DNA from: Candidatus Woesearchaeota archaeon
GTDB taxonomy: Archaea; Nanobdellota; Nanobdellia; Woesearchaeales; ARS49
Assembly (NCBI GenBank): GCA_016929895.1
Contig: JAFGHW010000048.1
Coordinates: 1-61,147, forward strand
Length of the DNA: 61,147 nucleotides
Direction of reading: 5' to 3'
Shown here: positions 1-61,147 of the stretch, in pieces
Position numbering within the stretch: position 1 is the stretch's first letter
How the letters are laid out: each line of letters opens with the position of its first letter
Translations under genes and position numbers: made by a program
Notes under the pieces: generated by a model
The model's database searches: none
What the model saw: the letters and a program-made list of their open reading frames with translations, nothing else
What the model was told of the DNA's origin: nothing

Positions 1-2
1 TA

Positions 3-791
3 GATATTTTTCATCAATTCGAAACAGATACAACAAAAATAACATTTGGACAATTACAAGATTTAGTTTATAGTCAAGGAACACAAATAGGCAATCCTGG
101 AAATTATTTAGCGCACATTTCTAATACCGCAGGCATATTAAGAAGTTTAGTAATAGTTCTAGACAAAATTCACAAAGGCCAACTAAAATTGCCACATCCA
201 GATATTGCATATGCCATAGGTCTTGTTCATGATTTAAATGCAACTTTTAGTAATTATGCAATTGGTGGACAGCAATCAAAAGAATTTGATGAATTTGTTT
301 TAGCAAAAAAATTAGGATTTAAAAGAATGGCAGATGAAGCAGCAATGCATAGTGATTATTTAGGAGCAATTAATTTGCTGGCTGAGGGAGTTGATTTTCC
401 TAAACAAGAAGCATATATTGGAATGAAACAAATTCTAACGGGAGATGGACCATTAAGTTATCCAAAAATTGAAAGAGAATTTAATAGTTATTTAGAAGGA
501 AAAGACAGATTAAATCTATTATTACTAACTATATCAGATTATACGGAGAAAGGACAGCCACATTTTAATGCAGATAAATTTGATGAAAACTTTGAAGAAA
601 GATCAAAAGATATTATGTGGAGATACCATGGAAAAGCACATTCTCAAGGAAAACTACCATCATTATTAGGACAGGCTTTAGTAAATGGAGGAATGAAAAG
701 AATTGCAATGTATAAAAAAATTGTAAATGTTCTTCTTGAAGCTAATCCAGAAAAAATTGAAAGATTAAAACAAGAAACCAATTTTTTTTAG
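3..791 (+). CDS. HD-domain metal-dependent phosphohydrolase-like protein; 5' end lies outside the window
   Basis: The frame is open from nt 3 to the TAG at 789-791. The track start at 189 is a TTG inside this open frame. A His...His-Asp...Asp pattern (NYLAHISN, GLVHDLN, AMHSDY) is typical of the HD superfamily. Confidence 0.55.
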   Translation, partial: DIFHQFETDTTKITFGQLQDLVYSQGTQIGNPGNYLAHISNTAGILRSLVIVLDKIHKGQLKLPHPDIAYAIGLVHDLNATFSNYAIGGQQSKEFDEFVLAKKLGFKRMADEAAMHSDYLGAINLLAEGVDFPKQEAYIGMKQILTGDGPLSYPKIEREFNSYLEGKDRLNLLLLTISDYTEKGQPHFNADKFDENFEERSKDIMWRYHGKAHSQGKLPSLLGQALVNGGMKRIAMYKKIVNVLLEANPEKIERLKQETNFF

Positions 792-805
792 TTAATTAAT
801 AAAAA

Positions 806-1981
806 ATGATAAACTGCAAAGAATTTTATGACAAATTGAATGAAAAAGGAATAGATTTTTTTGCAGGGGTGCCTGATTCTCTTTTAAAAGATTTTTGTGC
901 TTATATAACTGATAATGCAAAGACAGAAAATCATATAATAACAGCAAATGAAGGCGGAGCAATCGCTCTTGCAACAGGATATTATTTAGCAACAGGAAAA
1001 ATGGTATTAGTTTATATGCAGAATTCAGGACAAGGAAATGCAGTAAATCCATTAATATCTTTAGCAGATTCAGATGTATACAGCATACCTTTATTGATGA
1101 TGGTGGGCTGGAGGGGAGAGCCAGGAAAAAAAGACGAACCACAGCATAAAAAACAAGGAAAAATAACATTAGCTTTGCTAGAAACAATGGGAATAGAATA
1201 TGCGATTCTTCCAGATGACATGGAAGAAGCAGCGAAAATAATAGATTGTGCTGTAACTTACATGGCCGAAAATAATGCGCCGTATGCTCTTATAATTAAA
1301 AAAGGAACATTTGAATCTTATTCTTTGAAAACAGAATTAGAGACTTTCTATGATTTAAACAGAGAACAAGCAATCAAATTAATACTAGATCAATTAAATC
1401 CGAATGATATTGTTATTTCAACAACAGGAAAAACATCAAGAGAACTTTTTGAATACAGAGAAGAATCAAAACAAGGTCATGAAAAAGATTTTTTAACAGT
1501 AGGTTCAATGGGACATGCTTCACAAATTGCTTTAGGAATTGCTTTATCAAAACCTGACAGACAAGTGTATTGTTTTGATGGAGATGGAGCAGTAATAATG
1601 CATACGGGTTCATTGGCGATTATAGGTTCAAAAGCTCCAAAGAACTTTAAGCACGTAGTCTTTAATAATGGAGCGCATGATTCTGTTGGAGGACAGCCAA
1701 CTGTTGGATTTGAAGTAGACTTTCCTGCAATTGCCCAAGCATGCGGGTATCAAAATGTAAAGTCTGCTGAGAAAATAGAAGATATTAAAGAAAAAATTCA
1801 ATTGTTGAAAACATGTGAAGGGCCGGCATTACTTGAAATAAAAATAAACAAAGGCGCAAGAAAAGACTTAGGAAGGCCTACAACAACACCAAAGGACAAT
1901 AAGAAAGCTTTTATGGAGTTTTTAAAGAGGCAGGGTGGGGAAAAATGGAACAGAAGGAATATTTTGGAAATGGCAGAATAA
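806..1981 (+). CDS. ppd: Phosphonopyruvate decarboxylase (thiamine-diphosphate enzyme)
   Basis: 391 aa. It has an N-terminal FFAGVPDSLLKDFCAYI and a TPP motif GDG (nt 1580-1588) ...NN (GDGAVIMHTGS...VFNNGAHDSVGGQ). An Fe-alcohol dehydrogenase follows immediately, as in phosphonate loci. Confidence 0.72.
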   Translation: MINCKEFYDKLNEKGIDFFAGVPDSLLKDFCAYITDNAKTENHIITANEGGAIALATGYYLATGKMVLVYMQNSGQGNAVNPLISLADSDVYSIPLLMMVGWRGEPGKKDEPQHKKQGKITLALLETMGIEYAILPDDMEEAAKIIDCAVTYMAENNAPYALIIKKGTFESYSLKTELETFYDLNREQAIKLILDQLNPNDIVISTTGKTSRELFEYREESKQGHEKDFLTVGSMGHASQIALGIALSKPDRQVYCFDGDGAVIMHTGSLAIIGSKAPKNFKHVVFNNGAHDSVGGQPTVGFEVDFPAIAQACGYQNVKSAEKIEDIKEKIQLLKTCEGPALLEIKINKGARKDLGRPTTTPKDNKKAFMEFLKRQGGEKWNRRNILEMAE

Positions 1982-3087
1982 TACATGTAGAACATGTATT
2001 ACAAGATATTGAAGCTAGAAATATATTTTTAGTAACTGGAAAAAAGTCTTATGAATCCTCAGAAGCAAAATCCAAATTAGATTATCTATTAAGAAGATAT
2101 GATGTTACCAATTTTTCTGATTTTAATGGAAATCCTAATTTAAGAGACATAGAAAAAGGTATTAATTTATTTAACCAAGGGAAATATGATATGGTTATGG
2201 CGGTAGGGGGCGGGCGTGTTATTGATACTGCAAAAGCAATCAATTCTCTTTCGGTTCAATCAAAAAATCCCGAGGAATATATACGCGGAAAAAGAAAAAT
2301 CAAATACAAAGGCAAGCCATTAGTAGCAATACCAACAACAGCAGGCTCTGGAAGCGAAGCAACACATTTTGCGGTAATATACGTTGCTGGAACAAAATAT
2401 TCATTAGCAGATCAATCTATGTTGCCTGATTTTGCTATTATTGATCCTGAATTAACACATAGTTTGCCTAGAAAAATAACTGCAGAATCAGGAATGGATG
2501 CGTTATCACAGGCAATAGAAGCTTATTGGAGCGTAAACTCAACAGAGGAATCACAAAGATATTCGGCGAATACAATATACTTAGTAATGGATAACTTGAT
2601 AGATGCTGTAAATAACCCATCGCCGAAATCTAGAGAAGGTATGGCTTTAGCATCTAATTTAGCAGGAAAAGCAATAAATGAAGCAAAAACAACTGCTCCA
2701 CATGCAATATCTTATCCAATGACTTTTCATTTTAAGGTAGCCCATGGACAAGCAGTTGGACTAACTTTACCCTCTATTTTGTTGTATAATTTTAAAGTAA
2801 CAAATGAAGATTGCATTGATTCTAGAGGCGTAGAATATGTATCTAAAAAAATAGAAGAAATATGTGATTTTCTAGGGGCATCAGGAGAAGCACGCCTTGC
2901 GAAATTTAAATTAACAGAATTAATGCAAAAAATAGGACTTAAAACCCGATTAAGAGATGTGGGGATTTCTACAGAAGAAGATGTAGAAAAAATAGTTGCA
3001 GAAGGATTTAATCTACAGAGAATGAAAAATAACCCACGTTTGATTACTTCAGATGTTTTATGGCACATGTTAATGCAGATTAGATAA
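1945..3087 (+). CDS. Iron-containing alcohol dehydrogenase, phosphonoacetaldehyde-reductase-like (PhpC/FomC type by context)
   Basis: 380 aa. Fe-ADH signatures are GGGRVIDTAKA and PTTAGSGSE, with metal His residues in HAISYPM and HGQAVG. The start overlaps the end of ppd by 37 nt. Confidence 0.7.
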   Translation: MEQKEYFGNGRIIHVEHVLQDIEARNIFLVTGKKSYESSEAKSKLDYLLRRYDVTNFSDFNGNPNLRDIEKGINLFNQGKYDMVMAVGGGRVIDTAKAINSLSVQSKNPEEYIRGKRKIKYKGKPLVAIPTTAGSGSEATHFAVIYVAGTKYSLADQSMLPDFAIIDPELTHSLPRKITAESGMDALSQAIEAYWSVNSTEESQRYSANTIYLVMDNLIDAVNNPSPKSREGMALASNLAGKAINEAKTTAPHAISYPMTFHFKVAHGQAVGLTLPSILLYNFKVTNEDCIDSRGVEYVSKKIEEICDFLGASGEARLAKFKLTELMQKIGLKTRLRDVGISTEEDVEKIVAEGFNLQRMKNNPRLITSDVLWHMLMQIR

Positions 3088-3126
3088 ACGCATGATTTAT
3101 AAACGATTATTAATTTTTACTAATCT

Positions 3127-4605
3127 ATGAGTTACACAAAGAGAGCATTAAGAGGGTCATTGTTTGTATTTATTGCATCAATAATAACCGCTTTTTTAGG
3201 CTATTTTATACGGATAATTCTTGCACGAAATCTAAGTGTAGAAGATTATGGATTGTTTTTTGCAGTGTTTGCCTTTATAAGTTTTTTATTATTTTTTAGA
3301 GACTTAGGGCTAGGAAGCGCCTTAGTAAAACATCTTGCAGAATTCAAAGCGAAGAAAAAATTTAATGCAATAAAAACAGGAATTGTATCAGTATTTTTAT
3401 CCTTATTAATACTATCTGCAATATTTGGAGTTGTGCTTTATCTTTTAGCGCCGTTTCTTGCGCAAAATTATTTTAAAGATGAACGCGCGCTCTATATAAT
3501 ATATTTTTTCATAGCTTATATTCTTTTTAGTGCATTATTCTTGTTTTTAAGAAATATATTCCAAGGTCTGCAAAAAATCAAAACATTTGCATTAATGGAG
3601 CCAATGCGGTTAGGAATTGCTTTGTTGACAATAATCATATTTTTCGCGTTTGAATATTCATTATTCGCGCCTGTTATTGCATATTCTCTATCTTGGCTAG
3701 CGATATTTCTAATATTTCTTCCATTTGCGAGCAGTGCCTTTTCTTTTTTCGGATACCGAATTAAAAATATGAAAAAGGTAACCAAGCAATTATATCTGTT
3801 TGGAATAGCAATAGCTCTTGCGCACATAGGTGCAAAAGTAATCGCAAGAATAGACACGTTAATGTTAACATATTTTACATCGTTGACTGAAGTAGGGATT
3901 TATAATGTAGTCTTGCCAACAGCCCTATTATTTTTATTCTTTAGTGAAGCAATATCCCCTATATTATATCCTCTTGTTTCAGAACTATGGGCGAAAAAAG
4001 ACCAAAAAAAACTTTCAGAAGGGATAAATTTGCTTTATAAGTATTCGTTTGTAATAACAATTCCTGCTTTTTTAACTGTACTAGTTTTTTCTTCATTAAT
4101 TATCAAAATCCTTTTTGGAATAGAATATGTTGCCGGCAGTCTAGCACTTCAAATTTTATTAGTCGGGATATTATTTTTATTAGTTGCTACAATTAATAAT
4201 ACAGTCTTAGCAGCAATAGGAAGACCCGCCGCAGTAACAAAAGCATTTTTAATTGTTGCGGGATTAAATATTTTATTAAATTTATTATTAATTCCAATGC
4301 TGGGAATAAATGGGGCGGCAATAGCAACTGCTATCAGTTATCTTGCACTATTGTTGATATCAACAATTTTTGTTGCGAGATATATTCATTTTAAGTTTCC
4401 TTTATTTGCCTGGGCAAAAACATTTCTAATTGGACTGGTTTTCTTATTTATTGCTTTTGCAATGAAAATAGTATTAGCCACAAATATATGGATAGAGCTA
4501 ATAATAACGGTATTTTTAGCAGGACTTATTTATTTGATTTTAGCATATTTACTTAGATTGATAGATATAAAAGAATTGAAAAAATACTTAAAAAAAGCAA
4601 TTTAA
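3127..4605 (+). CDS. Wzx/MOP-superfamily oligosaccharide flippase
   Basis: 492 aa, hydrophobic throughout with roughly 12-14 helices. It shows the polysaccharide-biosynthesis-protein pattern, including a C-terminal GINGAAIATAISY. Confidence 0.72.
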   Translation: MSYTKRALRGSLFVFIASIITAFLGYFIRIILARNLSVEDYGLFFAVFAFISFLLFFRDLGLGSALVKHLAEFKAKKKFNAIKTGIVSVFLSLLILSAIFGVVLYLLAPFLAQNYFKDERALYIIYFFIAYILFSALFLFLRNIFQGLQKIKTFALMEPMRLGIALLTIIIFFAFEYSLFAPVIAYSLSWLAIFLIFLPFASSAFSFFGYRIKNMKKVTKQLYLFGIAIALAHIGAKVIARIDTLMLTYFTSLTEVGIYNVVLPTALLFLFFSEAISPILYPLVSELWAKKDQKKLSEGINLLYKYSFVITIPAFLTVLVFSSLIIKILFGIEYVAGSLALQILLVGILFLLVATINNTVLAAIGRPAAVTKAFLIVAGLNILLNLLLIPMLGINGAAIATAISYLALLLISTIFVARYIHFKFPLFAWAKTFLIGLVFLFIAFAMKIVLATNIWIELIITVFLAGLIYLILAYLLRLIDIKELKKYLKKAI

Positions 4606-5291
4606 ATTCGAAATCTTAAAAAAAGCAATTGAAAAAAAATCTTAACAACATCAATTGTCTTCATATTAGAATCATTCTGATGCGTCCATTTAATTGCCAC
4701 TTCTTTATAGGATACTTTGTGTTTTTTGATTCTGTGAAAAAGCTCGACATCAAAAATCCAACGCTCTGATTTAAGATTACTAAATAATTTTCTAGCAATA
4801 TCTGTTCTAAAGCCTTTGAATCCACAAAGATAATCTGAAAACGATGTCTGAAATAAAATGCTGACGTAATTATTAAATCCAAAACTCAAAATTCTTCTTG
4901 TAAAGTCCTTTTCTACTTTTGATTCCTTGAGATTTCTACTTCCCACAACAACATCATATTTATTAAATAAAGAAAGCATTTTTGAAATCTCTTTTGGGGC
5001 GGTAGCCCCATCAGCATCTATAAATAAAAGATGGCTACCGGTTGCTGCAGATACACCTGTTCTTACTGCATTTGCCTTGCCTTTATTTGGCGTATACGAA
5101 ATAATTCTTAAATTTTTATACTTCATATCTTTAAGAATATCCAAACTCCTGTCTTTAGAACCGTCATTAACTGCAATAATCTCATATTTCTTAAGATTCT
5201 TTACACAGTATTCATTTAAATCTTTAAAAAAAGAAGACATTCTGCCTTCTTCATTGTATACCGGAATAATAATCGAAATTTTACTAATCAT
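4602..5291 (-). CDS. GT2 polyprenyl/dolichyl-phosphate glycosyltransferase
   Basis: 229 aa. GT-A motifs are IIIPVYNEE, NDGSKDRS and FIDADG (DxD). It overlaps the upstream GT-C gene by 8 nt. Confidence 0.85.
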   Translation of the reverse strand: MISKISIIIPVYNEEGRMSSFFKDLNEYCVKNLKKYEIIAVNDGSKDRSLDILKDMKYKNLRIISYTPNKGKANAVRTGVSAATGSHLLFIDADGATAPKEISKMLSLFNKYDVVVGSRNLKESKVEKDFTRRILSFGFNNYVSILFQTSFSDYLCGFKGFRTDIARKLFSNLKSERWIFDVELFHRIKKHKVSYKEVAIKWTHQNDSNMKTIDVVKIFFQLLFLRFRI

Positions 5292-6936
5292 TTTTAATCC
5301 AATAATATTCTATTTTTCCTCGCTTGATATCGTAAGTCTTCTTTAACAATGGACGCCTGGTTTCAATCTCGCTCATATTAAACTTTCCTCCCTTTTTTAA
5401 GAGCATTTGAATTGGCGCAAATTTGTCTTCTTGTTTGATGAGGCCAATCAAATCTATTTTATAATTACCCGAGATGTATTCAAACATTTCATTATTGTTT
5501 TTAAAGTTATTGAATTGGCTCATATCAATATAAACAAAATCAATATTAAAAACTTTTTCCTTATACTTAAAGTCAGTAAGATTTCCGGCGCCGCCACAGC
5601 TTCTTTTTGCATAGGAACAAACAGCCATTCCCTGAGAATGTGTAAATGCTATAATTCTATCGCCCCATTCTGTTTGCTTTTGGATATATTCGCCGATTAC
5701 ATCTTGTCCATAAAAATTAGTATCCCATACGCGATTATTTGCAGCTTGAACACTGCCTATAGCAAAGAGCAGAATTATCAAGGGAGCGAACTGTAATATT
5801 TTTATTTTGGTAATTCGTTTTAGAAGTAAACCGCAAGTATAGAAAAAATATGCCGCCGAAATACAAACCAATGGCAGAAAAGGCATTTGATAATAACTGT
5901 GGCCGGCAAATTTGCTTGAAATAATCATAACATACGGAACGAATGCCAAAAGGTAGCCAATCATAAATCTTGCAAATTTAGTTTTATACTTTACCGCCGC
6001 AAAAATAATGCCGACAAATGCAAACCAAAAAAACCACCAAGTATAATTATCGGCAATGTACGATTTGATAGCGGGAATTCTTGTAATCCAGTACTCAGAT
6101 CCAAAAACTCTAAATAAATCAACACTGTAATTGCTCTTAGATGCATCCAGCATAGTCACTTCAAATAATAAATTTAAAAAAATACATGGCAAAAAACCCA
6201 AAAAACCATACAATGCGCTGTAAAAGAAGTTTTTTCTTTTTTCTCTAAGCATTGCAAGAATTTTATAATACGGAAAAACAAATACAAAAGGAACAAGAAT
6301 TATAAGGTATGTGGCTTTGAAACAGCCTGCAATACCTACCGCTAGCATAGACCAAAATGCAAATTTTAATTTCAATATTTCAGTCCATTTCAAGTAAAGC
6401 AAACTTCCCAGTAAAATAAAGAACAAAGCAGGAGATTCTGGCTGAATATTTCTTCCAAAATAAATTCCTAAAGGCATAAATGATAAAAAAAATGAACTTA
6501 ATAAAGAAAGATATTCATTATTAGTCAATTGTTTTACAATATAATATAATAAAATTATGGAACCTGTCATAAAACAAATCATTGCAAGACGAGGCAGCCA
6601 TAGATTAATCCCAAAAATTTTCCAAAAAACAAAAATAATATATGAAACCATAGGAACCTGGCTGTATTCCTCGTGATATGGAATAACTCCTTTTTCTCCG
6701 TGAGTTAATTCATCCAGACCATAGAAAGCAAAAGCCCTTTTGTGCAAAAAATTACCTTCTCTATAGAAATTATATGCGGGATCGAGATATTCATTCTCTT
6801 TCATATTATGATAGCCGATAGAAGGAAAATTAATATTGTATACTCTTAAATAAAATCCGAAAAGAAGAAATATTATAAGAAATACATAAGTCAAATTAAT
6901 ACTTTTATCGCTTATTTTGATATACCACATATACAC
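5284..6936 (-). CDS. GT-C fold membrane glycosyltransferase (PMT_2/ArnT-like)
   Basis: 550 aa with many TM helices followed by a C-terminal soluble domain. The first loop is acidic (HNMKENEYLDPAYNFY). It is co-oriented with, and overlaps, the GT2 gene downstream. Confidence 0.6.
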   Translation of the reverse strand: MYMWYIKISDKSINLTYVFLIIFLLFGFYLRVYNINFPSIGYHNMKENEYLDPAYNFYREGNFLHKRAFAFYGLDELTHGEKGVIPYHEEYSQVPMVSYIIFVFWKIFGINLWLPRLAMICFMTGSIILLYYIVKQLTNNEYLSLLSSFFLSFMPLGIYFGRNIQPESPALFFILLGSLLYLKWTEILKLKFAFWSMLAVGIAGCFKATYLIILVPFVFVFPYYKILAMLREKRKNFFYSALYGFLGFLPCIFLNLLFEVTMLDASKSNYSVDLFRVFGSEYWITRIPAIKSYIADNYTWWFFWFAFVGIIFAAVKYKTKFARFMIGYLLAFVPYVMIISSKFAGHSYYQMPFLPLVCISAAYFFYTCGLLLKRITKIKILQFAPLIILLFAIGSVQAANNRVWDTNFYGQDVIGEYIQKQTEWGDRIIAFTHSQGMAVCSYAKRSCGGAGNLTDFKYKEKVFNIDFVYIDMSQFNNFKNNNEMFEYISGNYKIDLIGLIKQEDKFAPIQMLLKKGGKFNMSEIETRRPLLKKTYDIKRGKIEYYWIKND

Positions 6937-7026
6937 TCCCCAAGGCTTTTTGATTCAAATTTGATTTATAAACCTTTTGATTATAAATCCATTAATTTTA
7001 TAAGACGATAAAGACAAGTTATTTAT

Positions 7027-8334
7027 ATGAAAATAACAAAAGAAGTTCATAGAGTTCTCAGATTAATTGCCAGCAAAAAAATAGACTATGTAGTGATACG
7101 CAACTTTGAAAGAATACTTCAAAATAAGCCTTATCAGGAAAAGGATGTAGATATTCTTATCGGGTCAGATAATAAAAGAAAAGTCATACGTTTATTATCA
7201 AATCAAGGATTTACTAAATTATTGTTATGTCCCTCGGCGGGACATTATGGATTTGTTAAGTACACAAATGGAAAATTTTTATCATTTCATCTTCATACCG
7301 GAGGAGTATCCGGCGCAAATATATTTTATCTGGATTCTAACTCAATATTTGAAAGACGAAAACAAGTTAAAGAAATATATGTGCCTTCAAAAGAAGATCA
7401 GATTCTTATACTTTTATTGCATTCATTTCTTGATTCGCATGAAATCAAACAAAAATATCGCGAAAAAATAAATAGTCTGCTTAAAAAACAATTAGACTGG
7501 GATTATTTAAACAAAAAATTAATCGAACAATCTAATTACGCCTTTTCAAATAAAATATTAGGCTACCTTAAAACTAAAAAATATAAAAAACTAGAAAAAT
7601 TGAGATCAAAATTTAGAAAACAGTTCTATTACTATAATTTAAATAGAAGTTTGGGAATATTAAAAACAAAAATACATATGTATTTCTGGGCGGTATATCG
7701 TTTATTTAGAAATGCTCCTTTACTTAGTTTTATAGGCATGGACGGAACAGGCAAAACAACCATGGCAAAACTCTTAAAATATAGGTTAGATAACAGCTTG
7801 ATAACAAATACTTTGATTTATACTGGTCGAGGGAGAAATAATCTTCTTCCAATACAATTTTTTGGCAGAAGATATATACGAATAACGAATAAACCACAAA
7901 AAAACAATAAAAAAATAAATTTTACTAATAAAAATAGTATTTTTACAAAAATAATGCACACTCTTGCTGCGCCAATATTTGCATTTGACTTATTTTTAAG
8001 ATATTGGATAACAATATGGCCCAAAAGAAAAACTACACAAATTGTTATAACAGATAGGTATTCAACAGATATCCTCCTCATGGCTCATGTGCCTATGTTT
8101 TTCAAAAAAATAATGTTCTTATTTTTTCCAAAGCCATCCTTAACTATATACTTGTATAATCATCCAAAAGAGCTTCATAAACGAAAAAAAGAGCATCCAA
8201 TAAATGATTTATACCGGCAGAAAAAATTATTTTTGAATATAAACAAAAAAGTCAAATCAATCAAAATTAAATCGGATAACGTCGATAAAACATTAAATAA
8301 GATATCTAAACTTATGTCAGACATCTTTTTTTAA
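7027..8334 (+). CDS. Fusion protein: nucleotidyltransferase-like N-terminal region plus thymidylate-kinase-like P-loop kinase domain
   Basis: 435 aa. The N-terminal part has DVDILIGSD. The C-terminal part has a Walker A FIGMDGTGKTT and ITDRYSTD (a DRY-type motif). Confidence 0.5.
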   Translation: MKITKEVHRVLRLIASKKIDYVVIRNFERILQNKPYQEKDVDILIGSDNKRKVIRLLSNQGFTKLLLCPSAGHYGFVKYTNGKFLSFHLHTGGVSGANIFYLDSNSIFERRKQVKEIYVPSKEDQILILLLHSFLDSHEIKQKYREKINSLLKKQLDWDYLNKKLIEQSNYAFSNKILGYLKTKKYKKLEKLRSKFRKQFYYYNLNRSLGILKTKIHMYFWAVYRLFRNAPLLSFIGMDGTGKTTMAKLLKYRLDNSLITNTLIYTGRGRNNLLPIQFFGRRYIRITNKPQKNNKKINFTNKNSIFTKIMHTLAAPIFAFDLFLRYWITIWPKRKTTQIVITDRYSTDILLMAHVPMFFKKIMFLFFPKPSLTIYLYNHPKELHKRKKEHPINDLYRQKKLFLNINKKVKSIKIKSDNVDKTLNKISKLMSDIFF

Positions 8335-9501
8335 CAATTTTTTATAAAGTTCTAAATGTTTTTTTGCAATAATTGAAACATCAAATTTTTTAACGGTTTT
8401 ATATGCATTTTTTGTTAATTTTCTCTGAAGTTCAGGATTATTTATCATTTCTAAAATTTTTTCAGCCAAACTTTTAGGATTATTGGGGAGGGCCATAAGC
8501 ACATCTTTATAATCTGTAACCAGTTCGTTTATCTCAGGAATGCTTGTGGTAACAATTGGTGTTTTGCATGCCATTGCTTCTAGTAAGCATAATGGATTTG
8601 CTTCTGTTGCTTGTAAATTCCGATAAGGAAAGATTACTGCATTGGCCATGCTGAGATAATCAGCAACATTAATTTTTTTAACCATCAACTTGATTATTGT
8701 TCTGTTCTTCTTCTTTTTTAGATATTCTGTGTATTCTTTGGGCCAAACAGTCGGATGAATCATTAAAATCGTAATATTTTTATTTTTTGGCAAATAATCA
8801 ATACAATTAAGAATAATATCTGTTCCTTTAGAATGAACTCTATTTCCATAATATAAAATCAATTTATCTTTTTTATTAAATCCATATTTTTTTCTTAAAC
8901 CGGTTTTGTTTTTTTTGCGGAAGTTTTTAATATAAATTGGCGAATTAATGATCGTTATTTTATTTTTTTCACATCCTTTTTTGATAAATTCCTTTTTTAA
9001 TAGTTCTAAAGAGCTAATAACCGCATCGCTAAGATTAAGTAGTTTAAATGAAAAGTTATCAAAAACAGAAGAAGATTTAATTGTGTGCACTTTTTTAGCG
9101 TTTTTAGAAAAACTTTTTGCCAGAATATTATTTAATACGAGTATCGGTGCGGAGCTAAAACTATGAATTATATCAAACTTTAAATTCAGCCTTTTTTGAA
9201 CATATCTTAATCCCGCGGGCGCGGCAAAAAATCGGTTAAAAAACAAGGAGGGGTTTAAAATCCATACATTTGTCTTAAACTGGGGAAATTTATATGGACG
9301 AAAGATAGGAATTCCTTCAACTAATTCAAATCTTTTTTTTGCAGGAAGAATATTCTTATGTTGCGTGTATTTTTCCCGGCCGCTAATCATTACAACAGTA
9401 TTTCCCTGTCTTTTAAACTCTTTAGCTAAATTTAAAAGAGTGGTAAAACCTGCATCCACTGTGCTGGGATGATATTCTTTTGTAAGAAAAGCTATATTCA
9501 T
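8317..9501 (-). CDS. GT4 (GT-B fold) glycosyltransferase
   Basis: 394 aa with a C-terminal E-x7-E-type region, TEANPLCLLEAMACKTPIVTT. Confidence 0.85.
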   Translation of the reverse strand: MNIAFLTKEYHPSTVDAGFTTLLNLAKEFKRQGNTVVMISGREKYTQHKNILPAKKRFELVEGIPIFRPYKFPQFKTNVWILNPSLFFNRFFAAPAGLRYVQKRLNLKFDIIHSFSSAPILVLNNILAKSFSKNAKKVHTIKSSSVFDNFSFKLLNLSDAVISSLELLKKEFIKKGCEKNKITIINSPIYIKNFRKKNKTGLRKKYGFNKKDKLILYYGNRVHSKGTDIILNCIDYLPKNKNITILMIHPTVWPKEYTEYLKKKKNRTIIKLMVKKINVADYLSMANAVIFPYRNLQATEANPLCLLEAMACKTPIVTTSIPEINELVTDYKDVLMALPNNPKSLAEKILEMINNPELQRKLTKNAYKTVKKFDVSIIAKKHLELYKKLLKKDV

Positions 9502-9511
9502 TTTGTATGCC

Positions 9512-11062
9512 TTAAACTGGTAAATAACAATTTTTATTACTTCTTAAACTTATCCATGACTCTATTTTAATGCCGGTTAATATTGCCAGTAGAGCCATTT
9601 TAAGAATAAAACTGTGAGTTTTATTCATGACAAATACCTGATTATAAATATCATTCCAAAAAGCATACTTGCCGTATTTAATTTCATTTAAACCTAGATT
9701 GAACAATAAAGTTTTTATTCCTTTTTTCTTGCAAAACTCTAAAATACTTATGTAATGAAAAAAATCAGAATTGTTTACAACAAATAATATGAAATCAAAA
9801 TCTTGATGTTTATTTTTTATTTTTTTAGCGCATAACACGCGCACTTTATTGTTTTTTGATAATTTATCTTTTAGATATCGGATTAATATCTTGTTTGAAA
9901 AATTGTATATCCCTATTTTGTTATTTTTTAATTTACTCAATTTTGATCTTTTGTATAAATAATCAATACCTGTTATAATATGGCCGCGAGATTCTTTTTC
10001 TACTTTTCTTAAAAAGTTTTTAAATTTTTTATATTGTTTTTTTTCATACAGCGATGGGTGTTTTATATGAATTTCTTTGCCCTTCTTTAATTTATAAAAG
10101 TTAGTTCTTTTTTCTCCGCGAATTAGCTTATAGAATTTGTTTCGTATAGAGGTTTGATTATAATTCTGTAGTAAATATCGGGTATCTGAACGAATTAAGC
10201 GGTTATTCGCCTTTTTAATAATTTTTTGATCATTTTTTTCTATAAGATCTTTGAAAGAAATAGCCCTTTTTGGAATATTTCCTATTTTTATGTTCCTGTT
10301 TATATTTAAATAGTCTAGAACAGTCTCAAAAATATCAATCACGCAAACAGGATTGTTGATTACTTTATGTTTTATATTGGATATTGATTTAGGAAGATGA
10401 ATAACTAAATTTGTTTTTAAAGTATCCTCGTCAACATAAAGAGAATGAACTTTTGGGTGCAGAAGCCAGCCTAAATAATGAAATTTACCGTAATCGATAT
10501 AACCGTGATCTGAAGACAGAATAAAAATAGAATCATCATATAATCTTTTATCTTTTAAGAAATTCACAATATCCGAAACTAATTTATCTCCATTTTCGTA
10601 AAAACCGGCATGGCAAAAGATGAAGTTTGGCTTTTTTTTATCCCAGTTATTGTTAACTAAAAATTTAAATTCTTCGAACATTTCATCATGATTGAACCAT
10701 TTTGTTCTATCTTTAATCTGCCGGGCGTTAATCTCATCTTGAAAATAAAGACGATTTGTATTATAAAACACCTGACTTTGGACATTATACCCTGCTTTTT
10801 TGAATCTTCTGAAATAATTATCTTCTTTGAATCGATGATTACTGAAATCAAAAAAACAAGGAAATAATCCATAAGCAAATCTGCCGGTTATTATCCCTGC
10901 AAAAGACATCAGAGTAGATGATGCTGAAGTTATAACTTCCTTAAAACTTATGTTTTCTTTTCCTAATGTATCAAAAGCCTTTAACCTAGAATGCATATCC
11001 TTGCCTGGCTTTGCTCTGTTGCCGTCCACAAGCACACAAAAAACATTAGGTTGTTTTTTCAT
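9512..11062 (-). CDS. Alkaline-phosphatase-superfamily (sulfatase-like) enzyme, apparently cytoplasmic, with an extra lysine-rich C-terminal half
   Basis: 516 aa. It has an N-terminal VLVDGNRAK (metal Asp), TSASSTLMSFAGIITGR (candidate Ser/Thr nucleophile region) and ILSSDHGY. There is no signal peptide or TM helix, and no C/S-x-P/A-x-R formylglycine motif. Confidence 0.55.
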   Translation of the reverse strand: MKKQPNVFCVLVDGNRAKPGKDMHSRLKAFDTLGKENISFKEVITSASSTLMSFAGIITGRFAYGLFPCFFDFSNHRFKEDNYFRRFKKAGYNVQSQVFYNTNRLYFQDEINARQIKDRTKWFNHDEMFEEFKFLVNNNWDKKKPNFIFCHAGFYENGDKLVSDIVNFLKDKRLYDDSIFILSSDHGYIDYGKFHYLGWLLHPKVHSLYVDEDTLKTNLVIHLPKSISNIKHKVINNPVCVIDIFETVLDYLNINRNIKIGNIPKRAISFKDLIEKNDQKIIKKANNRLIRSDTRYLLQNYNQTSIRNKFYKLIRGEKRTNFYKLKKGKEIHIKHPSLYEKKQYKKFKNFLRKVEKESRGHIITGIDYLYKRSKLSKLKNNKIGIYNFSNKILIRYLKDKLSKNNKVRVLCAKKIKNKHQDFDFILFVVNNSDFFHYISILEFCKKKGIKTLLFNLGLNEIKYGKYAFWNDIYNQVFVMNKTHSFILKMALLAILTGIKIESWISLRSNKNCYLPV

Positions 11063-11184
11063 TTTTGTCTTTGTCTTTTTACATTTTTTAAATTATTTTT
11101 CTGTTTATAAACGTTATGGACGTTTGCTTTTGTTTGCTGTACAAGAATTATTTATTTTTCCTTTAAAGATACTATTGATGTCTA

Positions 11185-11844
11185 TTACGATACATTCTTT
11201 AATAAAATTTCCATTTCTATTAAATCTTTTTTATCTCGCCGAAATATTTTGTTAATGATAATAAGTTTTATTTTTTCCCATAAATTTCTTGCTTTTTTAT
11301 TTTTGTTGATTATATTAAAACCCAGTTTCTGGTATAAACTTATTGCTTTTGTATTGGTATTGTGAACTGCCAAAGTAATCAAGGGCACATTTAATCTCTT
11401 AGCTTCTTCGAAAACTAAACGCATTAATGTTTTGCCTAGACCTCTTCCTTGGGCAGAGCTATGCACGCCGATTCCGAACCATGGCTTTTGAGGATGATTT
11501 AGAGAAAATAGAATAGTCCAACTAACGAAATTGTAAACATTTTTTGGGATATTTCTAAATCTAAGCAAACCTGATATAGGCGGCAATTTTGGTGCCCTGC
11601 TTTGATTAATATTTTGTACAAAAGTGTGTCCAACGATATTTTGGTGTTTATTAACTGCAACTAAACTAATAGTTTTATTCTGAAATGTTTCTTTAATATG
11701 ACTTGCCATTGCCTCAAGTGTAAAAGGCCAAGGCTGGTAAAAAAATCTATCTTTACCAGAGAAAGCTAAATAGAAATTCAGCAATCTTTTTTCATCTCCT
11801 TTCTTTAGTTTACGTATTGATATTTCTTCATCGACTTTGTACAT
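11185..11844 (-). CDS. GNAT-family N-acetyltransferase
   Basis: 219 aa with the acetyl-CoA binding motif AQGRGLGKTLM and a C-terminal AISLYQKLGF. Confidence 0.75.
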   Translation of the reverse strand: MYKVDEEISIRKLKKGDEKRLLNFYLAFSGKDRFFYQPWPFTLEAMASHIKETFQNKTISLVAVNKHQNIVGHTFVQNINQSRAPKLPPISGLLRFRNIPKNVYNFVSWTILFSLNHPQKPWFGIGVHSSAQGRGLGKTLMRLVFEEAKRLNVPLITLAVHNTNTKAISLYQKLGFNIINKNKKARNLWEKIKLIIINKIFRRDKKDLIEMEILLKNVS

Positions 11845-11891
11845 ATGATTTGCCTTTTAACAATTTTATAAACTAAACTTTGCATTTATAT

Positions 11892-12905
11892 TTAAAAATT
11901 TCTTTTTTTATTATCTATCTTAATTATTTTTGAAAATACTTCTTTAAACCTCTTAACACTACTTTCTTTGTTATATTTTAAAGCCACTTTTTTGCATTTT
12001 TCTCCAAGTTTCTTTTTCTTGTTAGGATTCTTTTGTAATTTAATAAGACGATTTGCAATAAGATCAGCATCTAATTCACAAATAAGAGATTTATCTACTT
12101 GTTCAACGATATCTTTGGCGCCGCAATATTTTGAAATGACTGGAGGAATACCAACGTACATAGCTTCAATAATATTCACCCCAAAAGGCTCGAGACGGGC
12201 GGCATTTAGGTACAACCCGCTTTTATTCAAGTAAGGCACAGGATCGCAAAGACCTGGAGTAATCACATTATTTTCTTTTTTAAGAATTCTTGCGTATTCT
12301 CCCCAATCACATACAAATAATTTAGATTTAGGAAATTTTTTATTAAATTTCTTAAAAGAATCAAGCATTATATCTGCGCCTTTTGAATGTCTTGCAGTAG
12401 AGATGGTGCATATGTTTGAACTTTTTAAATTGCCTGTTTTATTTTTGAATTTATTGGTATCAACAAAAGGATGAACAATATAACAAGGGGCCTTTGAGTA
12501 TTTTGAGGCCATTTCTTTCATAATAGAAGAAGTGCAAATAAAATAATCCACTTTTTTGATGTACCATTCATAAATCTTTTTTATTATTCCTTTTTGTTTT
12601 GGATAGTTTAAAAAAAAAGTGTCACTATTTATCAAAATAATCTTTGTGCCTTTTCTTTTGTTTAAAATTGCGGGTAAAATAGTTTTGAATCCTTCAACAA
12701 CATAAATATCTGCTTTTGGCGTATTAATTGATTTAAGTAACGCAAAAAATTGATTAACAACAGAATTTAAATAAATAAAATCCCTAAGCGGCTTTATTTT
12801 ACAGATAAAATTAGGAATATACGCAGTAAAATTATTTGTAACATTCTCTAACCAGGTTTTGTGAATGTCGTGGGGAGAACCTTGGCATATAAAAACAATT
12901 TTCAT
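11892..12905 (-). CDS. GT4 glycosyltransferase
   Basis: 337 aa with the GT-B C-terminal motif RLEPFGVNIIEAMYVGIPPV. Confidence 0.8.
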   Translation of the reverse strand: MKIVFICQGSPHDIHKTWLENVTNNFTAYIPNFICKIKPLRDFIYLNSVVNQFFALLKSINTPKADIYVVEGFKTILPAILNKRKGTKIILINSDTFFLNYPKQKGIIKKIYEWYIKKVDYFICTSSIMKEMASKYSKAPCYIVHPFVDTNKFKNKTGNLKSSNICTISTARHSKGADIMLDSFKKFNKKFPKSKLFVCDWGEYARILKKENNVITPGLCDPVPYLNKSGLYLNAARLEPFGVNIIEAMYVGIPPVISKYCGAKDIVEQVDKSLICELDADLIANRLIKLQKNPNKKKKLGEKCKKVALKYNKESSVKRFKEVFSKIIKIDNKKRNF

Positions 12906-12994
12906 ATTGAAAAAGACATAATTGTGTTTTATAAATGTTATGTACTTAGTATAGATAATTATTTAAATCTATTAAAAATTTTTTAGTTGTTAAA

Positions 12995-13747
12995 ATGAAA
13001 AAACCAACGGTGTTTATATGTTCTTTTGAAAAAGAGAGTTTGACTTATGTTTTTAAAAAAGGCATTGAAGCCATTTACTCTAAAGGATTAGTATACGTTA
13101 TATTTGCTGGATTTAACAGACTTTATAAAAGAACTATGCGCCCTTTTTTATTTTTTAGGGGCAGGAAGTCTTTTATTTTTGATGAAAAACGACTCAAATA
13201 TTTTTGTTCAGGCGATGCTGCTTTTAGTGAGCGCGTTATAGAAATACCTCTTATTACTCATTTCTTGAGGATAAACAAAAAAAAGATAGTTCTGGAAATA
13301 GGCAATGTTTTAAATTCCTATAAGAATTATACTTCCTACGTTGTTGATAAATACGAGAAAGCGAAAAGAGTGATAAATGAAGATATAATAGATTATAACC
13401 CTAAAATAAAATGTGATGTTGCTGTAAGTATTTCAACACTAGAACATGTAGGGTGGGATGAACGCCCCAAAAATTCTAAAAATTTTTTAAAAGCTATTAA
13501 AAATATAAGAAAGAACTGCTTAAAAAAAGGCGGACAATTAATTTTTACTGTTCCTTTGGGTTATAATACGTACATGGACTATATTTTAAAGCATAATAAA
13601 ATAAGGTTGCATAAAAAATACTTTTTTAAAAGAATCTCTTTAAATAACCAATGGATTTTAACATCTGAAAAAGAAGCATTTTCTAAAAAATATAATTTTC
13701 CGTATGAATGTGCTAATGCAATAATGCTTGGAATATTGCAAAAATAG
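12995..13747 (+). CDS. Class-I methyltransferase-fold protein with degenerate SAM motif I
   Basis: 250 aa. VLEIGNVLNSY replaces the usual GxGxG. Downstream are DVAVSISTLEHVGW and GGQLIFTVP, as in the Methyltransf_11/23 fold. Confidence 0.4.
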   Translation: MKKPTVFICSFEKESLTYVFKKGIEAIYSKGLVYVIFAGFNRLYKRTMRPFLFFRGRKSFIFDEKRLKYFCSGDAAFSERVIEIPLITHFLRINKKKIVLEIGNVLNSYKNYTSYVVDKYEKAKRVINEDIIDYNPKIKCDVAVSISTLEHVGWDERPKNSKNFLKAIKNIRKNCLKKGGQLIFTVPLGYNTYMDYILKHNKIRLHKKYFFKRISLNNQWILTSEKEAFSKKYNFPYECANAIMLGILQK

Positions 13748-13821
13748 ATATTTTTGATAAAATAAGCAATAAGAATTTATAGTCCAAAAGATTTAAATAG
13801 GCCAAATTAACCTTTTGTTTG

Positions 13822-15267
13822 ATGAAATTTAAAAGAATTCTGTTAATAGTACCTCCTTTTCCAGGTGTTAATCAAGGAAAAAATGTGCTCTTATTGGGGG
13901 TTGGGTATATTTCTCAATATTTGTTAGATAATGGTATACAAAATACGGTTTTTGATATGCGTCTTGGATATTCTGTAAAAGATCTTAAAAAAATAATTTT
14001 AGAATATCGACCGGACTTAATAGGCATGCAGATAATGACATATCGGCATGACATTGCATATGATATCATAAATGAGATTGTAGGCGGAAATTATAAGATT
14101 GTTCTTGGAGGGCACCACGTCTCTACTATTGATGCAGAGATACTCCGACAAACAAAAGCAGATTTTGCTATACGAATGGAAGGAGAAGATGCAATGCTAG
14201 AATTATGCCAAGGAAAACCTTATGAAACAATAAAAAATCTGATTTACCGTAAAGATGGCAAAATAATACAAAATTCTTTGCGTCCGTTTATAGAAGATCT
14301 TGATAGACTAACTTTTCCAAGATACGAACGCTTTGAATTATCAAAATACGATGAGCAATTACCAATTACAACTTCAAGAGGATGCCCGTTTCAATGTATT
14401 TACTGTCCTTGCGCAGCTACTATTGGTCGGCTATTCCGCGTTAGAAGCCCAGAAGATGTAATTAAAGAACTTAATTATTGGTATCATAAAGGTCATAAAA
14501 GATTTGCTTTTGTAGATGATAATTTCACACTCTTCCCGGAAAGAGTTCATAAATTATGCAGGTTAATAGAAAAAAATTGTTTGAAAGATTTAGATATTTA
14601 TTGTCAGGGAATACGCGCAGATAAAGTAAATCTAGAGCTTCTTAAAACTATGAGAAAAGCTGGATTTAGCCAATTAGGAATTGGCGTTGAAGTTGGCAAT
14701 GATAAAATGTTAAAAATAATTAAAAAGGGAGAAAAAAGAGAACACATAGAACAAGCTGCACAATGGGCTATTGAAGTAGGGTTTGATGTTCAATTTTATT
14801 GTATGATTGGTCTTCCGTACGAAACTGTTCAAGATGTGGAGGAGACTTTTCAACTTGCTTTAAAATTCCCAATAGCCGATGTTCATTTTCATAATGTTAT
14901 CCCTTTTCCAAAAACAGAACTTTATGAATGGGTTAAAAAAAATAATTACTCAATCGGCGATCTTGATAAATCTCTTATTGATAGAGAGCATTTTTCAAGA
15001 CAACCTTTTTTTGAAACACCAGAACTTCCTGCAAAAGAAAGAATACGCCTTCTTAAAAAAGCGCAAAAAATCGAGAAAATAGTTTTAAAACATTATTTTA
15101 CTCGTAAAATGACGCCTTCTTTTGGAAGATTTTCTGGCCTTCTAGCATTTTTTTTCTTTTTTGGTCCGATACATAAATTAGTAACTATAACTTTCCAAAC
15201 TAAAATGGGAAAATTTTTTATTAGAACTTTTTTAGATAAATACCATATAGACGTTCATTATTATTGA
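13822..15267 (+). CDS. B12-binding-domain radical SAM enzyme (class B)
   Basis: The N-terminal part looks like a cobalamin-binding domain (ILLIVPPFPG...LGVGYISQYL). CPFQCIYC lies at nt 14383-14406. The ATG at 13822 is preferred over the track TTG at 13819. Confidence 0.85.
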   Translation: MKFKRILLIVPPFPGVNQGKNVLLLGVGYISQYLLDNGIQNTVFDMRLGYSVKDLKKIILEYRPDLIGMQIMTYRHDIAYDIINEIVGGNYKIVLGGHHVSTIDAEILRQTKADFAIRMEGEDAMLELCQGKPYETIKNLIYRKDGKIIQNSLRPFIEDLDRLTFPRYERFELSKYDEQLPITTSRGCPFQCIYCPCAATIGRLFRVRSPEDVIKELNYWYHKGHKRFAFVDDNFTLFPERVHKLCRLIEKNCLKDLDIYCQGIRADKVNLELLKTMRKAGFSQLGIGVEVGNDKMLKIIKKGEKREHIEQAAQWAIEVGFDVQFYCMIGLPYETVQDVEETFQLALKFPIADVHFHNVIPFPKTELYEWVKKNNYSIGDLDKSLIDREHFSRQPFFETPELPAKERIRLLKKAQKIEKIVLKHYFTRKMTPSFGRFSGLLAFFFFFGPIHKLVTITFQTKMGKFFIRTFLDKYHIDVHYY

Positions 15268-15303
15268 GTTAGTTTACACAAATTACGTCGCGGGGTTATA
15301 TTA

Positions 15304-16422
15304 ATGAGAATAAAATGTTTTACACCATCTAATTTTGTAACAGGAGGAGTTGCACAGTGCAGTCATTCTATAAAATTATCTCTCGATAAAAGAGGCAAGA
15401 AAATCAGAATAGAACCAAATGACCAATTTGACACAAGCAATCCTTTTTATTTTATAAAAAAAGCTCTGCGGAGCAGTAATTGCGACGTTCTTTTAGTTCA
15501 GTATAACGCCGATCTTTTTGGAAACCTATTTGGAGTCAATGGGGTTTATGCTTTTATCTTTTATTTTTTAGTAAAACTAGCTAATGTAAAAATAGCGACA
15601 ACGATTCATGATATCCCGGCATTAAATAAATATACTAAATTTCAACAAAAAGTATTAAGACTATTATTTTTTCCGGTTTTATTTTATAGCGATAAAATAA
15701 CAGTGCATACAAATGAAGCAAGGTCTCTTATTCTTGAATATGGTTGTAAAAAAGATAAATTAGTAAAAGTTGAACATGGCATAAATGTTGCTGGCATAAA
15801 AATACAAAATAAAAATGTCGCAAAAAAGAAAATTAGAAAAAAAAATAAAAAAATAATATTCGCGTGGGGATTTATACGACCCTCTAAGGGTTATGAAAAA
15901 GTTATTGCGGTTATGCCAAAATTGTCTAAAGAAATCGTATTTATTATTGCGGGGCCTGTATACAACAGAAATAAAAAAAATCGCGCATCTGTTGATTTAA
16001 AATATTGCAATTATTTAAAAGCGTTAACAAGACGATTAAAACTAAATAAACGCATTTTTATTGAAGATAGACGGCTAACAGATAAAGAAATCGAGCTGTA
16101 TATGAGTGCTGCAGATATTTCTATATTACCTTATAAGTTTATTACCCAATCAGGAGTTTTATCTAGGTCTTTTGCGTATAAAAGGATAATCCTTGCATCA
16201 AATGTGCCTCCATTTCCATCAATAAAAAAAGATTATGGAAGCATAGAAACGTATAAATTAAACGATGAAGAAGATTTGATAAACAAAATAAAATTATTGT
16301 TATACAACAAAAGAAGAATTAAGAATCTTAATAAAAAAGTAGAACAAATCCGTAAAATAAGAGATTGGGATAATATAAGTATCCAATTGTGGGATTTATT
16401 TGAAAACATTTATAAATTATAA
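15304..16422 (+). CDS. GT4-like glycosyltransferase, paralog A
   Basis: 372 aa with a GT-B C-terminal half (MSAADISILPYKFITQSGVLSRSFAYKRIILAS). It is a clear paralog of 18750-19880. Confidence 0.75.
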   Translation: MRIKCFTPSNFVTGGVAQCSHSIKLSLDKRGKKIRIEPNDQFDTSNPFYFIKKALRSSNCDVLLVQYNADLFGNLFGVNGVYAFIFYFLVKLANVKIATTIHDIPALNKYTKFQQKVLRLLFFPVLFYSDKITVHTNEARSLILEYGCKKDKLVKVEHGINVAGIKIQNKNVAKKKIRKKNKKIIFAWGFIRPSKGYEKVIAVMPKLSKEIVFIIAGPVYNRNKKNRASVDLKYCNYLKALTRRLKLNKRIFIEDRRLTDKEIELYMSAADISILPYKFITQSGVLSRSFAYKRIILASNVPPFPSIKKDYGSIETYKLNDEEDLINKIKLLLYNKRRIKNLNKKVEQIRKIRDWDNISIQLWDLFENIYKL

Positions 16423-16446
16423 ACCACCCTCTTGGTGATGTAAAAA

Positions 16447-17499
16447 ATGAAAATAGCTTTAATAACAGGAATAACTGGTCAAGATGGAGTATATTTAGCA
16501 GACTTTTTATTGAAAAAAGGATACGACGTATATGGAGGATTCCGCCGATTAAGTACGCCCAATTTTTGGAGATTAAAAGATATGGAAGTATTCGATAAAA
16601 TTAAATTAGTTCCATTGGATCTTTCAGATCAAAGTTCTATGATGAACTTTTTAGAAAAGATAAAGCCTGATGAAATTTATAATCTGGCTGCGCAAAGTTT
16701 TGTGGGAGTCTCTTTTGAACAGCCAATTCATTCTGGCGATATAACCGGGTTAGGAGTAACAAGATTAATAGATACGATTAGAACATTAAGCCCTAAATCA
16801 AAATTTTACCAAGCATCTTCCAGTGAAATGTATGGAGATGTAGGCGATGCTGTGCCGCAAGATGAAACTACTGTATTTAAACCAAGAAGCCCTTATGCTG
16901 CCGCAAAAACTTATGCTCATTATATTGTTCAAAATTATAGAAGCGCCTATAACCTTTATGCATGTTCAGGAATATTGTTTAACCATGAATCACCGTATAG
17001 AGGAATAGAATTTGTAACAAGAAAAATTACCAATGCTGTTGCAAGAATTAAACTGGGATTGCAAAAAGAATTAACTTTAGGCAATATAGATGCTCAAAGA
17101 GATTGGGGCTTTGCGGGAGATTATGTTCAAGCAATGTGGATGATGCTTCAGCAGGACAAGCCCGATGATTATGTGATCGCAACTAATGAAGCATATACAG
17201 TCAGAGATTTTGCTAAAAAATCATTTGAGATTGCAGGATTAAATTATGAAGACTATACAAAAACTGATACGAAATTTATGAGACCATCTGATGTTCATCT
17301 ATTAAAAGGAAATCCTCAAAAAGCAAAAGATAAAATGGGCTGGGAACCAAAAGTTAATTTTAATGAATTAATAAAAATGATGGTAGAGCGAGATATCCAA
17401 AGATGGCGAAGATATCTGAAAGGAGAAGTTTTTCCATGGGACGCCATAAATGCAGAAGGCTGGGAAGTAACTTCTTTACCATCCTATAGGTTTACATAA
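16447..17499 (+). CDS. gmd: GDP-mannose 4,6-dehydratase
   Basis: 350 aa. Motifs are MKIALITGITGQDGVYLADFLLKKGY, SSSEMYG, YAAAK (YxxxK) and ILFNHESPYRG, all characteristic of Gmd. Confidence 0.93.
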   Translation: MKIALITGITGQDGVYLADFLLKKGYDVYGGFRRLSTPNFWRLKDMEVFDKIKLVPLDLSDQSSMMNFLEKIKPDEIYNLAAQSFVGVSFEQPIHSGDITGLGVTRLIDTIRTLSPKSKFYQASSSEMYGDVGDAVPQDETTVFKPRSPYAAAKTYAHYIVQNYRSAYNLYACSGILFNHESPYRGIEFVTRKITNAVARIKLGLQKELTLGNIDAQRDWGFAGDYVQAMWMMLQQDKPDDYVIATNEAYTVRDFAKKSFEIAGLNYEDYTKTDTKFMRPSDVHLLKGNPQKAKDKMGWEPKVNFNELIKMMVERDIQRWRRYLKGEVFPWDAINAEGWEVTSLPSYRFT

Positions 17500-17500
17500 T

Positions 17501-18661
17501 ATGGAAAAAGAAAATATTAAAACAATACCCGTATGTACAATTACGCTCCGTGGCAATGAAAGAAAATATGTGGAGAATTGTCTTTATACCGGTTGGATAT
17601 CTTCCAAAGGAAAATATGTCGAACTATTTGAAAAGAAGTTTGCAGATTTTTGTAATGTGAAATTTGCTGTTTCTTGTGTTAATGGAACTGCTGCACTGCA
17701 TTTAGCGTTAGAATCTCTAGGTATTACTCAAGGAGATGAAGTTATTATTCCAGATTTCACATTTGTTGCCACCGCAAATGCTGTACGCTATTCCCGGGCG
17801 AAACCTATTTTAGTTGATTCCGAATTAGATACTTGGAATATTGATGTTGACAGAATCGAAGAAAAAATAACTCCAAAAACAAAAGCAATAATTCCCGTGC
17901 ATATATATGGACATCCTGTAAATATGGATCAGATTAAAAAAATTGCAAAAAAATATAGTTTATATGTTATTGAAGATGCTGCGCAAGCACACGGAGCAGA
18001 ATATAAAGGGAAAAAGGCGGGTAGTTTAGGCGATGTTGGATGCTTTAGTTTCTTTGCGAATAAAATAATAACCACTGGTGAAGGAGGTATGCTTGTAACA
18101 GACAATGAAAAAGTAGCTAATAGAGCAAAATCGCTTCGAAATCACGCGTCTGACACTAAATTGTTTAACGTCAATAGGTATTTTCATGAAGCGCTAGGAT
18201 ATAATTATAGGATGAGTAATATACATGCGGCTGTTGGTCTAGCACAAATGGAATATGCCCAAGATTTAGTCGACGCGAGAATTGAAAATGCAAAGAAATA
18301 TCATTCATTATTAAAGGATATTCCAGGACTAACTCTTCCTCTTTGCAAATCATGGGCAAAAAATGTTTATTGGATGTATAGCATATTGGTCAAACCTGAA
18401 TTTGGTATAACAAAAAATGAATTGATGGCGGCGCTGTATAATCAAGAGATAGGGACAAGATCTTTTTTTTATCCTATAAGCAGGCAACCTGCTTATTCAA
18501 AAGACAAATATATTTTGGGTAATTTTAATACTCAAGAATTAAAAATATCCAATTTGCTTTATGAACAAGGATTAACCCTTCCTTCAAGCAGCTCATTAAC
18601 AATTGAAGAAATAAAAAGAGTTGCAGAAACTATTAGAAGTTTGTCATTGCAAAAATCTTAA
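17501..18661 (+). CDS. DegT/DnrJ/EryC1-family PLP aminotransferase; GDP-perosamine-synthase-like by context
   Basis: 386 aa. The PLP lysine is retained (FSFFANKIITTGEGG), so a ColD-type dehydratase is unlikely. The ATG lies 2 nt after the gmd stop. Confidence 0.8.
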   Translation: MEKENIKTIPVCTITLRGNERKYVENCLYTGWISSKGKYVELFEKKFADFCNVKFAVSCVNGTAALHLALESLGITQGDEVIIPDFTFVATANAVRYSRAKPILVDSELDTWNIDVDRIEEKITPKTKAIIPVHIYGHPVNMDQIKKIAKKYSLYVIEDAAQAHGAEYKGKKAGSLGDVGCFSFFANKIITTGEGGMLVTDNEKVANRAKSLRNHASDTKLFNVNRYFHEALGYNYRMSNIHAAVGLAQMEYAQDLVDARIENAKKYHSLLKDIPGLTLPLCKSWAKNVYWMYSILVKPEFGITKNELMAALYNQEIGTRSFFYPISRQPAYSKDKYILGNFNTQELKISNLLYEQGLTLPSSSSLTIEEIKRVAETIRSLSLQKS

Positions 18662-18749
18662 TCAATGTATCCAGTTAAATATTTCTTTATAAACATTGTG
18701 GATAACTAATGTATAATCTTTTTAAAAAAAAGAAAGCAATTTAAATGAT

Positions 18750-19880
18750 ATGAACGCTAAATTTTTTGCGCCCTTAGGACCGGGAGGCGGGGGAAGCACA
18801 GAATACAGTTTAGCTATTCAAAGAAGTCTTGTAAAAGCAAACAAAAAAATAGAACTGCTTAATAATCCTAATCATATCACAAAAAATCCTCTTTATTTCA
18901 TAAATAAGGCAAGGAAGTGCCGAAATTGTGATGTTTTATTAACTCACTTTAATACCAATCTTTTTGGCAGATTATTTGGGATAAATGGTGTCTATTCTTT
19001 ATTGTATTACTTCCTAGTTTCATTAAAAGGGCCTAAAATAGTAACAATAATACACGACATTCCCAAACTAAGAAAATATTCTTTGTTTAGTCAATTATGC
19101 CTAAAAATTTTATATTTTCCCATATTTTTCTTTGGAACACAAGTAATAGTGCATAATCCTATCGCCAAAATGGATATTTTAAAATACGGATGCCCAAAAA
19201 ACAAGATAAAAATAATCGAGCATGGGATTGATATAGATACTATAAAAATACAAAACAACAAAATAGCTAAAAAGAAAATCGGTTTTCCTAATAAAAAAAT
19301 ACTTCTTTCATGGGGATATATTCGACCGTCTAAAAATAATGAAGAAATAATAAAAATAATGCCACAACTACCAAAAAATGTTATATTTATAGTTGTTGGG
19401 CCGGGCTGGCATGACGACAAAAAGAATTCATCGCCTGAAGACAAAAAATATTTTGAATACTTGTGTAGATTAACAAAACAGAACAAATTAAGTGACAGAG
19501 TATTTTTGTACCCTAAAAAATTAAGCGCCGAAGAAATAAGCAATTATATGAGCGCGGCAGACATATCGGTACTTCCGTACAAATTTTCAACACAATCAGG
19601 AGTCTTATCTAAATCATGGGCGTATAAAAGAATAGTGCTTGCATCTGATGTTTCTCCATTTTCTTATCTAAAGAAAAAATATAATGCTTTGGAAACATTT
19701 CAATTAGGCAATGAACAAGATCTGGTTAATACAATAAAATCTCTTTTATCGGATTCTAAAAAAATATCAATTTTACACAAAAATATTAGTGCTGTGCGCA
19801 AAAAAAGAGACTGGAATGTGATTTCTTGGGAGTTTTGGGATCTATTGGAAAAAGTTTATAAAGAAAAACAAAAGAAATAA
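18750..19880 (+). CDS. GT4-like glycosyltransferase, paralog B
   Basis: 376 aa. Long stretches are conserved with 15304-16422, for example NPLYFINKARKCRNCDVLL and MSAADISVLPYKFSTQSGVLSKSWAYKRIVLAS. Confidence 0.75.
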   Translation: MNAKFFAPLGPGGGGSTEYSLAIQRSLVKANKKIELLNNPNHITKNPLYFINKARKCRNCDVLLTHFNTNLFGRLFGINGVYSLLYYFLVSLKGPKIVTIIHDIPKLRKYSLFSQLCLKILYFPIFFFGTQVIVHNPIAKMDILKYGCPKNKIKIIEHGIDIDTIKIQNNKIAKKKIGFPNKKILLSWGYIRPSKNNEEIIKIMPQLPKNVIFIVVGPGWHDDKKNSSPEDKKYFEYLCRLTKQNKLSDRVFLYPKKLSAEEISNYMSAADISVLPYKFSTQSGVLSKSWAYKRIVLASDVSPFSYLKKKYNALETFQLGNEQDLVNTIKSLLSDSKKISILHKNISAVRKKRDWNVISWEFWDLLEKVYKEKQKK

Positions 19881-19905
19881 AAATATAATATGTAACAGAT
19901 GCTTT

Positions 19906-21117
19906 ATGGAAAAAAAAATAAGTGTAGTACATCCATTTTTTACACAATATGGCGGCGCAGAAAAAGTAGTTCTTGATATGGCAAAACATTTTGTTGATAA
20001 ATACGGCGAATGTAATCTATACACTTCTGTTTTTGATAAATCGTTTGAAAAAACAGTCAGAGGAGTGAAAGATCTCAATATTATCGCATTGAAGAGAAAG
20101 GTTGTTGGAAAAGCAATATTCGGAGATAAGTTTAATCCTTTTTTGCTTGTCGATATGTTGAGATTATCGAGAAAGATCAAAAAGTCCGATTTTATAATAA
20201 CAACTAACTGGCCTTCTAACATCCCTGTTTATTTATCTAAAAGATTTTTTAATAATAAAACTACGCCATCATTTTTTTTCTGTTTCGAGCCTGATCACGG
20301 TCTGCATCATAAAGAAATGATGACATCGCAATATGTGAGCAACGATTATATTAAACTTAAATTGATATCAATAATCTTTTTTCCATTTCGGTTATTAGAT
20401 AAATTTATTGTTAACCAGGAAAAGATTATTCTCACCTTAAGCGAGTATGTAAAACAAAAAATAAAAGTAGTATTTGGAAATGCCTCGCATAACAAAACAT
20501 TTCCGATACTGCATGATTATATAGATACAAAAAGGATAATAATTAAAAAGCCCAAAAGAAATTTAATAACTTTTTTCTCTCTCTGCAGGCTTGAGAAATC
20601 AAAAAATGTTAATATGATAATAACTGCATTTAAAATGCTTCAGAACAAAAATAAGAATACAAAACTTCTTATCGGGGGAACAGGACCTGAAGAAACCAGG
20701 CTAAAAAAACTAGCAGAGAGCACGAAAACAATAAAGTTCCTAGGATTTGTTAAAGATAAAGAACTTTCCAATTATTACGTTAATGCGGATATTTTTGTTT
20801 TTGCAGGAACAAGAGAATCGGCAGGGCCTCTTACGCTTATCCAGGCCATGGCATACGGAAAGGCCTGTATTGCTCCGGACGATGGTGGGTCTATTGAGAT
20901 TATCGAAAATGGAAAAGACGGAATATTTTTCAAAGCGCATTCTACAAATAGCCTATATAAGAAAATGAAACATTTGTCAGAAAACAAGAACAAAAGAAAA
21001 GTACTTGGAATAAATGCAAGGAAAAAAGCATTAGCTTCTTATTCAGCAAAGCATTTCTTTTCTGTAGTAGATACTGTAATAGAACATCCGGAGAAATTTC
21101 TTTTTCGAATTGCCTAA
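19906..21117 (+). CDS. GT4 glycosyltransferase
   Basis: 403 aa with GTRESAGPLTLIQAMAYGKACIAPDDGGSIEII (E-x7-E region). Confidence 0.85.
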   Translation: MEKKISVVHPFFTQYGGAEKVVLDMAKHFVDKYGECNLYTSVFDKSFEKTVRGVKDLNIIALKRKVVGKAIFGDKFNPFLLVDMLRLSRKIKKSDFIITTNWPSNIPVYLSKRFFNNKTTPSFFFCFEPDHGLHHKEMMTSQYVSNDYIKLKLISIIFFPFRLLDKFIVNQEKIILTLSEYVKQKIKVVFGNASHNKTFPILHDYIDTKRIIIKKPKRNLITFFSLCRLEKSKNVNMIITAFKMLQNKNKNTKLLIGGTGPEETRLKKLAESTKTIKFLGFVKDKELSNYYVNADIFVFAGTRESAGPLTLIQAMAYGKACIAPDDGGSIEIIENGKDGIFFKAHSTNSLYKKMKHLSENKNKRKVLGINARKKALASYSAKHFFSVVDTVIEHPEKFLFRIA

Positions 21118-21141
21118 TGCTTTTTATAGTGTTTTTGCTAT

Positions 21142-22509
21142 ATGTTTTTAAAATTCGAAAAATTTATAAATAACCTTGAAGTGTTTTATTTACCCGAGGA
21201 AGGAGACTATAAGCACAATGTAGGTATTAGAATGGATAAACAGCCAAAAATTGCGTTGATACAGCCTGATAGCCCTTTTTTAACATGCCCTCTTGCTTTT
21301 CCAAATCTTGGTTTAATTTATATTTCATCGTATCTTAGAAAGAATGGCATGTCCAATGTAGAATTTTATGATTTAACAGGGGGCGGAAAACTTCCAGACA
21401 ACCTCCGGGCAGATATTTTTGGTTTTTCTTCTCAAATAACCCAATTTGAAAACGTTGTTGAAATAAGCAAACAACTTAGGAAGAATAATCCGAATTCGCT
21501 TTTTGTCATAGGGGGGCCATTCTCAAGCCACAGCCCTAAAATTTGTTTGAATGCGGGTTTTGATATAGCTGTGATAGGAGAAGGCGAGATTGCTTTTTTA
21601 CAAATCATAAAGGAGTTCCCAAACGCAAGAAAAGGAGAGCATATTTCAAAAACATTTGTAGACCCAAATGGTTTATTTCCTGATTGGGATGCAATAAATC
21701 CATTAAGATATAAATACCAATTAGAAGGAAAACGATGCGTAAACATAATGACAAAAAGAGGAAATTGCCCGTATCACTGCACTTTCTGCGCAAAATCTGA
21801 GGCAGGAAAAAGCCCATTGAGATTCAGAAGTGTTAATGATGTACTGGATGAAGTAAAATACCTAAAAAACAAATATGGATTTGGTTCTATTGCAATTTAC
21901 GATGATGATGTTCTTATAGACAAAAAAAGAGATATGGAAATATTCGGGGGATTAAAGCAGCTAGGAATGCCTTACAGATGTATGACCCGAGCGAATCTAG
22001 CGACAAGAGACGATTTAAAATATCTTAAAGAAACAGGATGTGCTGAAATTTGTGTTGGGATTGAAACAGCAGATCCTTTCATACACGAAAAAGTAATAAG
22101 AAAAGGCACAACAATAGAGCAAAGTACAGAGTTTATCAGAAACTGCAAGGAGTTAGGGCTTAGGGTTAAAGCCTTTCTTATGATAGGATTACCGAGCGAA
22201 AGCAGAGAAACAGTTGAAAAAACAAAACAATGGCTAAAATCTGTAAAACCAGATAACTTTGACATATCTGTATTTACACCATATCCTGGTTCTGATATTT
22301 ATGAGCACAAAGACAACTACGAGATTGATTGGGACGAAAATTATTTAAAGACAATCTGGTTTTCAGGAGAAGCACAATACGGTCGCTGTGCTGTAAGAAC
22401 ACCTTATCTTTCTTCAGATGAAATTCTGAAATTAAAGAACGAGATAGAACAGGAGTTTGGTAGAAAAGAAGGAGGCGCCACTGATTATTGGGGGCCCTTA
22501 AAAGAATAA
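21142..22509 (+). CDS. B12-binding-domain radical SAM enzyme (class B)
   Basis: The B12-like domain reads KIALIQPDSP...LGLIYISSYL. CPYHCTFC lies at nt 21766-21789. The true start may be the internal ATG near 21232 (MDKQPKIALIQ). Confidence 0.85.
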   Translation: MFLKFEKFINNLEVFYLPEEGDYKHNVGIRMDKQPKIALIQPDSPFLTCPLAFPNLGLIYISSYLRKNGMSNVEFYDLTGGGKLPDNLRADIFGFSSQITQFENVVEISKQLRKNNPNSLFVIGGPFSSHSPKICLNAGFDIAVIGEGEIAFLQIIKEFPNARKGEHISKTFVDPNGLFPDWDAINPLRYKYQLEGKRCVNIMTKRGNCPYHCTFCAKSEAGKSPLRFRSVNDVLDEVKYLKNKYGFGSIAIYDDDVLIDKKRDMEIFGGLKQLGMPYRCMTRANLATRDDLKYLKETGCAEICVGIETADPFIHEKVIRKGTTIEQSTEFIRNCKELGLRVKAFLMIGLPSESRETVEKTKQWLKSVKPDNFDISVFTPYPGSDIYEHKDNYEIDWDENYLKTIWFSGEAQYGRCAVRTPYLSSDEILKLKNEIEQEFGRKEGGATDYWGPLKE

Positions 22510-22511
22510 AA

Positions 22512-23663
22512 ATGGAAAAAGCACGTTACTCTTTGAATGAACCTTACTTAAAAGGAAAAGAAAAAGAATATGTTCTTGATGTTCTTGATTCTGGCTGGTT
22601 ATCTGTGAAAGGAAAACATACTAAAATTTTTGAAGAAAAATTTGCGCAGATGGTTGGTTTAAAATATGCTTTGGCTCTCCAAAGCGGAACTGCTGCTTTG
22701 CATACCACTCTTTTATCTTTAGGAATCGGCAAAAATGATAAAGTTGTTGTTCCAAACTTTACCTGCGCGGGGTGTGTAACTTCAGTAATACAGTGCGGCG
22801 CTACTCCGGTAATATTAGATGTAGAAAATGAATCCTTTGGTTTAAATATTAATAATGTAAACGAATTTCTAAAAAAAGAGAAGCCGAAAGCAATTATGTT
22901 AGTACATATATATGGCTTCCCCGCGAGAGATACTAAAGAAATAGCAGAACTTTGCAAGAAGGAAAACATCTTTTTGATTGAAGATTGTTGTGAGGCACAT
23001 GGCGCAGAGCTAGGCGATCAGAGAGTAGGAAAATTTGGAGACATTGCAGTATTTTCTGTAAGAAGCGAGAAGATGATTGGGGTTGGAGAGGGAGGGCTGA
23101 TTTTGACAGATAATAAAGAGTTGATTGACAAAGCTTTTTATTGGGCAACTAGGGCATCGCCTCATAGAGGAAATGAACACCCTTATTGGAAAATGTATTC
23201 TTATTCAGGTATAGGAATGAATTATTTAATGCCCCACTTATTAGGAGCAGTTGGAAGAGCGCAAATAGAAAACTTTGATGAGATTTTGTTACGTAAAAGG
23301 ATGGTTGGAGAAAAATATCAATCTGTTTTCAAAAACATTGATGGACAAAGGGTGCAGAAAAAGATTGATGGTAGCAATCCTTCTTATTGGTTAAACATGG
23401 TGCTTCTAGAAGATAAATCAAAAGACGAAGTTAGAAAAATAGGAGAAAAATTGATAGAGAAAGGTTTGGTAATTCGTCCACCTTTCTGGCCGTTAGGAAA
23501 CCAAGATGTATTTAAGAAATTTGCTTTTGGAAGCCAAAAAGTAGGAAATTTATTGTTTGAAAAAGGGATAATCCTTCCGTCTTCAGTGTTCCTTGCGGAT
23601 GATGGATGCAAAGGCGTTGAAGAGATTGCAGAAATATTATTTGATGTTCTAAAAATGTTTTAA
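22512..23663 (+). CDS. DegT-family PLP sugar aminotransferase
   Basis: The ATG at 22512 lies 2 nt after the radical SAM gene stop; the track start at 22488 overlaps that gene. The PLP lysine sits in FSVRSEKMIGVGEGG. Confidence 0.85.
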   Translation: MEKARYSLNEPYLKGKEKEYVLDVLDSGWLSVKGKHTKIFEEKFAQMVGLKYALALQSGTAALHTTLLSLGIGKNDKVVVPNFTCAGCVTSVIQCGATPVILDVENESFGLNINNVNEFLKKEKPKAIMLVHIYGFPARDTKEIAELCKKENIFLIEDCCEAHGAELGDQRVGKFGDIAVFSVRSEKMIGVGEGGLILTDNKELIDKAFYWATRASPHRGNEHPYWKMYSYSGIGMNYLMPHLLGAVGRAQIENFDEILLRKRMVGEKYQSVFKNIDGQRVQKKIDGSNPSYWLNMVLLEDKSKDEVRKIGEKLIEKGLVIRPPFWPLGNQDVFKKFAFGSQKVGNLLFEKGIILPSSVFLADDGCKGVEEIAEILFDVLKMF

Positions 23664-23759
23664 TGAATATTCAATTTAGGAAGCATTACATTGTTAATAA
23701 AGTATATCTATTCATTTAAACTATCTAATAGTCTTCTTTTTAAGATTTTTAGATTAATA

Positions 23760-24386
23760 TTATTTTTTTAGGCAAGTTCTAATATCATTAATACTTTCTA
23801 TGATTAAATCTGGTTTGTAATTTTCTAAAAATTTTCTGGCGCGTAAGCCTGTTAAAACTGCTATTGTTTGTATTCCAAGATTTTTTCCAACACTAATCTC
23901 TTCTTCTGTGTCTCCTACAATTACTGATTGATCTTTAGCGAATAAACTACTTTTTAAAATCAGATCTTTCTTAGAAACAGTCCCAGAAACAAGAATTTCA
24001 TCAAAAATATTTAAAATCTTCATTTTTCTTAGCTGCGTGAACAGATTATTTTTATTTTTTCTTTTGGTTAGAAGAATTACTTTATTATTTTCTTTTAATT
24101 TTTTAATACTTTCAATAGAATTAGCAATTAATCTATCAAATTCCAGAAATTTTTCATCTTCGATCATGTCTTTTCTTTTTTCCATATATCCCTGTATAAA
24201 GTTTTCATTATTAAATGTTTTTTTTATAATCTCCTCCTCTGGAATTTTTATTTTTTTAAGATTCCAATATTCTATTTTTGATAATATTCTTTTTTCTTTC
24301 ATTAAATCTCTGTAAATAGAATATAGCTTATCTGAGTTATCGATGATAACTCCATCAAAATCGCAAAAAATAACCTTATTTTTCAT
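23760..24386 (-). CDS. HAD-superfamily phosphatase/hydrolase
   Basis: 208 aa with HAD motif I FCDFDGVII, motif II LLTKR and motif IV VGDTEEE. Confidence 0.75.
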   Translation of the reverse strand: MKNKVIFCDFDGVIIDNSDKLYSIYRDLMKEKRILSKIEYWNLKKIKIPEEEIIKKTFNNENFIQGYMEKRKDMIEDEKFLEFDRLIANSIESIKKLKENNKVILLTKRKNKNNLFTQLRKMKILNIFDEILVSGTVSKKDLILKSSLFAKDQSVIVGDTEEEISVGKNLGIQTIAVLTGLRARKFLENYKPDLIIESINDIRTCLKK

Positions 24387-26370
24387 TCTTAAACCACTCT
24401 ATTTCTCTTCTCAAACCTTCGTCAATGTCTATTTTAGGAGTGTATTCAAGTTCTTTTGCTCGTGATATGTCAAACACAAAGTCAACATTTGGTTTTTGTC
24501 TTTTTTCAAACTCTATATCTACATTTACTCCGGCTAATTCAATAACTTTTTTTGCAATTTCTTTGATAGAGTAAATGTTCCCTGTGGCAATATTATAAAC
24601 TCCACCCCCTTTTTCTATCGCGGCGATAATAAAATTAACAACATCATCAATATAAATAAAATCTCGTTTGTCTGAACCATTCCCGTATATTACCAAATTT
24701 TGTTTATTTACCGCTTTCTTTATAAAATTAAGAATTGCGCGATTTAAGACTTCTCCGGGGCCATACACGTTTGTTAATCTTAGTATAACTAATTGTATAT
24801 CGTTCTCTTTTGTGTATTCTTTTAGAAAATTTTCTGCAATAACCTTACTTTTGCCATAATTGGATAATGGATTCTGCGGATGAGTTTCAAAGATTATCCC
24901 TTGCCGCGGAATTCCATAAGTTTCGCAGGTACTAATGAAAACAAATCGGCATCCCTTCTTCAAGAGTTTTACCAGATTCATTGTTCCGCTAACATTAACT
25001 TTTTTTGCTGATTCTTCATTGTCTTCATCTTTTGACTTTGGAACATATGCCGCTAAATGCAAAATAATATCGATCTTTTCAAAATCTGATTGAAATTTCA
25101 ATAAATTCTCTCTATTAGTTAAATCGCATTCTATAAGTTTGATATTATTATCCTTTATCAAAGATCGTAATTCCTTGCTAACACATCTTTCCAGGATGCA
25201 AATGTTTTCATACTTTTTAATAACGCTCTTTAATAAATTAATTCCTATATGGCCTCCAGCCCCGGTAATTAAAATATGTTTAGAAAAAACATCCTCCTTC
25301 TTTTTAATAGATTCTTTTATTTTTTTCAGCTTTTCCTCGTGCATATTTAAATGATTTATGTCAGTTAAAACAGGTATAAAGTCAATTCCTCTTATCCATA
25401 CAAGTCCGTCTTGCAAAGGATTTATCCTTTTAGTTATGCTGGGCAAAGATTCATTGAAAGCCAGTTTAATAAAAATATACGGCATGTTCAATCCGGCTTT
25501 AGTAAAAAATTCATGCGTTGTAAAAAATCTGCCTATATTTATCTCGGTGGGATTTGGAATGCCATTCTTGTCGTAAGTAAAATCCACTGAAAAAATACCA
25601 TTTGGCCTTCGGTCAATTGCAAATATTGTTTTTTGAGCGAGTTCATCCAAAACAGAATCAGAAAAAGTCATTCCCCCCCCAGTTGCTCCCGAAATTCCTG
25701 AGGGCGCTAATTTTGCAAGTTCCCAGTATAATCTTTTTCTTCCTTGAGCAACAATAAGTTCTCCATTTTTCCATATTGACTGCCATGTTACTGAATCAGG
25801 AGTTAGACATTCTGCGGCAGAATATTTTTTCCACCCTTTTTTAAAATCAACCCAGGACTTTGCTGTTTCGAAATCACCAACAGCAATAGATCCTCTGCCT
25901 CCTGCGCCAGTAATATCTCTAATCCATATTTTTTTGCCAAATATCTCAAATGCTTTCTTTAAATCTTCTTCATTGTTAAGCATCATTGTTTTAGGCTGTT
26001 TTATTCCAGCTTTTTTCCATTTCTCGAACGATTTAAACTTATCAAGGCATATTTCAACAGTTTTTTTGTCTGGCAAAAATGTTTTTATGTTAAGTTGGTC
26101 TCTATTTTTTGAGATATATTCCATTTCGGCATCATTTTGAACATGAAGAAATTCTAGACCATGTTTTTTAATAATATAATTAAGAATGTGTATGTAATCT
26201 TTTGCAGAAGCGGGCGGAACGAGATATTTCTCATTGGTCTCGGCTCTGCATAGATAATGCTTGTCGCAATCGGTGCCAACTACAAAAAACTCATCGTTAG
26301 AAGCTTTAAGCGATCTTACAAAATTTGTTGCAGGACTTCCACCAGCCCCCGTGATAAGCAACTTTTTCAT
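24376..26370 (-). CDS. Fusion protein: ATP-grasp ligase domain (N-terminal) plus NAD-dependent epimerase/dehydratase SDR domain (C-terminal)
   Basis: 664 aa. The N-terminal half has MKKLLITGAGGSPATNF and ITGAGGRGS, an ATP-grasp pattern. The C-terminal half has ILITGAGGHIGINL and YGKSK (catalytic YxxxK). Confidence 0.72.
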   Translation of the reverse strand: MKKLLITGAGGSPATNFVRSLKASNDEFFVVGTDCDKHYLCRAETNEKYLVPPASAKDYIHILNYIIKKHGLEFLHVQNDAEMEYISKNRDQLNIKTFLPDKKTVEICLDKFKSFEKWKKAGIKQPKTMMLNNEEDLKKAFEIFGKKIWIRDITGAGGRGSIAVGDFETAKSWVDFKKGWKKYSAAECLTPDSVTWQSIWKNGELIVAQGRKRLYWELAKLAPSGISGATGGGMTFSDSVLDELAQKTIFAIDRRPNGIFSVDFTYDKNGIPNPTEINIGRFFTTHEFFTKAGLNMPYIFIKLAFNESLPSITKRINPLQDGLVWIRGIDFIPVLTDINHLNMHEEKLKKIKESIKKKEDVFSKHILITGAGGHIGINLLKSVIKKYENICILERCVSKELRSLIKDNNIKLIECDLTNRENLLKFQSDFEKIDIILHLAAYVPKSKDEDNEESAKKVNVSGTMNLVKLLKKGCRFVFISTCETYGIPRQGIIFETHPQNPLSNYGKSKVIAENFLKEYTKENDIQLVILRLTNVYGPGEVLNRAILNFIKKAVNKQNLVIYGNGSDKRDFIYIDDVVNFIIAAIEKGGGVYNIATGNIYSIKEIAKKVIELAGVNVDIEFEKRQKPNVDFVFDISRAKELEYTPKIDIDEGLRREIEWFKNEK

Positions 26371-26457
26371 TGATGTCTCCTAGTGTTTCAAAATATATAG
26401 CAAAATATATAAATGTTGCGTATTTGCTCTTAGAGACAGTGGGAGGTTATTTAAATA

Positions 26458-27216
26458 ATGTTCAAAAAAAGTATTAGTGTAGTTATTCCTGCGTATAATG
26501 AAGAAGAACTGATAGAAAAAACAACTTTAGATCTTAAGAAATACTTGTCTTCTTTGAAATTAAAAAACCTAATAAGCTCTTATGAAATAATTATTTCTGT
26601 AAACGGATCCAAGGATAGAACAGAAGAATTTTCAAGAAATCTTTCTAAAAAGTATAATAACATAAAGTGCATTGTGACACGAAAAAAAGGAATGGGCCTT
26701 GCTTTAAGAAACGGCATTAAAGCATCTTCGAAAGACTTGATAACTTTCATTGCTGCAGATGGCGAAGCTTTAACTGATTTTATTGAAAGAGCGATTCTCA
26801 CTTTAAATCATTATGACTTTATCAGCGGTTCAAGATATCTTGTTAAAAATCAAGTAAAGGGCTCAAGCTTTTTAAGACTATTCTTAAGTATGGGGTTTGC
26901 TTTTTTTATAAAAATCTTTTTTTCAACGAGATTTAGCGAAGTTGGAACAGTAAAATTATTCGAACGAAAATGGGCCCAAAGAATAATTGATAAATGTAAA
27001 AGAAATGACGCAAGTTGGCAAGTGGAAATATTGTATTATGCATTAACAAGCGGTTTGAAAATAAAAGAAATACCAGTTTATATCAAGATAAAAAAAGAAG
27101 GAAGAAAATCAAAAGTTAAAATCTTAAGAGAAATTTATTATTTCTTGATGACCACATTAAAATTTAGTCTTGCTTTAAGACTTAACCAATTTAAAAAATT
27201 ATTAAGAAAGTTTTAG
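26458..27216 (+). CDS. GT2 glycosyltransferase
   Basis: 252 aa with VVIPAYNEE, VNGSKDRT and IAADGE. A GGGAGGT Shine-Dalgarno-like sequence lies about 10 nt upstream. Confidence 0.85.
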   Translation: MFKKSISVVIPAYNEEELIEKTTLDLKKYLSSLKLKNLISSYEIIISVNGSKDRTEEFSRNLSKKYNNIKCIVTRKKGMGLALRNGIKASSKDLITFIAADGEALTDFIERAILTLNHYDFISGSRYLVKNQVKGSSFLRLFLSMGFAFFIKIFFSTRFSEVGTVKLFERKWAQRIIDKCKRNDASWQVEILYYALTSGLKIKEIPVYIKIKKEGRKSKVKILREIYYFLMTTLKFSLALRLNQFKKLLRKF

Positions 27217-28202
27217 ATATTGATTGTTCTATTTTTTTCCCCAGAATCTAAAATTGCTAAGGCAATCCGAAGAACTTTTCTTGCCTGTTCTGGTTTTATT
27301 AATACTTCTTCTTTTCCTAGAACGCTGTTAACAAAATTTTGAATCTCTAATCTTAATGGCTCGTCTTTTATTACTGGAAAACTTGTTACTTTTCCAACAG
27401 ACACATAACCACCCTGAAAAATATTTTCTTTTTCTTCTGAAAAATCTGCATTTTCATAAAAATCGATTCTTTGCTGATCATAAGAACATTTAAGCATCCC
27501 TTTTGTTCCGTAAATTTCTATTTCTCTCAATCTTTTTGGCGATATCCAACTTATTTCACAAGATCCTTTTACTTTGTTTTCAATGTCAAGCAGTATTTTT
27601 GCGTAAATCTCTTGTTTTTCTTCAACAATTAACTTAGAATAAACCTCTTTTATATCGCCAATAAGATATTCTATAACATCAATATCATGAACTGCTAAGT
27701 CTATAAGAACTCCTCCGGGAGAACCATATAATCTCTTTGGAAAAGGTCCAATTCTAGAAGTTTTAACAAGATAAGGTTTTCCTATTTGATTATTTTTTAT
27801 CAATTCTTTTAATTTGGTAACTGTAGGATTAAACCTTTCAACATGACCAACAGTTAATATTTTGTTTTTCTGTTTTGCCAAATTAACCATTTCATCTGCA
27901 TCTTCGATTGTTTCTGTTATTGGTTTTTCAACCATAACATGCGTATTATGTTCAAGACATTTTAAAACAACATCTTTATGATATTTTGTAGGAACCGCCG
28001 CGATAACTGCATCTGGTTTTTCTTTTTCAAGCATTTCGATATGATTACTATAACCTTTTACATTATATTTTTCTTTTGCAAAATTTAATTTCTCAGGATT
28101 TGATTCAGATATAACTATTTCTGTAATTCCAGGCATTGTAGAAGAGATTCTCAAATGATGCGAACCCATTGCTCCTATTCCTATTATTCCTAGTTTTATC
28201 AT
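27213..28202 (-). CDS. Gfo/Idh/MocA-family NAD-dependent sugar oxidoreductase (WbpB-like)
   Basis: 329 aa with a Rossmann motif LGIIGIGAMGSHH and the EKP motif (MVEKPI). Confidence 0.82.
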   Translation of the reverse strand: MIKLGIIGIGAMGSHHLRISSTMPGITEIVISESNPEKLNFAKEKYNVKGYSNHIEMLEKEKPDAVIAAVPTKYHKDVVLKCLEHNTHVMVEKPITETIEDADEMVNLAKQKNKILTVGHVERFNPTVTKLKELIKNNQIGKPYLVKTSRIGPFPKRLYGSPGGVLIDLAVHDIDVIEYLIGDIKEVYSKLIVEEKQEIYAKILLDIENKVKGSCEISWISPKRLREIEIYGTKGMLKCSYDQQRIDFYENADFSEEKENIFQGGYVSVGKVTSFPVIKDEPLRLEIQNFVNSVLGKEEVLIKPEQARKVLRIALAILDSGEKNRTINI

Positions 28203-28648
28203 TTTTCTAATTTTTTTATCTCAACATTTCTATTTTCATCTACATAAACTTTAGCCACCACTTTAGCTGGAATCCCCATTGCAACTGAAGAATCAGGAAT
28301 ATCTTTGGTAACAACAGAACCAGACCCGATTATGCATTGTTTTCCTATTTTCACACCCATCATTATAGTCGAGTTTGCTCCTATAAACGTATTATCGCCT
28401 ATCTTTACAGGTTTGCTCTCGATAATAACCCTATTTATTGTTCCATCTTCATTGAATTTCTTATTTGCCACACATCTTTTAGCTGAACTATGAGTGTATA
28501 TATGCACTCCAGCGCTGATATCACAATTAATACCTATCTCAAGTTCACCACTGCCGTCTATGACAGTAAAAGGACCAATCCAAGTTCCTTTACCAATTTT
28601 AGGGTTTCCGACGATTACCGCATGTTCATTATAATTATTTTTTTCCAT
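28199..28648 (-). CDS. Hexapeptide-repeat (left-handed beta-helix) sugar N-acetyltransferase (WbpD-like)
   Basis: 149 aa with the hexapeptide run IGDNTFIGANSTIMMGVKIGKQCIIGSGSVV. It shares a 4-nt overlap with the downstream gene. Confidence 0.82.
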   Translation of the reverse strand: MEKNNYNEHAVIVGNPKIGKGTWIGPFTVIDGSGELEIGINCDISAGVHIYTHSSAKRCVANKKFNEDGTINRVIIESKPVKIGDNTFIGANSTIMMGVKIGKQCIIGSGSVVTKDIPDSSVAMGIPAKVVAKVYVDENRNVEIKKLEK

Positions 28649-29587
28649 TTAATATCTTTCGGGATTTTCAGCAATTTCTTTTGCGAATTCTGCTAAGCCG
28701 TCTTTGGCATCAACCGTAACCTTGAATCCAAGCATTTTTTGAATCTTGGTTATGTCTGCTCTTCTTTCATTTACTATCACTTTTCTTCCATCAAATTCAG
28801 GCACAACCTGTGCATCTAAGCTGTTAATCAATATATACGCCAAATCTTTTATTGTAGTAGAAACTCCAGTTCCTACATTGAATATCTCATTTTCAACGTT
28901 ATTTTTCATTGCGAGAATATTTGCCTGTACAATATCCTTAACATTTACAAAATCCATTGATTGCTTTCCTTCTCCGGCGATAATTGGACGTTCTTTGTTA
29001 ATAATTCTTTTAATAAACACACTGATAACAGAAGTATAATATGCGTCAGGTTTTTGACCACTTCCGTACACGTTAAAATATCTAAGAATATTGTATTTTA
29101 GTCCAGAACGGGCATAAAACTTTAACAATTGCTCGCTTGCTAATTTTGCTAAGCAATAAGGCGTGACTGGATTTAATTCAGCATCTTCTTTCATCGGAAG
29201 CACTTTTGGGTCTCCATACACAGAAGCAGAAGACGAAAAAATAATTCTTTTGATATTATGTTCAAGAGCAGATTTAAACACATTATTTGACCCAAGTAAA
29301 TTAATTTCAATAGATTCTTTAGGAAATTTGATACTATAATTGATACAAACCGCAACAAGATGGAATACATACTTGACGCCTTCCATTGCTTTATCAACAT
29401 CGCCCTTGTTTCTTACATCTCCCTTAAAAAATTCGACTTTATCAGAATCAATTAAATCTTTTAATGACTCTGTGCCAGAACGGTTTAAATTGTCTAAAAC
29501 CCGAACATCATGCCCTTCCTTAACCAGTTCTCTAACTAAATTACTCCCTATAAATCCTGTTCCTCCTGTCACTAATATTTTGCTCAT
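28649..29587 (-). CDS. NAD-dependent nucleotide-sugar epimerase/dehydratase (extended SDR)
   Basis: 312 aa with VTGGTGFIGSNL, SSASVYG and YCLAK (YxxxK). Confidence 0.85.
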   Translation of the reverse strand: MSKILVTGGTGFIGSNLVRELVKEGHDVRVLDNLNRSGTESLKDLIDSDKVEFFKGDVRNKGDVDKAMEGVKYVFHLVAVCINYSIKFPKESIEINLLGSNNVFKSALEHNIKRIIFSSSASVYGDPKVLPMKEDAELNPVTPYCLAKLASEQLLKFYARSGLKYNILRYFNVYGSGQKPDAYYTSVISVFIKRIINKERPIIAGEGKQSMDFVNVKDIVQANILAMKNNVENEIFNVGTGVSTTIKDLAYILINSLDAQVVPEFDGRKVIVNERRADITKIQKMLGFKVTVDAKDGLAEFAKEIAENPERY

Positions 29588-30708
29588 TTTAATATCTCCT
29601 TTAATTCTGAAACAATATAATCTATTTCTTCAAAAGTCAATTCGTTGTACATTGGCAAAGCAAGGCTTTGCTCAAAAACTATTTTCGTAACCGGAAAATC
29701 TTGTTCATTACATTCTGCCACATTGCTATAAACCGGTTGCATATGCAAAGCATAAGTCCCTATTTGGGTTTGAATGCCTTTTTCTTTAAGTCGGGTAATC
29801 AAATCATTCCTGTTTATATTTTTATCTAACAAGATAGTGTATGCTTGATAAACATGCCTATTGTATTCCTCTGCAACAGGGCACTGTACTTGTTTGATAT
29901 CTTTTAGTTTTTCATTGTAATATTCCGCCAATTGTCTTCTTTTTTCAATAAACTTTTCAGATCTTTTCAGCTGAATCAAGGTAATTGCTGCGGCAATATC
30001 GCTAAGTTTGTAGTTATAACCCAATTTAGTGAAAGTAGGGATATGAAAATCTTTTTCTCTGGAAAACGCAGAAGTCATACCAAAACAAGACAAACTCCTG
30101 ATAGTGTCTGCTATTTCTTGATTGTTAGTTGTAATTATTCCTCCTTCTCCAGAAGTAATATTTTTTCTTGCATGAAAAGAAAAACAGCCAACATCACCCA
30201 TGCTGCCAGCAAATCTTCTTTTATACTTATTTCCAACGGCGCAGGCTGCGTCTTCGATTACAAATAGACTATGTTTTTTTGCAATTTTTATAATAGAATC
30301 CATATCCGCACACAATCCAAACATATGCACAGGAATTATTGCCTTGGTATTCTTGGTTATCTTTTTTTCAATCAGTTTGGTATTAATGTTGAACGTCGTA
30401 GGATCAATGTCAATGAAAACCGGTTTAGCATTGACATATAAAACTGCATGGGCTGTTGCAGGGAAAGTAAAATCGGGAACAATAACTTCATCTCCTCTGC
30501 CAATACCCAAAGCAAGCAACGCTAAATGAAGAGCAGCAGTACAATTGCTAATGCAAATAGCATGTTTTACACCGATATATTTAGCAAATTCTTCTTCCAG
30601 TTCTTTATTTTTAGGCCCTTGTCCGGCCACCCATCCTGTTTCAAGAACCTTTTTTATTTCCTCAGTTTCTTCTTTGTCAAAAAATGGCTTGCTAAGCGGT
30701 ATATTCAT
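29584..30708 (-). CDS. DegT-family PLP sugar aminotransferase (WbpE-like)
   Basis: 374 aa. The PLP lysine sits in FSFHARKNITSGEGG. It shares a 4-nt overlap with the SDR gene. Confidence 0.88.
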   Translation of the reverse strand: MNIPLSKPFFDKEETEEIKKVLETGWVAGQGPKNKELEEEFAKYIGVKHAICISNCTAALHLALLALGIGRGDEVIVPDFTFPATAHAVLYVNAKPVFIDIDPTTFNINTKLIEKKITKNTKAIIPVHMFGLCADMDSIIKIAKKHSLFVIEDAACAVGNKYKRRFAGSMGDVGCFSFHARKNITSGEGGIITTNNQEIADTIRSLSCFGMTSAFSREKDFHIPTFTKLGYNYKLSDIAAAITLIQLKRSEKFIEKRRQLAEYYNEKLKDIKQVQCPVAEEYNRHVYQAYTILLDKNINRNDLITRLKEKGIQTQIGTYALHMQPVYSNVAECNEQDFPVTKIVFEQSLALPMYNELTFEEIDYIVSELKEILK

Positions 30709-30725
30709 ATTGCAACCACCAGATT

Positions 30726-30752
30726 TTTATAAATCTGAAGTGATTTATAAAT
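30726..30752. promoter_or_regulatory. Two copies of TTTATAAAT (archaeal TATA-box-like) in a divergent intergenic region
   Basis: TTTATAAAT occurs at 30726-30734 and again at 30744-30752, between the divergently transcribed 29584-30708 (-) and 30860-31717 (+). The first copy lies about 18-26 nt from the minus-strand ATG. This is weak evidence in an AT-rich genome. Confidence 0.3.
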
Positions 30753-30859
30753 TTTGCCTATTAATGCTTCATTAGTCTTTTTCTTATTTTTCGGAAAATC
30801 TGCGAAAGATTTTTAAATCAAATAGTGTATGTTGATTCCATAATTGGGTGGAGGGGTTT

Positions 30860-31717
30860 ATGAATTTTTGCCCTTTATGTAACATAAGAAAAATACAAGT
30901 AAAATATACTCTAAAGTTAGACAGATCATTAAAAGATACTTCTTATTTTAAAATCATACAATGTAAAGTCTGCAAACTTGTATTCAGTAGCCTTTTGGAT
31001 TATCCGGAACAAATTGATTCTGGGTATGAGGAAGAATATTTCTCAAAATATGATACATCATTTGAAGACAATCAAAAGACTAGAACTTTTAAAAAAGCCT
31101 TGAAATTATTGAATAAAGCCAAGCCTAAAAAAGGAAAAATACTTGACTTTGGCTGTGCCGAAGGAAACTTTTTAGTTCTTGCTAAACAAACAGGCTGGAA
31201 TGTTTGTGGAATAGATTTATCTAAATTTGCAGCAAAAATAGCTCGAAAAAGAGGTCTGAACGTATTCAATAAAACAATAAATGACGCAAAATTCCAAAAA
31301 GAATCATTTGATGTGATTACTTTATGGGATGTAATAGAACATTTAAGCAATTTAAATGATACTTTCAAAGAATTCAAAAGAGTATTAAAAAAAGATGGTT
31401 TATTAGTTATACGAACACCGAATGAAAAAAGCATTTTTCATCTAATTGCGCATTTATCATATATTTTGAGTTTTAAAAAAATTAAATTTCTCTTAAACAC
31501 AATTTATCATTCAGATCATCTTTATTATTTTTCAAAACAAACATTAACAAAAATATTGGAAAAAAATGGATTTAAAATCAGAAAAATAATTATGAATGAT
31601 CAAACAACTATGTTTTATAAAAATCCAGTTTTGAAATGTTTAGTTTGGAAAATCCGATTTTTTGGTGTACTTTTGAATAAACAACATGCAATGCTCGCTA
31701 TTGCAATCAAAAAATAA
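30860..31717 (+). CDS. Class-I SAM-dependent methyltransferase with N-terminal zinc ribbon
   Basis: It has CPLC...CKVC and SAM motif I ILDFGCAEGNF. A GGTGGAGGGG sequence at 30847-30856 sits just upstream of the ATG at 30860; the track start at 30848 is a GTG. Confidence 0.8.
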   Translation: MNFCPLCNIRKIQVKYTLKLDRSLKDTSYFKIIQCKVCKLVFSSLLDYPEQIDSGYEEEYFSKYDTSFEDNQKTRTFKKALKLLNKAKPKKGKILDFGCAEGNFLVLAKQTGWNVCGIDLSKFAAKIARKRGLNVFNKTINDAKFQKESFDVITLWDVIEHLSNLNDTFKEFKRVLKKDGLLVIRTPNEKSIFHLIAHLSYILSFKKIKFLLNTIYHSDHLYYFSKQTLTKILEKNGFKIRKIIMNDQTTMFYKNPVLKCLVWKIRFFGVLLNKQHAMLAIAIKK

Positions 31718-31846
31718 TAACATTTATAAAGCATATAGCTCTTTGAAATTATTGCAGAATAAGTTTATTGAAAAAAAAGAAAGTTTTTTATTATTCAGTT
31801 TATTTAACTTAAAAGTGTATACGAATTATAGGAGGGGCGAATTATA

Positions 31847-33295
31847 ATGAGCGATGTGGTCTTAGTATATCCGATACCTACTAATGAACAAACTGAAACA
31901 ATGGGGCCTCCTTTGTCAATTTTGTATTTAGGTTCTTTTCTTGAAGATAAAGGATTTATTGTAGATTATTATGATGAACGAATATCACCAGTAGGTGTTT
32001 TAAAAGATTATTTGCGCGAAAAACCGCTTTTAATTGCAGTTTCTTCTATGACAGGATACCAACTTTTGGGAGCGCGAAGATCTTTGCAATTAGCAAAAGA
32101 AATAGCACCCGAAACTAAAACTATCTTAGGCGGAGTTCATGCTTCTTTAGTAGCTGAGCAATGTTTAAAAGAATCGTATGTTGACTTTGTATGTATCGGT
32201 GAAGGAGAGCTTACATTATTGGAACTTACTAAAATGCTAAAAGAAGGAAAACACGTTATGCATTCTATTTCAGGCTTAGGTTGGAAAGATCAAAATAATC
32301 GAGTTTTTATAAATAAAAAGAGAGATTTTATGGATTTAGATCAATCTGTGGCGCCGATAACAAAAAAATCTGCACCGTTATATGAGCATTATCCTTGGAA
32401 AAAAGTTCAAATATCCCGTGGATGCCCGCATCGGTGTGTATTTTGTTATAATACATATTTTAATGAGAGAAGATATCGCATCAAGTCAATTGATAAAATT
32501 GAAGAAGAATTAAAAGTATTAAAAGATTTTTTCCCTTCTATGAAACAAGTAACTCTTTTGAGCGATAATATTGGAAGAAACAAGACAAGAGTAAAAGCCA
32601 TTTCAGAACTCATGAAATCTTATAATTTTAAATGGCATACTGGTATTCGTTCTGAATATATTGACCAGGAAATGATAGATATTTTAGAATCTTCCTGCGA
32701 TTCTCTTTTTTTAGGAGTAGAAAGTGCTTCTCCTAGAATTATTAAATTTATTAATAAAGATAATACATCTGAAGATGCTTTGAATGCGGCAAAAATTATT
32801 TCTAAATCTTCGATAAAGCCGTATTATTCTTTTATGACTGGTTTTCCTGATGAAACAAAAGAAGAAATTCTTGCTTCGATGGATTTAGCCGATAAAATCC
32901 AAAAGATTGATCCGAAATCAATAATAACACCATTTTTTATATTCACTGCTTTTCCAGGAACAGAACTTTATAAATTTGCTTTAACATATGAAGGATATAC
33001 TAGTCCTAATAGTTTTGATGAATGGTCAAGTTTCAGTTTAAATCAAGTTAGTATGCCTTGGATGGATAAGAAGACAAGTAATTTAGCTTTGAATCTCTAT
33101 TATATCTCCATGCTTCTTTATCTAGAAGAAAAAGATTATTCAAGAACAAAATTTGAGAAGGCCTTTTTTAACTTTTTAAAATCCCGCGCAAGACAAAAAT
33201 GGCAAAATAGAGACTTCAATTTTGATATAGAAAGAGAGTTATTTACTAAATATAACGAAGATGTAAAAGTAAAACAACTTTCAAAAAAACTATAA
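31847..33295 (+). CDS. B12-binding-domain radical SAM enzyme (class B)
   Basis: 482 aa. The B12-like domain reads VVLVYPIP...LSILYLGSFL. CPHRCVFC lies at nt 32423-32446. A GGAGGGG sequence lies at 31831-31837. Confidence 0.85.
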   Translation: MSDVVLVYPIPTNEQTETMGPPLSILYLGSFLEDKGFIVDYYDERISPVGVLKDYLREKPLLIAVSSMTGYQLLGARRSLQLAKEIAPETKTILGGVHASLVAEQCLKESYVDFVCIGEGELTLLELTKMLKEGKHVMHSISGLGWKDQNNRVFINKKRDFMDLDQSVAPITKKSAPLYEHYPWKKVQISRGCPHRCVFCYNTYFNERRYRIKSIDKIEEELKVLKDFFPSMKQVTLLSDNIGRNKTRVKAISELMKSYNFKWHTGIRSEYIDQEMIDILESSCDSLFLGVESASPRIIKFINKDNTSEDALNAAKIISKSSIKPYYSFMTGFPDETKEEILASMDLADKIQKIDPKSIITPFFIFTAFPGTELYKFALTYEGYTSPNSFDEWSSFSLNQVSMPWMDKKTSNLALNLYYISMLLYLEEKDYSRTKFEKAFFNFLKSRARQKWQNRDFNFDIERELFTKYNEDVKVKQLSKKL

Positions 33296-33296
33296 A

Positions 33297-34754
33297 ATGA
33301 ATAAATCACAGTTTTTTTGGAGGTCTAATTTGAAAAAAAGAAAAGTTTTATTATTCAACCCCCCCGGCGCAAAAAGATATAATAGAGATACTTTCTGTAG
33401 CGGCACAACCAAGGGAAAATATTCGTGGCCACCACAAGATCTTCTGTGTTTGAGCGGAATCTTGTATGGGAAACACGATATTATAGTATTAGACGCCACA
33501 GTAGATATGATGGCAAAGGACGTATGTCTAAATAAAATAAAAGAGATGGATATCGACACTTTAATTTTTCTTACAGGAGTAGCATCATGGAAGGAAGATT
33601 CCGAATTTGTTAAAAAGATAAAAGAAATAAAAAAAGATTTAGATGTTATTGGAATAGGAGGATTTTTCTTGGCTATGGGCACAAAAATAATGAATGAAAA
33701 TCAATTTTTAAATGCCATATTGATGGATTTTACTTCTAATAATATTTTAACATATTTAGAAGGACCGACAGGAAAAATAGATAATATAATTTATAGAAGA
33801 AATAATGAGATAACAAATGGAGGAATCGTCCCCCCGAGTGGTATAACGTTCGCCTATCCCATCCCAAGACATGAAATGTTTCCAATAACAAGATATAAAC
33901 TACCCATAATTAAAAAACATCCATTTACAAACATTCTTTTTTCCTTAGGATGTGTTAATAAATGTAAATTTTGTCCTTATGGCGAAGGAAGCAAGATTCC
34001 TTATACTTTCAGAGACGTGGAAAATACTATAGAAGAAATGAAGTACATAAAATCATTAGGAATAAATGAAATAAGATTTATGGATTACAGTATTTCAATA
34101 AATAAACCGAATCTTAAAAAATTATGCGAAAGAATGATAGAAGAAAAATTCAACTTCACATGGCACGCCCTATCAAAAGTAACTGAGGTTGATGAAGAAT
34201 CACTTTCATTAATGAAAAAATCGGGATGCAAAACATTATTATTTGGTGTTGAAAATGGAGATCAAAGAATACTTGATATGTACGCAAAAGGAATAACTCT
34301 TGAAAGAATAAAATATATATTTGGAGTATGCAAAAAGCTAAAAATAGATACTCTGGCACATTTTATCATTGCTTTGCCTGGAGAGGATGAAGCTTCTGTC
34401 AATAAAACAATTGATTTCAGCATTGAATTAGATCCTGATTATGCTAATTTTTCAGTAGCGGCCCCTTATGTAGGAACTGCAATGCGTAAGGAAGCGATTG
34501 AAAAAGGATGGATTGACAAAAGATTTGAGAATGATATATTCTCTGATGCAGCACAATATCCCATAATGGAAACCGAAAAACTTACAAAAGAGCAGGTTTG
34601 GAAGTTGAAAAATAAAGCAGTAAGAAAATTCTTCTTTAGACCATCATATATATTAAAACGATTTATAAGAATAAGATCTTTAGACGATTTTATAGTACAG
34701 GCAAAAGTAGGTATATCGCTTATTCAAAATATGAAAAAAGCCGTATTTAAGTAA
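33297..34754 (+). CDS. B12-binding-domain radical SAM enzyme (class B), second of a tandem pair
   Basis: 485 aa with KVLLFNPPG...PPQDLLCLSGIL. CVNKCKFC lies at nt 33951-33974. The ATG lies 1 nt after the preceding stop. Confidence 0.8.
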   Translation: MNKSQFFWRSNLKKRKVLLFNPPGAKRYNRDTFCSGTTKGKYSWPPQDLLCLSGILYGKHDIIVLDATVDMMAKDVCLNKIKEMDIDTLIFLTGVASWKEDSEFVKKIKEIKKDLDVIGIGGFFLAMGTKIMNENQFLNAILMDFTSNNILTYLEGPTGKIDNIIYRRNNEITNGGIVPPSGITFAYPIPRHEMFPITRYKLPIIKKHPFTNILFSLGCVNKCKFCPYGEGSKIPYTFRDVENTIEEMKYIKSLGINEIRFMDYSISINKPNLKKLCERMIEEKFNFTWHALSKVTEVDEESLSLMKKSGCKTLLFGVENGDQRILDMYAKGITLERIKYIFGVCKKLKIDTLAHFIIALPGEDEASVNKTIDFSIELDPDYANFSVAAPYVGTAMRKEAIEKGWIDKRFENDIFSDAAQYPIMETEKLTKEQVWKLKNKAVRKFFFRPSYILKRFIRIRSLDDFIVQAKVGISLIQNMKKAVFK

Positions 34755-35129
34755 TTAAGGTTTTCTTAAAGTTCTGAAATAAAAGATTATTACTCCGATT
34801 ATTATAAGTATGGCAGATACATAAAGATAATATTCCTTAATTTTCACTTTAATAGTCATATTAATAAAATAAAGAAGGAAAGACTGTAAACCATACCCTG
34901 AACCTGTTCCTATAATAAGTCTTTCTATCTGTCCTATCTTGCCATAGAATAACAAACAAATAGAATATCCTGGTATTATGAAAAGATAGAAATGTGCAAT
35001 AGCCATTTTTAATACTAAAAATATATTCTCTTTATAATAATGGATTTGAAAAAATAAATAAAATAAGATAAAGGCAATAATTATTACTTTTAATTCATTT
35101 AATATTGCTTTTTTGACATCAGATTTCAT
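34755..35129 (-). CDS. Small integral membrane protein (about 4 TM helices), function unknown
   Basis: 124 aa, hydrophobic. Its start overlaps the stop of the upstream 596-aa membrane protein by 4 nt. Confidence 0.5.
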   Translation of the reverse strand: MKSDVKKAILNELKVIIIAFILFYLFFQIHYYKENIFLVLKMAIAHFYLFIIPGYSICLLFYGKIGQIERLIIGTGSGYGLQSFLLYFINMTIKVKIKEYYLYVSAILIIIGVIIFYFRTLRKP

Positions 35130-36916
35130 GATAATGCCTCATCTTCAAAGCAGTCTCCACCAAGATTATTATTTTTTAATATAACAACAAGATTATTCTG
35201 GAATACAGGAACAAAATTATTTTCGTTAATCAATTTTTCCAACAATTTTAAAGTATATTTTTGTATTGGGGGACTTCTGCTTACTTTGTCGGTGTACAGA
35301 TATTCGTAATTGCATAATGAGTGCATCATACTAACAAATTTACGTTCTTTTTCGACATATGTGCCGTTTTCCTTAAAAAAGGTTTCTGCAAGTATAAACC
35401 CTCTTACCTGCATTGTTGAAGTTAAAACACCTTCAGAAGCTTTTTTAACATAATAATCAATATAAGTTCTGAATTGATTTTTTAGCATCATATAAAACAC
35501 AGTTTCCTGGTTATATCTATCTCCATAAAGAACTAGTATTTTCTCGTCATCATCAACATTATCTCTTACCCATTTAAATGCCTCCCAGGTATAAGGATCT
35601 GCAAAAGCATAACCTCCAAGCGGCGTCGGAGCATGATACATATAAGTTGGGATAAGAGTAGCTAAAAATAATACGGAAAAAATGAACACAGGCGCAAGTT
35701 TTATTTTTATAATTTTTTTAAGAAATAAATAGATGATAAATAATGTTAAACCAGTTATAGGCATAAGAAGAATAGGGAAAAGATGTCCTATTTGTGTTGT
35801 TTTATTTCCTAAAACACTGAAAAGACCATTAAATGCAAACATAAAACTCACAGATATTATTATATCTATTGTTCTTATTTTCTTAAATATTAAAAAACCA
35901 AGACCAATAATAATACCTATAATGAGTAAATACTTAAAAAATCCAAACTGCCATAAATAAACATGGTGTGGAAGCCAAGGAGGCATGTATTGAATTAAAA
36001 TACTATTTACTTGTGCGTATCCATGTGCCGCACTTTTAATATATAAAAACATGAAAAGAATCGGAATATAATGAAACATCATTAGTAACATTATTGGGAT
36101 TGATAAAATATAATTTCTAAGAGCAATTAATGTTACATTTTCTTTTAATAAGGTGATTATACCTTTTGGATTTTTTATAATTTTTTGCAGTATTTTCTCT
36201 TTTAGAAACCTCACTAAGAAATAAAGAGCAACACCAGTATTAAACATTAGTGTTTCTCTTGCGTGTGCTAAAAAACCGGCGCCATTCATAATACCTAAAA
36301 AAATAAACATGTATCTTTTATTTAAATGAAGAATACAAAATAAACCAACCACAGCAAAAAGCATTGTTGCAGGCGAAAGGCACATCCCCCAAGTGATTGT
36401 ATACTGAAAAGGCCACTTAAACACAAGTAAACTTAAAGGCAGAGAAAGTATAGCCAATCTTAAATCAATCTTTTTCAAAAAATAGAATACCATCAAAGTT
36501 GATAAAACGATAAATAAAAGAGTTGAATGCATTATAAATTCATGAGTTTCAAGGCCGGTGAACAGAGAAAGTTGTCCTGCGATAATACCACTAATCATAG
36601 AAAAAGTAGTAATAACGCCCGGTGTTCCCTGTGATAAATAAAAAGGCAGATGTGAAATATCGCTTTCAAGTTTAGCCATTTCAGCATAAACAGAACAGGT
36701 AAACATATCACCCGCGTTATAATTGAATGGTGCATCATGTTCAAGTAAACCTGCGTTAAAAAAAGACATAAATTTCAACATAATTATCAGAAAAATTATC
36801 AGAAAGATAAATTCGATTTTTATTTTCTTAACATACTTAAAAAGTGATGCTAACTTATTGCAGTGAATAAGGTTATCTGTATATGCCGAATTATCTTTCT
36901 TATTGTCTCCATCCAT
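35126..36916 (-). CDS. Polytopic membrane protein with C-terminal soluble domain; candidate GT-C-like transferase or polymerase
   Basis: 596 aa with about 12 or more hydrophobic helices. The first loop is acidic (LLEHDAPFNYNAGD). A non-membrane tail of about 170 aa follows. I recognise no diagnostic family motif. Confidence 0.45.
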   Translation of the reverse strand: MDGDNKKDNSAYTDNLIHCNKLASLFKYVKKIKIEFIFLIIFLIIMLKFMSFFNAGLLEHDAPFNYNAGDMFTCSVYAEMAKLESDISHLPFYLSQGTPGVITTFSMISGIIAGQLSLFTGLETHEFIMHSTLLFIVLSTLMVFYFLKKIDLRLAILSLPLSLLVFKWPFQYTITWGMCLSPATMLFAVVGLFCILHLNKRYMFIFLGIMNGAGFLAHARETLMFNTGVALYFLVRFLKEKILQKIIKNPKGIITLLKENVTLIALRNYILSIPIMLLMMFHYIPILFMFLYIKSAAHGYAQVNSILIQYMPPWLPHHVYLWQFGFFKYLLIIGIIIGLGFLIFKKIRTIDIIISVSFMFAFNGLFSVLGNKTTQIGHLFPILLMPITGLTLFIIYLFLKKIIKIKLAPVFIFSVLFLATLIPTYMYHAPTPLGGYAFADPYTWEAFKWVRDNVDDDEKILVLYGDRYNQETVFYMMLKNQFRTYIDYYVKKASEGVLTSTMQVRGFILAETFFKENGTYVEKERKFVSMMHSLCNYEYLYTDKVSRSPPIQKYTLKLLEKLINENNFVPVFQNNLVVILKNNNLGGDCFEDEALS

Positions 36917-37023
36917 CTATATTATAATTAAAAGTGAATTTAAAAAACTTGCTATTTCTTGAATAGTCTTGGCTAACTTCAAATCCGCAACCTTTTTATA
37001 TTACGCAATAATAAGAAAAATTA

Positions 37024-38022
37024 ATGAAAATAACCATACGTTCAAAATTTTTGAACATAATAAGAGATTGGATATCTTCGCGATTAGCTAAGAACATAAT
37101 CACTAAAAAAATATTTTATTCAAAACCAATTACTAATAAGAAATGGGATCTTTTTTCTATAGAATTAACTAATCATTGTCCAATGAAGTGTGATGTTTGC
37201 CCAAGAACCAACAATATGACTCGGCCTTTAGGGTTCATGGATTTTTCATTGTTTAAAAAAATAATAGACCAAGCAAGCGAGAAAATAAATTCTGTGTGGC
37301 TTCATCAATTTGGAGACAGTTTAGTACATCCCGAATTTAAAGAATTTATTATTTATGCTCAAAACAAAGGAATCAAAACAAAATTATCTACAAATGCAAT
37401 ACTCTTAAATGAAGTTACATCTAAAAAATTGATAGAATCCGGCTTAGACAGACTGATTATTTCTTTGGATTCTACTGATGAAGAAAGTCAGACCAAAACT
37501 AGAGGAGTTCCTGGGATTTACAAAAAATCTGTTGAAAACGTTAAAAAGTTCTTAGAAGTAAGAAAATGCGCAGGGTCTAAAAAACCCAACACTATTTTAC
37601 AGATGATTGAATATGAATATACAAAAAATTTAGTTCCAATTTTTATAAATCAATGGAAAAATAATAGCGATCTGGATGAAATCTCGATTGGTACTTTTGT
37701 AAATTGGAACGGAGGAGTCGATAGAATCAATAACTACACAAAAAAATTAAGTTTATTACTGAGATTTGTTAAAAAATTCAATAAAAAGAAATCCCGATAT
37801 AATTGTTGTCATTTCCCATGGAGATCTTTATCTATTCTTTGGGATGGCACTGTTGTTCCTTGCTGTTTTGATTATGATGGTTTATATGTTTTAGGAAATG
37901 TTAAAGATCAGTCTCTTGATGAAATATGGAATGGAGAGAAAATGCAGGCTTTAAGAAATGAATTTATTCATAATAAAGTAACAAATAAATTATGCTCCAC
38001 TTGCCGCGGTAGATTTATATAA
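37024..38022 (+). CDS. Radical SAM enzyme with C-terminal SPASM-like Cys-rich domain
   Basis: 332 aa. CPMKCDVC lies at nt 37177-37200. The C-terminal cysteines are CCHFPW...VPCCFDYDG...CSTCRG. Confidence 0.8.
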   Translation: MKITIRSKFLNIIRDWISSRLAKNIITKKIFYSKPITNKKWDLFSIELTNHCPMKCDVCPRTNNMTRPLGFMDFSLFKKIIDQASEKINSVWLHQFGDSLVHPEFKEFIIYAQNKGIKTKLSTNAILLNEVTSKKLIESGLDRLIISLDSTDEESQTKTRGVPGIYKKSVENVKKFLEVRKCAGSKKPNTILQMIEYEYTKNLVPIFINQWKNNSDLDEISIGTFVNWNGGVDRINNYTKKLSLLLRFVKKFNKKKSRYNCCHFPWRSLSILWDGTVVPCCFDYDGLYVLGNVKDQSLDEIWNGEKMQALRNEFIHNKVTNKLCSTCRGRFI

Positions 38023-38372
38023 TTGTATTTAATCAGTATTACGTTTAAAAAAGATATAATGCTTTTTATAAATAATCCACACAGTTTTTGGTATCTTTGT
38101 TAAATTCTGGAATAAGTTAGGTATTATTAACTAACTGAGACTATGCTAATTTGAATGTAGAATCAAAAAAAGTGCTGTGCACTTAATAACATTTTTCCAA
38201 GAAATAAGATAGATAATTTGGGAAAACCAAAATTTCGCAAATCCTTCTGATTCTGTTTATTTGGTTGTTTAAATAATTTTTAACGCTTTAAAAATAATTA
38301 TCATTCTACATTAAAGAATTTATGGTTTGTTGTAGAAATCTTGCAGAAACATTTTTAAATTGAATCATATGA

Positions 38373-39326
38373 ATGTCTCTTATGAACTTAAACAAATTAA
38401 GATATGTCGTTTTATTCATAGGATTGGCTATAATAGGATATATTCTTTGGCAGATAGATTATGGCATGATACGCCAAATCAAAATAGATTGGTCATTTTT
38501 CAAATTTTTACTTCTTTTTTTAATTATTCTGATGATTTTTATTGTTCGAACCTGGCGATGGCAGTTATTTTTAAAAAGCATTAATGTTTGTTTAAAATTT
38601 ATTCCAACTTTGTTATTAGTTGCTCCATCTATGGCCTTTGCGCTTTTTTCTCCAGCGCAATCGGGGGACTTGATTAAAATAGAATTTTTAAAAAAGAAAT
38701 TTGGAGTGCCCAGAAAAGAATCTTTTTCTACAGTAGCAATGGAAAAAATTCTTGATTTGGGTTTTCTTTTTACTTTTTTTGTAATAGGTATTAGTCATAT
38801 ATCTATAGCATTTTTGAAAATTGATATAATGTATATTCTTGCGTTTATTATTATTTCAATTCTGTTAGGAATATCTTTAATTTGGTTGTTGAGAAATAGA
38901 AGTAACTTAATTCGGATTACACTAATGAATTTTAAATTAATTTTCAAAAGCCCAGTCAATTTTTTGTTGGGGATATTTATGACCATTTTATACTGGGGGT
39001 TTTTGGCATGGGCCTGGCTTTTGGTTGCAAAAATTCTAAATATTCCTTTAACCTTTGTTTTTACGATTGAAATTTTATCTATTCTTTCAGTTATAGGCTT
39101 AATCACGCTAATTCCGGGCGGACTTGGAGTTGTTGAGATAAGTGCAATTATTATCTTGTCAAATATATTAAATATAAATTCTAACATTGCGGCGGTATAT
39201 TCTATTTTTATGAGATTGTATACGGTTTTTATTGCGATTATTGGCTATTTACCTTTTTTATTAGATATCCAAAAAGTATTTAAATCAGATAAAATAATTA
39301 AATACTCGAAAGGGAGAACAATATAG
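38373..39326 (+). CDS. UPF0104 / lysylphosphatidylglycerol-synthase-TM-like (flippase-like) membrane protein
   Basis: 317 aa with about 8 TM helices and the family-typical motif LIPGGLGVVEISA. Confidence 0.6.
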   Translation: MSLMNLNKLRYVVLFIGLAIIGYILWQIDYGMIRQIKIDWSFFKFLLLFLIILMIFIVRTWRWQLFLKSINVCLKFIPTLLLVAPSMAFALFSPAQSGDLIKIEFLKKKFGVPRKESFSTVAMEKILDLGFLFTFFVIGISHISIAFLKIDIMYILAFIIISILLGISLIWLLRNRSNLIRITLMNFKLIFKSPVNFLLGIFMTILYWGFLAWAWLLVAKILNIPLTFVFTIEILSILSVIGLITLIPGGLGVVEISAIIILSNILNINSNIAAVYSIFMRLYTVFIAIIGYLPFLLDIQKVFKSDKIIKYSKGRTI

Positions 39327-39353
39327 GATATAGCATATGGATAGGTGAATCTA

Positions 39354-40016
39354 ATGGAACAAATACCTGAATTTTTAAAACCAGAATATTATTTTTCAAA
39401 TTTAGACAAGTACAAAGAAATATTTGAAGGAGTTAATTTTGTTTGGGAAGCAATACCAAAAATTTCTGAGTTTGTCAGGAAGAAAACAGAAGAAGCAGGA
39501 GAAAAAATTATAATTGGCGAAGGAACAAAAATATCTGACGGGGCTGTAATCGAAGGACCCTGCTTAATTGGCAGAAATTGTCAAATACGGCCAGGAGCAT
39601 ATATTCGCGAAAATGTTGTAATCTATGATGGTTGTATAATCCGGGGAGAAATAAAGAATTCATTAATGATGGAAAACAGTGCAGCAGCACATTGGCCGTA
39701 TATCGGTGACAGCATAATAGGCGAAAATGCAAATTTAGGAGCACGAACAACATTATCCAATCTAAAAGTAAATCCAAGCAATGTTAAAATTAAAATTGGA
39801 GATATAATCCATGATACAAAACTGTCTAAATTTGGAGCAGTATTAGGAGATAGAGTCAGTACAGGATGCCATTGTGAAACAAATCCAGGAACATTAATAG
39901 GACCAGGGGTAATGATTTATCCCAGCGCAACAATTGGTCCTGGTTTTTTCAAAAAGAATCATATTATTAAATACAAGCCAGGAATTGAAGTTGTTGAAAT
40001 AGTTGAAAGGAAATGA
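39354..40016 (+). CDS. Left-handed beta-helix (hexapeptide) acyl/acetyltransferase, GlmU-C-terminal-like
   Basis: Hexapeptide runs are IGEGTKISDGAVIEGPCLIGRNCQIRPGAYI and IGENANLGARTT. An AGGTGA sequence at 39343-39348 precedes the ATG at 39354; the track start at 39345 is a GTG. Confidence 0.7.
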   Translation: MEQIPEFLKPEYYFSNLDKYKEIFEGVNFVWEAIPKISEFVRKKTEEAGEKIIIGEGTKISDGAVIEGPCLIGRNCQIRPGAYIRENVVIYDGCIIRGEIKNSLMMENSAAAHWPYIGDSIIGENANLGARTTLSNLKVNPSNVKIKIGDIIHDTKLSKFGAVLGDRVSTGCHCETNPGTLIGPGVMIYPSATIGPGFFKKNHIIKYKPGIEVVEIVERK

Positions 40017-41083
40017 TACCAATAGCCAAACCAGACATGACTGATGTTGAAGTTCAAGCAGTTGCAGAAGTTCTAAAATCAGGAATGCTTGTTCAAGGCA
40101 AAAAAGTAAAAGAACTCGAAGAGGCATTTGCAAAATTTATTGGAACAAAATACTCTATAGCAACAAGCTCTGGAACAACTGCTTTGCATGTTGCATTGAT
40201 TGCTCATGGAATTGGACCGGGAGATGAGGTGCTTACTTCTCCGTTTACTTTTATTTCAACTGCTAATTCAATTTTATTCTGTGGAGCAAAACCAGTATTT
40301 GTAGATATTGACCCAGACACTTTTAACATTGATGCTTCAAAAATACAAGAAAAAATAAATTCAAAAACAAAAGCAATAATACCTGTTCATTTATTTGGGC
40401 AAAGCTGTGACATGGATAAAATCACAGAAATCGCTGAAAAATATCGTCTAGTTGTTATCGAAGATGCGTGCCAGTCACACGGAGCAGAATACAAAGGAAA
40501 AAAAACAGGCAGTTTTGGAACAGGATGCTTCTCGTTCTATCCAACAAAAAACATGACTGCGGGCGAAGGAGGAATAATTACAACAAACGATGAAGAAATT
40601 TATAACAAAGCTTGTTTATTACGCGACCATGGAATGCCAGAGAGATACAACCACACGATCTTAGGATATAATTACAGAATGACTGATATACACGCAGCAA
40701 TAGGAATAAAACAACTTGAAAAATTAGAAGAATACAATAAAAAAAGAATAGAAAATGCACAATTTTTAACTGAAAATATCAATATTCCAGGCATAATCAC
40801 GCCAAAAATCCAACACAAACATGTTTTTAACCAATACACAATAAAAATAACACCAGAGTGCAAATTCAGCCGCAAAGAATTAATGCAAAAACTAAAAAAT
40901 GCAGGAATTGGGCATTTTATTTATTATCCCTGTGTGATTTATTATCAGGAACCATACGCCGATTATGCAAAAGACTGTCCAATAGCAGAAAAAATCAGCA
41001 AACAGGTATTAAGCATTCCAGTACATCCAAAACTAAGCAACGAAGACCTGCAAAAATTAAAAGAATTTTTTCAATCAATATGA
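40013..41083 (+). CDS. DegT-family PLP sugar aminotransferase
   Basis: 356 aa. The PLP lysine sits in FSFYPTKNMTAGEGG. An ATGA start/stop overlap links it to the LbH gene. Confidence 0.88.
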   Translation: MIPIAKPDMTDVEVQAVAEVLKSGMLVQGKKVKELEEAFAKFIGTKYSIATSSGTTALHVALIAHGIGPGDEVLTSPFTFISTANSILFCGAKPVFVDIDPDTFNIDASKIQEKINSKTKAIIPVHLFGQSCDMDKITEIAEKYRLVVIEDACQSHGAEYKGKKTGSFGTGCFSFYPTKNMTAGEGGIITTNDEEIYNKACLLRDHGMPERYNHTILGYNYRMTDIHAAIGIKQLEKLEEYNKKRIENAQFLTENINIPGIITPKIQHKHVFNQYTIKITPECKFSRKELMQKLKNAGIGHFIYYPCVIYYQEPYADYAKDCPIAEKISKQVLSIPVHPKLSNEDLQKLKEFFQSI

Positions 41084-42075
41084 ACCAGAACTTCTTCAAC
41101 ACTTAATCTCTTAAAATAATCTCTATTTTTAGGATTTTTCCCGTAAATCTCAACATCTGGCTCGTAAATATCTTCATCTTTCCATAAAGCAACAGAACCC
41201 TTGGTTAAAGGAGCTTTTCTAGCAGGATTTGTAGGACCAAACAACGAAATAACCTTTGCTCCAGAAGCAGAAGCAATATGCATAGGCCCAGAATCACTAC
41301 AAATGACCAATTTGCAACGGCGCATTAATTCACACGATTGAGAAATATTTGTTTTTCCCGCAAAATTAAATATTTTTTTTCTTTTGCACTTGAGCAAAAT
41401 ATGTTTATTTAATTCAAAATCACTTTTTCCGCCTAATAAAAGGATTGAATATTTTTTAGGAATTTTATTAATTAATTCAATGAATTTTTCTTTAGGCCAT
41501 CTTCTTGAACCAACAACAGCGCCTCCAGGATTTTTAGCGCCTCCAGGAACAATCCCAATAAAATTCTTTATGCCTTTTGTTAATTTATCAACCAGTTCAA
41601 TATCCTCTTTAGACACAAACAAATCAATTTTTTTACTTTTTTCTTTAGCACCAACAACTCTTGCCAAATCAAGATAATAATCAATTTCATGCTTTAAAGA
41701 ACCATATTTTACATTAATCGTATTTGCAAAACCCTCTTTTCCACGATTAAACCCTATCCTAGTCTTAATACCTGTTGCAAAACCAAATAATCCTGCCAAA
41801 TAAGCCTTATCCAATATGAACAAAACATCATATTTCTGTTTTTTAATATTTTTTAATAATCTTAATTTACTAAAAATTTTTTTTGAATGAAAAATAGAAT
41901 CATCATATGCAAAAACTCTATTTAAATTATGATTATTTGCTACTGCTTTGGCCGACCATTTTCCAGTATGAAAATCAATAATTGCATTAGGAAATCTTTT
42001 TCTCAAAGCACGCAAAAAAGGAGTGGCCATAAGAATATCGCCTATTGCGCCAGATTTTAAAACTGCGATTTTCAT
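41071..42075 (-). CDS. GT9-family glycosyltransferase (heptosyltransferase-like)
   Basis: 334 aa with MKIAVLKSGAIGDILMATPFLRALRKRFP and a C-terminal CSDSGPMHIASASG, typical of ADP-heptose:acceptor heptosyltransferases. Confidence 0.82.
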   Translation of the reverse strand: MKIAVLKSGAIGDILMATPFLRALRKRFPNAIIDFHTGKWSAKAVANNHNLNRVFAYDDSIFHSKKIFSKLRLLKNIKKQKYDVLFILDKAYLAGLFGFATGIKTRIGFNRGKEGFANTINVKYGSLKHEIDYYLDLARVVGAKEKSKKIDLFVSKEDIELVDKLTKGIKNFIGIVPGGAKNPGGAVVGSRRWPKEKFIELINKIPKKYSILLLGGKSDFELNKHILLKCKRKKIFNFAGKTNISQSCELMRRCKLVICSDSGPMHIASASGAKVISLFGPTNPARKAPLTKGSVALWKDEDIYEPDVEIYGKNPKNRDYFKRLSVEEVLVHID

Positions 42076-42171
42076 TATTTTAATAACAAAAATATGATTT
42101 AAAAATGTTGTGGACTAGAAAATGCATGTTCATAAAATTTATAAACCTATTTTTAGCATGAACTTGTCAAA

Positions 42172-43527
42172 ATGAGATTGATTGACAAACTAAATCTTCT
42201 CCAAAACAAGAAGATTTTAGTGCTAGGAGACTTGATGCTTGATGAGTATGAATACGGCGAAGTTTCCAGAATATCGCAAGAAGCTCCTGTTCAGGTAGTA
42301 AAGTTTGAATATTCAAAAAAAGTTATTGGAGGGGCGGGAAATACCGCCAATAACCTTGTTTCATTAGGGGCAGAAGTTTTTCTTGCAGGGATTGTTGGAT
42401 CTGATCGGAAACACAAAGAACTTCTTGAATGTCTTAAACAAGCCAATATTAATTCAGAAGGAGTTATTACTGATAATACAAAGCCGACCATTGTGAAAAA
42501 AAGAATAGTTTCTGGAAAAAATCAATTAATACGAATCGATTATGAAGATAATAAACCCATCGATCATGAAGCACAAGAGAAAATTAAGCAATTCATACAG
42601 AAAAAAATAGATTTAGTAGATGTTATAGTAATCAGCGATTATGACAAAGGATTAATTAATGTTGACTTAATGAAATTTTTAATCAACTTATCTAATGAAA
42701 AAAAAATTCCGACTGTTTTAGACGGCAAATCACAAAATTTAGAATGTTTTAAGGATGTAACTTTAATAACACCCAATATACAGGAAGCCAGGCAAATGTC
42801 AGGCATTTATGACAACGTGGAAGAGATGGGCAAAGTTTTGGTTTCCAGGTTAAACACGAATCTTTTTTTAACTCGCGGAGCGGATGGGATATCTGTTTTT
42901 GAGAAAAATGGAAAAATAACTCATGTCCCAACTAAAAAAGTCCCAGTTTACGATGTTACAGGCGCAGGAGACACGGTTGTTGCAATATCCGCGCTTGGAC
43001 TGGCCAGCGGAATGAATTTTAAAGAAATCGCAGAAATAGCAAATATTGCAGGAAGAATAGTTGTTCAAAAACCGGGAACAGCTACTGTAACATTAGAAGA
43101 AATACGAAAAACAATGGATTCTATTTCTATACGAGAATCGCATGAAAAATACAAAAAAAAATGGGGCTATGAAGAATGGATAGTTAATTTAGATTCAGCA
43201 GGTTATTGCGGCAAAAAATTAATTTTAAATAAAGGTTATCAATGTTCTATACACTATCACAAAGAAAAAGATGAAGTTTTTTATATAAACAAAGGATTTG
43301 TATTGATGACTATCGATGGAAAACAAGAACTAATGAAACCAGAATCAAGAATACGAATCGAACCAGGAACAAGACACAGATTTATTGGGTTAACAGATGC
43401 AGAAATAATAGAGATTAGTTCATTTCATAAAGAAGAAGATAGTTATAGAGATGAGCCAAGCGGAAGGGTAAATGAGGAGAAGTTTAAAAATTATATTAAA
43501 AAATATTCAGATGAAATAAATGAATAA
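42172..43527 (+). CDS. D-glycero-beta-D-manno-heptose-7-phosphate kinase (RfaE domain I, PfkB family) fused to a C-terminal phosphomannose-isomerase-type cupin
   Basis: 451 aa. Kinase motifs are GGAGNTANN and DVTGAGDT. The cupin occupies residues about 329-432. Confidence 0.8.
   Translation: MRLIDKLNLLQNKKILVLGDLMLDEYEYGEVSRISQEAPVQVVKFEYSKKVIGGAGNTANNLVSLGAEVFLAGIVGSDRKHKELLECLKQANINSEGVITDNTKPTIVKKRIVSGKNQLIRIDYEDNKPIDHEAQEKIKQFIQKKIDLVDVIVISDYDKGLINVDLMKFLINLSNEKKIPTVLDGKSQNLECFKDVTLITPNIQEARQMSGIYDNVEEMGKVLVSRLNTNLFLTRGADGISVFEKNGKITHVPTKKVPVYDVTGAGDTVVAISALGLASGMNFKEIAEIANIAGRIVVQKPGTATVTLEEIRKTMDSISIRESHEKYKKKWGYEEWIVNLDSAGYCGKKLILNKGYQCSIHYHKEKDEVFYINKGFVLMTIDGKQELMKPESRIRIEPGTRHRFIGLTDAEIIEISSFHKEEDSYRDEPSGRVNEEKFKNYIKKYSDEINE
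43156..43467 (+). other. Cupin domain (type II phosphomannose isomerase C-terminal-like) inside the heptose kinase ORF
   Basis: The domain reads KKWGYEEWIV...KKLILNKGYQCSIHYHKEKDEVFYINKGFVLMTIDG...IRIEPGTRHRFIG...IIEISS...EEDSYRDEPSGR. It parallels the WG...K.i.v.PG..lS.Q.H.hR.EhW.vv.G.a...HR..N...iEvq.G..l.EdDI.R..D.YGR pattern of GMP/PMI C-terminal domains. Confidence 0.7.
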
Positions 43528-44107
43528 AGCAATATTCTTAGATAGAGATGGGACGATTAATGTAGATGATAAAGAAATATTTTTGCCTCGTTTGAATAAA
43601 AAAGTAAAAGGATATATTCATAAAATAGAAGATTGGGAATTTATACCCAAAGCATTGGAAGCCTTAATAAAGCTGTCTGAGTCTGAATATAAATTGATAA
43701 TAATAACAAATCAATCAGGGATTGGAAGAGGTTATTATACAGAAGAAGATTTAAAAAAGCTACATTTGCATGTCCTTTCTTATAATCATGTAAGAATAGA
43801 TGGAGTATATTTCTGCCCACATCATCCTGAGAAAGCAAGGGGGGTCTATAAAAAATTTTGCGACTGCCGAAAACCTGGAATAGGTTTGATTAAAAAAGCG
43901 GCCCAAGAACATAATATTGATTTAACCAAAAGTTATATGATTGGCGACAAAACAACAGATATTGAATGCGGCCGAAGAGCGGGATGCAAAACAATACTTG
44001 TAGAAACAGGAAATGCTGGAACAGACGGAACATATAACGCAGCTCCTGATTTTACTGCAACAAATTTGCATATGGCTGCAGAAATGATACTTAAGCAAAA
44101 TGAATAA
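43520..44107 (+). CDS. gmhB: D-glycero-D-manno-heptose 1,7-bisphosphate phosphatase
   Basis: 195 aa with HAD motif I FLDRDGTIN, ITNQSGI, the Zn-site-like CPHHP...CDCRKP, and GDKTTD. Confidence 0.85.
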   Translation: MNKAIFLDRDGTINVDDKEIFLPRLNKKVKGYIHKIEDWEFIPKALEALIKLSESEYKLIIITNQSGIGRGYYTEEDLKKLHLHVLSYNHVRIDGVYFCPHHPEKARGVYKKFCDCRKPGIGLIKKAAQEHNIDLTKSYMIGDKTTDIECGRRAGCKTILVETGNAGTDGTYNAAPDFTATNLHMAAEMILKQNE

Positions 44108-44585
44108 AATAAAAACAAAACAGGAAATAGCTGTGATTTGCGAAGAACTAAGAAGCCAAGGCAAGAAAATAGTAACGACCAATGGCAGTTTTGATATTCT
44201 CCATTACGGGCATGTATTCGCTTTTAACAAAGCAAAAGAACAAGGAGACATATTAATTGTCGGTCTTAACAGCGATATTTCCATTAAGAAATATAAAGGC
44301 AATGACAGACCGATAATACCACAAGAATACAGAGCAAAGTTATTAGCTGCTTTGGAATGCGTGGATTATGTTGTGCTTTTTGATGAAACAATACCTAATG
44401 ATTTTTTGGAAAAAGTAAAACCAGATGTTCATGTAAACGAAGCAAACTACGGAGAAAATTGCATAGAGGCGCCTGTTATTAAAAAACATGGCGGAAAACT
44501 TTATTTATTTAAAAGAGAAATTGAAGGAGTATCTACAACAGGAATTATCCATAAAATATTGAATGTCTATGGTAAAAAAGATTAA
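44100..44585 (+). CDS. D-glycero-beta-D-manno-heptose-1-phosphate adenylyltransferase (RfaE domain II / HldC-like)
   Basis: 161 aa with a cytidylyltransferase fold and TNGSFDILHYGH (HxGH). It overlaps gmhB by 8 nt. Confidence 0.83.
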   Translation: MNKIKTKQEIAVICEELRSQGKKIVTTNGSFDILHYGHVFAFNKAKEQGDILIVGLNSDISIKKYKGNDRPIIPQEYRAKLLAALECVDYVVLFDETIPNDFLEKVKPDVHVNEANYGENCIEAPVIKKHGGKLYLFKREIEGVSTTGIIHKILNVYGKKD

Positions 44586-45721
44586 ATTAATTTTTCTGCC
44601 TCTTTATATACTTCGCCGACAGAAATTAAATTAATGCAATTCTTATTATTTTTGCATTTAGAAGGCAATTGTCCCTTATGAACATTAATGCAAGGCCGGC
44701 ATCTTAAAGGTTTTTCTAAGGAAACATTCTTTTTTCCAAAGGGAGCAAATCTAACAGATAAATTAGGGCCAAAAAGGCCGATTGTTTTTGTCCCCTGTGC
44801 TGCGGCAACATGCATGGGGCCAGTATCATTGCTGATAAATAACTTACATTTTTTAACAAGATAAAATAATGCGGTTTTGGATGTTTTGCCGGCAAGATTT
44901 ATCGACGATGAATTCATTATTGAACGAATTTTCTCTATTCTTTTGTGCTCATTAGGAGATCCGACAAAAATAATTTTTGCATTCTTTTTTTTAGCTAATT
45001 TATCTGCAAGCTTGGCAAAATTCTCAGCAGACCAGGACCTGTGCTTGGCAGACTCAGCAGTCCCCGCACACAAACCGATAATCTTATCCTTTTTTTTGAT
45101 TTTTGCCTTTTCAAGAATTGAATTTACTTTAGTTTTATCATTACTTGAATAAGAAAGTTTTACAAGACTTTTGGGGGCATGATAAATTCCTAATTGCTTT
45201 GCCATATCCATGTACGTCAAAACTTCATGCTGTTTATCATTAAAATCAACAGGATGCGTATACAACCAATAACGAACAGTATGAGAAAAACCAATTCTTT
45301 TCTTAGCGCAAAACCAAGAAAGAAGTCCGCTCAATTTAAGATAAGGTTCGCAATCGATTGACAAATCGAATTTACTGAACATTTTTAAAAATTTTAAAGC
45401 ATTTCTTGGCTCGATTAAGATTATTCTGTTAATAAACGGAAGATTTTGAAATACATGAGCATTTTTATCCCTGGCTAAAATAGTAATATTAGAATCAGGA
45501 TATTTGTGTTTAATACTTTTAATCATAGGCAATGTAAGAACTGATTCTCCAAGAGCCCATAATTTTATTACAGCAATATTATTTAACTTTTTTATTTTCT
45601 TATTTTTAGAAGGCAAAATTCTATTATTTATTCCTAACACAAAACAAAGAAAAGAACCTATACATTTATCAATCAGCCATTCTATTTTTGCCATTGCCTT
45701 TTTTGAAACCTCTAATTGCAA
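44582..45721 (-). CDS. GT9-family glycosyltransferase (heptosyltransferase-like), second copy
   Basis: 379 aa with IKLWALGESVLTLPMIKSIKHKYP and ISNDTGPMHVAAAQG. Confidence 0.8.
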   Translation of the reverse strand: MQLEVSKKAMAKIEWLIDKCIGSFLCFVLGINNRILPSKNKKIKKLNNIAVIKLWALGESVLTLPMIKSIKHKYPDSNITILARDKNAHVFQNLPFINRIILIEPRNALKFLKMFSKFDLSIDCEPYLKLSGLLSWFCAKKRIGFSHTVRYWLYTHPVDFNDKQHEVLTYMDMAKQLGIYHAPKSLVKLSYSSNDKTKVNSILEKAKIKKKDKIIGLCAGTAESAKHRSWSAENFAKLADKLAKKKNAKIIFVGSPNEHKRIEKIRSIMNSSSINLAGKTSKTALFYLVKKCKLFISNDTGPMHVAAAQGTKTIGLFGPNLSVRFAPFGKKNVSLEKPLRCRPCINVHKGQLPSKCKNNKNCINLISVGEVYKEAEKLI

Positions 45722-46028
45722 GTTCGCGCGTTAATGTGCTAATATTCTGCTCCAAGCTTTCAAATTTAACATAAATTCTAAAAATCATATAAAACAAAAG
45801 AATAATACTTAAATATGCAACAAAATCTGTGCCTCGTTTTATCCCAACTAAGTCTGCAAAGTATGAAACTCCGTGAGGAGCGAAAGCAAAGACAACTGCG
45901 AGAGTCCAGAGAATAGTCCAAAATAACAGTCCTTGCCTGCTTATTTTTTTATCTTTAAATCTTAAAAAAGCCCTGCTTATAGCAAATAAAGCCACAAGTA
46001 CAATACATAATTTTATTATCCAATACAT
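45669..46028 (-). CDS. DUF2304-like small membrane protein (GT2 partner)
   Basis: 119 aa with about 3-4 TM helices. It sits immediately downstream of a GT2 gene, which is the usual genomic context for this family. Confidence 0.6.
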   Translation of the reverse strand: MYWIIKLCIVLVALFAISRAFLRFKDKKISRQGLLFWTILWTLAVVFAFAPHGVSYFADLVGIKRGTDFVAYLSIILLFYMIFRIYVKFESLEQNISTLTRELAIRGFKKGNGKNRMAD

Positions 46029-46031
46029 TTT

Positions 46032-46712
46032 TTACCTCGCAATTTTTTTTAAAATCATTCCTGCAATGACTTTAACCGCGCCCAAATAGGATCCATGCCC
46101 TTTTTTTAATGTTTCTTTATCATATTTAATAGTAACAGGCACTTCTTTAAATCTTATTTTTTTCTTGTGAATTTCTTCAATTATCTCTGATGCATGAGCC
46201 ATTCTATCGCATGTGATAGATATTTTCTTTGCTGCTGTCTTGGACATGGCACGCAATCCGTTATGAGCATCACTCATTTTTATTCTGTAAAACAAAAACA
46301 TAACCAAAACCGAACCCTTTAAAAGAATCTTTCTGAAAAAAGGAACCTTGCTCTTTTCAATGAACCTTGAACCAATAGTTATATCAGCTTCGCCTTTAAG
46401 TATTGGTTCAAGAATAGATTTTAAGTCTTCTACTCTATGCTGACCATCAGAATCAAATGTAACAATTACGTTGGCATCATTTTGCAAAGCAAAATCAATT
46501 CCGGTTTTTAACGAAGCTCCCTGGCCTCGGTTAATAGCATGCTGTAATAAATAAACTGGGAATTCGGAGGCTATGGCGTATGTATTATCTCCGCTATGAT
46601 CATCTATAACAACAATTTTATCATAATTCGCTTTTAATAAATTAGAAATAACTCCAGAAATAGCTTTTTCTTCGTTAAAAGCAGGGATAACAATAAAGAT
46701 TTTATCAGTCAT
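46032..46712 (-). CDS. GT2 polyprenyl/dolichyl-phosphate glycosyltransferase
   Basis: 226 aa with IVIPAFNEE, IDDHSGDNT and FDSDGQH. Confidence 0.85.
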   Translation of the reverse strand: MTDKIFIVIPAFNEEKAISGVISNLLKANYDKIVVIDDHSGDNTYAIASEFPVYLLQHAINRGQGASLKTGIDFALQNDANVIVTFDSDGQHRVEDLKSILEPILKGEADITIGSRFIEKSKVPFFRKILLKGSVLVMFLFYRIKMSDAHNGLRAMSKTAAKKISITCDRMAHASEIIEEIHKKKIRFKEVPVTIKYDKETLKKGHGSYLGAVKVIAGMILKKIAR

Positions 46713-46754
46713 ATTTTTTTTTTAGAAAAATTTGTTTATAAGCTTTTTGGACTA

Positions 46755-49700
46755 TCAATCTATCTCGATAATTTTTATCTTAAAATTTAACGTCTGATTT
46801 CCAAGAGGATGTTTTTTAGCATTAATACCATAAGCATCTTCAGGGGCGATTTTTGTAGTCTTGACAGAACCTTTTTGCATACCTTTAACCCCTTCATCAA
46901 AACCCTTAATCATTTTTCCTTCGCCCACTTTGAATTGCAAGGGAGTATTTTCATATTCATCAAAATCTGCGTTTTTGGAAATATTTTTAGAGTTCCAATC
47001 ATTTATACTCGAATCAAAAACAGTTCCATTTTCAAGCCAACCAATATATTCAACAACAACAATATCGCCTTTGGAAACAATTGTCTTTTCAATCAAATCA
47101 GGATGAATATTGGGCTTATGGCCCTCCCAATCTGCTTTCCAAACATAAATCATTCCGCCAGTGACCTGCCTTTGTTCATCAAAAAGATCAAAATGTTTAA
47201 GTCCATGACCTTTTAAGAAAAATAATCTTGTAAACATGCTCATAGCAAGCTCTTTTGAAACAAGAATACTACTGTATCCGCTTCCTTCAGGAATCAAAAC
47301 AGCAGAAATTTCAACTTCAGTATTATCGAATTCTTTTTCAATTACTTTTTTAGATTCTTTATCAATATAAACCAAAGATTTTGGAACTCCTGCTCTATTT
47401 TGGATATTAATTAATGCGGTATATTCTGAATTATTCTTCTTAACAATCAAGCCATTACTGCATTTAATTATATTGTTGCTTTCTGCGCACCCACTAATAC
47501 TTGAAGCAAAACCAGGCCATGGAGAAATCCATGCATTTGCTTCTTTCTCATCTGTAATAGCTTGGGCTTCAAAATAAATATTCTCTGCTTGTTCTTCACT
47601 AAAATTATATTTTTCAACCATTGTTTGAACCGCTTCTGTCCTATCAAGACGCCTTAAATTAACCCAAACATCTGCACGTTTAAAATCCCATCCACCAAAA
47701 TGCGCCCAAACTCCTGCCTTATTAATCATATCCGCGGAAGTAATAAAATAATTTTCAGGAGGAGAACAATGAGTATATTGAAGAATTTCTTCCGGATCAT
47801 CAAAATATTCTGTTAAAATATCTTTTGCCTCTTCTTTCCCAACAGTGATTATTGTATAAATTAAATCAACACTTTTGGCAGTATCTTGAAGTTTTTCATT
47901 AATCAATTCAAATGCATTATTTGAACCGCAATCAAGCATGCGCAGAATACCAACAGCAACATCTTCATTATCTGTTAGAAGCGCCTTACCAATCCAATGA
48001 GCATGAGGATAATTCTGTGTTGCTCCGTCAAAAGTAACTGCCCTATCCGCAATATACTTAAAATGATGACCAAAATCCCACCAAGAATTAATAATTGCAT
48101 TAGGCGCAGATTCTTCTTTAATCTTAGTCAATGAATTCCACCAAGCATCATTAATTATAGGAAAATTATTGTTAATAGATGCATAACTGCTTTTAGTAGG
48201 CGAAATAAGCAAGATTCCAAATATTGTGATAATTACAATGCCAGAAACCCATTTTGGAATCTTTAACTCTTTTTTCATCCATTTAGAAACCCAAATATGA
48301 ATCATGCCTGCGGCAACACCAAAAGCAATTGAAAAAGCAGGCACTAAAAGTAAAACAAATCGAACACCTTTTGTTGAAGCGTATATCGTGCTCGCAAACC
48401 AAACAATCAATAAAACTGCATATTTAATATCCCTCCTTTTTCCTGAAGAATCTTTAATGGTTAGAGTTAATAGAATCCCAATTGAACTAATTAAAAAAAG
48501 AAATTTTCCTCCAATGCCATCAATAATCGAAGATATAGATGCGGGATTAAGTTCTGCAACAGTAGTGTAAACATTAGGCCATAAGTTAGCATGTGACGCT
48601 GCTTTGATTACTGTGAATGTAAACGGGGCAAGAATAATATTGGTAAATGAATCCACGCTTGAAAAGATACTTATAAATATTCCTGAGAAAATAAAAAAAG
48701 TGCATGCTATTAAAAAAATATTTTTTAATTCTCTACTTTCTTTAAGAAAACTTGGCTTTTTTATGATTTCTGTATAATTAAAAATGATTAAATAAGCCAA
48801 ATTTATAAATAACGTAATCAATAAGAAGTAGAAAACATACCACCAGCCCCCGGCCCATGCTTTTGAAAAAATTGCAAGAGAAAATGCAGTAAGAGCAGAG
48901 AATAAAAGTTTCTTTTTATAACTTTTGGCAATAATGCTTTCTATAAACAACCAAACTATCAGAATAGGAAAAAATATATTATACGCATCTGTATCTGCGT
49001 GCCCCCAAGGAGTTCTTCCAAGGGCGCCAACATTTAAAACCATCATAGACGCGGCAAAAAAACCTCCAACATTCCCTGCTAACCTTTTTCCAATAAAGAA
49101 AATTGGAAACAAAGACAGAAAAATCATTATAATGGGAAAATATGTTGCAGACTGCATCAATGGAATATTTGAATTAAAAAAACTCATTATTTTATACAAA
49201 AAAACAAGAAAAAAATGATGAAAATTAATACTTACTCGTCTTCCAAGCGGAGCAAGTGAATGATCATCCCATGTTGTGCCATCTTTGATAGTATCCGCAA
49301 AACTTCCAGTTTCAATTTTATTTCTCGCGAATCTCAAATAAGTATAAGGATCAATATCTGGCATGTATACATATGATTTACCATTACTTTCATATTGGAA
49401 TCTTGAACGAAATTGTTTGGCCATTTCTTTTATTTGCGCATCAACAGTTTCTTTTTGTTCAGAAAGAATTTTATTAAGCTCTTTATCAACTAACTTATTT
49501 TTATTTTCTTCAGGAAGATTTGGGTATTGCCTGTTGATTTGCTCACTAATCTGGTTCTTGTAAAAATTATGAACCGAATCTGCGGCCCAATTATCAATCT
49601 GAGGCAAATTCTGTGACTGCATTCTCATCCAAAGACCGCCCCAGGGGAAAAAGCCTGCGTTAGGCATGAACTGTAAAATAATCAAAAGTACCAGAATAAA

Positions 49701-49880
49701 AATTATTTGATGTTTTTTTACTAAATGGAATATTTTTGTAATGTCAATTGTTTGAAAAGAATCTTTATCTTGTCCTTCATCAACTCTGTTTTCAGGATGT
49801 TTAATATTTTTTTTTATTTTTCTAAAGAAATCTCCTATTTTCTTGAAATCTATACTTATTTCTTCATTACTTTCTTCCAT
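46755..49880 (-). CDS. aglB: Archaeal oligosaccharyltransferase AglB (STT3 family) with C-terminal FKBP-type peptidyl-prolyl isomerase domain
   Basis: 1041 aa, multi-pass in the N-terminal two thirds. The first-loop acidic motif is MPDIDPYTYLR. The WWDFG catalytic motif is encoded at nt 48069-48083. The last ~105 aa form an FKBP domain. Confidence 0.9.
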   Translation of the reverse strand: MEESNEEISIDFKKIGDFFRKIKKNIKHPENRVDEGQDKDSFQTIDITKIFHLVKKHQIIFILVLLIILQFMPNAGFFPWGGLWMRMQSQNLPQIDNWAADSVHNFYKNQISEQINRQYPNLPEENKNKLVDKELNKILSEQKETVDAQIKEMAKQFRSRFQYESNGKSYVYMPDIDPYTYLRFARNKIETGSFADTIKDGTTWDDHSLAPLGRRVSINFHHFFLVFLYKIMSFFNSNIPLMQSATYFPIIMIFLSLFPIFFIGKRLAGNVGGFFAASMMVLNVGALGRTPWGHADTDAYNIFFPILIVWLFIESIIAKSYKKKLLFSALTAFSLAIFSKAWAGGWWYVFYFLLITLFINLAYLIIFNYTEIIKKPSFLKESRELKNIFLIACTFFIFSGIFISIFSSVDSFTNIILAPFTFTVIKAASHANLWPNVYTTVAELNPASISSIIDGIGGKFLFLISSIGILLTLTIKDSSGKRRDIKYAVLLIVWFASTIYASTKGVRFVLLLVPAFSIAFGVAAGMIHIWVSKWMKKELKIPKWVSGIVIITIFGILLISPTKSSYASINNNFPIINDAWWNSLTKIKEESAPNAIINSWWDFGHHFKYIADRAVTFDGATQNYPHAHWIGKALLTDNEDVAVGILRMLDCGSNNAFELINEKLQDTAKSVDLIYTIITVGKEEAKDILTEYFDDPEEILQYTHCSPPENYFITSADMINKAGVWAHFGGWDFKRADVWVNLRRLDRTEAVQTMVEKYNFSEEQAENIYFEAQAITDEKEANAWISPWPGFASSISGCAESNNIIKCSNGLIVKKNNSEYTALINIQNRAGVPKSLVYIDKESKKVIEKEFDNTEVEISAVLIPEGSGYSSILVSKELAMSMFTRLFFLKGHGLKHFDLFDEQRQVTGGMIYVWKADWEGHKPNIHPDLIEKTIVSKGDIVVVEYIGWLENGTVFDSSINDWNSKNISKNADFDEYENTPLQFKVGEGKMIKGFDEGVKGMQKGSVKTTKIAPEDAYGINAKKHPLGNQTLNFKIKIIEID
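46758..47090 (-). other. FKBP-type PPIase domain at the C-terminus of AglB
   Basis: The domain reads GDIVVVEYIGWLENGTVFDSS...PLQFKVGEGKMIKGFDEGVKGMQKGSVKTTKIAPEDAYG...LNFKIKIIEI. It matches the FKBP consensus GD.V.V.Y.G.L.dG..FDSS...P..F.lG.g.vI.G..eg..GM..G....l.IP...aYG. Confidence 0.85.
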
Positions 49881-49999
49881 GCAAATATTTCCCCCCTTGA
49901 AAAGAAATCACTAATTAACTTAAAAATCTTTCTTTTTTTTCATAAATGATGCTTAAATCATAACTTTTTTAAACCTAATTTAGAAAGTATTACAACGAC

Positions 50000-50710
50000 A
50001 TGATGCTATCAGTTGTAATCGCGATTTATAACGAAGAAAAGAATGTTAAGGAATTAACACTGCGATTAATAAAAACACTTAATTCTTTAAAAATTCCTTT
50101 TGAAATAATATATATTGTTGAAGGGGAGGATCAAAGCATAAATATTTTAAAACAACTACAGAAAAAAGAAAAACGCTTGCGATTATTTTATTCTAAAAAA
50201 CCCTCTGGACTTGGCCGCGCTTTTAAAACAGGTTTTTGTAATATCCGCAGGGATTCTACACATATCCTTACATTAGATGCTGACCTTAATCATCAACCAG
50301 AAGAAATTCCTTATTTTTTTAAGCTTATGAAAAAACAAAATGCAGATATGGTTATTGGGTCTAGATTTGTTTCTGGCGGGTCAATAGATATTTTTCCATG
50401 GCATAAACGAATAGTAAGTAGATTTACAAATGTTCTCGTTGAAATTGTTACAGGAATAAAAGCTAAGGATAAAACATCTAATTACCGACTTTACACCCGG
50501 CAAGCCCTAAACTGCGTTGTTAACAAAATGAAATTTCCTGGCTTTGAAACCGTAGTGGAAATGCTTTTAATCACCGCAAAAAATAAATTTAGAATCGCTG
50601 AAACACCCATACAATTCAAATGGAGAGTCCATGGAGAATCCAAATTAAACATGTTCAAAACTGCGATAGGTTATTTTAAACTATTCCTTAGAATTTCATC
50701 TTACAAATGA
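50000..50710 (+). CDS. GT2 dolichyl-phosphate hexose synthase-like glycosyltransferase
   Basis: 236 aa with VVIAIYNEE, VEGEDQS and LDADLNHQP, a dolichol-phosphate-mannose-synthase-like pattern. An ATGA overlap links it to the next gene. Confidence 0.85.
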   Translation: MMLSVVIAIYNEEKNVKELTLRLIKTLNSLKIPFEIIYIVEGEDQSINILKQLQKKEKRLRLFYSKKPSGLGRAFKTGFCNIRRDSTHILTLDADLNHQPEEIPYFFKLMKKQNADMVIGSRFVSGGSIDIFPWHKRIVSRFTNVLVEIVTGIKAKDKTSNYRLYTRQALNCVVNKMKFPGFETVVEMLLITAKNKFRIAETPIQFKWRVHGESKLNMFKTAIGYFKLFLRISSYK

Positions 50711-52467
50711 CAGAGAAAATTATGAGTTCTATGCGCAAACGGAATAATGCAATTATTTTATTAGTTGTACTAATATTGGTATCATTGATATTAAGGGTTC
50801 CTAATTTGGGTTTTCCTTTTTTTGGGGATGAAGCTTGGCACGACTTTGTTAAATTTCATAAAGGAAATCTTTTTTCTTTAAAATATACCTCTATAGACGG
50901 GGAGGATACTATTCCAATTGATCCTCCGTTAACAGGATGGTTTTATTTATTATACAGCTTGATTTTTGGATTCTCAACGATTATATTACGCTCTACAAGT
51001 CTTTTATTCGCCTTGATTAATATATTTTTGGTATATACTATTGCAAAAAAAGTGTTTGACCGAAAAACTGCCTTGTTTTCAACTTTTTTATTGGCAATAA
51101 GCTACTGGCACTGCATTGAATCATATATTTTAGACAGAGATGGAAATTTTTTAATCTTTTTTTATTTAGTAATACTTCTTCTTTATCTTTATTACCGCGA
51201 AACAAAAAACAAGAGATATTTGTGGCTTGGCGCCCTGATATCTATACCATACATGTTTATAAAAATTTCAGGAGTCTTAATCACCGCCATACTGTTTATT
51301 TCAATTTTATACGACAATAAAATATTCCAATTTCTATTTAAAAATGTAAGAAATCTTTTGAATATTGAAATATACCGCAAATCTAATTTTAAAATAGCTT
51401 TTTTTGAAATATCCCCTTTTATACTGGCGAATATATTATCTTACCTTATATTTATTGGAGGAACCTTTCTTCTCAGTCCGGAATACTTTTCTGCACTACT
51501 AACACAAGAAGCAATACCTATTGAATTTTTTACAGCGTCATGGATTAAATCTATTGCGCGAGAAATAATCTATCTTTTCTTATACGGCTCTCCGCTTTTA
51601 ATTGGGCTTTCTATATTATCAATAATACATTTTCACAAAAAGAAAGTTTTATTCCTCTTCTGGCTTTTTGTTCCGATTTTAGCATATTCAAAAATACCAT
51701 ACGCGGGCGCTCTTGAAAGATACTTGTCAGTAATATTGCCGCCGCTCTGCATTCTTGGCGGCGCTTTTTTAGCAAAACTAAATTTACGCAAAAAGCAATA
51801 TTGGCTACTTGGCGGGGTATTATTCTTTTCTTTTCTTTTACTTAATATATTCAGTCTTTTTAAAGCAGAATATCTCCAGCATAATATAAACGAATACTTT
51901 TTAAGAGCAGCAACACTTAAATGGCATTTTCTTTTCCCGTTTTATGGTGCGGGAGGGCCTGCATTTTTAGTGCCTTTTTGGGTGGTAGCTATTTCTGTTC
52001 TATTAAGCATGTTGTTTTTGGTCTTTGCAATATTTTTCCTGAAACATAAAAAGATTTTTTTTATTTTTCTAACACTTTTTTTGGCAGTCAGTCTTTCATT
52101 TAATCTTTATATTCTTCAAGAATTCAATTTTTCAATCCATTCGCCCAATATCCGAGCAGGTTTTAATGATTTGCTTCAAGAATTAAACACAGAATCCACA
52201 GATAAAATTTACACAAACATTGGTTCTATACGAGTTTATACTGATAGAGATATTCAATTTATTAGATTATGGTGCCCTAAAGATGATTACTCCTGTTGGT
52301 CTGAATTAGATTCTAAAATAAAAACAACAGGCGGAGCAGCGTATATTCTTGATTTTCCAAGAACTTTTGAAAGTTCTATGCGCAGTACAATAATTGAAAA
52401 AAACTGCCAACTAAGAAAAGAGATTTCAGATAAGCAGGCAAGAATAGGAATGATATATGATTGCTAG
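50707..52467 (+). CDS. GT-C fold membrane glycosyltransferase (PMT_2/ArnT-like)
   Basis: 586 aa. The first loop reads FFGDEAWHDF, followed by IDPPLTGWFY and then many TM helices and a C-terminal soluble domain. Confidence 0.75.
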   Translation: MTEKIMSSMRKRNNAIILLVVLILVSLILRVPNLGFPFFGDEAWHDFVKFHKGNLFSLKYTSIDGEDTIPIDPPLTGWFYLLYSLIFGFSTIILRSTSLLFALINIFLVYTIAKKVFDRKTALFSTFLLAISYWHCIESYILDRDGNFLIFFYLVILLLYLYYRETKNKRYLWLGALISIPYMFIKISGVLITAILFISILYDNKIFQFLFKNVRNLLNIEIYRKSNFKIAFFEISPFILANILSYLIFIGGTFLLSPEYFSALLTQEAIPIEFFTASWIKSIAREIIYLFLYGSPLLIGLSILSIIHFHKKKVLFLFWLFVPILAYSKIPYAGALERYLSVILPPLCILGGAFLAKLNLRKKQYWLLGGVLFFSFLLLNIFSLFKAEYLQHNINEYFLRAATLKWHFLFPFYGAGGPAFLVPFWVVAISVLLSMLFLVFAIFFLKHKKIFFIFLTLFLAVSLSFNLYILQEFNFSIHSPNIRAGFNDLLQELNTESTDKIYTNIGSIRVYTDRDIQFIRLWCPKDDYSCWSELDSKIKTTGGAAYILDFPRTFESSMRSTIIEKNCQLRKEISDKQARIGMIYDC

Positions 52468-53531
52468 AATAAAAATTTGATTAATTTTGGTTCAGCAAGA
52501 ACAAGCTTGAAAAGTAATTTCGAAGGAAACTCGCGGCAATTATTTGCAAAAAGCTTTTTAATCTTTTTTTGCTTGATTTGATTAATAAGCATGATATATT
52601 CTTTATCTTCAAAGTTATTCAACTTTTTTCTGATCAAATTATGCACTAATAATTGATAATGCGGCTTTTTAATCTGTTTTGCGTAATCTTTATTATTTAC
52701 GATACAATCAGACAAAATCCCTGAAGATTCTAACCCGCTTAATAAGCCGCCGCCTGTAGTTGCTTTTGTTAATGCCGCAGCATCGCCTATTAAAAAAACA
52801 TTGCCTTTTTTAACTCTTTGTTTACTATTATAGATTGGAATTAAACCTCCCTGGTACTCAATTGGCTGAAATTTTAATGCTCTTAGAAAATATTGAAAAT
52901 AATTATTAGTAGATCTTTTTGTTGCTAAACCAACCCTTGCAGTAGTTCTAGATTCGGGAACAACCCAGGCAAAAAAATTCGGCGCAACCTTATTGCCAAA
53001 AAAAGTTGTAAAAGTATTCTTATTAAAATTTCCCCTTACAATTGCCTGCATTCCAACCAAGAATTCTCTATTATTATATAATCCTGCAGATTTTGCAACT
53101 TTAGAAGTTGGGCCATCTGCTCCAACAAAATAATCTGCTTTATTGCTGATTAAACCATTTTTTGTTTTGATTATTGCCTTATTATTTTGGAACCCTTTGA
53201 ATCTATGATTAAAATGAATATTCGCTCCTGCATCTACTGCTTTATTTAATAGATAGTTATCAAATCTTGTCCTGTCCAGCAAATATTCTTCTAAAGGAAT
53301 TTCTGCAAAAGAATTGTCAGGAGCAACAACCTGAACTTTATTGAAATGGTTAACTACAAATTCTTTGCTTTTAGGAACATATTTGAATAATCGCTTGGTT
53401 ACAATTCCAGTGCACTGGATAGGCAAACCTGCTTTAGGATGCTCTTCAAAAATATTAACCTCAAAGCCTTTTTTGGCCAGCAAATATGCACAATAACTGC
53501 CTATCGGGCCGGCGCCTATAATGGAAATCAT
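52464..53531 (-). CDS. Geranylgeranyl-reductase-family FAD-dependent oxidoreductase
   Basis: 355 aa with MISIIGAGPIGSYCAYLLAKKGFEV (dinucleotide fold) and IGDAAALTKATTGGG. Confidence 0.78.
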   Translation of the reverse strand: MISIIGAGPIGSYCAYLLAKKGFEVNIFEEHPKAGLPIQCTGIVTKRLFKYVPKSKEFVVNHFNKVQVVAPDNSFAEIPLEEYLLDRTRFDNYLLNKAVDAGANIHFNHRFKGFQNNKAIIKTKNGLISNKADYFVGADGPTSKVAKSAGLYNNREFLVGMQAIVRGNFNKNTFTTFFGNKVAPNFFAWVVPESRTTARVGLATKRSTNNYFQYFLRALKFQPIEYQGGLIPIYNSKQRVKKGNVFLIGDAAALTKATTGGGLLSGLESSGILSDCIVNNKDYAKQIKKPHYQLLVHNLIRKKLNNFEDKEYIMLINQIKQKKIKKLFANNCREFPSKLLFKLVLAEPKLIKFLF

Positions 53532-53667
53532 TAATTTTGTAGAGAACGTGCTCTATATAATAATCTTATTATTCACTACTCCACAATACTCCAAATCCGC
53601 AAGCTTTAAATATCCCGGAAGTTTTTAAGCAGATATTCATATTGGCTAAATAATTGGGGGGAATAAA

Positions 53668-54795
53668 ATGAGTAAATATTCAAGAATACTTGTTGCAGGA
53701 ACGGCTTTATTAGCTCTTTATTCAATTATGGGCGGATGCCGTTCTTCACAAAAATATACTGTTCCTGGAATGAATAAAAATTCTTTTGCAGGCTATTCTC
53801 TTAAAAAATCACCTTCTGGCCAGCTTATAATATCACAAGCAGATGATTCTGAGCCTTTATTTTCAGAACCTGCAGAGGATTCATATCAAGGTTCTTACCA
53901 AGACAAAAATGTAAATGTGATTGTTAAACCAAGAACAAAAAGAAAAGTATTAACAGACATTGCAGCAAAAATTGAAGCAGGAAAAGAATACCAGGAAGCA
54001 AGAGCAGGCACAAAAGCAATAATCAGACCAGATGAATCTTGGAGAATAATCCCTGAAATAACAGGAGCAATAGCAACAAAGCCTTATTCTGATGGACGCT
54101 CTGCGCAATTAGACCAATTAGTTGCTGGTATAAGAGCTGGGGCATATCAGCCAATGCGAATAGGAGACTTTATTGATGGATTTGCAAAAGACCTACAATT
54201 ATATTTAGAAGGCGGTGCTCATATAATGGGCGGAAAATACAACGGAAGACTTGATGAAGAACATTATGCCGCCCTAGCAAGAATAGGAATAGGCTTATTC
54301 TCACAAGAAGCAGGAACATATCTAAAAGCAATGTTAGCAGCAGGACCAGGAAGATTTTCAATAGACTTAACTGATGAAGACAGAGAGAGATTAGGATTAG
54401 ATTCAAATACAATAAGTGATTCGTTAGTAAGAGCAATTATTGATGTTCAAGCAAGACAAGATATTTGGAAAGGGATATATGCCAAAGGAAGATTTAATGT
54501 TTCTGTACAGAATAGAGAGAATTGGGATAATTACAGAGCAATTGCTTCTGAATTAGGAATAGGACTTAGAGGAGAATTCCCTGGAGTTTTTGAAAGATGG
54601 TATATGGAAGCATTGGCAACATATAGAGATGAATTAGACCAATATTTCAATAATACATCTGCAAACCGGAACATATTTGGCGGAAGAATTGGAGCAGGAG
54701 CACAGATTGGAAGAAACAGCGTAGTAGAATTAGCATTAGAATACGACGAAGAACTTTTATTAAGCTTAATATTGCAATGGCTAGTTAGGCTTTGA
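53668..54795 (+). CDS. Secreted or lipid-anchored protein of unknown function (lipobox-like signal)
   Basis: 375 aa. The N-terminal hydrophobic segment ends in LYSIMGGC. The composition is rich in Gly/Ala/Arg, unlike the Lys/Ile/Asn-rich glycan-locus proteins. Confidence 0.5.
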   Translation: MSKYSRILVAGTALLALYSIMGGCRSSQKYTVPGMNKNSFAGYSLKKSPSGQLIISQADDSEPLFSEPAEDSYQGSYQDKNVNVIVKPRTKRKVLTDIAAKIEAGKEYQEARAGTKAIIRPDESWRIIPEITGAIATKPYSDGRSAQLDQLVAGIRAGAYQPMRIGDFIDGFAKDLQLYLEGGAHIMGGKYNGRLDEEHYAALARIGIGLFSQEAGTYLKAMLAAGPGRFSIDLTDEDRERLGLDSNTISDSLVRAIIDVQARQDIWKGIYAKGRFNVSVQNRENWDNYRAIASELGIGLRGEFPGVFERWYMEALATYRDELDQYFNNTSANRNIFGGRIGAGAQIGRNSVVELALEYDEELLLSLILQWLVRL

Positions 54796-54804
54796 GGTTA
54801 AAAA

Positions 54805-56379
54805 ATGGCAGAAGAAAATGGCAATCAAGATAAGGATCCTAAAAGACCGTCGTTAGGCGAGATGTTTAAAAAAATGGATGAGAAAGGAAAGAAAGGTGCA
54901 AAACCAATAGAAGAAGATCAACCAGGCGAAACAGTTACAGATGTGCCTGATATTAGTGGAGGTATAACTGATGATAGTTTTTCAGAAAGAAGAACAAGAG
55001 AAGCTGAGAATACTCCAGAAAGTGGCGATTCAGGATTGTTATACGATAATCTCGATAATCTAAATCTTGACGAAGAACCAAATCCTGCAGAACCATTACC
55101 GCAAGAAATTGTTCCTGAACAACCTTCTGAAGCAGGTATGCAACCGCCATCACAAGAGGGTTTTCCTGAAGATTTTTATGAAGACGATACGCCACCACAA
55201 GCATCATCACAAATACCAAGATCTGCATTTGGAAGTGCAATAAGACATCCTGCAGTGACTATGTTGGGCGCGGGAGTGATAGCATTTTTACTACTTCAAG
55301 CATCAAATTTTATGGCAAATTGGTATACCTCATCTAAGAAAAAAGATAAAACAGAAGCATCTATCCCGGCTGAAGATTCAGATTTAGAAGGCATTTCAGC
55401 AGAACTAAAAAAGCTGGGAGCAAAATTTGATATTAACGAATCAAACAATCGCAGGAAATACATTAGCATGATTGAATCTAATAAAAAATTAGAAGCAAAA
55501 GTATCTGACTTGGAACAATTAAAAACAAATCCAGAAACAGCACCAATGAAAGAAATGGAAGATTATCAAAAAGAAATTATGATAAGTAATAAGCGCATGA
55601 TGGATGCATATCGCAAAGAACTGCAAAACCGTGTTAATGCTGCATTAAAATCAATAAAGAATACAGGAGGCTCTGTGCAAGTAAGACCAATAGAAACAAC
55701 AGAACCTATAAAACCAGTAGAGCCTAAAGAAAAACCAAACGATAAACCAGAATATGATCCAATTACGCAATACAATGATTTAATGGAAATGACAACCAAA
55801 GATGAGATTATAACATCATATGAATTAGCACAAGCAACTAGCAATTGCAGACACATATTAGGTTTATTGCAAAAAAATCACCCTGTTTACGGCAAATTTG
55901 CAAGAAACAGCGAAACAATCAGAACATTAGAGCAAACTGCTAACAAATATTTAAACTTTGCAAATCAAGTACTCTTGGAAAATGAAACAGTCCAGCATAA
56001 TGAGAAATACAAAAAAGTAGAATTAAGAATAAATATAGATGCTTTGAAAAATGGCGCTGAAAAAAGCAAAAGCACAGGATGGATGGATTTAGAAATATCT
56101 TTATCTGATTTTTTTAAAATAGATAGTAATGTATATTTAGCATTGATAGTTAATTATGGAAATCCTGTTTCAGTCCTAAAACAAGGCAAAGCAGCAGAAG
56201 AATTTGTCTATAAATTACTAGAAAATGCAAAGATTTTTGATTCTGGCAAAGCATTCACAGCAGATGCAATTAAAAATGCAAAAGTAAAAGGATTAGCATT
56301 AAGATTAACCTCGCCTGATGGCGCAGAACTAACTGCAAAAAATTTACAAGATTATTTAAAACAAGATAGGGGGGATTAA
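54805..56379 (+). CDS. Single-pass membrane protein with ~150-aa acidic/proline-rich N-terminal region and helical C-terminal domain; function unknown
   Basis: 524 aa with one hydrophobic helix (AVTMLGAGVIAFLLLQASNF). The start lies 9 nt after the preceding stop. AGGT lies 8 nt upstream (within TGAGGTTAAAAA, which abuts the ATG). Confidence 0.5.
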   Translation: MAEENGNQDKDPKRPSLGEMFKKMDEKGKKGAKPIEEDQPGETVTDVPDISGGITDDSFSERRTREAENTPESGDSGLLYDNLDNLNLDEEPNPAEPLPQEIVPEQPSEAGMQPPSQEGFPEDFYEDDTPPQASSQIPRSAFGSAIRHPAVTMLGAGVIAFLLLQASNFMANWYTSSKKKDKTEASIPAEDSDLEGISAELKKLGAKFDINESNNRRKYISMIESNKKLEAKVSDLEQLKTNPETAPMKEMEDYQKEIMISNKRMMDAYRKELQNRVNAALKSIKNTGGSVQVRPIETTEPIKPVEPKEKPNDKPEYDPITQYNDLMEMTTKDEIITSYELAQATSNCRHILGLLQKNHPVYGKFARNSETIRTLEQTANKYLNFANQVLLENETVQHNEKYKKVELRINIDALKNGAEKSKSTGWMDLEISLSDFFKIDSNVYLALIVNYGNPVSVLKQGKAAEEFVYKLLENAKIFDSGKAFTADAIKNAKVKGLALRLTSPDGAELTAKNLQDYLKQDRGD

Positions 56380-57057
56380 ATGTTAAAAAAACCAAAACTA
56401 ACCATTTTATCCATACTAATAATCGCCATGCTTGCGGCAGTACCATTAATTTCTGCTTTTGATGACGCTTTTGATGAATTTTTTACAGAAGACTCTTTTT
56501 TTACAGAAGACGGGGATTTTATATTTGAAGACGATCCTGATTTTTTTGTGTATTACCCAGAAGATGAAAGCCTTCTTTATGACGAACCATACGATGATTT
56601 ATTTATCGGCGACCCATTTGAAGACCCAATGATATTTGATGATTCATTTGATGTTCCTGGAGATGACATGCCTGAAATGGCGCCTCAAGATATACCTCTA
56701 GCACACCAACCAGAAGAACAACCTCCAGTAATAATTCGTGAAAAAGGACTAAGCATACAAATCACAGGAACAAGAATGCCTGATGAAATCAATGCAGGAG
56801 ACCAGCTATTATTAAGAATATACCTAAAAAATAATGGCAAAGAAAATCTAGACAACCTAAAAATCACTTTAGTAAACCAAGAATTGGCATTAAGACGCAG
56901 TGTTGGGCCTATGGATTTGAAAAAAGGAGACAAAGAAACCGAAATATTGCTATTAGACTTCCCATATGACACAGAATCAGGCTATTATTACCTAAGAATA
57001 AATGTTCATGCAAATGGAATAGACAGAGTTATATACCGTGATATATATGTTAGATAA
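56380..57057 (+). CDS. Secreted protein: signal peptide, Asp/Glu/Phe-rich tract, CARDB/S-layer-like beta domain
   Basis: 225 aa with the signal LTILSILIIAMLAAVPLISA. The tract reads FDDAFDEFFTEDSFFTEDGDFIFEDDPDFF.... The C-terminal domain reads LLLRIYLKNNGKENLDNLKITLVNQ. The ATG directly abuts the preceding TAA. Confidence 0.55.
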   Translation: MLKKPKLTILSILIIAMLAAVPLISAFDDAFDEFFTEDSFFTEDGDFIFEDDPDFFVYYPEDESLLYDEPYDDLFIGDPFEDPMIFDDSFDVPGDDMPEMAPQDIPLAHQPEEQPPVIIREKGLSIQITGTRMPDEINAGDQLLLRIYLKNNGKENLDNLKITLVNQELALRRSVGPMDLKKGDKETEILLLDFPYDTESGYYYLRINVHANGIDRVIYRDIYVR

Positions 57058-57186
57058 TAGCCGGAATAGTTACTTTATGATAGTCATATGAAATATATAG
57101 AAACTACTCAAGAATGATAAATCATAGAAAACTTTAAATACTCAAGCTTCATAAACCATATAAAATATGTGATTGGGGGTTGGAAA

Positions 57187-58428
57187 ATGAATATAACAAA
57201 GTTAATACCAATAATGGTTCTATTCTTAGTATTAGCAGTAGCAAGCGTAAGCGCACTGCCAATAACTATTGAAAAAGTAAAAATAGACGACACCATACTA
57301 GAGCCAAACGAATCAAACAAATTAAGCATAGAAAGAGGAGACGAACTACCAGTAGACGTATATTTTACTGTATCTGAAGACGTAGAAAATCTAGAAGTAC
57401 TAGCATTTATCTCAGGATACGAATACAACTACCTAGACCCTGTATCAGACTCTATAGGACCATTTGATGCAGAAGCAGATGTAAAATATCACAAAAAATT
57501 AAAACTAAACCTAAATGATGATTTTGACGAAGACAGCTACAAACTAAGAATAGTAGTATCAGACAGATACGGCGAAGAAGTAATCCAATCCTTTAACCTA
57601 AAAGTAGATGTACCAAGACACGAACTAAAAATCCAAGACGTAATCTTCAACCCTGAACTAAACATAAAAGCAGGAAGCGCGCTATTGGCGCAGGTAAGAC
57701 TAGAAAACAAAGGGGAAAAACAAGAAGACGACATAAAAGTAAAAGTATCAATACCAGAACTAGGGGTATCAGGAGCAGACTATGTAGATGAAATTGAAGA
57801 TACAGATGACAGCGAAGAATCAGAAGAAATCTACCTAAGAATACCAATGTGCGCAAAACCAGGAATATATGAAGTTAAAGTTTCAGCAGAATACGCAAAC
57901 GGACGAAGACAAATATCAACAATAAAATCAATAAATATCGAAGCAAATGACATGTGCGAAGAAACACCAAAAGTAAAAACAACAATAACTTTAGGAAAAC
58001 AACTAGAGAATGTATTGGCTGGAGAAACTGCAACCTATCCAATAACAATAACTAATAACTTAAAACAAAGCAAAAGCTACACAGTTAGCCTTGATGCAGG
58101 AGACTGGGCAGAAAGTGTTAAACTAACACCAGCAAGCACAATACTTGTTGACGGAGAAAGCTCAGAGACAATCTATGTTCATGCAACAACAGACTCAAAA
58201 ACAACAGGAGCAAAAGTATTAACTGCAACAATCAGCTCAGCAGGAAATACATTAAAACAACTAATATTAACTACAAATATTACAGCAAAACCATCAAATT
58301 GGCTAAAGCTAGCATTTGAAGCAATAGTGATTATTCTAGCAATCTTAGTAATACTAGTTGCAATAATCGTTGGATACTTAAAGTTAAAAGAAGACAACGA
58401 CGACACACAATCTGAAACCTACTATTAA
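57187..58428 (+). CDS. S-layer-like / CARDB-domain surface protein with C-terminal TM anchor
   Basis: The ATG at 57187 gives MNITKLIPIMVLFLVLAVASVSA (signal peptide). Repeated beta domains include VRLENKGEKQEDDIKVKVSIPELG and PITITNNLKQSKSYTVSL. The C-terminal helix is AIVIILAILVILVAIIVGYL. Confidence 0.6.
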   Translation: MNITKLIPIMVLFLVLAVASVSALPITIEKVKIDDTILEPNESNKLSIERGDELPVDVYFTVSEDVENLEVLAFISGYEYNYLDPVSDSIGPFDAEADVKYHKKLKLNLNDDFDEDSYKLRIVVSDRYGEEVIQSFNLKVDVPRHELKIQDVIFNPELNIKAGSALLAQVRLENKGEKQEDDIKVKVSIPELGVSGADYVDEIEDTDDSEESEEIYLRIPMCAKPGIYEVKVSAEYANGRRQISTIKSINIEANDMCEETPKVKTTITLGKQLENVLAGETATYPITITNNLKQSKSYTVSLDAGDWAESVKLTPASTILVDGESSETIYVHATTDSKTTGAKVLTATISSAGNTLKQLILTTNITAKPSNWLKLAFEAIVIILAILVILVAIIVGYLKLKEDNDDTQSETYY

Positions 58429-58472
58429 ACAATGGTTTCATTATTTTTTTCTTATTCAAAAAGGCAGGGAGC

Positions 58473-61031
58473 ATGAAAAAACTAATAATAACAACATTAG
58501 TGGTGATTCTGCTTCTTTTACCTGTAACTCTTGCCCAAGAAGATTTTACTGCGCAAGCAAAATCATTATATTCCCTTGAAAAATGCGTTAGTGAGAAAAA
58601 TATAATCACATTAACAAATACAGGAACACAAACAAACAATTATTTAATCGCAGGTGCGGGAAAAACCAAAGACTGGGTTCAATATCCCGGAATGTTCTCT
58701 ATCGAGCCAGGAAAAACAGTAAATGTAGAAACAATAATAGCAATTCCATGCGTTATTCCTGCAGGAAATTATCAACTAATACACTTAGTTTCAACAACTA
58801 CTGGCTTGGAAAAAGAAATAATCCAAGACTTGGTAGTTGAAGACACACAAAATATCATAGTAACAGTTGATTCAACAGAAAAAACAATAAAACCATGCAC
58901 CGAAGCGGCATATTCACTTAAAATAACAAATCCTTCAAGCTTTCAAGAAAAATATAAACTTTCTATAGACAACCCGGACGCAGAATTATCCACAGAAGAA
59001 ATAACAATAAATCCAAACGAAACAAAACAAATAACACTTACATTTGAACCAACAGATTGCTTTCAAACAGGCGAAAAAACACTGTTGTTTTCTGCTGAAA
59101 CCGAAAAAACAAAATTAATAGCAGAATTAGACCTTTTTGTTGAAATCCAAAATTATGGACTGCCAGAAATAGCATCAGGAGTCAACAAAATCAGAACATA
59201 TTATAATGAAAATATAGTTGATTTAGAAATTTTAAACAAGGGAGAGGAAGATACAAGTTATATTGTAAGCGTAACCGGAGCAGACTGGATAACAGTATCA
59301 CCAAGAATATTATCAGTAGAGCGCGGTAAAACAGAAGAAATAACCCTGAATTTGGCGCCAACTTCAGAAATAAAAAAAGGGAAATATCCAATTAAAATAA
59401 GCGCAGAACTAGAAGAAACGGGCGCAAAATATGAAAAAGAAATAATAGTAAAGCTAACCACTCATGGAGTTATTGACAATCTTTTTGACAAATACCTGCC
59501 ATTAACAGTTCTAATTATAATCGCATTGATAGTATTTGGAATAATCTCAGTTTATGCAATACAACACATGTCCACAGAAGAATACCAAAAACAAAAATTA
59601 AAAAGGCTAAAAGAAAAAGAAAAATTAAAGAAACAGCGCGAAAGAGAAAAAGCAAGAAAGAAAAAAGAAAAAGAACGACTAAAAAAAGAACGCGCTAATG
59701 AAAAGAAAAGAATAAAAGAAGAACGCCAAAAACAAAAAGAGAAAAAAATGCGGGAAAAAGAACGCAAAAAAGAAGCAAAACTAAGACTAAAAGCGCAAAA
59801 AGAAAAAGACCTGGAACGAAAAAGAAAAGAAAAAGAAAAAGAAGAAAAGAAAAGAGCACAAACATATCAAAAAGAACTAAGAAAAGAATATCATATAATC
59901 GCCAGAAAAGACATAATCGCGGGGAAACAAGAAAGAAAAATATTCTCTAAACTACTATTTGTATTGATACTACTTGTTCTTTTGGTAATAGCAATTGTTT
60001 TTATCAAACCAATCATAAACAACGTAAAATACGTTCTTCTAGGAATAATACTGCTGATATTATTATTTATTCTCGGAAAAATAAGACGAAAAAGAATAGT
60101 TAAAACAAAATGGAAAGGAATATCCTTAGCAAAAGAGAAAAAGATATTTGACATAAACTGGAAAAAAGGACTGCAACAAATCAAAATTAAACTAGAAACC
60201 CCAATTAAAAATTTTGCTGCCAAAGTAAAAAAAGGCCGCGGAAGAAACGAACGATACATATGCATAGACGAGCATATATACCAATATTTCAGAACAGAAA
60301 CAAACACAGACCAAGAAAATATTTCTGAAACAGAAATAACCTTCAAAGTCCCGCAAAAATGGCTCAAAAATAAAAAAATAGATGAAGAAGAAGTAGCACT
60401 TTATTACTTAGATAACGGAGAATGGAAAGAAATAGAAACAGAAAAAACAGGCTGGGACGAAAAATACGTATTTTTCAAAGCATATGCTGAGAAACTAGGC
60501 CAATTTGCAATAATCGGAACAGAAACAGCAGAAGAAATCAAAGAAGAAAAACCAAAAAAAAGCAAAGGCATACTAGCATTGATAGGCATTATAGTTATTG
60601 CTTTATTGATATTCTTATTATTAAAACCTGCTTCTATAGAACCAACAGCAGGAATTCCAACCCAAACATGGCTGCAAGGAGAACAACAAAGCCTTGATTT
60701 AAACGATTATTTTAAAGACCCTGACGGAGATTTATTAGAATTTAGTGCACTTAATGAAGTAGAAAATATAGACATATGGTTTAAAGATGGAATAGCATAT
60801 CTGACTCCTGACGCAGACTTTACAGGTGAAAGAACAATTATATTCGCAGCAGACGACAACAAAGGAGGATATGCAGAAAGCAATCCTGTAAAATTAATTG
60901 TTAAGAACAAGGTAATGAACAGCACATCTAAAATTATTAAATACGGATTAGGAATAATAATACTATTAGCCATAATAACAGTTATAATTAAATTCATTTT
61001 GATGATTAGAGAGAATTTAAGGGATGATTAA
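58473..61031 (+). CDS. Large mosaic surface/membrane protein: signal peptide, three CARDB-like domains, five hydrophobic helices, Lys/Glu/Arg-rich tract, PGF-pre-PGF-like domain, cadherin/Ig-like domain
   Basis: 852 aa. Predicted TM helices are encoded near nt 59497-59562, 59950-60005, 60033-60077, 60565-60625 and 60940-61000. The charged tract is encoded at about 59575-59890. Confidence 0.6.
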   Translation: MKKLIITTLVVILLLLPVTLAQEDFTAQAKSLYSLEKCVSEKNIITLTNTGTQTNNYLIAGAGKTKDWVQYPGMFSIEPGKTVNVETIIAIPCVIPAGNYQLIHLVSTTTGLEKEIIQDLVVEDTQNIIVTVDSTEKTIKPCTEAAYSLKITNPSSFQEKYKLSIDNPDAELSTEEITINPNETKQITLTFEPTDCFQTGEKTLLFSAETEKTKLIAELDLFVEIQNYGLPEIASGVNKIRTYYNENIVDLEILNKGEEDTSYIVSVTGADWITVSPRILSVERGKTEEITLNLAPTSEIKKGKYPIKISAELEETGAKYEKEIIVKLTTHGVIDNLFDKYLPLTVLIIIALIVFGIISVYAIQHMSTEEYQKQKLKRLKEKEKLKKQREREKARKKKEKERLKKERANEKKRIKEERQKQKEKKMREKERKKEAKLRLKAQKEKDLERKRKEKEKEEKKRAQTYQKELRKEYHIIARKDIIAGKQERKIFSKLLFVLILLVLLVIAIVFIKPIINNVKYVLLGIILLILLFILGKIRRKRIVKTKWKGISLAKEKKIFDINWKKGLQQIKIKLETPIKNFAAKVKKGRGRNERYICIDEHIYQYFRTETNTDQENISETEITFKVPQKWLKNKKIDEEEVALYYLDNGEWKEIETEKTGWDEKYVFFKAYAEKLGQFAIIGTETAEEIKEEKPKKSKGILALIGIIVIALLIFLLLKPASIEPTAGIPTQTWLQGEQQSLDLNDYFKDPDGDLLEFSALNEVENIDIWFKDGIAYLTPDADFTGERTIIFAADDNKGGYAESNPVKLIVKNKVMNSTSKIIKYGLGIIILLAIITVIIKFILMIRENLRDD
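59575..59890 (+). repeat. A-dominated, overwhelmingly purine low-complexity tract (coding for a Lys/Glu/Arg-rich segment)
   Basis: About 300 nt of aaag/gaaa/agaa-type sequence with few pyrimidines on the + strand. It translates to EEYQKQKLKRLKEKEKLKKQREREKARKKKEKERLKKERANEKKRIKEERQKQKEKKMREKERKKEAKLRLKAQKEKDLERKRKEKEKEEKKRAQ. Confidence 0.8.
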
Positions 61032-61065
61032 AGGGAGAATTTTTCTTATTCTTTGGAAAAAATAG

Positions 61066-61147
61066 TGGGGGCGCAGGGATTTGAACCCCGATCCACCGGT
61101 ATCTTCTGAACTCCACAACTGGAGCCGGTAATAATAGCCGGGTTATA
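61066..61147 (-). tRNA. tRNA-Trp (anticodon CCA) with an 18-nt insert after position 37; 5' acceptor strand cut off by the window edge
   Basis: Read on the minus strand, the D arm is AUAA/CCCGGCUA/UUAU and the anticodon stem is ACCGG/CCGGU. The loop is CU-CCA-G, then the insert UUGUGGAGUUCAGAAGAU (nt 61101-61118), then A. The T arm is CGGGG-UUCAAAU-CCCUG. The acceptor 3' strand is CGCCCCC, with discriminator A at 61066 and no encoded CCA. Confidence 0.68.

Follow-up and report, generated by a model that had tools for sequence, protein, structure and literature searches.

A putative 2-hydroxyethylphosphonate cassette at the left edge of a sugar-coat locus in a Woesearchaeota-like archaeon

A five-gene cluster at the left edge of an archaeal sugar-coat locus is predicted to make CMP-activated 2-hydroxyethylphosphonate (CMP-HEP), the HEP group of which would be put on a surface glycan, with an accessory role for one uncharacterised gene (here gene X); we give this reading as a whole a probability of about 0.7. 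It places a known type of pathway in an uncultivated DPANN-like archaeon and adds one accessory gene to it. The preliminary description of this DNA implied more novelty than there is: HEP glycans are known in bacteria and DPANN orthologues have already been named by NCBI; the pepM/aepY/phpC trio is also already known in Thaumarchaeota.

The cluster and its source

The window (the whole 61,147-nt stretch that was analysed) begins inside the co-directional cluster, in which a cytidylyltransferase-PEP mutase fusion, gene X, phosphonopyruvate decarboxylase (Ppd), a PhpC-type alcohol dehydrogenase (ADH) and a Wzx flippase follow one another on the plus strand with intergenic gaps of 19, 14, -37 and 39 nt. 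The fusion gene lies outside the window and was read from a second assembly, Logan contig L001, which shows 0 mismatches to the window across 11,981 nt and adds 1.6 kb leftwards; that the gene is absent from the window itself counts against the overall reading (other related loci are likewise given by our L numbers).

L001:151-1449, plus strand: cytidylyltransferase-PEP mutase fusion, immediately left of the window and upstream of gene X
3-791, plus strand: gene X, C-terminal 262 codons, open from base 3, 5' end cut by the contig edge
806-1981, plus strand: predicted Ppd, 391 aa, with TPP_enzyme_N and TPP_enzyme_C domains
1945-3087, plus strand: predicted PhpC-type ADH, 380 aa, sharing 37 nt with the Ppd reading frame
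3127-4605, plus strand: Wzx/MOP-family flippase, 492 aa, closing gene of the cluster

All four reading frames in the window had been listed, at these positions, in the preliminary description, and its prediction of a PEP mutase with the motif EDKxxxxxNS and a cytidylyltransferase upstream was borne out, both being found in one fused gene on the identical Logan contig. An archaeal origin is indicated by an AglB gene in the window and by the nearest cassette (67-79% identical), which comes from a Ca. Woesearchaeota MAG; the host is probably an uncultivated, small-genome archaeon of the DPANN type, similar to Woesearchaeota.

Enzymes predicted to lead to CMP-HEP

The first four steps of the proposed pathway are assigned from the families to which the proteins belong, from diagnostic residues and from conserved synteny. 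The PEP mutase domain of the fusion, which would convert PEP to phosphonopyruvate (step 1), scores 418.2 bits on TIGR02320 (cutoff 319.55) and carries the motif EDKIGLKKNS. Step 2, from phosphonopyruvate to phosphonoacetaldehyde and CO2, would drag the unfavourable mutase equilibrium forward and is assigned by sequence to the reading frame at 806-1981, which reaches 519.5 bits on the phosphonopyruvate decarboxylase model TIGR03297 (cutoff 312.5), has the TPP motif GDG-x25-NN at residue 259 and is 52-78% identical to the Ppd proteins of related cassettes. The models of ComDE (sulfopyruvate decarboxylase) remain below their cutoffs (beta, 126.5 vs 221.5; alpha, 98.1 vs 147.95); the original call of Ppd, as opposed to ComDE or acetolactate synthase, stands.

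In step 3, phosphonoacetaldehyde would be reduced to HEP by the ADH, which contains the Pfam domains Fe-ADH and ADH_Fe_C and which, judged by its residues and relatives, is a PhpC-type phosphonoacetaldehyde reductase (group III, 'Fe-ADH' family). It is 52-55% identical to proteins of Aenigmarchaeota, Pacearchaeota, Nanoarchaeota and Woesearchaeota that NCBI has named 'phosphonoacetaldehyde reductase', was always syntenic with ppm/ppd in the related loci examined, and has one relative that is a cytidylyltransferase-ADH fusion. Tyr257 and Lys151 are invariant among 121 relatives of the ADH, 119 of which also keep Thr249, and the three residues are spaced like Tyr264, Lys157 and Thr256 of PhpC (positions from PMC13576164). 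Tyr257 aligns with a Phe of the sulfoacetaldehyde reductase 6jko; Tyr at this site is a hallmark of PhpC, whereas sulfoacetaldehyde reductases have Phe (PMC13576164). Both the Tyr and the identity to named phosphonoacetaldehyde reductases agree with the earlier assignment to the PhpC/FomC kind of Fe-ADH rather than to sulfoacetaldehyde reductase. The best NCBIfam model, TIGR03405 (Phn_Fe-ADH), gives 206.8 bits, well below its cutoff of 423.7, and the metal site is D-x3-Q (Asp/Gln/His/His), unlike the D-x3-H reported for PhpC (PMC13576164); both observations count against the overall reading.

The same metal site is found in sulfoacetaldehyde reductase, to which the nearest solved structures of the ADH (6jko/6jkp) belong (PMC13576164), and Ppd and ComDE are homologous. 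These points would suit a ComDE-like sulfopyruvate decarboxylase acting with a sulfoacetaldehyde reductase towards isethionate or coenzyme M precursors, a reading to which we give next to no probability. It is effectively refuted by the ComDE scores below cutoff beside a TIGR03297 score far above, by the presence in this cluster, two genes before Ppd, of a PEP mutase that exceeds the equivalog cutoff of TIGR02320, by the Tyr of the ADH, and by the score of the SarD model on the ADH (126 bits, cutoff 700).

For step 4, HEP and CTP would be joined to CMP-HEP by the fused cytidylyltransferase domain (PF01467), 91 of 134 residues of which (67.9%) match PDB 5x3d, which we take to be the HEP cytidylyltransferase (CyTase) domain of Fom1. 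This identity to a presumably HEP-specific domain supports HEP over AEP as the activated phosphonate. Fom1, the example of PF01467-Ppm fusions, cytidylylates HEP (PMC6697681). Given Ppd, the PhpC-type ADH and the Fom1-like fusion, CMP-HEP is most likely the product of the operon.

Fom1/Fom2/FomC of fosfomycin-producing Streptomyces form the same set, with the PF01467 domain N-terminal to the PEP mutase (PMC6697681), and follow the same logic, in which Ppd and a group III ADH lead to HEP and then to CMP-HEP. The archaeal operon differs in its additional HD-like gene between ppm and ppd and in its glycan setting with Wzx and AglB, and there are no adjacent orthologues of Fom3, Fom4 or FomD in the window; furthermore, cytidylylation is transient in fosfomycin synthesis, whereas here it is presumed to activate the donor. 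The shared early steps, the transferase domain so close to 5x3d, and the chance that gene X stands in for the CMP-phosphonate hydrolase FomD would all be compatible with a diffusible natural product, fosfomycin-like or other, to which Wzx and the glycan genes were mere neighbours. We consider this very improbable, because neither HppE/Fom4 nor kinase or resistance genes, peptide ligases or exporters were found in the window, the cassettes of the window, L002, L008, L017 and L019 sit in polysaccharide loci close to a MOP flippase, and the host is probably a DPANN archaeon with a small genome.

Glycan setting and fate of the phosphonate

The remainder of the window holds glycosyltransferases, sugar-modifying enzymes and AglB, and the genes that bear on the fate of HEP are the following:

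4602-5291, minus strand: GT2 glycosyltransferase, like polyprenyl-phosphate sugar synthases (PF00535, 103.5 bits)
5284-6936, minus strand: PMT_2/Agl23-like polytopic membrane glycosyltransferase (PF13231, 40.7 bits; TIGR03663 (Agl23) weak)
9512-11062, minus strand: soluble protein of the alkaline-phosphatase/'sulfatase' superfamily (PF00884, 44.2 bits, partial)
13819-15267, plus strand: B12-binding radical SAM gene (PF04055 and PF02310), one of four in the locus
21142-22509, 31847-33295 and 33297-34754: the other three B12-binding radical SAM genes (PF04055 and PF02310)
17501, 22488, 29584 (minus strand) and 40013: four DegT-type sugar aminotransferases
46755-49880, minus strand: AglB/STT3 oligosaccharyltransferase with a C-terminal FKBP domain (PF02516, 122.9 bits; PF21436; PF00254, 72.2 bits)

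The surface is probably the destination of HEP. In step 5, as suggested by gene context, some transferase would put the HEP group on a lipid-linked or nascent glycan, Wzx would flip the HEP-bearing glycan, and the glycosyltransferase/AglB machinery would display it on the cell surface. The flippase is the ground for proposing attachment to a glycan: it follows the cassette here and lies near it in five independent loci (the window, L002, L008, L017 and L019). The Wzx protein scores 90.7 bits on PF01943 (Polysacc_synt), also matches Polysacc_synt_3 and MurJ, has many hydrophobic segments, and is 79% identical over 138 aa to an incomplete gene located after the cassette, where the Woesearchaeota contig L008 ends. 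AglB, which the Archaeo_STT3 model matches weakly, marks the locus as archaeal-type protein-glycosylation machinery. The GT2 protein, which matches the models of ArnC, AglJ and Dol-P-hexose transferase weakly and in no case up to the cutoff, possibly builds the lipid-linked acceptor; a PMT_2 gene is near the cassette in L019 too. No recognised phosphonyl transferase was found in the 61-kb window, which leaves the decoration step without a gene and counts against the overall reading. A candidate phosphonyl transferase or esterase is the protein at 9512-11062, in which neither a C/S-x-P-x-R (formylglycine) motif nor a TM segment was found; sulfatase-family genes flank HEP cassettes in L019 and L020, and 'arylsulfatase A' genes adjoin pepM/aepY/phpC/mpnS (PMC9381506).

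Similar arrangements of ppm-ppd-phpC among glycosyltransferase, nucleotidyltransferase and 'sulfatase' genes occur in the phosphonoglycan clusters of Stackebrandtia nassauensis and Glycomyces and in the MPn cluster of Nitrosopumilus maritimus, in which the phosphonate is esterified to polysaccharide (PMC8942020, PMC9381506). Those hosts are Actinobacteria or Thaumarchaeota, whereas the present one is DPANN-like. Searches of the window for an AEP transaminase, MpnS/HEPD, LicD and a CDP-alcohol phosphotransferase found none; without MpnS, HEP is expected rather than methylphosphonate. As had been noted at the outset, no aminotransferase adjoins the cassette, the nearest being the four DegT-type genes, none of the Aminotran_5/PhnW type. 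The PntC/LicD tailoring of bacterial surfaces with AEP (Rice et al. 2019, PMC6697681) shares the nucleotidyltransferase-Ppm fusion, a CMP-phosphonate as activated donor and the cell-surface destination, but its fused domain is PF12804 instead of PF01467 (Fom1 type), and it uses LicD and an AEP transaminase, the latter where the present operon has an ADH.

A phosphonolipid head group, formed by moving CMP-HEP to an archaeol-type lipid, would be in line with the UbiA prenyltransferase gene upstream in the Woesearchaeota locus and with a CDP-alcohol phosphotransferase gene after the same cassette in L002/L014 and L017/L018, a pairing that would point to lipid and counts against the glycan reading. 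Since the window has no CDP-OH_P_transf gene and the cassette is here followed by Wzx within a glycosyltransferase/AglB locus, we attach little probability to this destination.

HEP might instead be an intermediate, CMP-HEP being methylated by a B12-radical SAM enzyme before the methylated group decorates the glycan. A Fom3-like methylation at carbon would yield 2-hydroxypropylphosphonate, and a PhpK/Sden_1168-like one at phosphorus would yield a phosphinate. The four radical SAM genes are possibly methylases of HEP/CMP-HEP or of sugars; that they could alter the phosphonate ahead of transfer counts against the overall reading. Such a gene lies directly upstream of the cytidylyltransferase-PEP mutase fusion in L005 and L021, both of which bear gene X, and the best model of the L005 enzyme is the Sden_1168 P-methyltransferase family (350.7 bits, below the cutoff of 575). 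A precedent exists in that cytidylylation of the Fom1 type reportedly serves Fom3 in fosfomycin biosynthesis (Cho et al. 2017, a work cited in PMC6697681). The radical SAM genes of the window, however, are 11-32 kb away among glycosyltransferases and sugar aminotransferases, and sugars are equally possible substrates. Their identity is just about 25% with the L005 enzyme and 33% with the radical SAM enzyme of L019; they score 61-128 bits on the PhpK/Sden_1168 P-methyltransferase models (cutoffs 575-600) and reach the cutoff of no NCBIfam model. We therefore regard methylation of the phosphonate as rather unlikely.

Gene X, a remotely HD-like family

Complete gene X encodes 312 aa (L001:1469-2407) and lies between the genes for PEP mutase and Ppd; a PEP mutase gene adjoins it in seven of the nine distinct contexts examined. 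The family is rare and unannotated, with matches in just 15 clusters among 5.8 billion and 40 matches among 1.84 billion representatives. The HD domain originally proposed for 3-791 is the least secure of the preliminary observations: the reading frame itself has no match in Pfam, NCBIfam or PDB sequences, whereas the family as a whole appears remotely HD-like. In an alignment of 38 members the pattern H...HD...H...D is found, with H88, H126, D127 and H166 invariant and D229 conserved in at least 90%, and six of the 38 weakly match PF01966. The top 18 PDB matches of the family profile are all SAMHD1 or dGTPase-type HD enzymes, which align with it at the H...HD segment. For a homologue with 67% identity, the AF2 model (pLDDT 95) is all-alpha and retrieved nothing in Foldseek at E<0.3, its weak matches including 3ccg and YqeK.

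The likeness to these HD phosphohydrolases lies in the invariant H...HD...H and the nearly invariant D, but all matches are below significance (E = 0.07-0.8 for the sequence profile, TM 0.24-0.37 for the structure), and the protein in the window falls short of the Pfam HD threshold. From the HD diiron oxygenases PhnZ and TmpB it differs in its three invariant His, compared with four His and two Asp in PhnZ-type sites, and in that those enzymes work in phosphonate catabolism, whereas the role of gene X would be biosynthetic. The most likely role of gene X is that of an accessory metal-dependent phosphohydrolase, from a very divergent HD-like family, acting outside the core steps of the pathway; our best guess for its substrate is a cytidine nucleotide or a CMP-phosphonate. 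Counting against the overall reading, gene X occurs with an in-frame TGA in a sister lineage.

The cluster at the contig edge and its leftward extension

The four genes at the left end of the window were reproduced by the ORF list at exactly the coordinates of the preliminary description.

Genes at the left end of the window (position, strand, description)
3-791, +, gene X, C-terminal part; open frame from base 3 to the stop, 262 codons; 312 aa in full
806-1981, +, phosphonopyruvate decarboxylase (Ppd), 391 aa; both TPP domains
1945-3087, +, alcohol dehydrogenase (ADH), 380 aa; Fe-ADH and ADH_Fe_C; shares 37 nt with the Ppd ORF
3127-4605, +, Wzx/MOP flippase, 492 aa; Polysacc_synt match

The Pfam domains and the 37-nt overlap agreed with a TPP enzyme overlapped by an iron alcohol dehydrogenase and followed by a Wzx flippase. 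Because the window is a complete 61,147-nt NCBI contig, the truncation of its first ORF is an assembly edge. Searching the Logan assembly contigs for exact copies of the Ppd protein retrieved L001 (a contig of SRR13394437), which is identical to the window across 11,981 nt (0 mismatches) and extends 1,616 nt farther left. Both enzymes that had been expected just upstream, a PEP mutase carrying EDKxxxxxNS and a cytidylyltransferase, were found in this extension, fused as a single gene (CT-Ppm, L001:151-1449) encoding 432 aa, in which a CTP_transf_like domain at the N-terminus is joined to a PEP_mutase domain at the C-terminus. The five genes of the resulting cluster (CT-Ppm/X/Ppd/ADH/Wzx) are separated by 19, 14, -37 and 39 nt, and a TTTAAATA box located 24-31 nt before the first ATG may be an archaeal TATA box.

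The EDKxxxxxNS motif, which is used to tell Ppm from isocitrate-lyase-like relatives, was not found in any of the six frames of the window; in CT-Ppm it occurs as EDKIGLKKNS at residue 259. The PEP mutase domain scored above the equivalog cutoff of TIGR02320 (418.2 bits, cutoff 319.55) and below that of the phosphonopyruvate hydrolase model (152.6 bits, cutoff 374.4). The PF01467 domain spans residues 9-131, and the CT domain is identical to 5x3d_A at 91 of 134 positions (67.9%, 210.8 bits), the 5x3d chain being a 160-aa protein named 'PEP phosphomutase' by its depositors, which we take to be the Fom1 CyTase domain. The fusion of PF01467 with Ppm is exemplified by Fom1, which cytidylylates 2-hydroxyethylphosphonate (HEP) to CMP-HEP (PMC6697681). 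The position of PF01467 N-terminal to Ppm and the similarity to 5x3d place the CT domain among the putative HEP cytidylyltransferases of the Fom1 type.

The decarboxylase, the reductase and the predicted product

The TPP enzyme at 806-1981 could be Ppd, as had been proposed, or belong to one of two other TPP clades, the sulfopyruvate decarboxylase ComDE of coenzyme M synthesis or acetolactate synthase. It scored 519.5 bits against the Ppd equivalog TIGR03297 (cutoff 312.5; residues 15-373 on model positions 1-360 of 360), combines in one chain the N-terminal (PF02776) and the C-terminal (PF02775) TPP domain, and shows the TPP-binding motif in the GDG-x25-NN form (GDGAVIMHTGSLAIIGSKAPKNFKHVVFNN at residue 259; GDG-x(24-27)-NN expected). 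The ComDE models (TIGR03845/TIGR03846) stayed below their cutoffs (beta 126.5 bits, cutoff 221.5; alpha 98.1 bits, cutoff 147.95), on which account the coenzyme M reading of the locus was rejected, and the acetolactate synthase models reached only 35-61 bits against cutoffs of 363-1084. At the level of sequence models, these NCBIfam scores settle the assignment in favour of Ppd rather than ComDE. A PEP mutase is co-encoded with the decarboxylase, two genes upstream on L001 and likewise in all related cassettes (the ppm/ppd/ADH gene sets of other contigs).

The best NCBIfam model for the ADH, the phosphonate-associated TIGR03405, was matched below its cutoff (206.8 bits, cutoff 423.7), and other evidence was therefore sought. 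Among named proteins, the closest relatives of the ADH (52-55% identical) are called 'phosphonoacetaldehyde reductase' and come from MAGs of Ca. Aenigmarchaeota, Pacearchaeota, Nanoarchaeota and Woesearchaeota, all of them DPANN. PhpC binds HEP via Lys157, Thr256, Tyr264 and Arg349; the Tyr, four residues past the first His ligand, hydrogen-bonds the phosphonate and is replaced by Phe in sulfoacetaldehyde reductases, and the Lys forms a clamp (PMC13576164). The spacing of K151, T249 and Y257 of the ADH from the metal ligands is exactly that of the PhpC Lys, Thr and Tyr; K151 and Y257 are invariant in the 121 aligned relatives, T249 is kept in 119 of them, and Y257 aligns opposite the Phe of the sulfoacetaldehyde reductase 6jko. 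Two arginines are nearly invariant (R359 in 120/121, R365 in 119/121), and which of them corresponds to the clamp Arg is uncertain.

The ADH directly follows Ppd in the window and in four related loci (L002, L008, L017 and L019), and one nucleotidyltransferase gene lies between the two in L005 and L021; synteny with pepM/aepY is the criterion for phpC in PMC9381506.

The metal site of the ADH is D185/Q189/H253/H267, with a D-x3-Q spacing and the Gln invariant in all 121 close relatives. An Asp/Gln/His/His set binds Zn in sulfoacetaldehyde reductase, whereas the PhpC site is Asp/His/His/His (PMC13576164), so that this ADH clade mixes a sulfoacetaldehyde reductase-like metal set with the invariant Tyr specific to PhpC.

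Phosphonoacetaldehyde could also be diverted to 2-aminoethylphosphonate (AEP), and HEP could be carried on to methylphosphonate. No AEP transaminase was found in the window, on which ground the AEP branch was rejected; the preliminary description had correctly noted that no aminotransferase is adjacent, the nearest, at distances of at least 14 kb, being four sugar aminotransferases of the DegT type. The methylphosphonate branch was rejected since no bicupin of the MpnS/HEPD type was found in the window by Pfam scans or by tblastn with a 421-aa cupin-like protein of a related locus (L020). The HEP branch, originally proposed from Ppd and a PhpC/FomC-type ADH, agrees with the ADH relatives, with K151/T249/Y257 and with the Fom1-like CT domain, although the TIGR03405 cutoff was not reached. 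The CT domain and the ADH evidence, together with the absence of the other branches, therefore support HEP as the predicted product, which would be activated as CMP-HEP.

The locus that supplied the cupin-like query, L020, has its own arrangement: a Nanoarchaeota-labelled ADH relative is fused to an N-terminal cytidylyltransferase domain (L020:9001-10569), two genes downstream lies the 421-aa protein (L020:11626-12891; faint cupin signal, possibly HEPD/MpnS-like, no NCBIfam match), and two membrane-anchored sulfatase-family genes flank the locus.

Gene X, a conserved companion of the PEP mutase

The first ORF had been described as a truncated HD-domain gene. The truncation was confirmed, the HD profile match of the window protein was not, and the HD residues are present. 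The window protein matched no Pfam family even at E<=10 and had no NCBIfam or PDB sequence match. The family is small: it matches only 15 clusters in 5.8 billion and, in an exhaustive HMM scan, only 40 representatives of 1.84 billion; the named members are all 'hypothetical protein' (most are unnamed), and one more profile search of the 5.8-billion-sequence set yielded only further entries of that name.

Seven residues are invariant among 38 members reaching down to 24% identity (H88, G123, H126, D127, H166, Y188 and L222), and six more are conserved in at least 90% of them (Q140, Y169, D229, R250, R283 and Y287). H88, H126, D127, H166 and D229 make up a pattern H...HD...H...D that comprises the conserved metal-binding residues of HD proteins. 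SAMHD1 or dGTPases account for all of the 18 best PDB matches of the family profile, with H...HD as the aligned segment (E = 0.07-0.8), and PF01966 is touched by 6 of the 38 members (best E 2.8e-4). A comparison of the family profile with one HD protein (hhalign) was not significant, though H...HD was aligned in register. The AlphaFold model of the family, built from a 15-sequence alignment whose first sequence is 67% identical to the window protein, is all-alpha (pLDDT 95) and had no PDB or BFVD match at E<0.3 in Foldseek. Its top matches, nuclear-receptor ligand domains, were discarded as spurious all-alpha matches; the best HD matches, 3ccg and YqeK (8wmy), stand low in the PDB list (probability 0.20-0.25, TM 0.24-0.37). 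As judged from conserved residues and profiles, X is probably remotely HD-like.

A PEP mutase gene adjoins X in seven of the nine distinct contexts examined. The order CT-Ppm/X/Ppd/ADH occurs in the window, in a Woesearchaeota MAG, in two marine lineages and in one lineage whose X is about 30% identical, and the order Ppm-NTP_transf_3/X in two further loci without adjacent Ppd and ADH. PEP mutase is not in view on two short contigs that carry X (L011 and L012), and a Woesearchaeota cassette without X also exists. Judging by these contexts, X seems to be an accessory gene that goes with the mutase/nucleotidyltransferase pair. Scans for X loci found one in GTDB, two in JGI metagenomes and none in IMG/VR; the wider X alignment (A2) was too divergent for a pattern-based locus search.

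One of the loci, L015 (1724-4976), has a Ppm-NTP_transf_3 fusion, then an X homologue (44% identical) and, immediately after it, genes for nucleoside diphosphate kinase and CTP synthase, with no Ppd or ADH within 8 kb. This arrangement suggests that X is connected with the supply of CTP.

As to function, a diiron oxygenase of the PhnZ/TmpB/MIOX type would use the six ligands H-HD-H-H-D; X shares the H...HD element, but by alignment only three invariant histidines (H88, H126 and H166) are present and no fourth; this argues against the oxygenase reading, which was rejected. Our best guess, a tentative and rather doubtful one, is that X is a metal-dependent phosphohydrolase whose substrate is a cytidine nucleotide or a CMP-phosphonate. 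A bolder proposal, to which we give about one chance in four, is that X founds a new, structurally distinct HD-like family with an undescribed phosphonate-tailoring step (e.g., hydrolysis or remodelling of a CMP-phosphonate or a phosphonopyruvate-derived intermediate, or a coupling to the mutase); were X such a tailoring enzyme, cassettes with X would give a surface group other than plain HEP, and phosphonate biochemistry would gain a new reaction. Kept beside PEP mutase and unannotated, X is a new target for enzymology.

In one lineage, X (L021:8581-9468, and the same coordinates of L022) has an in-frame TGA (SNYA*GGQESKE) with intact neighbours, and D168V and Q141E at positions invariant among close homologues; the cassette comprises LicD, B12-rSAM, CT-Ppm, X, Ppd, NTP_transferase and Fe-ADH. 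This sequence is common to an NCBI assembly and a Logan assembly, and X in this lineage is either decaying or has its stop recoded.

Destination of the phosphonate and other features of the window

The Wzx protein scored 90.7 bits against PF01943 (gathering threshold 28.2), with hydrophobic segments along all of its 492 aa. The Woesearchaeota contig L008 ends in a partial counterpart (79% identical over 138 aa), and MOP flippases are also near the cassette in L002, L017 and L019. In the remaining 56 kb of the window lie genes for GT1/GT2/GT4/GT9 glycosyltransferases, GDP-mannose dehydratase, epimerases, DegT aminotransferases, methyltransferases, five radical SAM enzymes, PMT_2-type membrane glycosyltransferases and an AglB/STT3-FKBP protein. 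From the flippase and this glycan-locus context, we infer that HEP would be delivered to a glycan.

The transfer step has no obvious gene. Pfam scans of the window found no LicD (PF04991), CDP-alcohol phosphotransferase (PF01066) or TagF-like protein (PF04464), and tblastn with proteins of related loci found no LicD, CDP-OH_P_transf or Glyphos_transf homologue in the window. The best candidate for a CMP-HEP transferase is a soluble 'sulfatase'-superfamily protein without a formylglycine motif (9512-11062). Two further DPANN loci have genes of this superfamily flanking the HEP cassette, and sulfatase-type genes occur beside pepM/aepY/phpC/mpnS in marine genomes (PMC9381506). The downstream enzymes of related cassettes vary (LicD, CDP-alcohol phosphotransferase or TagF-like), and the acceptor is therefore probably lineage-dependent. 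A 435-aa protein at 7027-8334, with an N-terminal NTP_transf_5 domain (polymerase-beta-like nucleotidyltransferase) and a C-terminal P-loop thymidylate-kinase-like domain, is not matched by any protein of the related cassette loci and is possibly an activating or transfer enzyme.

Phosphonates make up a sizeable part of marine and sediment phosphorus, and their known producers are mostly bacteria and Thaumarchaeota. The locus has the predicted enzymology of Fom1/Fom2/FomC, and its biology is like that of the Stackebrandtia HEP exopolysaccharide and the Nitrosopumilus methylphosphonate polysaccharide (PMC8942020). Of the ppm neighbourhoods surveyed, 8.5% belong to the HEP branch (PMC8942020); Thaumarchaeota are known to carry the pepM/aepY/phpC trio (PMC9381506), and the DPANN ADH orthologues are already named by NCBI. 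In our literature search, no paper turned up that deals with phosphonates of DPANN archaea or with an HD-like gene of ppm cassettes. The locus represents a pathway of known type in a group of hosts new to it, with one conserved gene uncharacterised and the transfer step without a gene; since its core chemistry is in the textbooks, the finding broadens an established theme and does not overturn it. Seen alongside the many orthologues in DPANN, the locus suggests that episymbiotic archaea with small genomes, too, invest phosphorus in surface decorations with C-P bonds, which bears on host attachment, phosphatase resistance and phosphorus cycling in their habitats.

The radical SAM genes of the window lie at 13819-15267, 21142-22509, 31847-33295, 33297-34754 and 37024-38022; three have a recognisable B12-binding domain, 33297-34754 matches B12-rSAM models below cutoff only, and one is of the SPASM type. 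None of them reached an NCBIfam cutoff, and the four B12-type enzymes share only about 25% identity with the enzyme beside CT-Ppm in the marine, X-bearing cassette L005, for which reasons orthology with it was dropped. That enzyme (L005:7281-8693), a B12-radical SAM protein encoded directly upstream of CT-Ppm, has its best match in the Sden_1168 P-methyltransferase family (350.7 bits, cutoff 575), which hints at a phosphinate (C-P-C) product in the L005 lineage; its cluster also contains SHMT and 5-formyl-THF cyclo-ligase genes.

The window has a GC content of 31%, and tRNA and Rfam scans gave no hit in it, neither tRNA nor rRNA; the nearest cassette (67-79% identical) belongs to a Ca. Woesearchaeota MAG. 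Together with the AglB gene and the DPANN names of the ADH relatives, this makes a DPANN-type archaeon the probable host. The AglB/STT3 oligosaccharyltransferase (46755-49880, minus strand, 1041 aa) has a C-terminal FKBP-type peptidyl-prolyl isomerase domain, a fusion that is unusual to our knowledge and would couple the glycosylating enzyme to a catalyst of folding. Bacterial LPS is the typical setting of GT9 and heptose pathways; an ADP-heptose-like module nevertheless lies at 41071-45721 in this apparently archaeal contig, and the region 53668-61031 has a strong positive AT skew (0.26-0.36).

Genes of the ADP-heptose-like module and of the AT-skewed region
41071-42075 and 44582-45721, -, GT9 heptosyltransferase-family genes
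42172-43527, PfkB kinase fused to a cupin
43520-44107, HAD phosphatase
44100-44585, small cytidylyl/adenylyltransferase
53668-54795, 54805-56379 and 57169-58428, ORFs without a Pfam match
58473-61031, 852-aa protein with several Ig-like domains

The products of the AT-skewed region are probably secreted or surface proteins, and hence possible targets of glycosylation.

Follow-up and report, generated by a model that had tools for sequence, protein, structure and literature searches.

The locus and its radical SAM genes

The window, by which we mean the whole stretch of 61,147 nucleotides analysed here, holds five genuine radical SAM enzyme genes (R1 to R4 and S5) inside one large nucleotide-sugar/glycosyltransferase locus. 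The host of this glycan locus is a DPANN archaeon of the Woesearchaeota/Nanoarchaeota type, uncultured and anaerobic. The genes discussed are listed by coordinates, strand, description and evidence.

12995-13747, +, 250-aa ORF upstream of R1, weak methyltransferase-like signal (Pfam Methyltransf_23 E 0.0039, below threshold)
13822-15267, +, R1, radical SAM with B12-binding domain, first gene of the Gmd/GT4 operon (Pfam Radical_SAM 1.4e-27, B12-binding 5e-14)
15304-16422, +, GT4 glycosyltransferase directly downstream of R1 (Pfam Glycos_transf_1 2e-11)
16447-17499, +, GDP-mannose 4,6-dehydratase Gmd (TIGR01472 gmd 421.5 bits, above cut-off 415)
17501-18661, +, DegT aminotransferase after Gmd (Pfam DegT 1.3e-126; LegC-family model 364 bits, below cut-off)
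18750-19880 and 19906-21117, +, two GT4 glycosyltransferases upstream of R2 (Pfam Glycos_transf_1 8.6e-14 and 1.6e-34)
21232-22509 (ORF opens at 21142), +, R2, radical SAM with B12-binding domain (Pfam Radical_SAM 1.9e-24, B12-binding 1.7e-12)
22488-23663, +, DegT aminotransferase translationally coupled to R2 (Pfam 6.2e-78)
23760-24386, -, HAD phosphatase (Pfam)
24376-26370, -, ATP-grasp/SDR fusion protein (Pfam)
26458-27216, +, GT2, polyprenyl-phosphate sugar synthase-like (PgfS/ArnC; Pfam Glycos_transf_2 9.1e-22)
27213-30708, -, amino-sugar set: GFO/IDH/MocA 3-dehydrogenase-like, hexapeptide acetyltransferase, SDR epimerase/dehydratase, DegT (Pfam)
30848-31717, +, class I SAM methyltransferase upstream of R3 (Pfam Methyltransf_23 3.3e-30)
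31847-33295, +, R3, radical SAM with B12-binding domain (Pfam Radical_SAM 1.5e-24, B12-binding 2.8e-20; GG and GEGE motifs)
33297-34754, +, R4, AprD4-like radical SAM with diverged Rossmann-type N-domain (Pfam Radical_SAM 4.6e-21 only)
34755-35129, -, small membrane protein, 3-4 helices (hydropathy profile)
35126-36916, -, 596-aa membrane protein, about 12 transmembrane helices and a soluble C-terminal domain (hydropathy profile)
37024-38022, +, S5, radical SAM with a predicted BtrN-like one-cluster (twitch/SPASM) tail (Pfam SPASM 6.8e-20, Radical_SAM 9.3e-15)
38373-39326, +, flippase-like membrane protein (TIGR00374 61.1 bits, above cut-off 43.2)
39345-40016, +, hexapeptide acetyltransferase downstream of S5 (Pfam)
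40013-41083, +, DegT aminotransferase downstream of S5 (Pfam)

The five CxxxCxxC motifs located in a preliminary description proved exact on translation: CPFQCIYC at 14383-14406 (R1), CPYHCTFC at 21766-21789 (R2), CPHRCVFC at 32423-32446 (R3), CVNKCKFC at 33951-33974 (R4) and CPMKCDVC at 37177-37200 (S5). Such a motif is found in none of the other annotated ORFs of the whole window. All Pfam matches quoted for R1-R4 and S5 exceed the gathering scores and are thus far beyond chance.

That description had counted four B12-binding radical SAM enzymes. The HMM searches it suggested (PF04055, PF02310 and SPASM) were run, and the claim stands for R1, R2 and R3, which match both the B12-binding and Radical_SAM models and carry the Gly-Gly and Gly-Glu (GG and GE) cobalamin motifs as defined in PMC9204698; it falls for R4, which matches Radical_SAM only and lacks the Gly-Glu motif. 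In R1 the cluster motif occupies residues 189-196, with the Gly-Gly motif at 97 and the Gly-Glu motif at 122, while R2 carries GEGE and GG motifs. In pairwise comparison R1-R4 show 23-27% identity across 213-428 aligned residues (E 1e-18 to 1e-26). By these alignments they are old paralogues, as had been supposed, but homologous along most of their length, the cluster motif being just one part, rather than having little likeness beyond it.

The flanking genes agree with the first description. R1 lies between the weak methyltransferase-like ORF and a GT4 gene, 36 nt before the latter, R2 lies between GT4 and DegT genes, and R3 follows the class I methyltransferase and is separated from R4 by 1 nt. 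The likely start of R2 is Met31 (21232), since homologues begin near residue 33-36, and its gene shares 22 nt with the downstream DegT gene; the product of the latter keeps the catalytic lysine in register (FSVRSEK motif). Gmd and the DegT aminotransferase after it (16447-18661) would form a GDP-4-amino-4,6-dideoxyhexose branch. The contiguous order Gmd-R2-DegT was found again on another contig (L089), with identities of 49%, 71% and 68%, respectively.

Reaction type of R1, R2 and R3

We expect R1, R2 and R3 to bind cobalamin and most likely to methylate unactivated sugar carbons. The substrate of R2 would be the GDP-6-deoxyhexose made by Gmd, modified shortly before or after the coupled aminotransferase step. 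GenK, GenD1/GntE, Fms7, MoeK5 and Fom3, likened here by description only, resemble R1-R3 in domain order and in the GG and GE motifs. Methylation of unactivated carbon is known on aminosugars (antibiotic-pathway enzymes), on a lipid-linked saccharide (MoeK5) and on a nucleotide-linked phosphonate (Fom3) (PMC9204698). GenK-type enzymes belong to secondary-metabolite clusters, whereas R1-R3 lie in a primary surface-glycan locus, and their families are without any characterised member.

None of the five proteins R1-R4 and S5 reached an NCBIfam equivalog cut-off, the best scores being about 130-180 bits against cut-offs of 250-750, so the name methylase is putative here, as is any reaction type. 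For R1, R2 and R4 the top curated model is HpnJ (TIGR03471; 152, 151 and 181 bits, respectively), which is not a methylase. R1-R3 could accordingly be cobalamin-dependent and non-methylating, rearranging or cyclising the sugar by ring contraction as in HpnJ/OxsB or by carbocycle or ether formation, and the glycan would then have carbasugar or cyclitol-like units instead of C-methyl sugars. HpnJ forms a cyclitol ether from hopanoid-linked glucosamine, itself the product of a glycosyltransferase and a deacetylase (PMC12583986); this non-methylating homologue therefore does have a sugar link, and its lipid-linked substrate parallels the lipid-linked sugar proposed below for the R4 module, although hopanoid genes are absent here and the organism is an archaeon. 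OxsB and BchE are further non-methylating members of the class, whose cobalamin-dependent chemistry includes ring contraction, cyclisation and others (PMC12931638, PMC9204698). We nonetheless judge this reading unlikely: every HpnJ score is far under the cut-off of 577.6, and methylases are the majority of characterised class members (PMC9204698).

The top curated model for R3 is ApyD (132 bits, below cut-off), and in the PDB sequence search MgmA was the best match of both R1 and R3. Together with the frequency of peptide maturases among SPASM proteins, these matches could point to peptide or protein maturation, in which a glycoprotein or ribosomal peptide is methylated or cross-linked (compare ApyD, RiPP C-methyltransferases, MgmA and SPASM maturases). 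We give this very little credence, as the curated-model scores are far under their cut-offs, the window ORFs include neither a precursor-peptide gene nor the proteases and transporters that such clusters usually have, and in other genomes the surroundings are those of sugar metabolism. Fold does not discriminate: the AF2 model of R1 (pLDDT 92.7) has as top matches MgmA (E 2.4e-25) and AprD4 (E 3.5e-24), so it is about equally close to a cobalamin methylase and a non-cobalamin enzyme. A methylated phosphonate, also suggested at first, finds no support, since 11 kb separate the phosphonate genes from R1, the PhpK family gives 108-128 bits where its cut-off is 600, and no PEP mutase was found in the window.

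R4, S5 and the adjoining membrane proteins

R4 cannot credibly be called a cobalamin enzyme. PF02310 gave no match to it even at E<=1 and matched only one (P0028) of its 29 closest relatives (34-79% identity), and a conserved DFT stands in place of the Gly-Glu motif. In profile-profile comparison its N-terminal domain aligns with that of the R1 family (probability 100, residues 10-437) but PF02310 is missing, so the domain is B12-domain-like by both descent and fold, but not a demonstrable cobalamin binder. By profile and predicted fold, the closest characterised relative of R4 is AprD4, a B12-independent 1,2-diol dehydratase of the apramycin pathway that acts on an aminosugar (PDB 6FD2; partner reductase AprD3). 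Against the PDB, the R4-family profile scored 173.5 bits with AprD4 (E 5.7e-50) and 82.5 bits with MgmA, the best cobalamin enzyme having E 2.3e-22; with the AF2 model (pLDDT 87.7), Foldseek ranked AprD4 first (TM 0.77/0.82, E 4.7e-28), eight orders of magnitude ahead of the runner-up (E 3.3e-20). The two proteins have in common a non-cobalamin Rossmann-like N-domain, radical SAM barrel and C-terminal domain, and an aligned N-terminal stretch PPxDL...G.L. They are alike also in setting, since AprD4 acts on an aminosugar and the genes around R4 include aminosugar genes and possible reductases. AprD4 does not bind cobalamin, according to a review (PMC12931638). They differ in that identity is only 21%, that R4 has CX3CX2C and AprD4 CX3CX3C, that R4 scores 118 bits on the NCBIfam AprD4 model (cut-off 500), and that AprD4 serves an actinomycete antibiotic pathway whereas R4 lies in a surface-glycan locus that occurs in DPANN archaea and in certain anaerobic bacteria.

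S5 had been described as carrying a SPASM-like tail, which the Pfam match bears out. Four of the six tail cysteines (C262, C280, C324 and C327) pair with the ligands of the BtrN auxiliary cluster, C-terminal-domain cysteines 169, 188, 232 and 235; on this alignment the tail is of the one-cluster 'twitch' type and not a full seven-cysteine SPASM. BtrN, the aminocyclitol dehydrogenase of the butirosin pathway (PDB 4M7T), is the best PDB match, at a modest 45.8 bits (E 4.7e-11); core and tail both align, and S5 has some 60 additional residues at its N-terminus. Among NCBIfam models a tungsten-cofactor maturase scores highest (106 bits, cut-off 380). In the butirosin pathway the ketone product of BtrN passes to a DegT-family aminotransferase, and S5 likewise has a DegT gene about 2 kb downstream.

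The region around R4 resembles the ArnC/ArnEF/ArnT and GtrA/GtrB/Gtr systems in having a small GT2, a flippase-like protein and small multi-helix and large polytopic membrane proteins, and resembles the Arn pathway also in its DegT, SDR and acyltransferase genes. Unlike in those systems, no similarity to a GT-C family could be detected for the 596-aa protein, and the GT2 is far under its cut-offs (NCBIfam PgfS 46.8 and ArnC 35.1 bits). Neither membrane protein after R4 has a Pfam or PDB sequence match; the larger is proposed, from topology alone, as a candidate GT-C-type transferase. The GFO/IDH/MocA gene scores 270 bits on the archaeal UDP-GlcNAc 3-dehydrogenase model, below its cut-off of 450. 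We know of no three-component polyprenyl-phosphate glycosylation system with a radical SAM enzyme.

Related loci and the proposed function

The closest related locus, L002, has a syntenic R4 relative (69% identity) together with both membrane proteins, the flippase-like gene, a DegT gene and all four genes of the amino-sugar set (47-71%), as well as relatives of the GT2 (59%) and of the 250-aa ORF upstream of R1 (50%). The two membrane-protein genes directly follow the R4 relative there and in L003, a 3-kb fragment of an L002-type module, with 72% and 60% identity. Counterparts of R1, R2, R3 and S5 (at least 35% identity) were not found in 21 kb around the L002 R4 relative, and these four genes are accessory rather than core. 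In L170 a HAD phosphatase, an ATP-grasp protein and an SDR are separate genes adjoining the R4 relative. The flippase-like gene adjoins R4-type or R3-type genes also in L002, L006, L007 and L170. R4-type genes have glycan contexts in the window, L002, L004/L005, L169 and L170; the context in L168 is non-glycan, which counts against a sugar-tailoring scheme.

Relatives of the radical SAM genes recur beside sugar genes in many uncultured anaerobes, and the link to sugar metabolism drawn in the preliminary description is borne out in other genomes. The R1 family (at least 40% identity) is large, with members in Woesearchaeota, Omnitrophota and Elusimicrobia, and R3 has relatives at 47-49% identity in several phyla, a 47% one inside the glycan locus L007. 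The 113 ORFs within 5.5 kb of R1-like genes, from 15 genomes of many phyla, include 13 GT4, 12 GT2, 9 sugar SDR, 7 methyltransferase, 6 PMT_2 and 4 nucleotidyltransferase genes, and the 143 ORFs near R2-like genes include 11 GT4, 10 SDR, 10 methyltransferase, 9 GT2, 4 DegT and 2 GT9; both are raw counts without a matched random-gene control. Radical SAM domains are also fused to a sugar SDR (P0032), to a GT2 (in L006) and to a glycosyltransferase domain (P0346).

Fusions with a class I methyltransferase occur in distant relatives, P0197 (R3 search, 31% identity) and P0463 (R1 search). Class I methyltransferases adjoining or fused to R-type enzymes are neutral between methylation and cyclisation.

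Of the loci examined around R1-like genes, 41 span 15 kb or more, and 13 of these have 3-7 class-B genes, so that several per locus are common for such organisms and not the exceptional concentration first supposed.

The targets might instead be membrane lipids or the polyprenyl carrier, as for the archaeal tetraether-modifying radical SAM enzymes and the hopanoid methylases HpnP/HpnR, with no more than a shared envelope function accounting for the position of the genes in the glycan locus. The S5 core has a match in the tetraether synthase 7TOL (E 1.7e-7), ladderane-lipid and HpnR models are among the curated-model matches, the window has a geranylgeranyl-reductase-like gene (52464-53531), and there are Bathyarchaeia class-B arrays without detectable sugar genes. 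This strikes us as improbable, given that the Gmd-R2-DegT arrangement recurs and is translationally coupled, that the fusion partners are sugar SDR and glycosyltransferase domains (lipid-enzyme fusions were not seen among those scanned), that GT, SDR and DegT genes dominate the neighbour censuses, and that the S5 tail aligns with BtrN and not with tetraether synthase.

We therefore consider it probable that R1-R4 and S5 tailor the sugars of a cell-surface glycan, acting on nucleotide-activated or polyprenyl-phosphate-linked intermediates from the products of neighbouring genes. Beside the methylations suggested for R1-R3, R4, cobalamin-free like AprD4, would abstract hydrogen beside a hydroxyl and remove water from an aminosugar vicinal diol; the resulting keto-deoxy sugar would be reduced by an SDR or GFO-type reductase encoded nearby, for net deoxygenation. 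S5, like BtrN, would carry out an NAD-independent oxidation of a secondary alcohol to the ketone, supplying the downstream aminotransferase and N-acetyltransferase. For the R4 module, the GT2 may load the modified sugar onto dolichyl phosphate; the flippase-like protein would then turn it across the membrane, and the 596-aa protein would transfer it on the outer side. R1-R4 and S5 would thus represent uncharacterised glycan-tailoring radical SAM families, and are a good biochemical lead.

Radical SAM genes and enzyme class

Five radical SAM genes lie within 13.8-38.0 kb of the window, which has 31% G+C. R1 to R4 are the four large proteins that the preliminary description assigned to class B, and S5 is the fifth, with a SPASM-like tail. 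All five exceed the Radical_SAM gathering score (55.6-97.3 bits against 29.5).

Radical SAM genes and the Pfam families matched above gathering score
13822-15267, + strand: R1, B12-binding (PF02310) and Radical_SAM (PF04055)
21142/21232-22509, + strand: R2, PF02310 and PF04055; start probably Met31 from alignment, homologues beginning at query residue 33-36
31847-33295, + strand: R3, PF02310 and PF04055
33297-34754, + strand: R4, PF04055 only
37024-38022, + strand: S5, Radical_SAM and SPASM

The five CX3CX2C motifs are present exactly where the preliminary description placed them, and no other annotated ORF in the window has one. Pairwise identity among R1-R4 is 23-27% across 213-428 aligned residues, and each has its own relatives elsewhere at 47-82%. 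These values rule out recent duplication, in agreement with the preliminary description, and make the four ancient paralogues. For R1 and R4, the nearest relatives with an organism name belong to Woesearchaeota and Nanoarchaeota, and the exact R4 protein was also found on a 42.7-kb contig of run SRR13394437. At E<=1e-30 the R1 query retrieved 1,519 clusters and the R2 query 1,352 representatives, both counts including other class-B paralogues. In several R2-family proteins (P0266, P0274, P0305, P0340 and P0357), inteins carrying an HNH or LAGLIDADG endonuclease domain are inserted inside the radical SAM core or between the core and the B12 domain. Rfam and tRNA scans of the window gave no match, including none to a cobalamin riboswitch, which is not expected in an archaeon.

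The class-B cobalamin domain carries a Gly-Gly motif on beta-4 and a Gly-Glu motif at the start of alpha-5, the latter being among the contacts to the cobalamin tail seen in structures of OxsB, TsrM and TokK (PMC9204698). Both motifs are found in R1 (LGGHH, MEGED), R2 (IGGPF, GEGE) and R3 (LGGVH, GEGE). The B12-binding assignment made from sequence alone also stood up to the HMM search for these three, with PF02310 scores of 52.6, 47.7 and 72.8 bits, respectively, against a gathering score of 32.1. By domain and motif R1-R3 are cobalamin-dependent class-B enzymes, binding itself being predicted.

R4 is different. It has no PF02310 match even at E<=1, nor do 28 of its 29 closest family members. 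The N-domain is homologous to its R1-family counterpart (hhalign probability 100, residues 10-437) and keeps the GG motif, and the Gly-Glu position reads DFT, which is conserved in the R4 family. The nearest solved structure, both by profile and by fold, is AprD4, a 1,2-diol dehydratase whose substrate is the aminosugar paromamine. The R4-family profile scores 173.5 bits with AprD4 (E 5.7e-50) versus 82.5 bits with the best cobalamin enzyme, MgmA. The AlphaFold model of R4 (pLDDT 87.7) matches AprD4 at TM 0.77/0.82 and E 4.7e-28, and the match after it is weaker by eight orders of magnitude. As a control, the R1 model (pLDDT 92.7) shows nearly the same strength of match to MgmA (E 2.4e-25) as to AprD4 (E 3.5e-24); a preference for AprD4 is thus specific to R4, and fold alone fails to discriminate cobalamin binders from non-binders. 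In similarity networks AprD4 falls among the B12 radical SAM enzymes, yet it does not bind cobalamin (PMC12931638). The default assumption that R4 binds cobalamin is rejected on the missing PF02310 match and the profile and fold matches to AprD4; with the Gly-Glu motif also absent, R4 leaves the class-B set in which the preliminary description had placed it. At 118.2 bits R4 is below the cut-off of 500 for the AprD4-family model NF033070; it is AprD4-like rather than an AprD4 orthologue.

The tail of S5 scores 71.6 bits with SPASM (PF13186; gathering score 21.5), in agreement with the preliminary description, and it lacks the full-SPASM CX2CX5CX3C block. Because this block is missing, S5 is taken as a 'twitch' enzyme with one auxiliary cluster. 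Its best solved relative is BtrN (E 4.7e-11), in an alignment that spans both the radical SAM core and the tail, with C262, C280, C324 and C327 of S5 aligned with the four cysteines of the BtrN C-terminal domain. BtrN oxidises a secondary alcohol of an aminocyclitol, and in the butirosin pathway the ketone product is then transaminated. Downstream of S5 are a flippase-like gene, an N-acetyltransferase and a DegT aminotransferase, in that order.

Among curated families, no NCBIfam cut-off is reached by any of R1-R4 or S5, so homology does not set the reaction type, whether methylation or other. The best model is HpnJ (TIGR03471, cut-off 577.6) for R1 (152.5 bits), R2 (151.5) and R4 (181.5); R3, with 125.8 bits for HpnJ, scores best with ApyD (132 bits, cut-off 750). 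No hpn genes are present in the window. HpnJ converts a hopanoid-linked glucosamine to a cyclitol ether and is no methylase (PMC12583986). Since its substrate is a lipid-linked aminosugar, similarity to HpnJ leaves the proposed link to sugar substrates in place. Non-methylating cobalamin chemistry in R1-R3, such as ring contraction, is quite possible; C-methylation is rated most likely, since methylation is what most characterised enzymes of the class do. The claim of sugar C-methylation stands as to the sugars, while R1-R4 reach no methylase family cut-off.

Gene neighborhoods and proposed substrates

Operon structure, conserved gene order, a census of neighbors and gene fusions all support the link of the radical SAM genes to sugars. 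R2 and the DegT gene downstream of it share 22 nt, a gap of 1 nt separates R3 from R4, and R1 is 36 nt from a GT4 gene. On metagenome contig L089, relatives of Gmd (GDP-mannose 4,6-dehydratase; 49% identity), R2 (71%) and DegT (68%) are contiguous, the DegT being of the same type as in the window and 1 nt downstream of the R2 relative. The DegT protein of this Gmd-R2-DegT triad keeps the catalytic lysine.

For R4 the conserved context is larger. The related archaeal genome GCA_040961665.1 (L002) has an R4 relative at 69% identity, beside a small membrane protein (72%), a polytopic protein of the 596-aa type (60%), a flippase-like protein (69%), a DegT (72%), a GT2 (59%) and the four-gene amino-sugar set (47-71%). 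Glycan genes likewise surround the R4-type genes of L004 (an Omnitrophota genome), L169 (a Bacteroidales contig) and L170, and one R4-type gene, in L168, is in a non-glycan context. A pair encoding a small membrane protein of 3-4 helices and a polytopic one of ~590 aa with a soluble C-terminal domain comes after every close R4 relative.

Membrane protein pair following R4-type genes
34755-36916, - strand: window
11449-13595: L002
1681-3128: L003

By sequence, the pair matched no Pfam family and no solved structure in the PDB, and the lone DUF match of the 596-aa protein was judged spurious.

The scan for R1-like genes, taking one genome per species, gave 80 loci, all from metagenome-assembled genomes of many phyla. 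Within 5.5 kb of the 15 R1-like genes nearest to the query there are 113 ORFs, which include, in raw counts, 13 GT4, 12 GT2, nine nucleotide-sugar SDR, seven class I methyltransferase, six PMT_2, four nucleotidyltransferase and three AsnB genes. A metagenome scan for R2-like genes used a 7-sequence alignment as query; near 16 such genes there are 143 ORFs, among them (again raw counts) 11 GT4, 10 SDR, 10 methyltransferase, nine GT2, four DegT and two GT9. Fusions among relatives join a radical SAM domain to a sugar SDR (P0032, 828 aa), a GT2 (L006) or a class I methyltransferase (P0197, P0463), and a glycosyltransferase domain to tandem radical SAM domains (P0346). Lipid modification and peptide maturation, the other roles considered for these five enzymes, are both much less likely, as gene contexts of this kind speak against them.

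We propose that R1-R3 would carry out cobalamin-dependent modification of unactivated carbons on sugar intermediates, R2 acting in a GDP-6-deoxyhexose branch. R4 would catalyse an AprD4-like radical dehydration of a vicinal diol, with subsequent reduction by a neighboring SDR or GFO enzyme, and S5 a BtrN-like oxidation preceding transamination and acetylation. The sugar of the R4 module may travel on polyprenyl phosphate, from an ArnC/PgfS-like GT2 to the flippase-like protein and then to the 596-aa membrane protein, a route suggested only by weak GT2 similarity, a flippase-like family match and membrane topology.

The surrounding glycan locus

The window is a single very large archaeal glycan locus. 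It has 13 glycosyltransferase genes (five GT4, four GT2, two GT9 and two PMT_2), four DegT aminotransferases, a true GDP-mannose 4,6-dehydratase (421.5 bits, cut-off 415) and a dehydrogenase/acetyltransferase/epimerase/aminotransferase set. AglB/STT3, a flippase and glycosyltransferases are clustered as in an Agl locus, and the radical-SAM-modified sugars may end on N-glycans or on another glycoconjugate.

Further pathway genes of the window
806-3087: phosphonopyruvate decarboxylase (TIGR03297, 519 bits, cut-off 312) and iron alcohol dehydrogenase, overlapping genes
3127-4605: Polysacc_synt flippase, by family match
41071-45721: ADP-heptose genes, namely HldE-like kinase-cupin fusion, GmhB and heptose-1-phosphate adenylyltransferase; two GT9 heptosyltransferases flank
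46755-49880, - strand: STT3/AglB oligosaccharyltransferase, 1041 aa (STT3 3e-35)

The preliminary description also raised the possibility of a methylated phosphonate. Phosphonopyruvate decarboxylase and the iron alcohol dehydrogenase, which is PsrA-like at 207 bits, under the cut-off, suggest a 2-hydroxyethylphosphonate decoration. These genes are in a separate transcription unit 11 kb from R1, with 10 genes between. No ORF in the window encodes PEP mutase, and ORF 3-791, which runs off the 5′ end, has no Pfam match. With the PhpK/Fom3-type model TIGR04479, R1-R4 score 107.7-128.1 bits against a cut-off of 600. Fom3/PhpK-like methylation is unsupported on these scores, the 11-kb distance and the missing PEP mutase, and no evidence ties any radical SAM gene to the phosphonate genes.

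Other features of the locus are recorded here. The STT3/AglB protein has an FKBP-type peptidyl-prolyl isomerase domain at its C-terminus, a fusion of glycosylation to a folding catalyst. The ADP-heptose pathway is of bacterial type inside an archaeal locus (GmhB, 179.9 bits against a cut-off of 178) and may be a bacterial transfer. At 24376-26370 (- strand) an ATP-grasp domain (PylC-like N-terminus) and a nucleotide-sugar SDR form one protein; L170 (5938-7933) encodes them in two neighboring genes, and a HAD phosphatase follows in both places. This pairing suggests ligation of an amino acid or carboxylate onto a sugar. The sulfatase/phosphodiesterase-superfamily protein at 9512-11062 (- strand) is among glycosyltransferases, has no predicted membrane anchor, and could transfer or remove a phospho- or sulfo-substituent of the glycan. 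The region 53668-61031 has four consecutive ORFs (375, 524, 225 and 419 aa) that lack a Pfam match, and after them a protein of 852 aa in which Ig-like and cadherin-like domains occur together with several hydrophobic segments; the proteins of this region may be surface proteins that receive the glycan.

Distribution and significance

The concentration of such genes, at first considered unusual, is not so among comparable loci: of 41 that span 15 kb or more around an R1-like gene, 13 contain between three and seven class-B genes. In five of these 13, insensitive probes also picked up two or more sugar genes. Arrays of four to seven class-B genes within ~20 kb occur in L071, L072, L026, L028, L030 and L051, from Omnitrophota, an unclassified bacterium, Bathyarchaeia and Nanoarchaeia, most of them with few or no sugar genes by the same insensitive probes. 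In the 21 kb compared of L002, the closest related locus, R4 alone of the five has a close counterpart, while R1, R2, R3 and S5 have none at 35% identity or more. This pattern is consistent with tailoring cassettes that are exchanged around a conserved module.

These proteins are uncharacterised members of known enzyme classes, in the setting of cell-surface glycans of uncultured anaerobes. To our knowledge, radical SAM sugar tailoring has been characterised almost entirely in antibiotic pathways. The literature searched contained no study of it in archaeal or candidate-phyla bacterial cell-surface glycans, and nothing relevant on class-B radical SAM genes within glycan loci of archaea or DPANN. 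Through R4, AprD4 chemistry would extend beyond antibiotics. The radical SAM families are large and repeatedly tied to glycosyltransferase and nucleotide-sugar genes. The finding is a useful biochemical lead. The Gmd-R2-aminotransferase triad points to a concrete substrate to begin with, available by purchase or enzymatic synthesis. If even one reaction were assigned, thousands of genes would gain an annotation and new surface sugars (such as C-methyl, deoxy or carba sugars) would be predicted in organisms that cannot be cultured.

A wider reading, which we offer tentatively and regard as doubtful, is that uncultured anaerobes, including DPANN archaea, CPR bacteria, Omnitrophota, Elusimicrobiota, Planctomycetota and others, share a radical SAM toolkit that diversifies their surface glycans by cobalamin-dependent C-methylation, AprD4-type radical deoxygenation and BtrN-type NAD-independent oxidation. 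We know of these three chemistries so far only in aminoglycoside antibiotic tailoring. If the toolkit were real, the enzymes of antibiotic pathways would have branched from a much bigger and older family that serves primary glycans, and genome-reduced DPANN symbionts would need host cobalamin for their own cell surface.

What the first reader, a model, noticed from the sequence alone, without database searches (positions are those of the whole stretch)
43156..43467. Phosphomannose-isomerase-type cupin fused to the heptose kinase: candidate non-orthologous replacement of GmhA
Seen: the kinase ORF continues into a ~105-aa cupin. Its sequence (WGYEEW...CSIHYHKEKDEVFYI...EPGTRHRF...IIEISS...EEDSYRDEPSGR) tracks the C-terminal mannose-6-phosphate isomerase domain of bifunctional GMP/PMI enzymes. 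No SIS-domain GmhA is present in the module or anywhere in this 61-kb window.

Established: GmhA isomerises sedoheptulose-7-P (a ketose) to glycero-manno-heptose-7-P. PMI performs the chemically equivalent ketose-to-manno-aldose isomerisation on fructose-6-P, and cupin-type phosphosugar isomerases are known in archaea.

Inference: the cupin may perform the first step of the pathway and hand its product directly to the fused kinase. To my knowledge this isomerase-kinase fusion is undescribed. The alternative is that it is an ordinary PMI supplying mannose-6-P for the Gmd branch.
Basis: partly seen in the sequence, partly recalled or inferred. Interest (0 to 1): 0.8.

Follow-up and report, generated by a model that had tools for sequence, protein, structure and literature searches.

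The report
Cupin stand-in for heptose isomerase GmhA
A small metal-binding cupin domain fused to the heptose kinase of a tiny (DPANN-type) archaeon most likely does the first step of nucleotide-heptose synthesis in place of the usual enzyme GmhA; it belongs to a large, unnamed protein family that swaps with GmhA at the same place in related genomes.

Summary
ORF 42172..43527(+) is one 451-aa protein: a heptose-7-P kinase (aa 9-315), a short flexible linker, and a ~105-aa cupin (aa 329-432 = 43156..43467) with an intact HxH...E...H metal site. GmhB and a heptose-1-P nucleotidyltransferase follow. Two GT9 heptosyltransferase-like genes flank the module, and an AglB/STT3 glycosylation island adjoins it. 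The window contains no SIS/GmhA.

No biochemistry was possible.
- The cupin belongs to a tightly conserved family: 3044 representative clusters at E<=1e-10.
- It occurs fused to the kinase in both orders, and also to GmhB, the nucleotidyltransferase and GT9.
- As a standalone gene it heads cupin-HldD-kinase-GmhB-NTase operons.
- None of 84 cupin loci has GmhA within about 10 kb; none of 9 GmhA-type heptose loci has the cupin.
- Colinear islands differ only in SIS versus cupin in the same slot.
- A contig syntenic with the window (74% nt identity) carries the same kinase fused to a true GmhA domain.

The cupin's nearest sequence relatives are type II phosphomannose isomerase and D-lyxose/D-mannose isomerase. 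No paper found links a cupin to this step.

Untested: enzyme activity, and absence of gmhA from the whole genome.

The parts
42172..43527 (+). Whole bifunctional ORF (451 aa plus stop): heptose-7-P kinase fused to a C-terminal cupin
   Evidence: Continuous ORF. PfkB and Cupin_2 hits. TIGR02198 at 336.9 bits. About 50 homologues share the architecture. AF2 full-length model has pLDDT 91.8.
42172..43125 (+). Kinase domain (aa 1-318), HldA / RfaE domain I type
   Evidence: TIGR02198 covers aa 9-315, E 1.1e-100. It is 72% (BLASTP) to 74% (alignment identity) identical to the kinase of P0023/L161, which is fused to a GmhA domain.
43126..43155 (+). Inter-domain linker (aa 319-328)
   Evidence: aa 319-323 have pLDDT below 50 in the full-length model. 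Similarity to the kinase-SIS relative ends at about window 43091.
43156..43467 (+). Cupin domain (aa 329-432), proposed sedoheptulose-7-P isomerase. Predicted metal ligands are H361, H363, E368 and H402. Other family-invariant residues are K329, W331, G332, E334, N339, C346, K348, S359, K366, F370, G375, E414, S416, H419, D423 and R426.
   Evidence: Cupin_2 at 33.5 bits. Invariant columns listed. AF2 domain model has pLDDT 94.8. Best fold match is the Thermococcus small cupin PMI 7zvy.
43468..43527 (+). C-terminal helical tail (aa 433-451) and stop codon
   Evidence: Helices 435-444 and 446-450 in the AF2 model. Absent from most homologues in alignment A1.
43520..44107 (+). GmhB, heptose-1,7-bisphosphate 7-phosphatase (195 aa); overlaps the fusion ORF by 8 nt
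   Evidence: NF006506 at 179.9 bits against a cutoff of 178; TIGR00213 at 159 against 149.6.
44100..44585 (+). Heptose-1-P nucleotidyltransferase (HldC / RfaE domain II type, 161 aa)
   Evidence: TIGR02199 at 160.4 bits (cutoff 181.5), E 2.4e-47. CTP_transf_like hit.
41071..42075 (-). GT9 heptosyltransferase-like gene, divergent from the kinase-cupin gene
   Evidence: PF01075 at 113.4 bits.
44582..45721 (-). Second GT9 heptosyltransferase-like gene, convergent with the module
   Evidence: PF01075 at 130.7 bits. Orthologous to the GT9 of the SIS-type and cupin-type islands at 44-46% identity.
45669..49880 (-). Conserved island context: DUF2304, GT2 and AglB/STT3 fused to FKBP
   Evidence: Pfam hits. 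The same gene order occurs in L162-L166.

Best explanation
The C-terminal cupin is a metal-dependent aldose-ketose isomerase. It converts sedoheptulose-7-phosphate to D-glycero-D-manno-heptose-7-phosphate. That is the reaction normally done by the unrelated SIS-fold enzyme GmhA.

Proposed pathway:
1. The cupin makes heptose-7-P from sedoheptulose-7-P.
2. The fused kinase phosphorylates it at O-1 to give heptose-1,7-bisphosphate.
3. GmhB (43520..44107) removes the 7-phosphate.
4. [quoted passage not shown]
5. The two flanking GT9 transferases use this donor in an AglB-linked glycosylation island of a DPANN-type archaeon.

What is shown: the domain architecture, the intact cupin metal motif, the family's fusions and operon partners, its mutual exclusion with GmhA, and same-slot replacement of GmhA.

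What is inferred: the substrate, the reaction, the roles of individual residues (H361/H363/E368/H402 binding the metal; K348, K366, R403, R426, H419, E414 and D423 for phosphate binding or proton transfer), and the identity of the nucleotide.
For: 1. Pathway logic. The module has kinase, GmhB and nucleotidyltransferase by curated models, plus two GT9 genes. It has no isomerase other than the cupin, and no SIS is found anywhere in the 61 kb.

2. Fusion ('Rosetta stone') evidence.
- Among kinase homologues, about 50 are kinase-cupin, about 28 are cupin-kinase, and 2 are kinase-NTase-cupin.
- Among the 150 best family representatives there are also cupin-kinase-NTase, NTase-cupin, GmhB-cupin-NTase, cupin-GmhB and GT9-cupin-kinase.

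3. Operons. In 58 of 80 GTDB genomes carrying the cupin, it is fused or adjacent to the kinase, usually with GmhB, NTase and GT9. The typical DPANN operon is cupin, then a gene scoring 265.6 bits on the ADP-heptose 6-epimerase model TIGR02197 (cutoff 274.6), then kinase, GmhB and NTase. Every step is present except GmhA.

4. Mutual exclusion. None of 84 cupin loci has a GmhA hit. None of 9 GmhA-type heptose loci has the cupin. The GmhA HMM scored 105-337 bits on its positive controls.

5. Same-slot replacement.
- L163 reads STT3, GT2, DUF2304, GT9, a methyltransferase gene, NTP_transferase, SIS, HldD-like, kinase, GmhB, NTase.
- L164 has the same genes in the same order, without the methyltransferase and with a 120-aa cupin in place of SIS.
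- The ten shared genes are colinear and 51-69% identical.

6. Orthologous locus. L161 aligns with the window at 74-75% nt identity across the GT9 start, the intergenic region, the kinase domain and the downstream GT9. Its kinase ends in a GmhA domain (TIGR00441, 202.9 bits against a cutoff of 209.45) where the window has the cupin.

7. Kinase tree. The window's kinase is sister to that kinase-SIS protein inside a clade of kinase-SIS fusions. SIS-adjacent kinases nest inside the cupin-adjacent clade. This implies at least 2-3 switches.

8. Chemistry.
- The nearest non-generic relatives are type II PMI (TIGR01479 and PF01050).
- D-lyxose/D-mannose isomerase is also close: 2y0o at E 1e-8, sharing the N..YC.K.L...G..C..H.H...K.E.F..GKV motif.
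- The best fold match is the small cupin PMI of Thermococcus, 7zvy (TM 0.82 normalised to the target).
- All of these make or use manno/lyxo-configured aldoses from ketoses.
- The metal motif is invariant in all 84 family members examined.
Against: - No enzymology was done.
- Whole-genome absence of gmhA could not be checked. Only about 10 kb on each side of each locus was visible, and the window is the whole contig.
- About 20 of 80 family members are not next to heptose genes. In DPANN genomes several sit between gyrB and gyrA, so the family could have a housekeeping role such as PMI.
- Some members are fused to an RmlD-like reductase, NUDIX, or a ManC/HddC-type nucleotidyltransferase. This would also fit an enzyme acting on nucleotide sugars.
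- Slot replacement does not prove the same function. In L081 and L162 the HldD slot is taken by an unrelated GSU2086-family gene.
- The sequence link to PMI and lyxose isomerase is weak. Fold search does not separate sugar isomerases from other cupins, since all score around E 1e-7.
- The kinase tree is neighbour-joining without support values.
Confidence: 0.7

Rival explanations
1. The cupin is an ordinary type II-like phosphomannose isomerase (fructose-6-P to mannose-6-P). It would supply the GDP-mannose/perosamine branch (Gmd 16447..17499 and DegT 17501..18661), and its fusion to the heptose kinase would be incidental. A variant is that it is bifunctional on both F6P and S7P.
For: - There are weak hits to the GMP_PMI C-terminal domain and to PF01050 in homologues.
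- JGI labels many members 'mannose-6-phosphate isomerase-like'.
- The best fold match is an archaeal cupin PMI.
- The window has Gmd and no other recognisable PMI.
- Orphan copies sit between gyrB and gyrA, which suggests a general role.
- P0181 is a cupin fused to an NTP_transferase, like a reversed GMP-PMI.
Against: - Across archaea, CPR, Bdellovibrionota and others, the family's partners are heptose genes (kinase, GmhB, HldC-type NTase, HldD-like, GT9). They are not ManB, ManC or Gmd.
- It replaces a bona fide GmhA (L081 scores 227.8 bits on TIGR00441, above the cutoff) in the same slot and on the same kinase.
- GmhA is not known to act as a PMI (my own knowledge).
- Orphan, adjacent and fused copies share every invariant residue, so there is no sign of a separate PMI subfamily.
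Confidence: 0.1
2. The cupin acts later in the pathway as an epimerase or isomerase on NDP-heptose or a heptose phosphate. Models would be the RmlC-like C3/C5 epimerases of Campylobacter GDP-heptose modification, or the zinc cupin domain of CapF. The true S7P isomerase would then be encoded elsewhere.
For: - Cupins are known to modify GDP-heptose (PMC7949155).
- CapF structures (an entry described as a capsular polysaccharide assembling protein) appear among the fold matches; that CapF pairs an SDR with a cupin domain is my own knowledge.
- Family members are fused to an RmlD-like SDR and to NUDIX.
- In DPANN operons the cupin sits next to an SDR epimerase.
- HldE shows that fusion partners need not catalyse consecutive steps (my own knowledge).
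Against: - This does not explain strict mutual exclusion with GmhA, or the SIS-to-cupin replacement in colinear islands and on the orthologous kinase.
- The window protein lists only PfkB, Cupin_2, Phos_pyr_kin and Carb_kinase in Pfam, so no RmlC-type family hits at E<0.01.
- The cupin is not tied to the SDR. The window, the Peregrinibacteria loci and L167 have the cupin without an adjacent HldD-like gene, and L163 has the SDR with SIS and no cupin.
- Its specific sequence motifs match aldose-ketose isomerases.
Confidence: 0.12
3. The cupin is a non-catalytic sugar- or metal-binding regulatory module of the kinase.
For: Cupins can serve as ligand-binding domains; several family members have weak or precomputed hits to the AraC ligand-binding cupin family PF02311 (23.8 bits). 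No activity data exist for this family.
Against: - Most family members are standalone 110-140 aa proteins.
- The full metal-ligand set plus about 18 further residues are invariant.
- The domain occupies the slot of an enzyme.
Confidence: 0.03

Closest known systems
GmhA (sedoheptulose-7-phosphate isomerase, SIS fold, TIGR00441)
   Same: It is proposed to catalyse the same reaction at the same pathway position. It occupies the same operon slot and the same C-terminal position on the kinase in close relatives.
   Different: The fold is unrelated: a cupin beta-barrel with an HxH..E..H metal site, not an SIS Rossmann-like domain. There is no sequence similarity. It would be an analogue, not a family member.
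Type II phosphomannose isomerase domain of bifunctional GMP/PMI enzymes (PF01050; C-terminal part of TIGR01479)
   Same: It is a cupin of similar size. The motif order is parallel: WG.., then H.H(K/R)..E, then P.G..HR., then E...ED..R. The TIGR01479 alignment is weak but nearly full-length, and PF01050 is hit in homologues. Both yield manno-configured aldose phosphates from ketose phosphates.
   Different: The window protein scores far below the family cutoffs. Its partners are heptose enzymes rather than a mannose-1-P guanylyltransferase. The predicted substrate has seven carbons.
D-lyxose/D-mannose isomerase cupins (PF07385; B. subtilis YdaE 2y0o, Thermofilum 7nzo, E. coli Z5688 3kmh)
   Same: This is the best sugar-isomerase hit by profile (2y0o at E 1e-8). 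It shares the N..YC.K.L..G..C..H.H...K.E.F motif and the second-motif His.
   Different: Those enzymes are larger (about 175-225 aa) and act on unphosphorylated sugars. They are not linked to nucleotide-sugar operons.
Cupin-type phosphoglucose isomerase (cPGI, PF06560) of Euryarchaeota
   Same: It is a precedent for the same kind of event: a metal-dependent cupin replacing an SIS-fold sugar-phosphate isomerase (papers cited in PMC7304191).
   Different: It is a different cupin family, with no PF06560 hit, and a different substrate.
Small archaeal cupin phosphomannose isomerases (Thermococcus, PDB 7zvy and 7zvm)
   Same: This is the top structural match (TM 0.82 normalised to the target, rmsd 2.3 A). 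It is a monocupin of about 110 aa that acts on a sugar phosphate.
   Different: Identity is only 16-18%. The profile E-value is about 2e-6, no better than for unrelated cupins such as KdgF.
HldE, and SIS-kinase or SIS-kinase-NTase multidomain heptose enzymes
   Same: These are multidomain fusions of NDP-heptose pathway steps. The kinase domain is homologous (PMC11573728).
   Different: The isomerase module here is a cupin, which is not among the described types.

Membership tests
Cupin superfamily (Cupin_2, PF07883) | Profile match above the gathering score | tested here: met
   33.5 bits against a cutoff of 27.2, covering aa 352-411.
Cupin superfamily (Cupin_2, PF07883) | Motif 1 (HxH, 3-4 residues, E, 6 residues, G) and a motif 2 His; small beta-barrel fold | tested here: met
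   H361-Y-H363-KEKD-E368-VFYINK-G375 and H402 are invariant in the family. The AF2 model is an all-beta barrel with pLDDT 94.8.
GmhA / SIS phosphoheptose isomerase (TIGR00441, PF13580) | SIS-fold domain matching the family profile | tested here: not met
   There is no SIS hit in the protein or anywhere in the window. It can only be a functional analogue.
GmhA / SIS phosphoheptose isomerase (TIGR00441, PF13580) | Catalyses sedoheptulose-7-P to D-glycero-D-manno-heptose-7-P | not testable with these tools
   Inferred from operon slot, fusions and mutual exclusion.
Type II phosphomannose isomerase (PF01050; TIGR01479 C-terminal domain) | Profile match above the family cutoff | tested here: not met
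   TIGR01479 scores 22.7-24.8 bits against a cutoff of 372.95. PF01050 does not hit the window protein at E<0.01. Some homologues pass the PF01050 cutoff of 23.6 (P0181 26.9, P0231 28.3, P0201 26.3).
Type II phosphomannose isomerase (PF01050; TIGR01479 C-terminal domain) | Association with a mannose-1-P guanylyltransferase domain or with GDP-mannose genes | tested here: not met
   Partners are kinase, GmhB, HldC-type NTase, HldD-like and GT9. Only one representative (P0181) has an NTP_transferase fusion.
D-lyxose/D-mannose isomerase (PF07385) | Profile match and size of about 170-225 aa | tested here: inconclusive
   The window protein has no PF07385 hit. Homologues have precomputed or faint hits. 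The family profile hits 2y0o at E 1e-8 over only part of the domain. The domain here is about 105 aa.
Cupin-type phosphoglucose isomerase (PF06560) | Profile match | tested here: not met
   Not among the Pfam hits at E<0.01, and not among the precomputed Pfam domains of homologues.
RmlC-like NDP-sugar 3,5-epimerase cupins (including Campylobacter GDP-heptose C3/C5 epimerases) | Match to the RmlC-type cupin family; about 180 aa; no metal-binding HxH motif (family features as I recall them) | tested here: not met
   The only Pfam families listed for the window protein at E<0.01 are PfkB, Cupin_2, Phos_pyr_kin and Carb_kinase. The domain is about 105 aa and has a full metal motif.
Heptose-7-P kinase (HldA / RfaE domain I, TIGR02198) - the fused partner | Equivalog profile score above the cutoff | tested here: inconclusive
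   336.9 bits against a cutoff of 345. The orthologue fused to GmhA scores 340.1. The score is marginally below the cutoff but the context is unambiguous.
NDP-heptose biosynthetic module (isomerase, kinase, phosphatase, nucleotidyltransferase) | All four activities encoded together | tested here: inconclusive
   The kinase, GmhB (above cutoff) and the RfaE domain II-type NTase are present. The isomerase is present only if the cupin fills that role.

The most novel reading that the evidence does not exclude
A large, unnamed cupin family is a second, evolutionarily independent sedoheptulose-7-phosphate isomerase. It has 158 representative clusters at E<=1e-30, about 3000 at E<=1e-10, and 3753 clusters at 90% identity at E<=1e-15.

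On this reading it has repeatedly displaced GmhA, as a standalone gene or fused to any other pathway enzyme. The lineages include DPANN archaea, Peregrinibacteria and other CPR, Bdellovibrionota, Planctomycetota and Dependentiae.

Genome surveys that call NDP-heptose synthesis 'incomplete' for lack of gmhA would then be wrong for these lineages. Nano-sized archaea would make heptose-containing glycans from islands adjoining AglB.
Probability: 0.65. Interest if true: 0.78.

Novelty: new variant of a known kind. Interest (0 to 1): 0.72.

Why it matters
- **Immune signalling and drug targets.** ADP-heptose and related NDP-heptoses are LPS and glycan precursors. They are also innate-immune agonists sensed by ALPK1. 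GmhA is treated as the universal entry enzyme and as a drug target.
- **Pathway annotation.** A non-homologous isomerase for this step would change how the pathway is recognised in genomes. Databases now label the family 'cupin domain-containing', 'quercetin dioxygenase-like' or 'mannose-6-phosphate isomerase-like'.
- **Distribution of heptose producers.** Predicted producers would extend into DPANN archaea and CPR bacteria.
- **Enzyme evolution.** It would add a second clear case, after cupin-type PGI, of a cupin replacing an SIS-fold sugar-phosphate isomerase.
- **Testability.** The claim can be tested directly with one recombinant protein and a gmhA complementation assay.

Tried and rejected
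- **Metagenome scan with a kinase alignment.** I hoped for an unbiased cupin-versus-SIS contingency table. Of 80 loci, 74 were generic bacterial kinases with neither isomerase nearby. It gave only positive controls for the GmhA HMM and the L081/L082 pair.
- **Fold search of the cupin model against the PDB.** The top hit is a cupin PMI. However, hundreds of unrelated cupins (KdgF, quercetinase, oxalate decarboxylase, CENP-C) score the same, around E 1e-7. Fold alone does not assign function.
- **Sequence search of the PDB.** The top hits are quercetinases matching only the generic metal motifs. I rejected these as functional leads.
- **Exact look-up of the window protein in the assembly index.** It is not on record, so the source and bin could not be identified.
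- **Whole-genome test for gmhA.** This was not possible.
- **Full-length AF2 model.** I ran it to look for a fixed kinase-cupin interface. It gives no support for channelling.
- **Frameshift or assembly artefact.** I considered whether the fusion was an artefact and rejected this. Many independent assemblies share the architecture.
- **Separate paralogue for the gyrB-cupin-gyrA copies.** I considered this. The tree and invariant residues do not separate them from the operonic copies.
- **Literature searches.** Searches combining cupin with heptose, sedoheptulose or GmhA found only the RmlC-like GDP-heptose epimerases.
Full report
**1. What is at the coordinates**

The ORF 42172..43527(+) is continuous and encodes 451 aa. 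Domain hits are as follows.
- Pfam PfkB covers aa 13-305.
- Pfam Cupin_2 covers aa 352-411 (33.5 bits, cutoff 27.2).
- The C-terminal PMI part of TIGR01479 matches weakly (E 3.9e-5 for the whole protein, 8.9e-6 for the domain alone).

The finding's interval 43156..43467 is aa 329-432, which is the cupin domain. AF2 models are confident:
- The cupin alone has pLDDT 94.8.
- The full-length protein has pLDDT 91.8 and pTM 0.71, with a disordered linker at aa 319-323.

The protein is therefore two well-folded domains on a flexible tether. There is no support for a fixed channelling interface.

**2. The module and its surroundings**

Downstream, with overlapping start and stop codons, lie two further pathway genes.
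- GmhB (43520..44107) scores 179.9 bits on NF006506, cutoff 178.
- An RfaE domain II-type heptose-1-P nucleotidyltransferase (44100..44585) scores E 2.4e-47 on TIGR02199.

GT9 heptosyltransferase-like genes flank the module on the minus strand at 41071..42075 and 44582..45721.

The rest of the window is a glycosylation island (GC 31.5%). Its contents are:
- AglB/STT3 fused to an FKBP domain
- GT1, GT2 and GT4 transferases and PMT_2 proteins
- four DegT-family aminotransferase genes (17501..18661, 22488..23663, 29584..30708, 40013..41083)
- Gmd
- four radical-SAM enzymes of similar size, three of them with a B12-binding domain hit, plus one SPASM-type radical-SAM enzyme

No SIS/GmhA is present. 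tblastn with E. coli GmhA (sequence recalled from memory) found nothing. A GmhA HMM on all six-frame ORFs found nothing. Pfam showed no SIS domain on the long window ORFs that are not shadow ORFs. No tRNA or Rfam feature was found.

**3. The cupin is a member of a large, sharply defined family**

An alignment of 30 cupin domains from kinase fusions (A1) has 20 invariant positions. These include the cupin metal ligands H361, H363, E368 and H402. They also include K329, W331, G332, E334, N339, C346, K348, S359, K366, E414, S416, H419, D423 and R426.

A profile search of 1.84 billion cluster representatives finds 158 proteins at E<=1e-30 and 3044 at E<=1e-10. A second search finds 3753 clusters at 90% identity at E<=1e-15. 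Sources label them 'cupin domain-containing', 'quercetin dioxygenase-like' or 'mannose-6-phosphate isomerase-like'.

**4. Fusion partners**

Among the 120 best homologues of the whole protein:
- about 50 are kinase-cupin
- about 28 are cupin-kinase, mostly from Peregrinibacteria
- 2 are kinase-NTase-cupin
- 5 are kinase-SIS

Among the 150 best family representatives:
- 111 are essentially standalone
- 25 are fused to the kinase in either order
- 8 are tandem cupins
- single examples exist of kinase-NTase-cupin, cupin-kinase-NTase, NTase-cupin, GT9-cupin-kinase, GmhB-cupin-NTase and cupin-GmhB

The cupin has therefore been joined independently to every other enzyme of the NDP-heptose pathway.

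A few members are fused instead to a ManC/HddC-type NTP_transferase, an RmlD-like reductase or NUDIX. One such gene lies in a cluster with histidine phosphatases and a GatZ-like protein. These cases are compatible with sugar-phosphate chemistry but are not explained.

**5. Operons and mutual exclusion with GmhA**

A scan of GTDB representative genomes with the cupin profile found 169 relatives. The 80 best loci were fetched. They come from DPANN archaea, CPR/Peregrinibacteria, Bdellovibrionota, Planctomycetota, Dependentiae and others.

I analysed them with home-made HMMs for kinase, GmhB, NTase, GT9, GmhA, HldD and others.
- 58 of 80 loci have the cupin fused or adjacent to the kinase, usually with GmhB, NTase and GT9.
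- The typical DPANN operon is cupin (118 aa), a 297-aa gene, kinase, GmhB and NTase.
- The 297-aa gene scores 265.6 bits on the ADP-glyceromanno-heptose 6-epimerase model, cutoff 274.6.
- That operon contains every step of ADP-L,D-heptose synthesis except GmhA, plus one extra gene, the cupin.

None of 84 cupin-bearing loci has a GmhA hit. None of nine GmhA-bearing heptose loci (L081, L083, L115, L118, L121, L161, L162, L163, L168) has the cupin. The GmhA HMM scored 105-337 bits on those nine controls.

**6. Same-slot replacement**

I looked up loci through kinase-only homologues, which does not select for either isomerase. They show one conserved island in two versions.
- L163: STT3, GT2, DUF2304, GT9, a methyltransferase gene, NTP_transferase(-), SIS, HldD-like, kinase, GmhB, NTase, GT2.
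- L164 and L165: the same genes in the same order, without the methyltransferase and with a 120-aa cupin where L163 has SIS.

The ten shared genes are 51-69% identical. The window carries the same island (STT3-FKBP, GT2, DUF2304, GT9) next to its module.

**7. The orthologous locus with GmhA**

P0023 is 72% identical to the window kinase and ends in a GmhA domain (TIGR00441, 202.9 bits, cutoff 209.45). Its contig L161 aligns with the window at 74-75% nucleotide identity.
- L161 4-1076 aligns with window 42028-43091. This covers the upstream GT9 start, the intergenic region and the kinase domain.
- L161 2687-2910 aligns with window 44664-44887, the downstream GT9.

Between those anchors the window has cupin, GmhB and NTase. 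L161 has SIS and a methyltransferase.

A second relative, L166 (63% identity), has kinase-cupin alone between the same two GT9 genes. That makes it the direct counterpart of L161.

In a neighbour-joining tree of 70 kinase domains (no support values):
- The window's kinase is sister to L161 inside a clade of kinase-SIS fusions.
- SIS-adjacent kinases (L081, L162, L163) nest within the cupin-adjacent clade, next to L028 at 68-72% identity.

This indicates at least two or three independent switches.

**8. What chemistry the cupin fits**

Apart from generic cupin hits, the relatives are aldose-ketose isomerases that handle manno/lyxo configuration.
- Type II PMI: TIGR01479 and PF01050.
- D-lyxose/D-mannose isomerase: B. 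subtilis YdaE 2y0o at E 1e-8. The alignment shares N..YC.K.L..G..C..H.H...K.E.F..GKV and the second-motif His.
- The top fold match is the small Thermococcus cupin PMI 7zvy.

Fold search alone is not discriminating. The window protein's Pfam hit list contains no RmlC-type family and no cupin-PGI family. S7P to D-glycero-D-manno-heptose-7-P is the seven-carbon equivalent of F6P to M6P; this is established chemistry. Cupin-type PGI is a precedent for a cupin displacing an SIS-fold isomerase (references in PMC7304191).

**9. Caveats**

- About 20 of 80 loci lack nearby heptose genes.
  - Six DPANN genomes have the cupin between gyrB and gyrA.
  - Dependentiae have it near genes I judged, from the first 60 residues of their translations, to be lpxK-like, nfo-like and rpe.
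  - Planctomycetota have it near a gene I judged ddl-like in the same way.
- These orphan copies keep every invariant residue and do not form a separate clade. They probably have the same activity, but a general PMI-type role cannot be excluded.
- Slot replacement is not proof of equal function. A GSU2086-family gene replaces the HldD-like gene in L081 and L162.
- Whole-genome absence of gmhA, substrate preference and metal identity are untested.

**10. Literature**

No paper in the searchable library links a cupin with sedoheptulose-7-P isomerisation or GmhA. The only cupins described in heptose pathways are the RmlC-like C3/C5 epimerases of Campylobacter (PMC7949155). The described NDP-heptose enzyme architectures are mono-, di- and tridomain (isomerase/kinase/nucleotidyltransferase) types (PMC11573728).

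**11. Verdict**

The interpretation, a non-orthologous replacement of GmhA by a PMI-like cupin, is the best-supported explanation (about 0.7). It is a new variant of a known kind: a known pathway and known cupin isomerase chemistry, but an unrecognised enzyme family for this step.

Noticed in passing
window 46755..49880 (-); also L166 13602..16850: The AglB/STT3 oligosaccharyltransferase (1041 aa) carries a C-terminal FKBP-type peptidyl-prolyl isomerase domain (aa 934-1037, 72 bits). The same fusion occurs in the relative L166. An OST-PPIase fusion is unusual.
   Followed up: partly
L035, L043, L054, L065, L075, L076 (cupin at about 10 kb in each locus, or as listed): In six DPANN genomes a standalone member of this cupin family sits between genes that look like gyrB and gyrA (judged from the first residues of their translations). 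No heptose genes lie within 10 kb. The reason for this conserved position is unknown.
   Followed up: partly
L081 788..1708; L162 7100..7996: In two GmhA-type heptose operons, the slot that holds the HldD-like 6-epimerase elsewhere is occupied by a GSU2086-family protein (416 bits on NF052581; faint deoxyhypusine-synthase-like Pfam hit). Its role in a heptose operon is unexplained.
   Followed up: no
L166 10001..11368; L161 157..1680: In the closest relatives, the isomerase-kinase fusion (cupin or SIS version) sits alone between two GT9 genes, with no adjacent GmhB or nucleotidyltransferase. Those steps must be encoded elsewhere, or the locus stops at heptose-1,7-bisphosphate.
   Followed up: partly
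window 13819..15267, 21142..22509, 31847..33295, 33297..34754, 37024..38022: The glycan island contains four radical-SAM enzymes of similar size (three with a B12-binding domain hit; the fourth, 33297..34754, has only the Radical_SAM hit) and one SPASM-type radical-SAM enzyme. This suggests unusual sugar C-methylation or related modification.
   Followed up: no
window 16447..18661: GDP-mannose 4,6-dehydratase (418 bits) is followed directly by a DegT aminotransferase, a GDP-perosamine-type branch. No ManB, ManC or conventional PMI was recognised in the window.
   Followed up: partly
window 24376..26370 (-): This 664-aa protein has an SDR epimerase/dehydratase domain only in its C-terminal half (aa 366-654). 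The N-terminal ~300 aa (roughly aa 1-300) have no Pfam match.
   Followed up: no
window 35126..36916 (-), 53668..58428 (+): Several long ORFs (596, 375, 524, 225 and 419 aa) have no Pfam match at E<=1e-5. The last ORF (58473..61031) has Ig-like FixG_C-type repeats, so it may be a surface protein.
   Followed up: no
L169 730..1968 and neighbours; P0195; P0220: Members of the same cupin family are fused to an RmlD-like reductase and/or NUDIX. One lies in a cluster with a carbamoyltransferase, two histidine phosphatases and a GatZ/KbaZ-like protein. This may be a different sugar pathway using the same isomerase.
   Followed up: partly
window 44100..44585: The nucleotidyltransferase ends in ...GVSTTGIIHKIL. 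The fifth residue of the 'STTR5' motif, said in PMC11573728 to permit CTP/UTP use, is Ile rather than Arg here. The product may therefore be ADP-heptose only. The motif was read by eye and not analysed further.
   Followed up: no
L024 and L028 (both WGS prefix NZDH01, Woesearchaeota ARS106): One MAG carries two contigs with near-identical copies of the cupin-type island (identical HMM scores). This is either a duplication or redundant binning.
   Followed up: no
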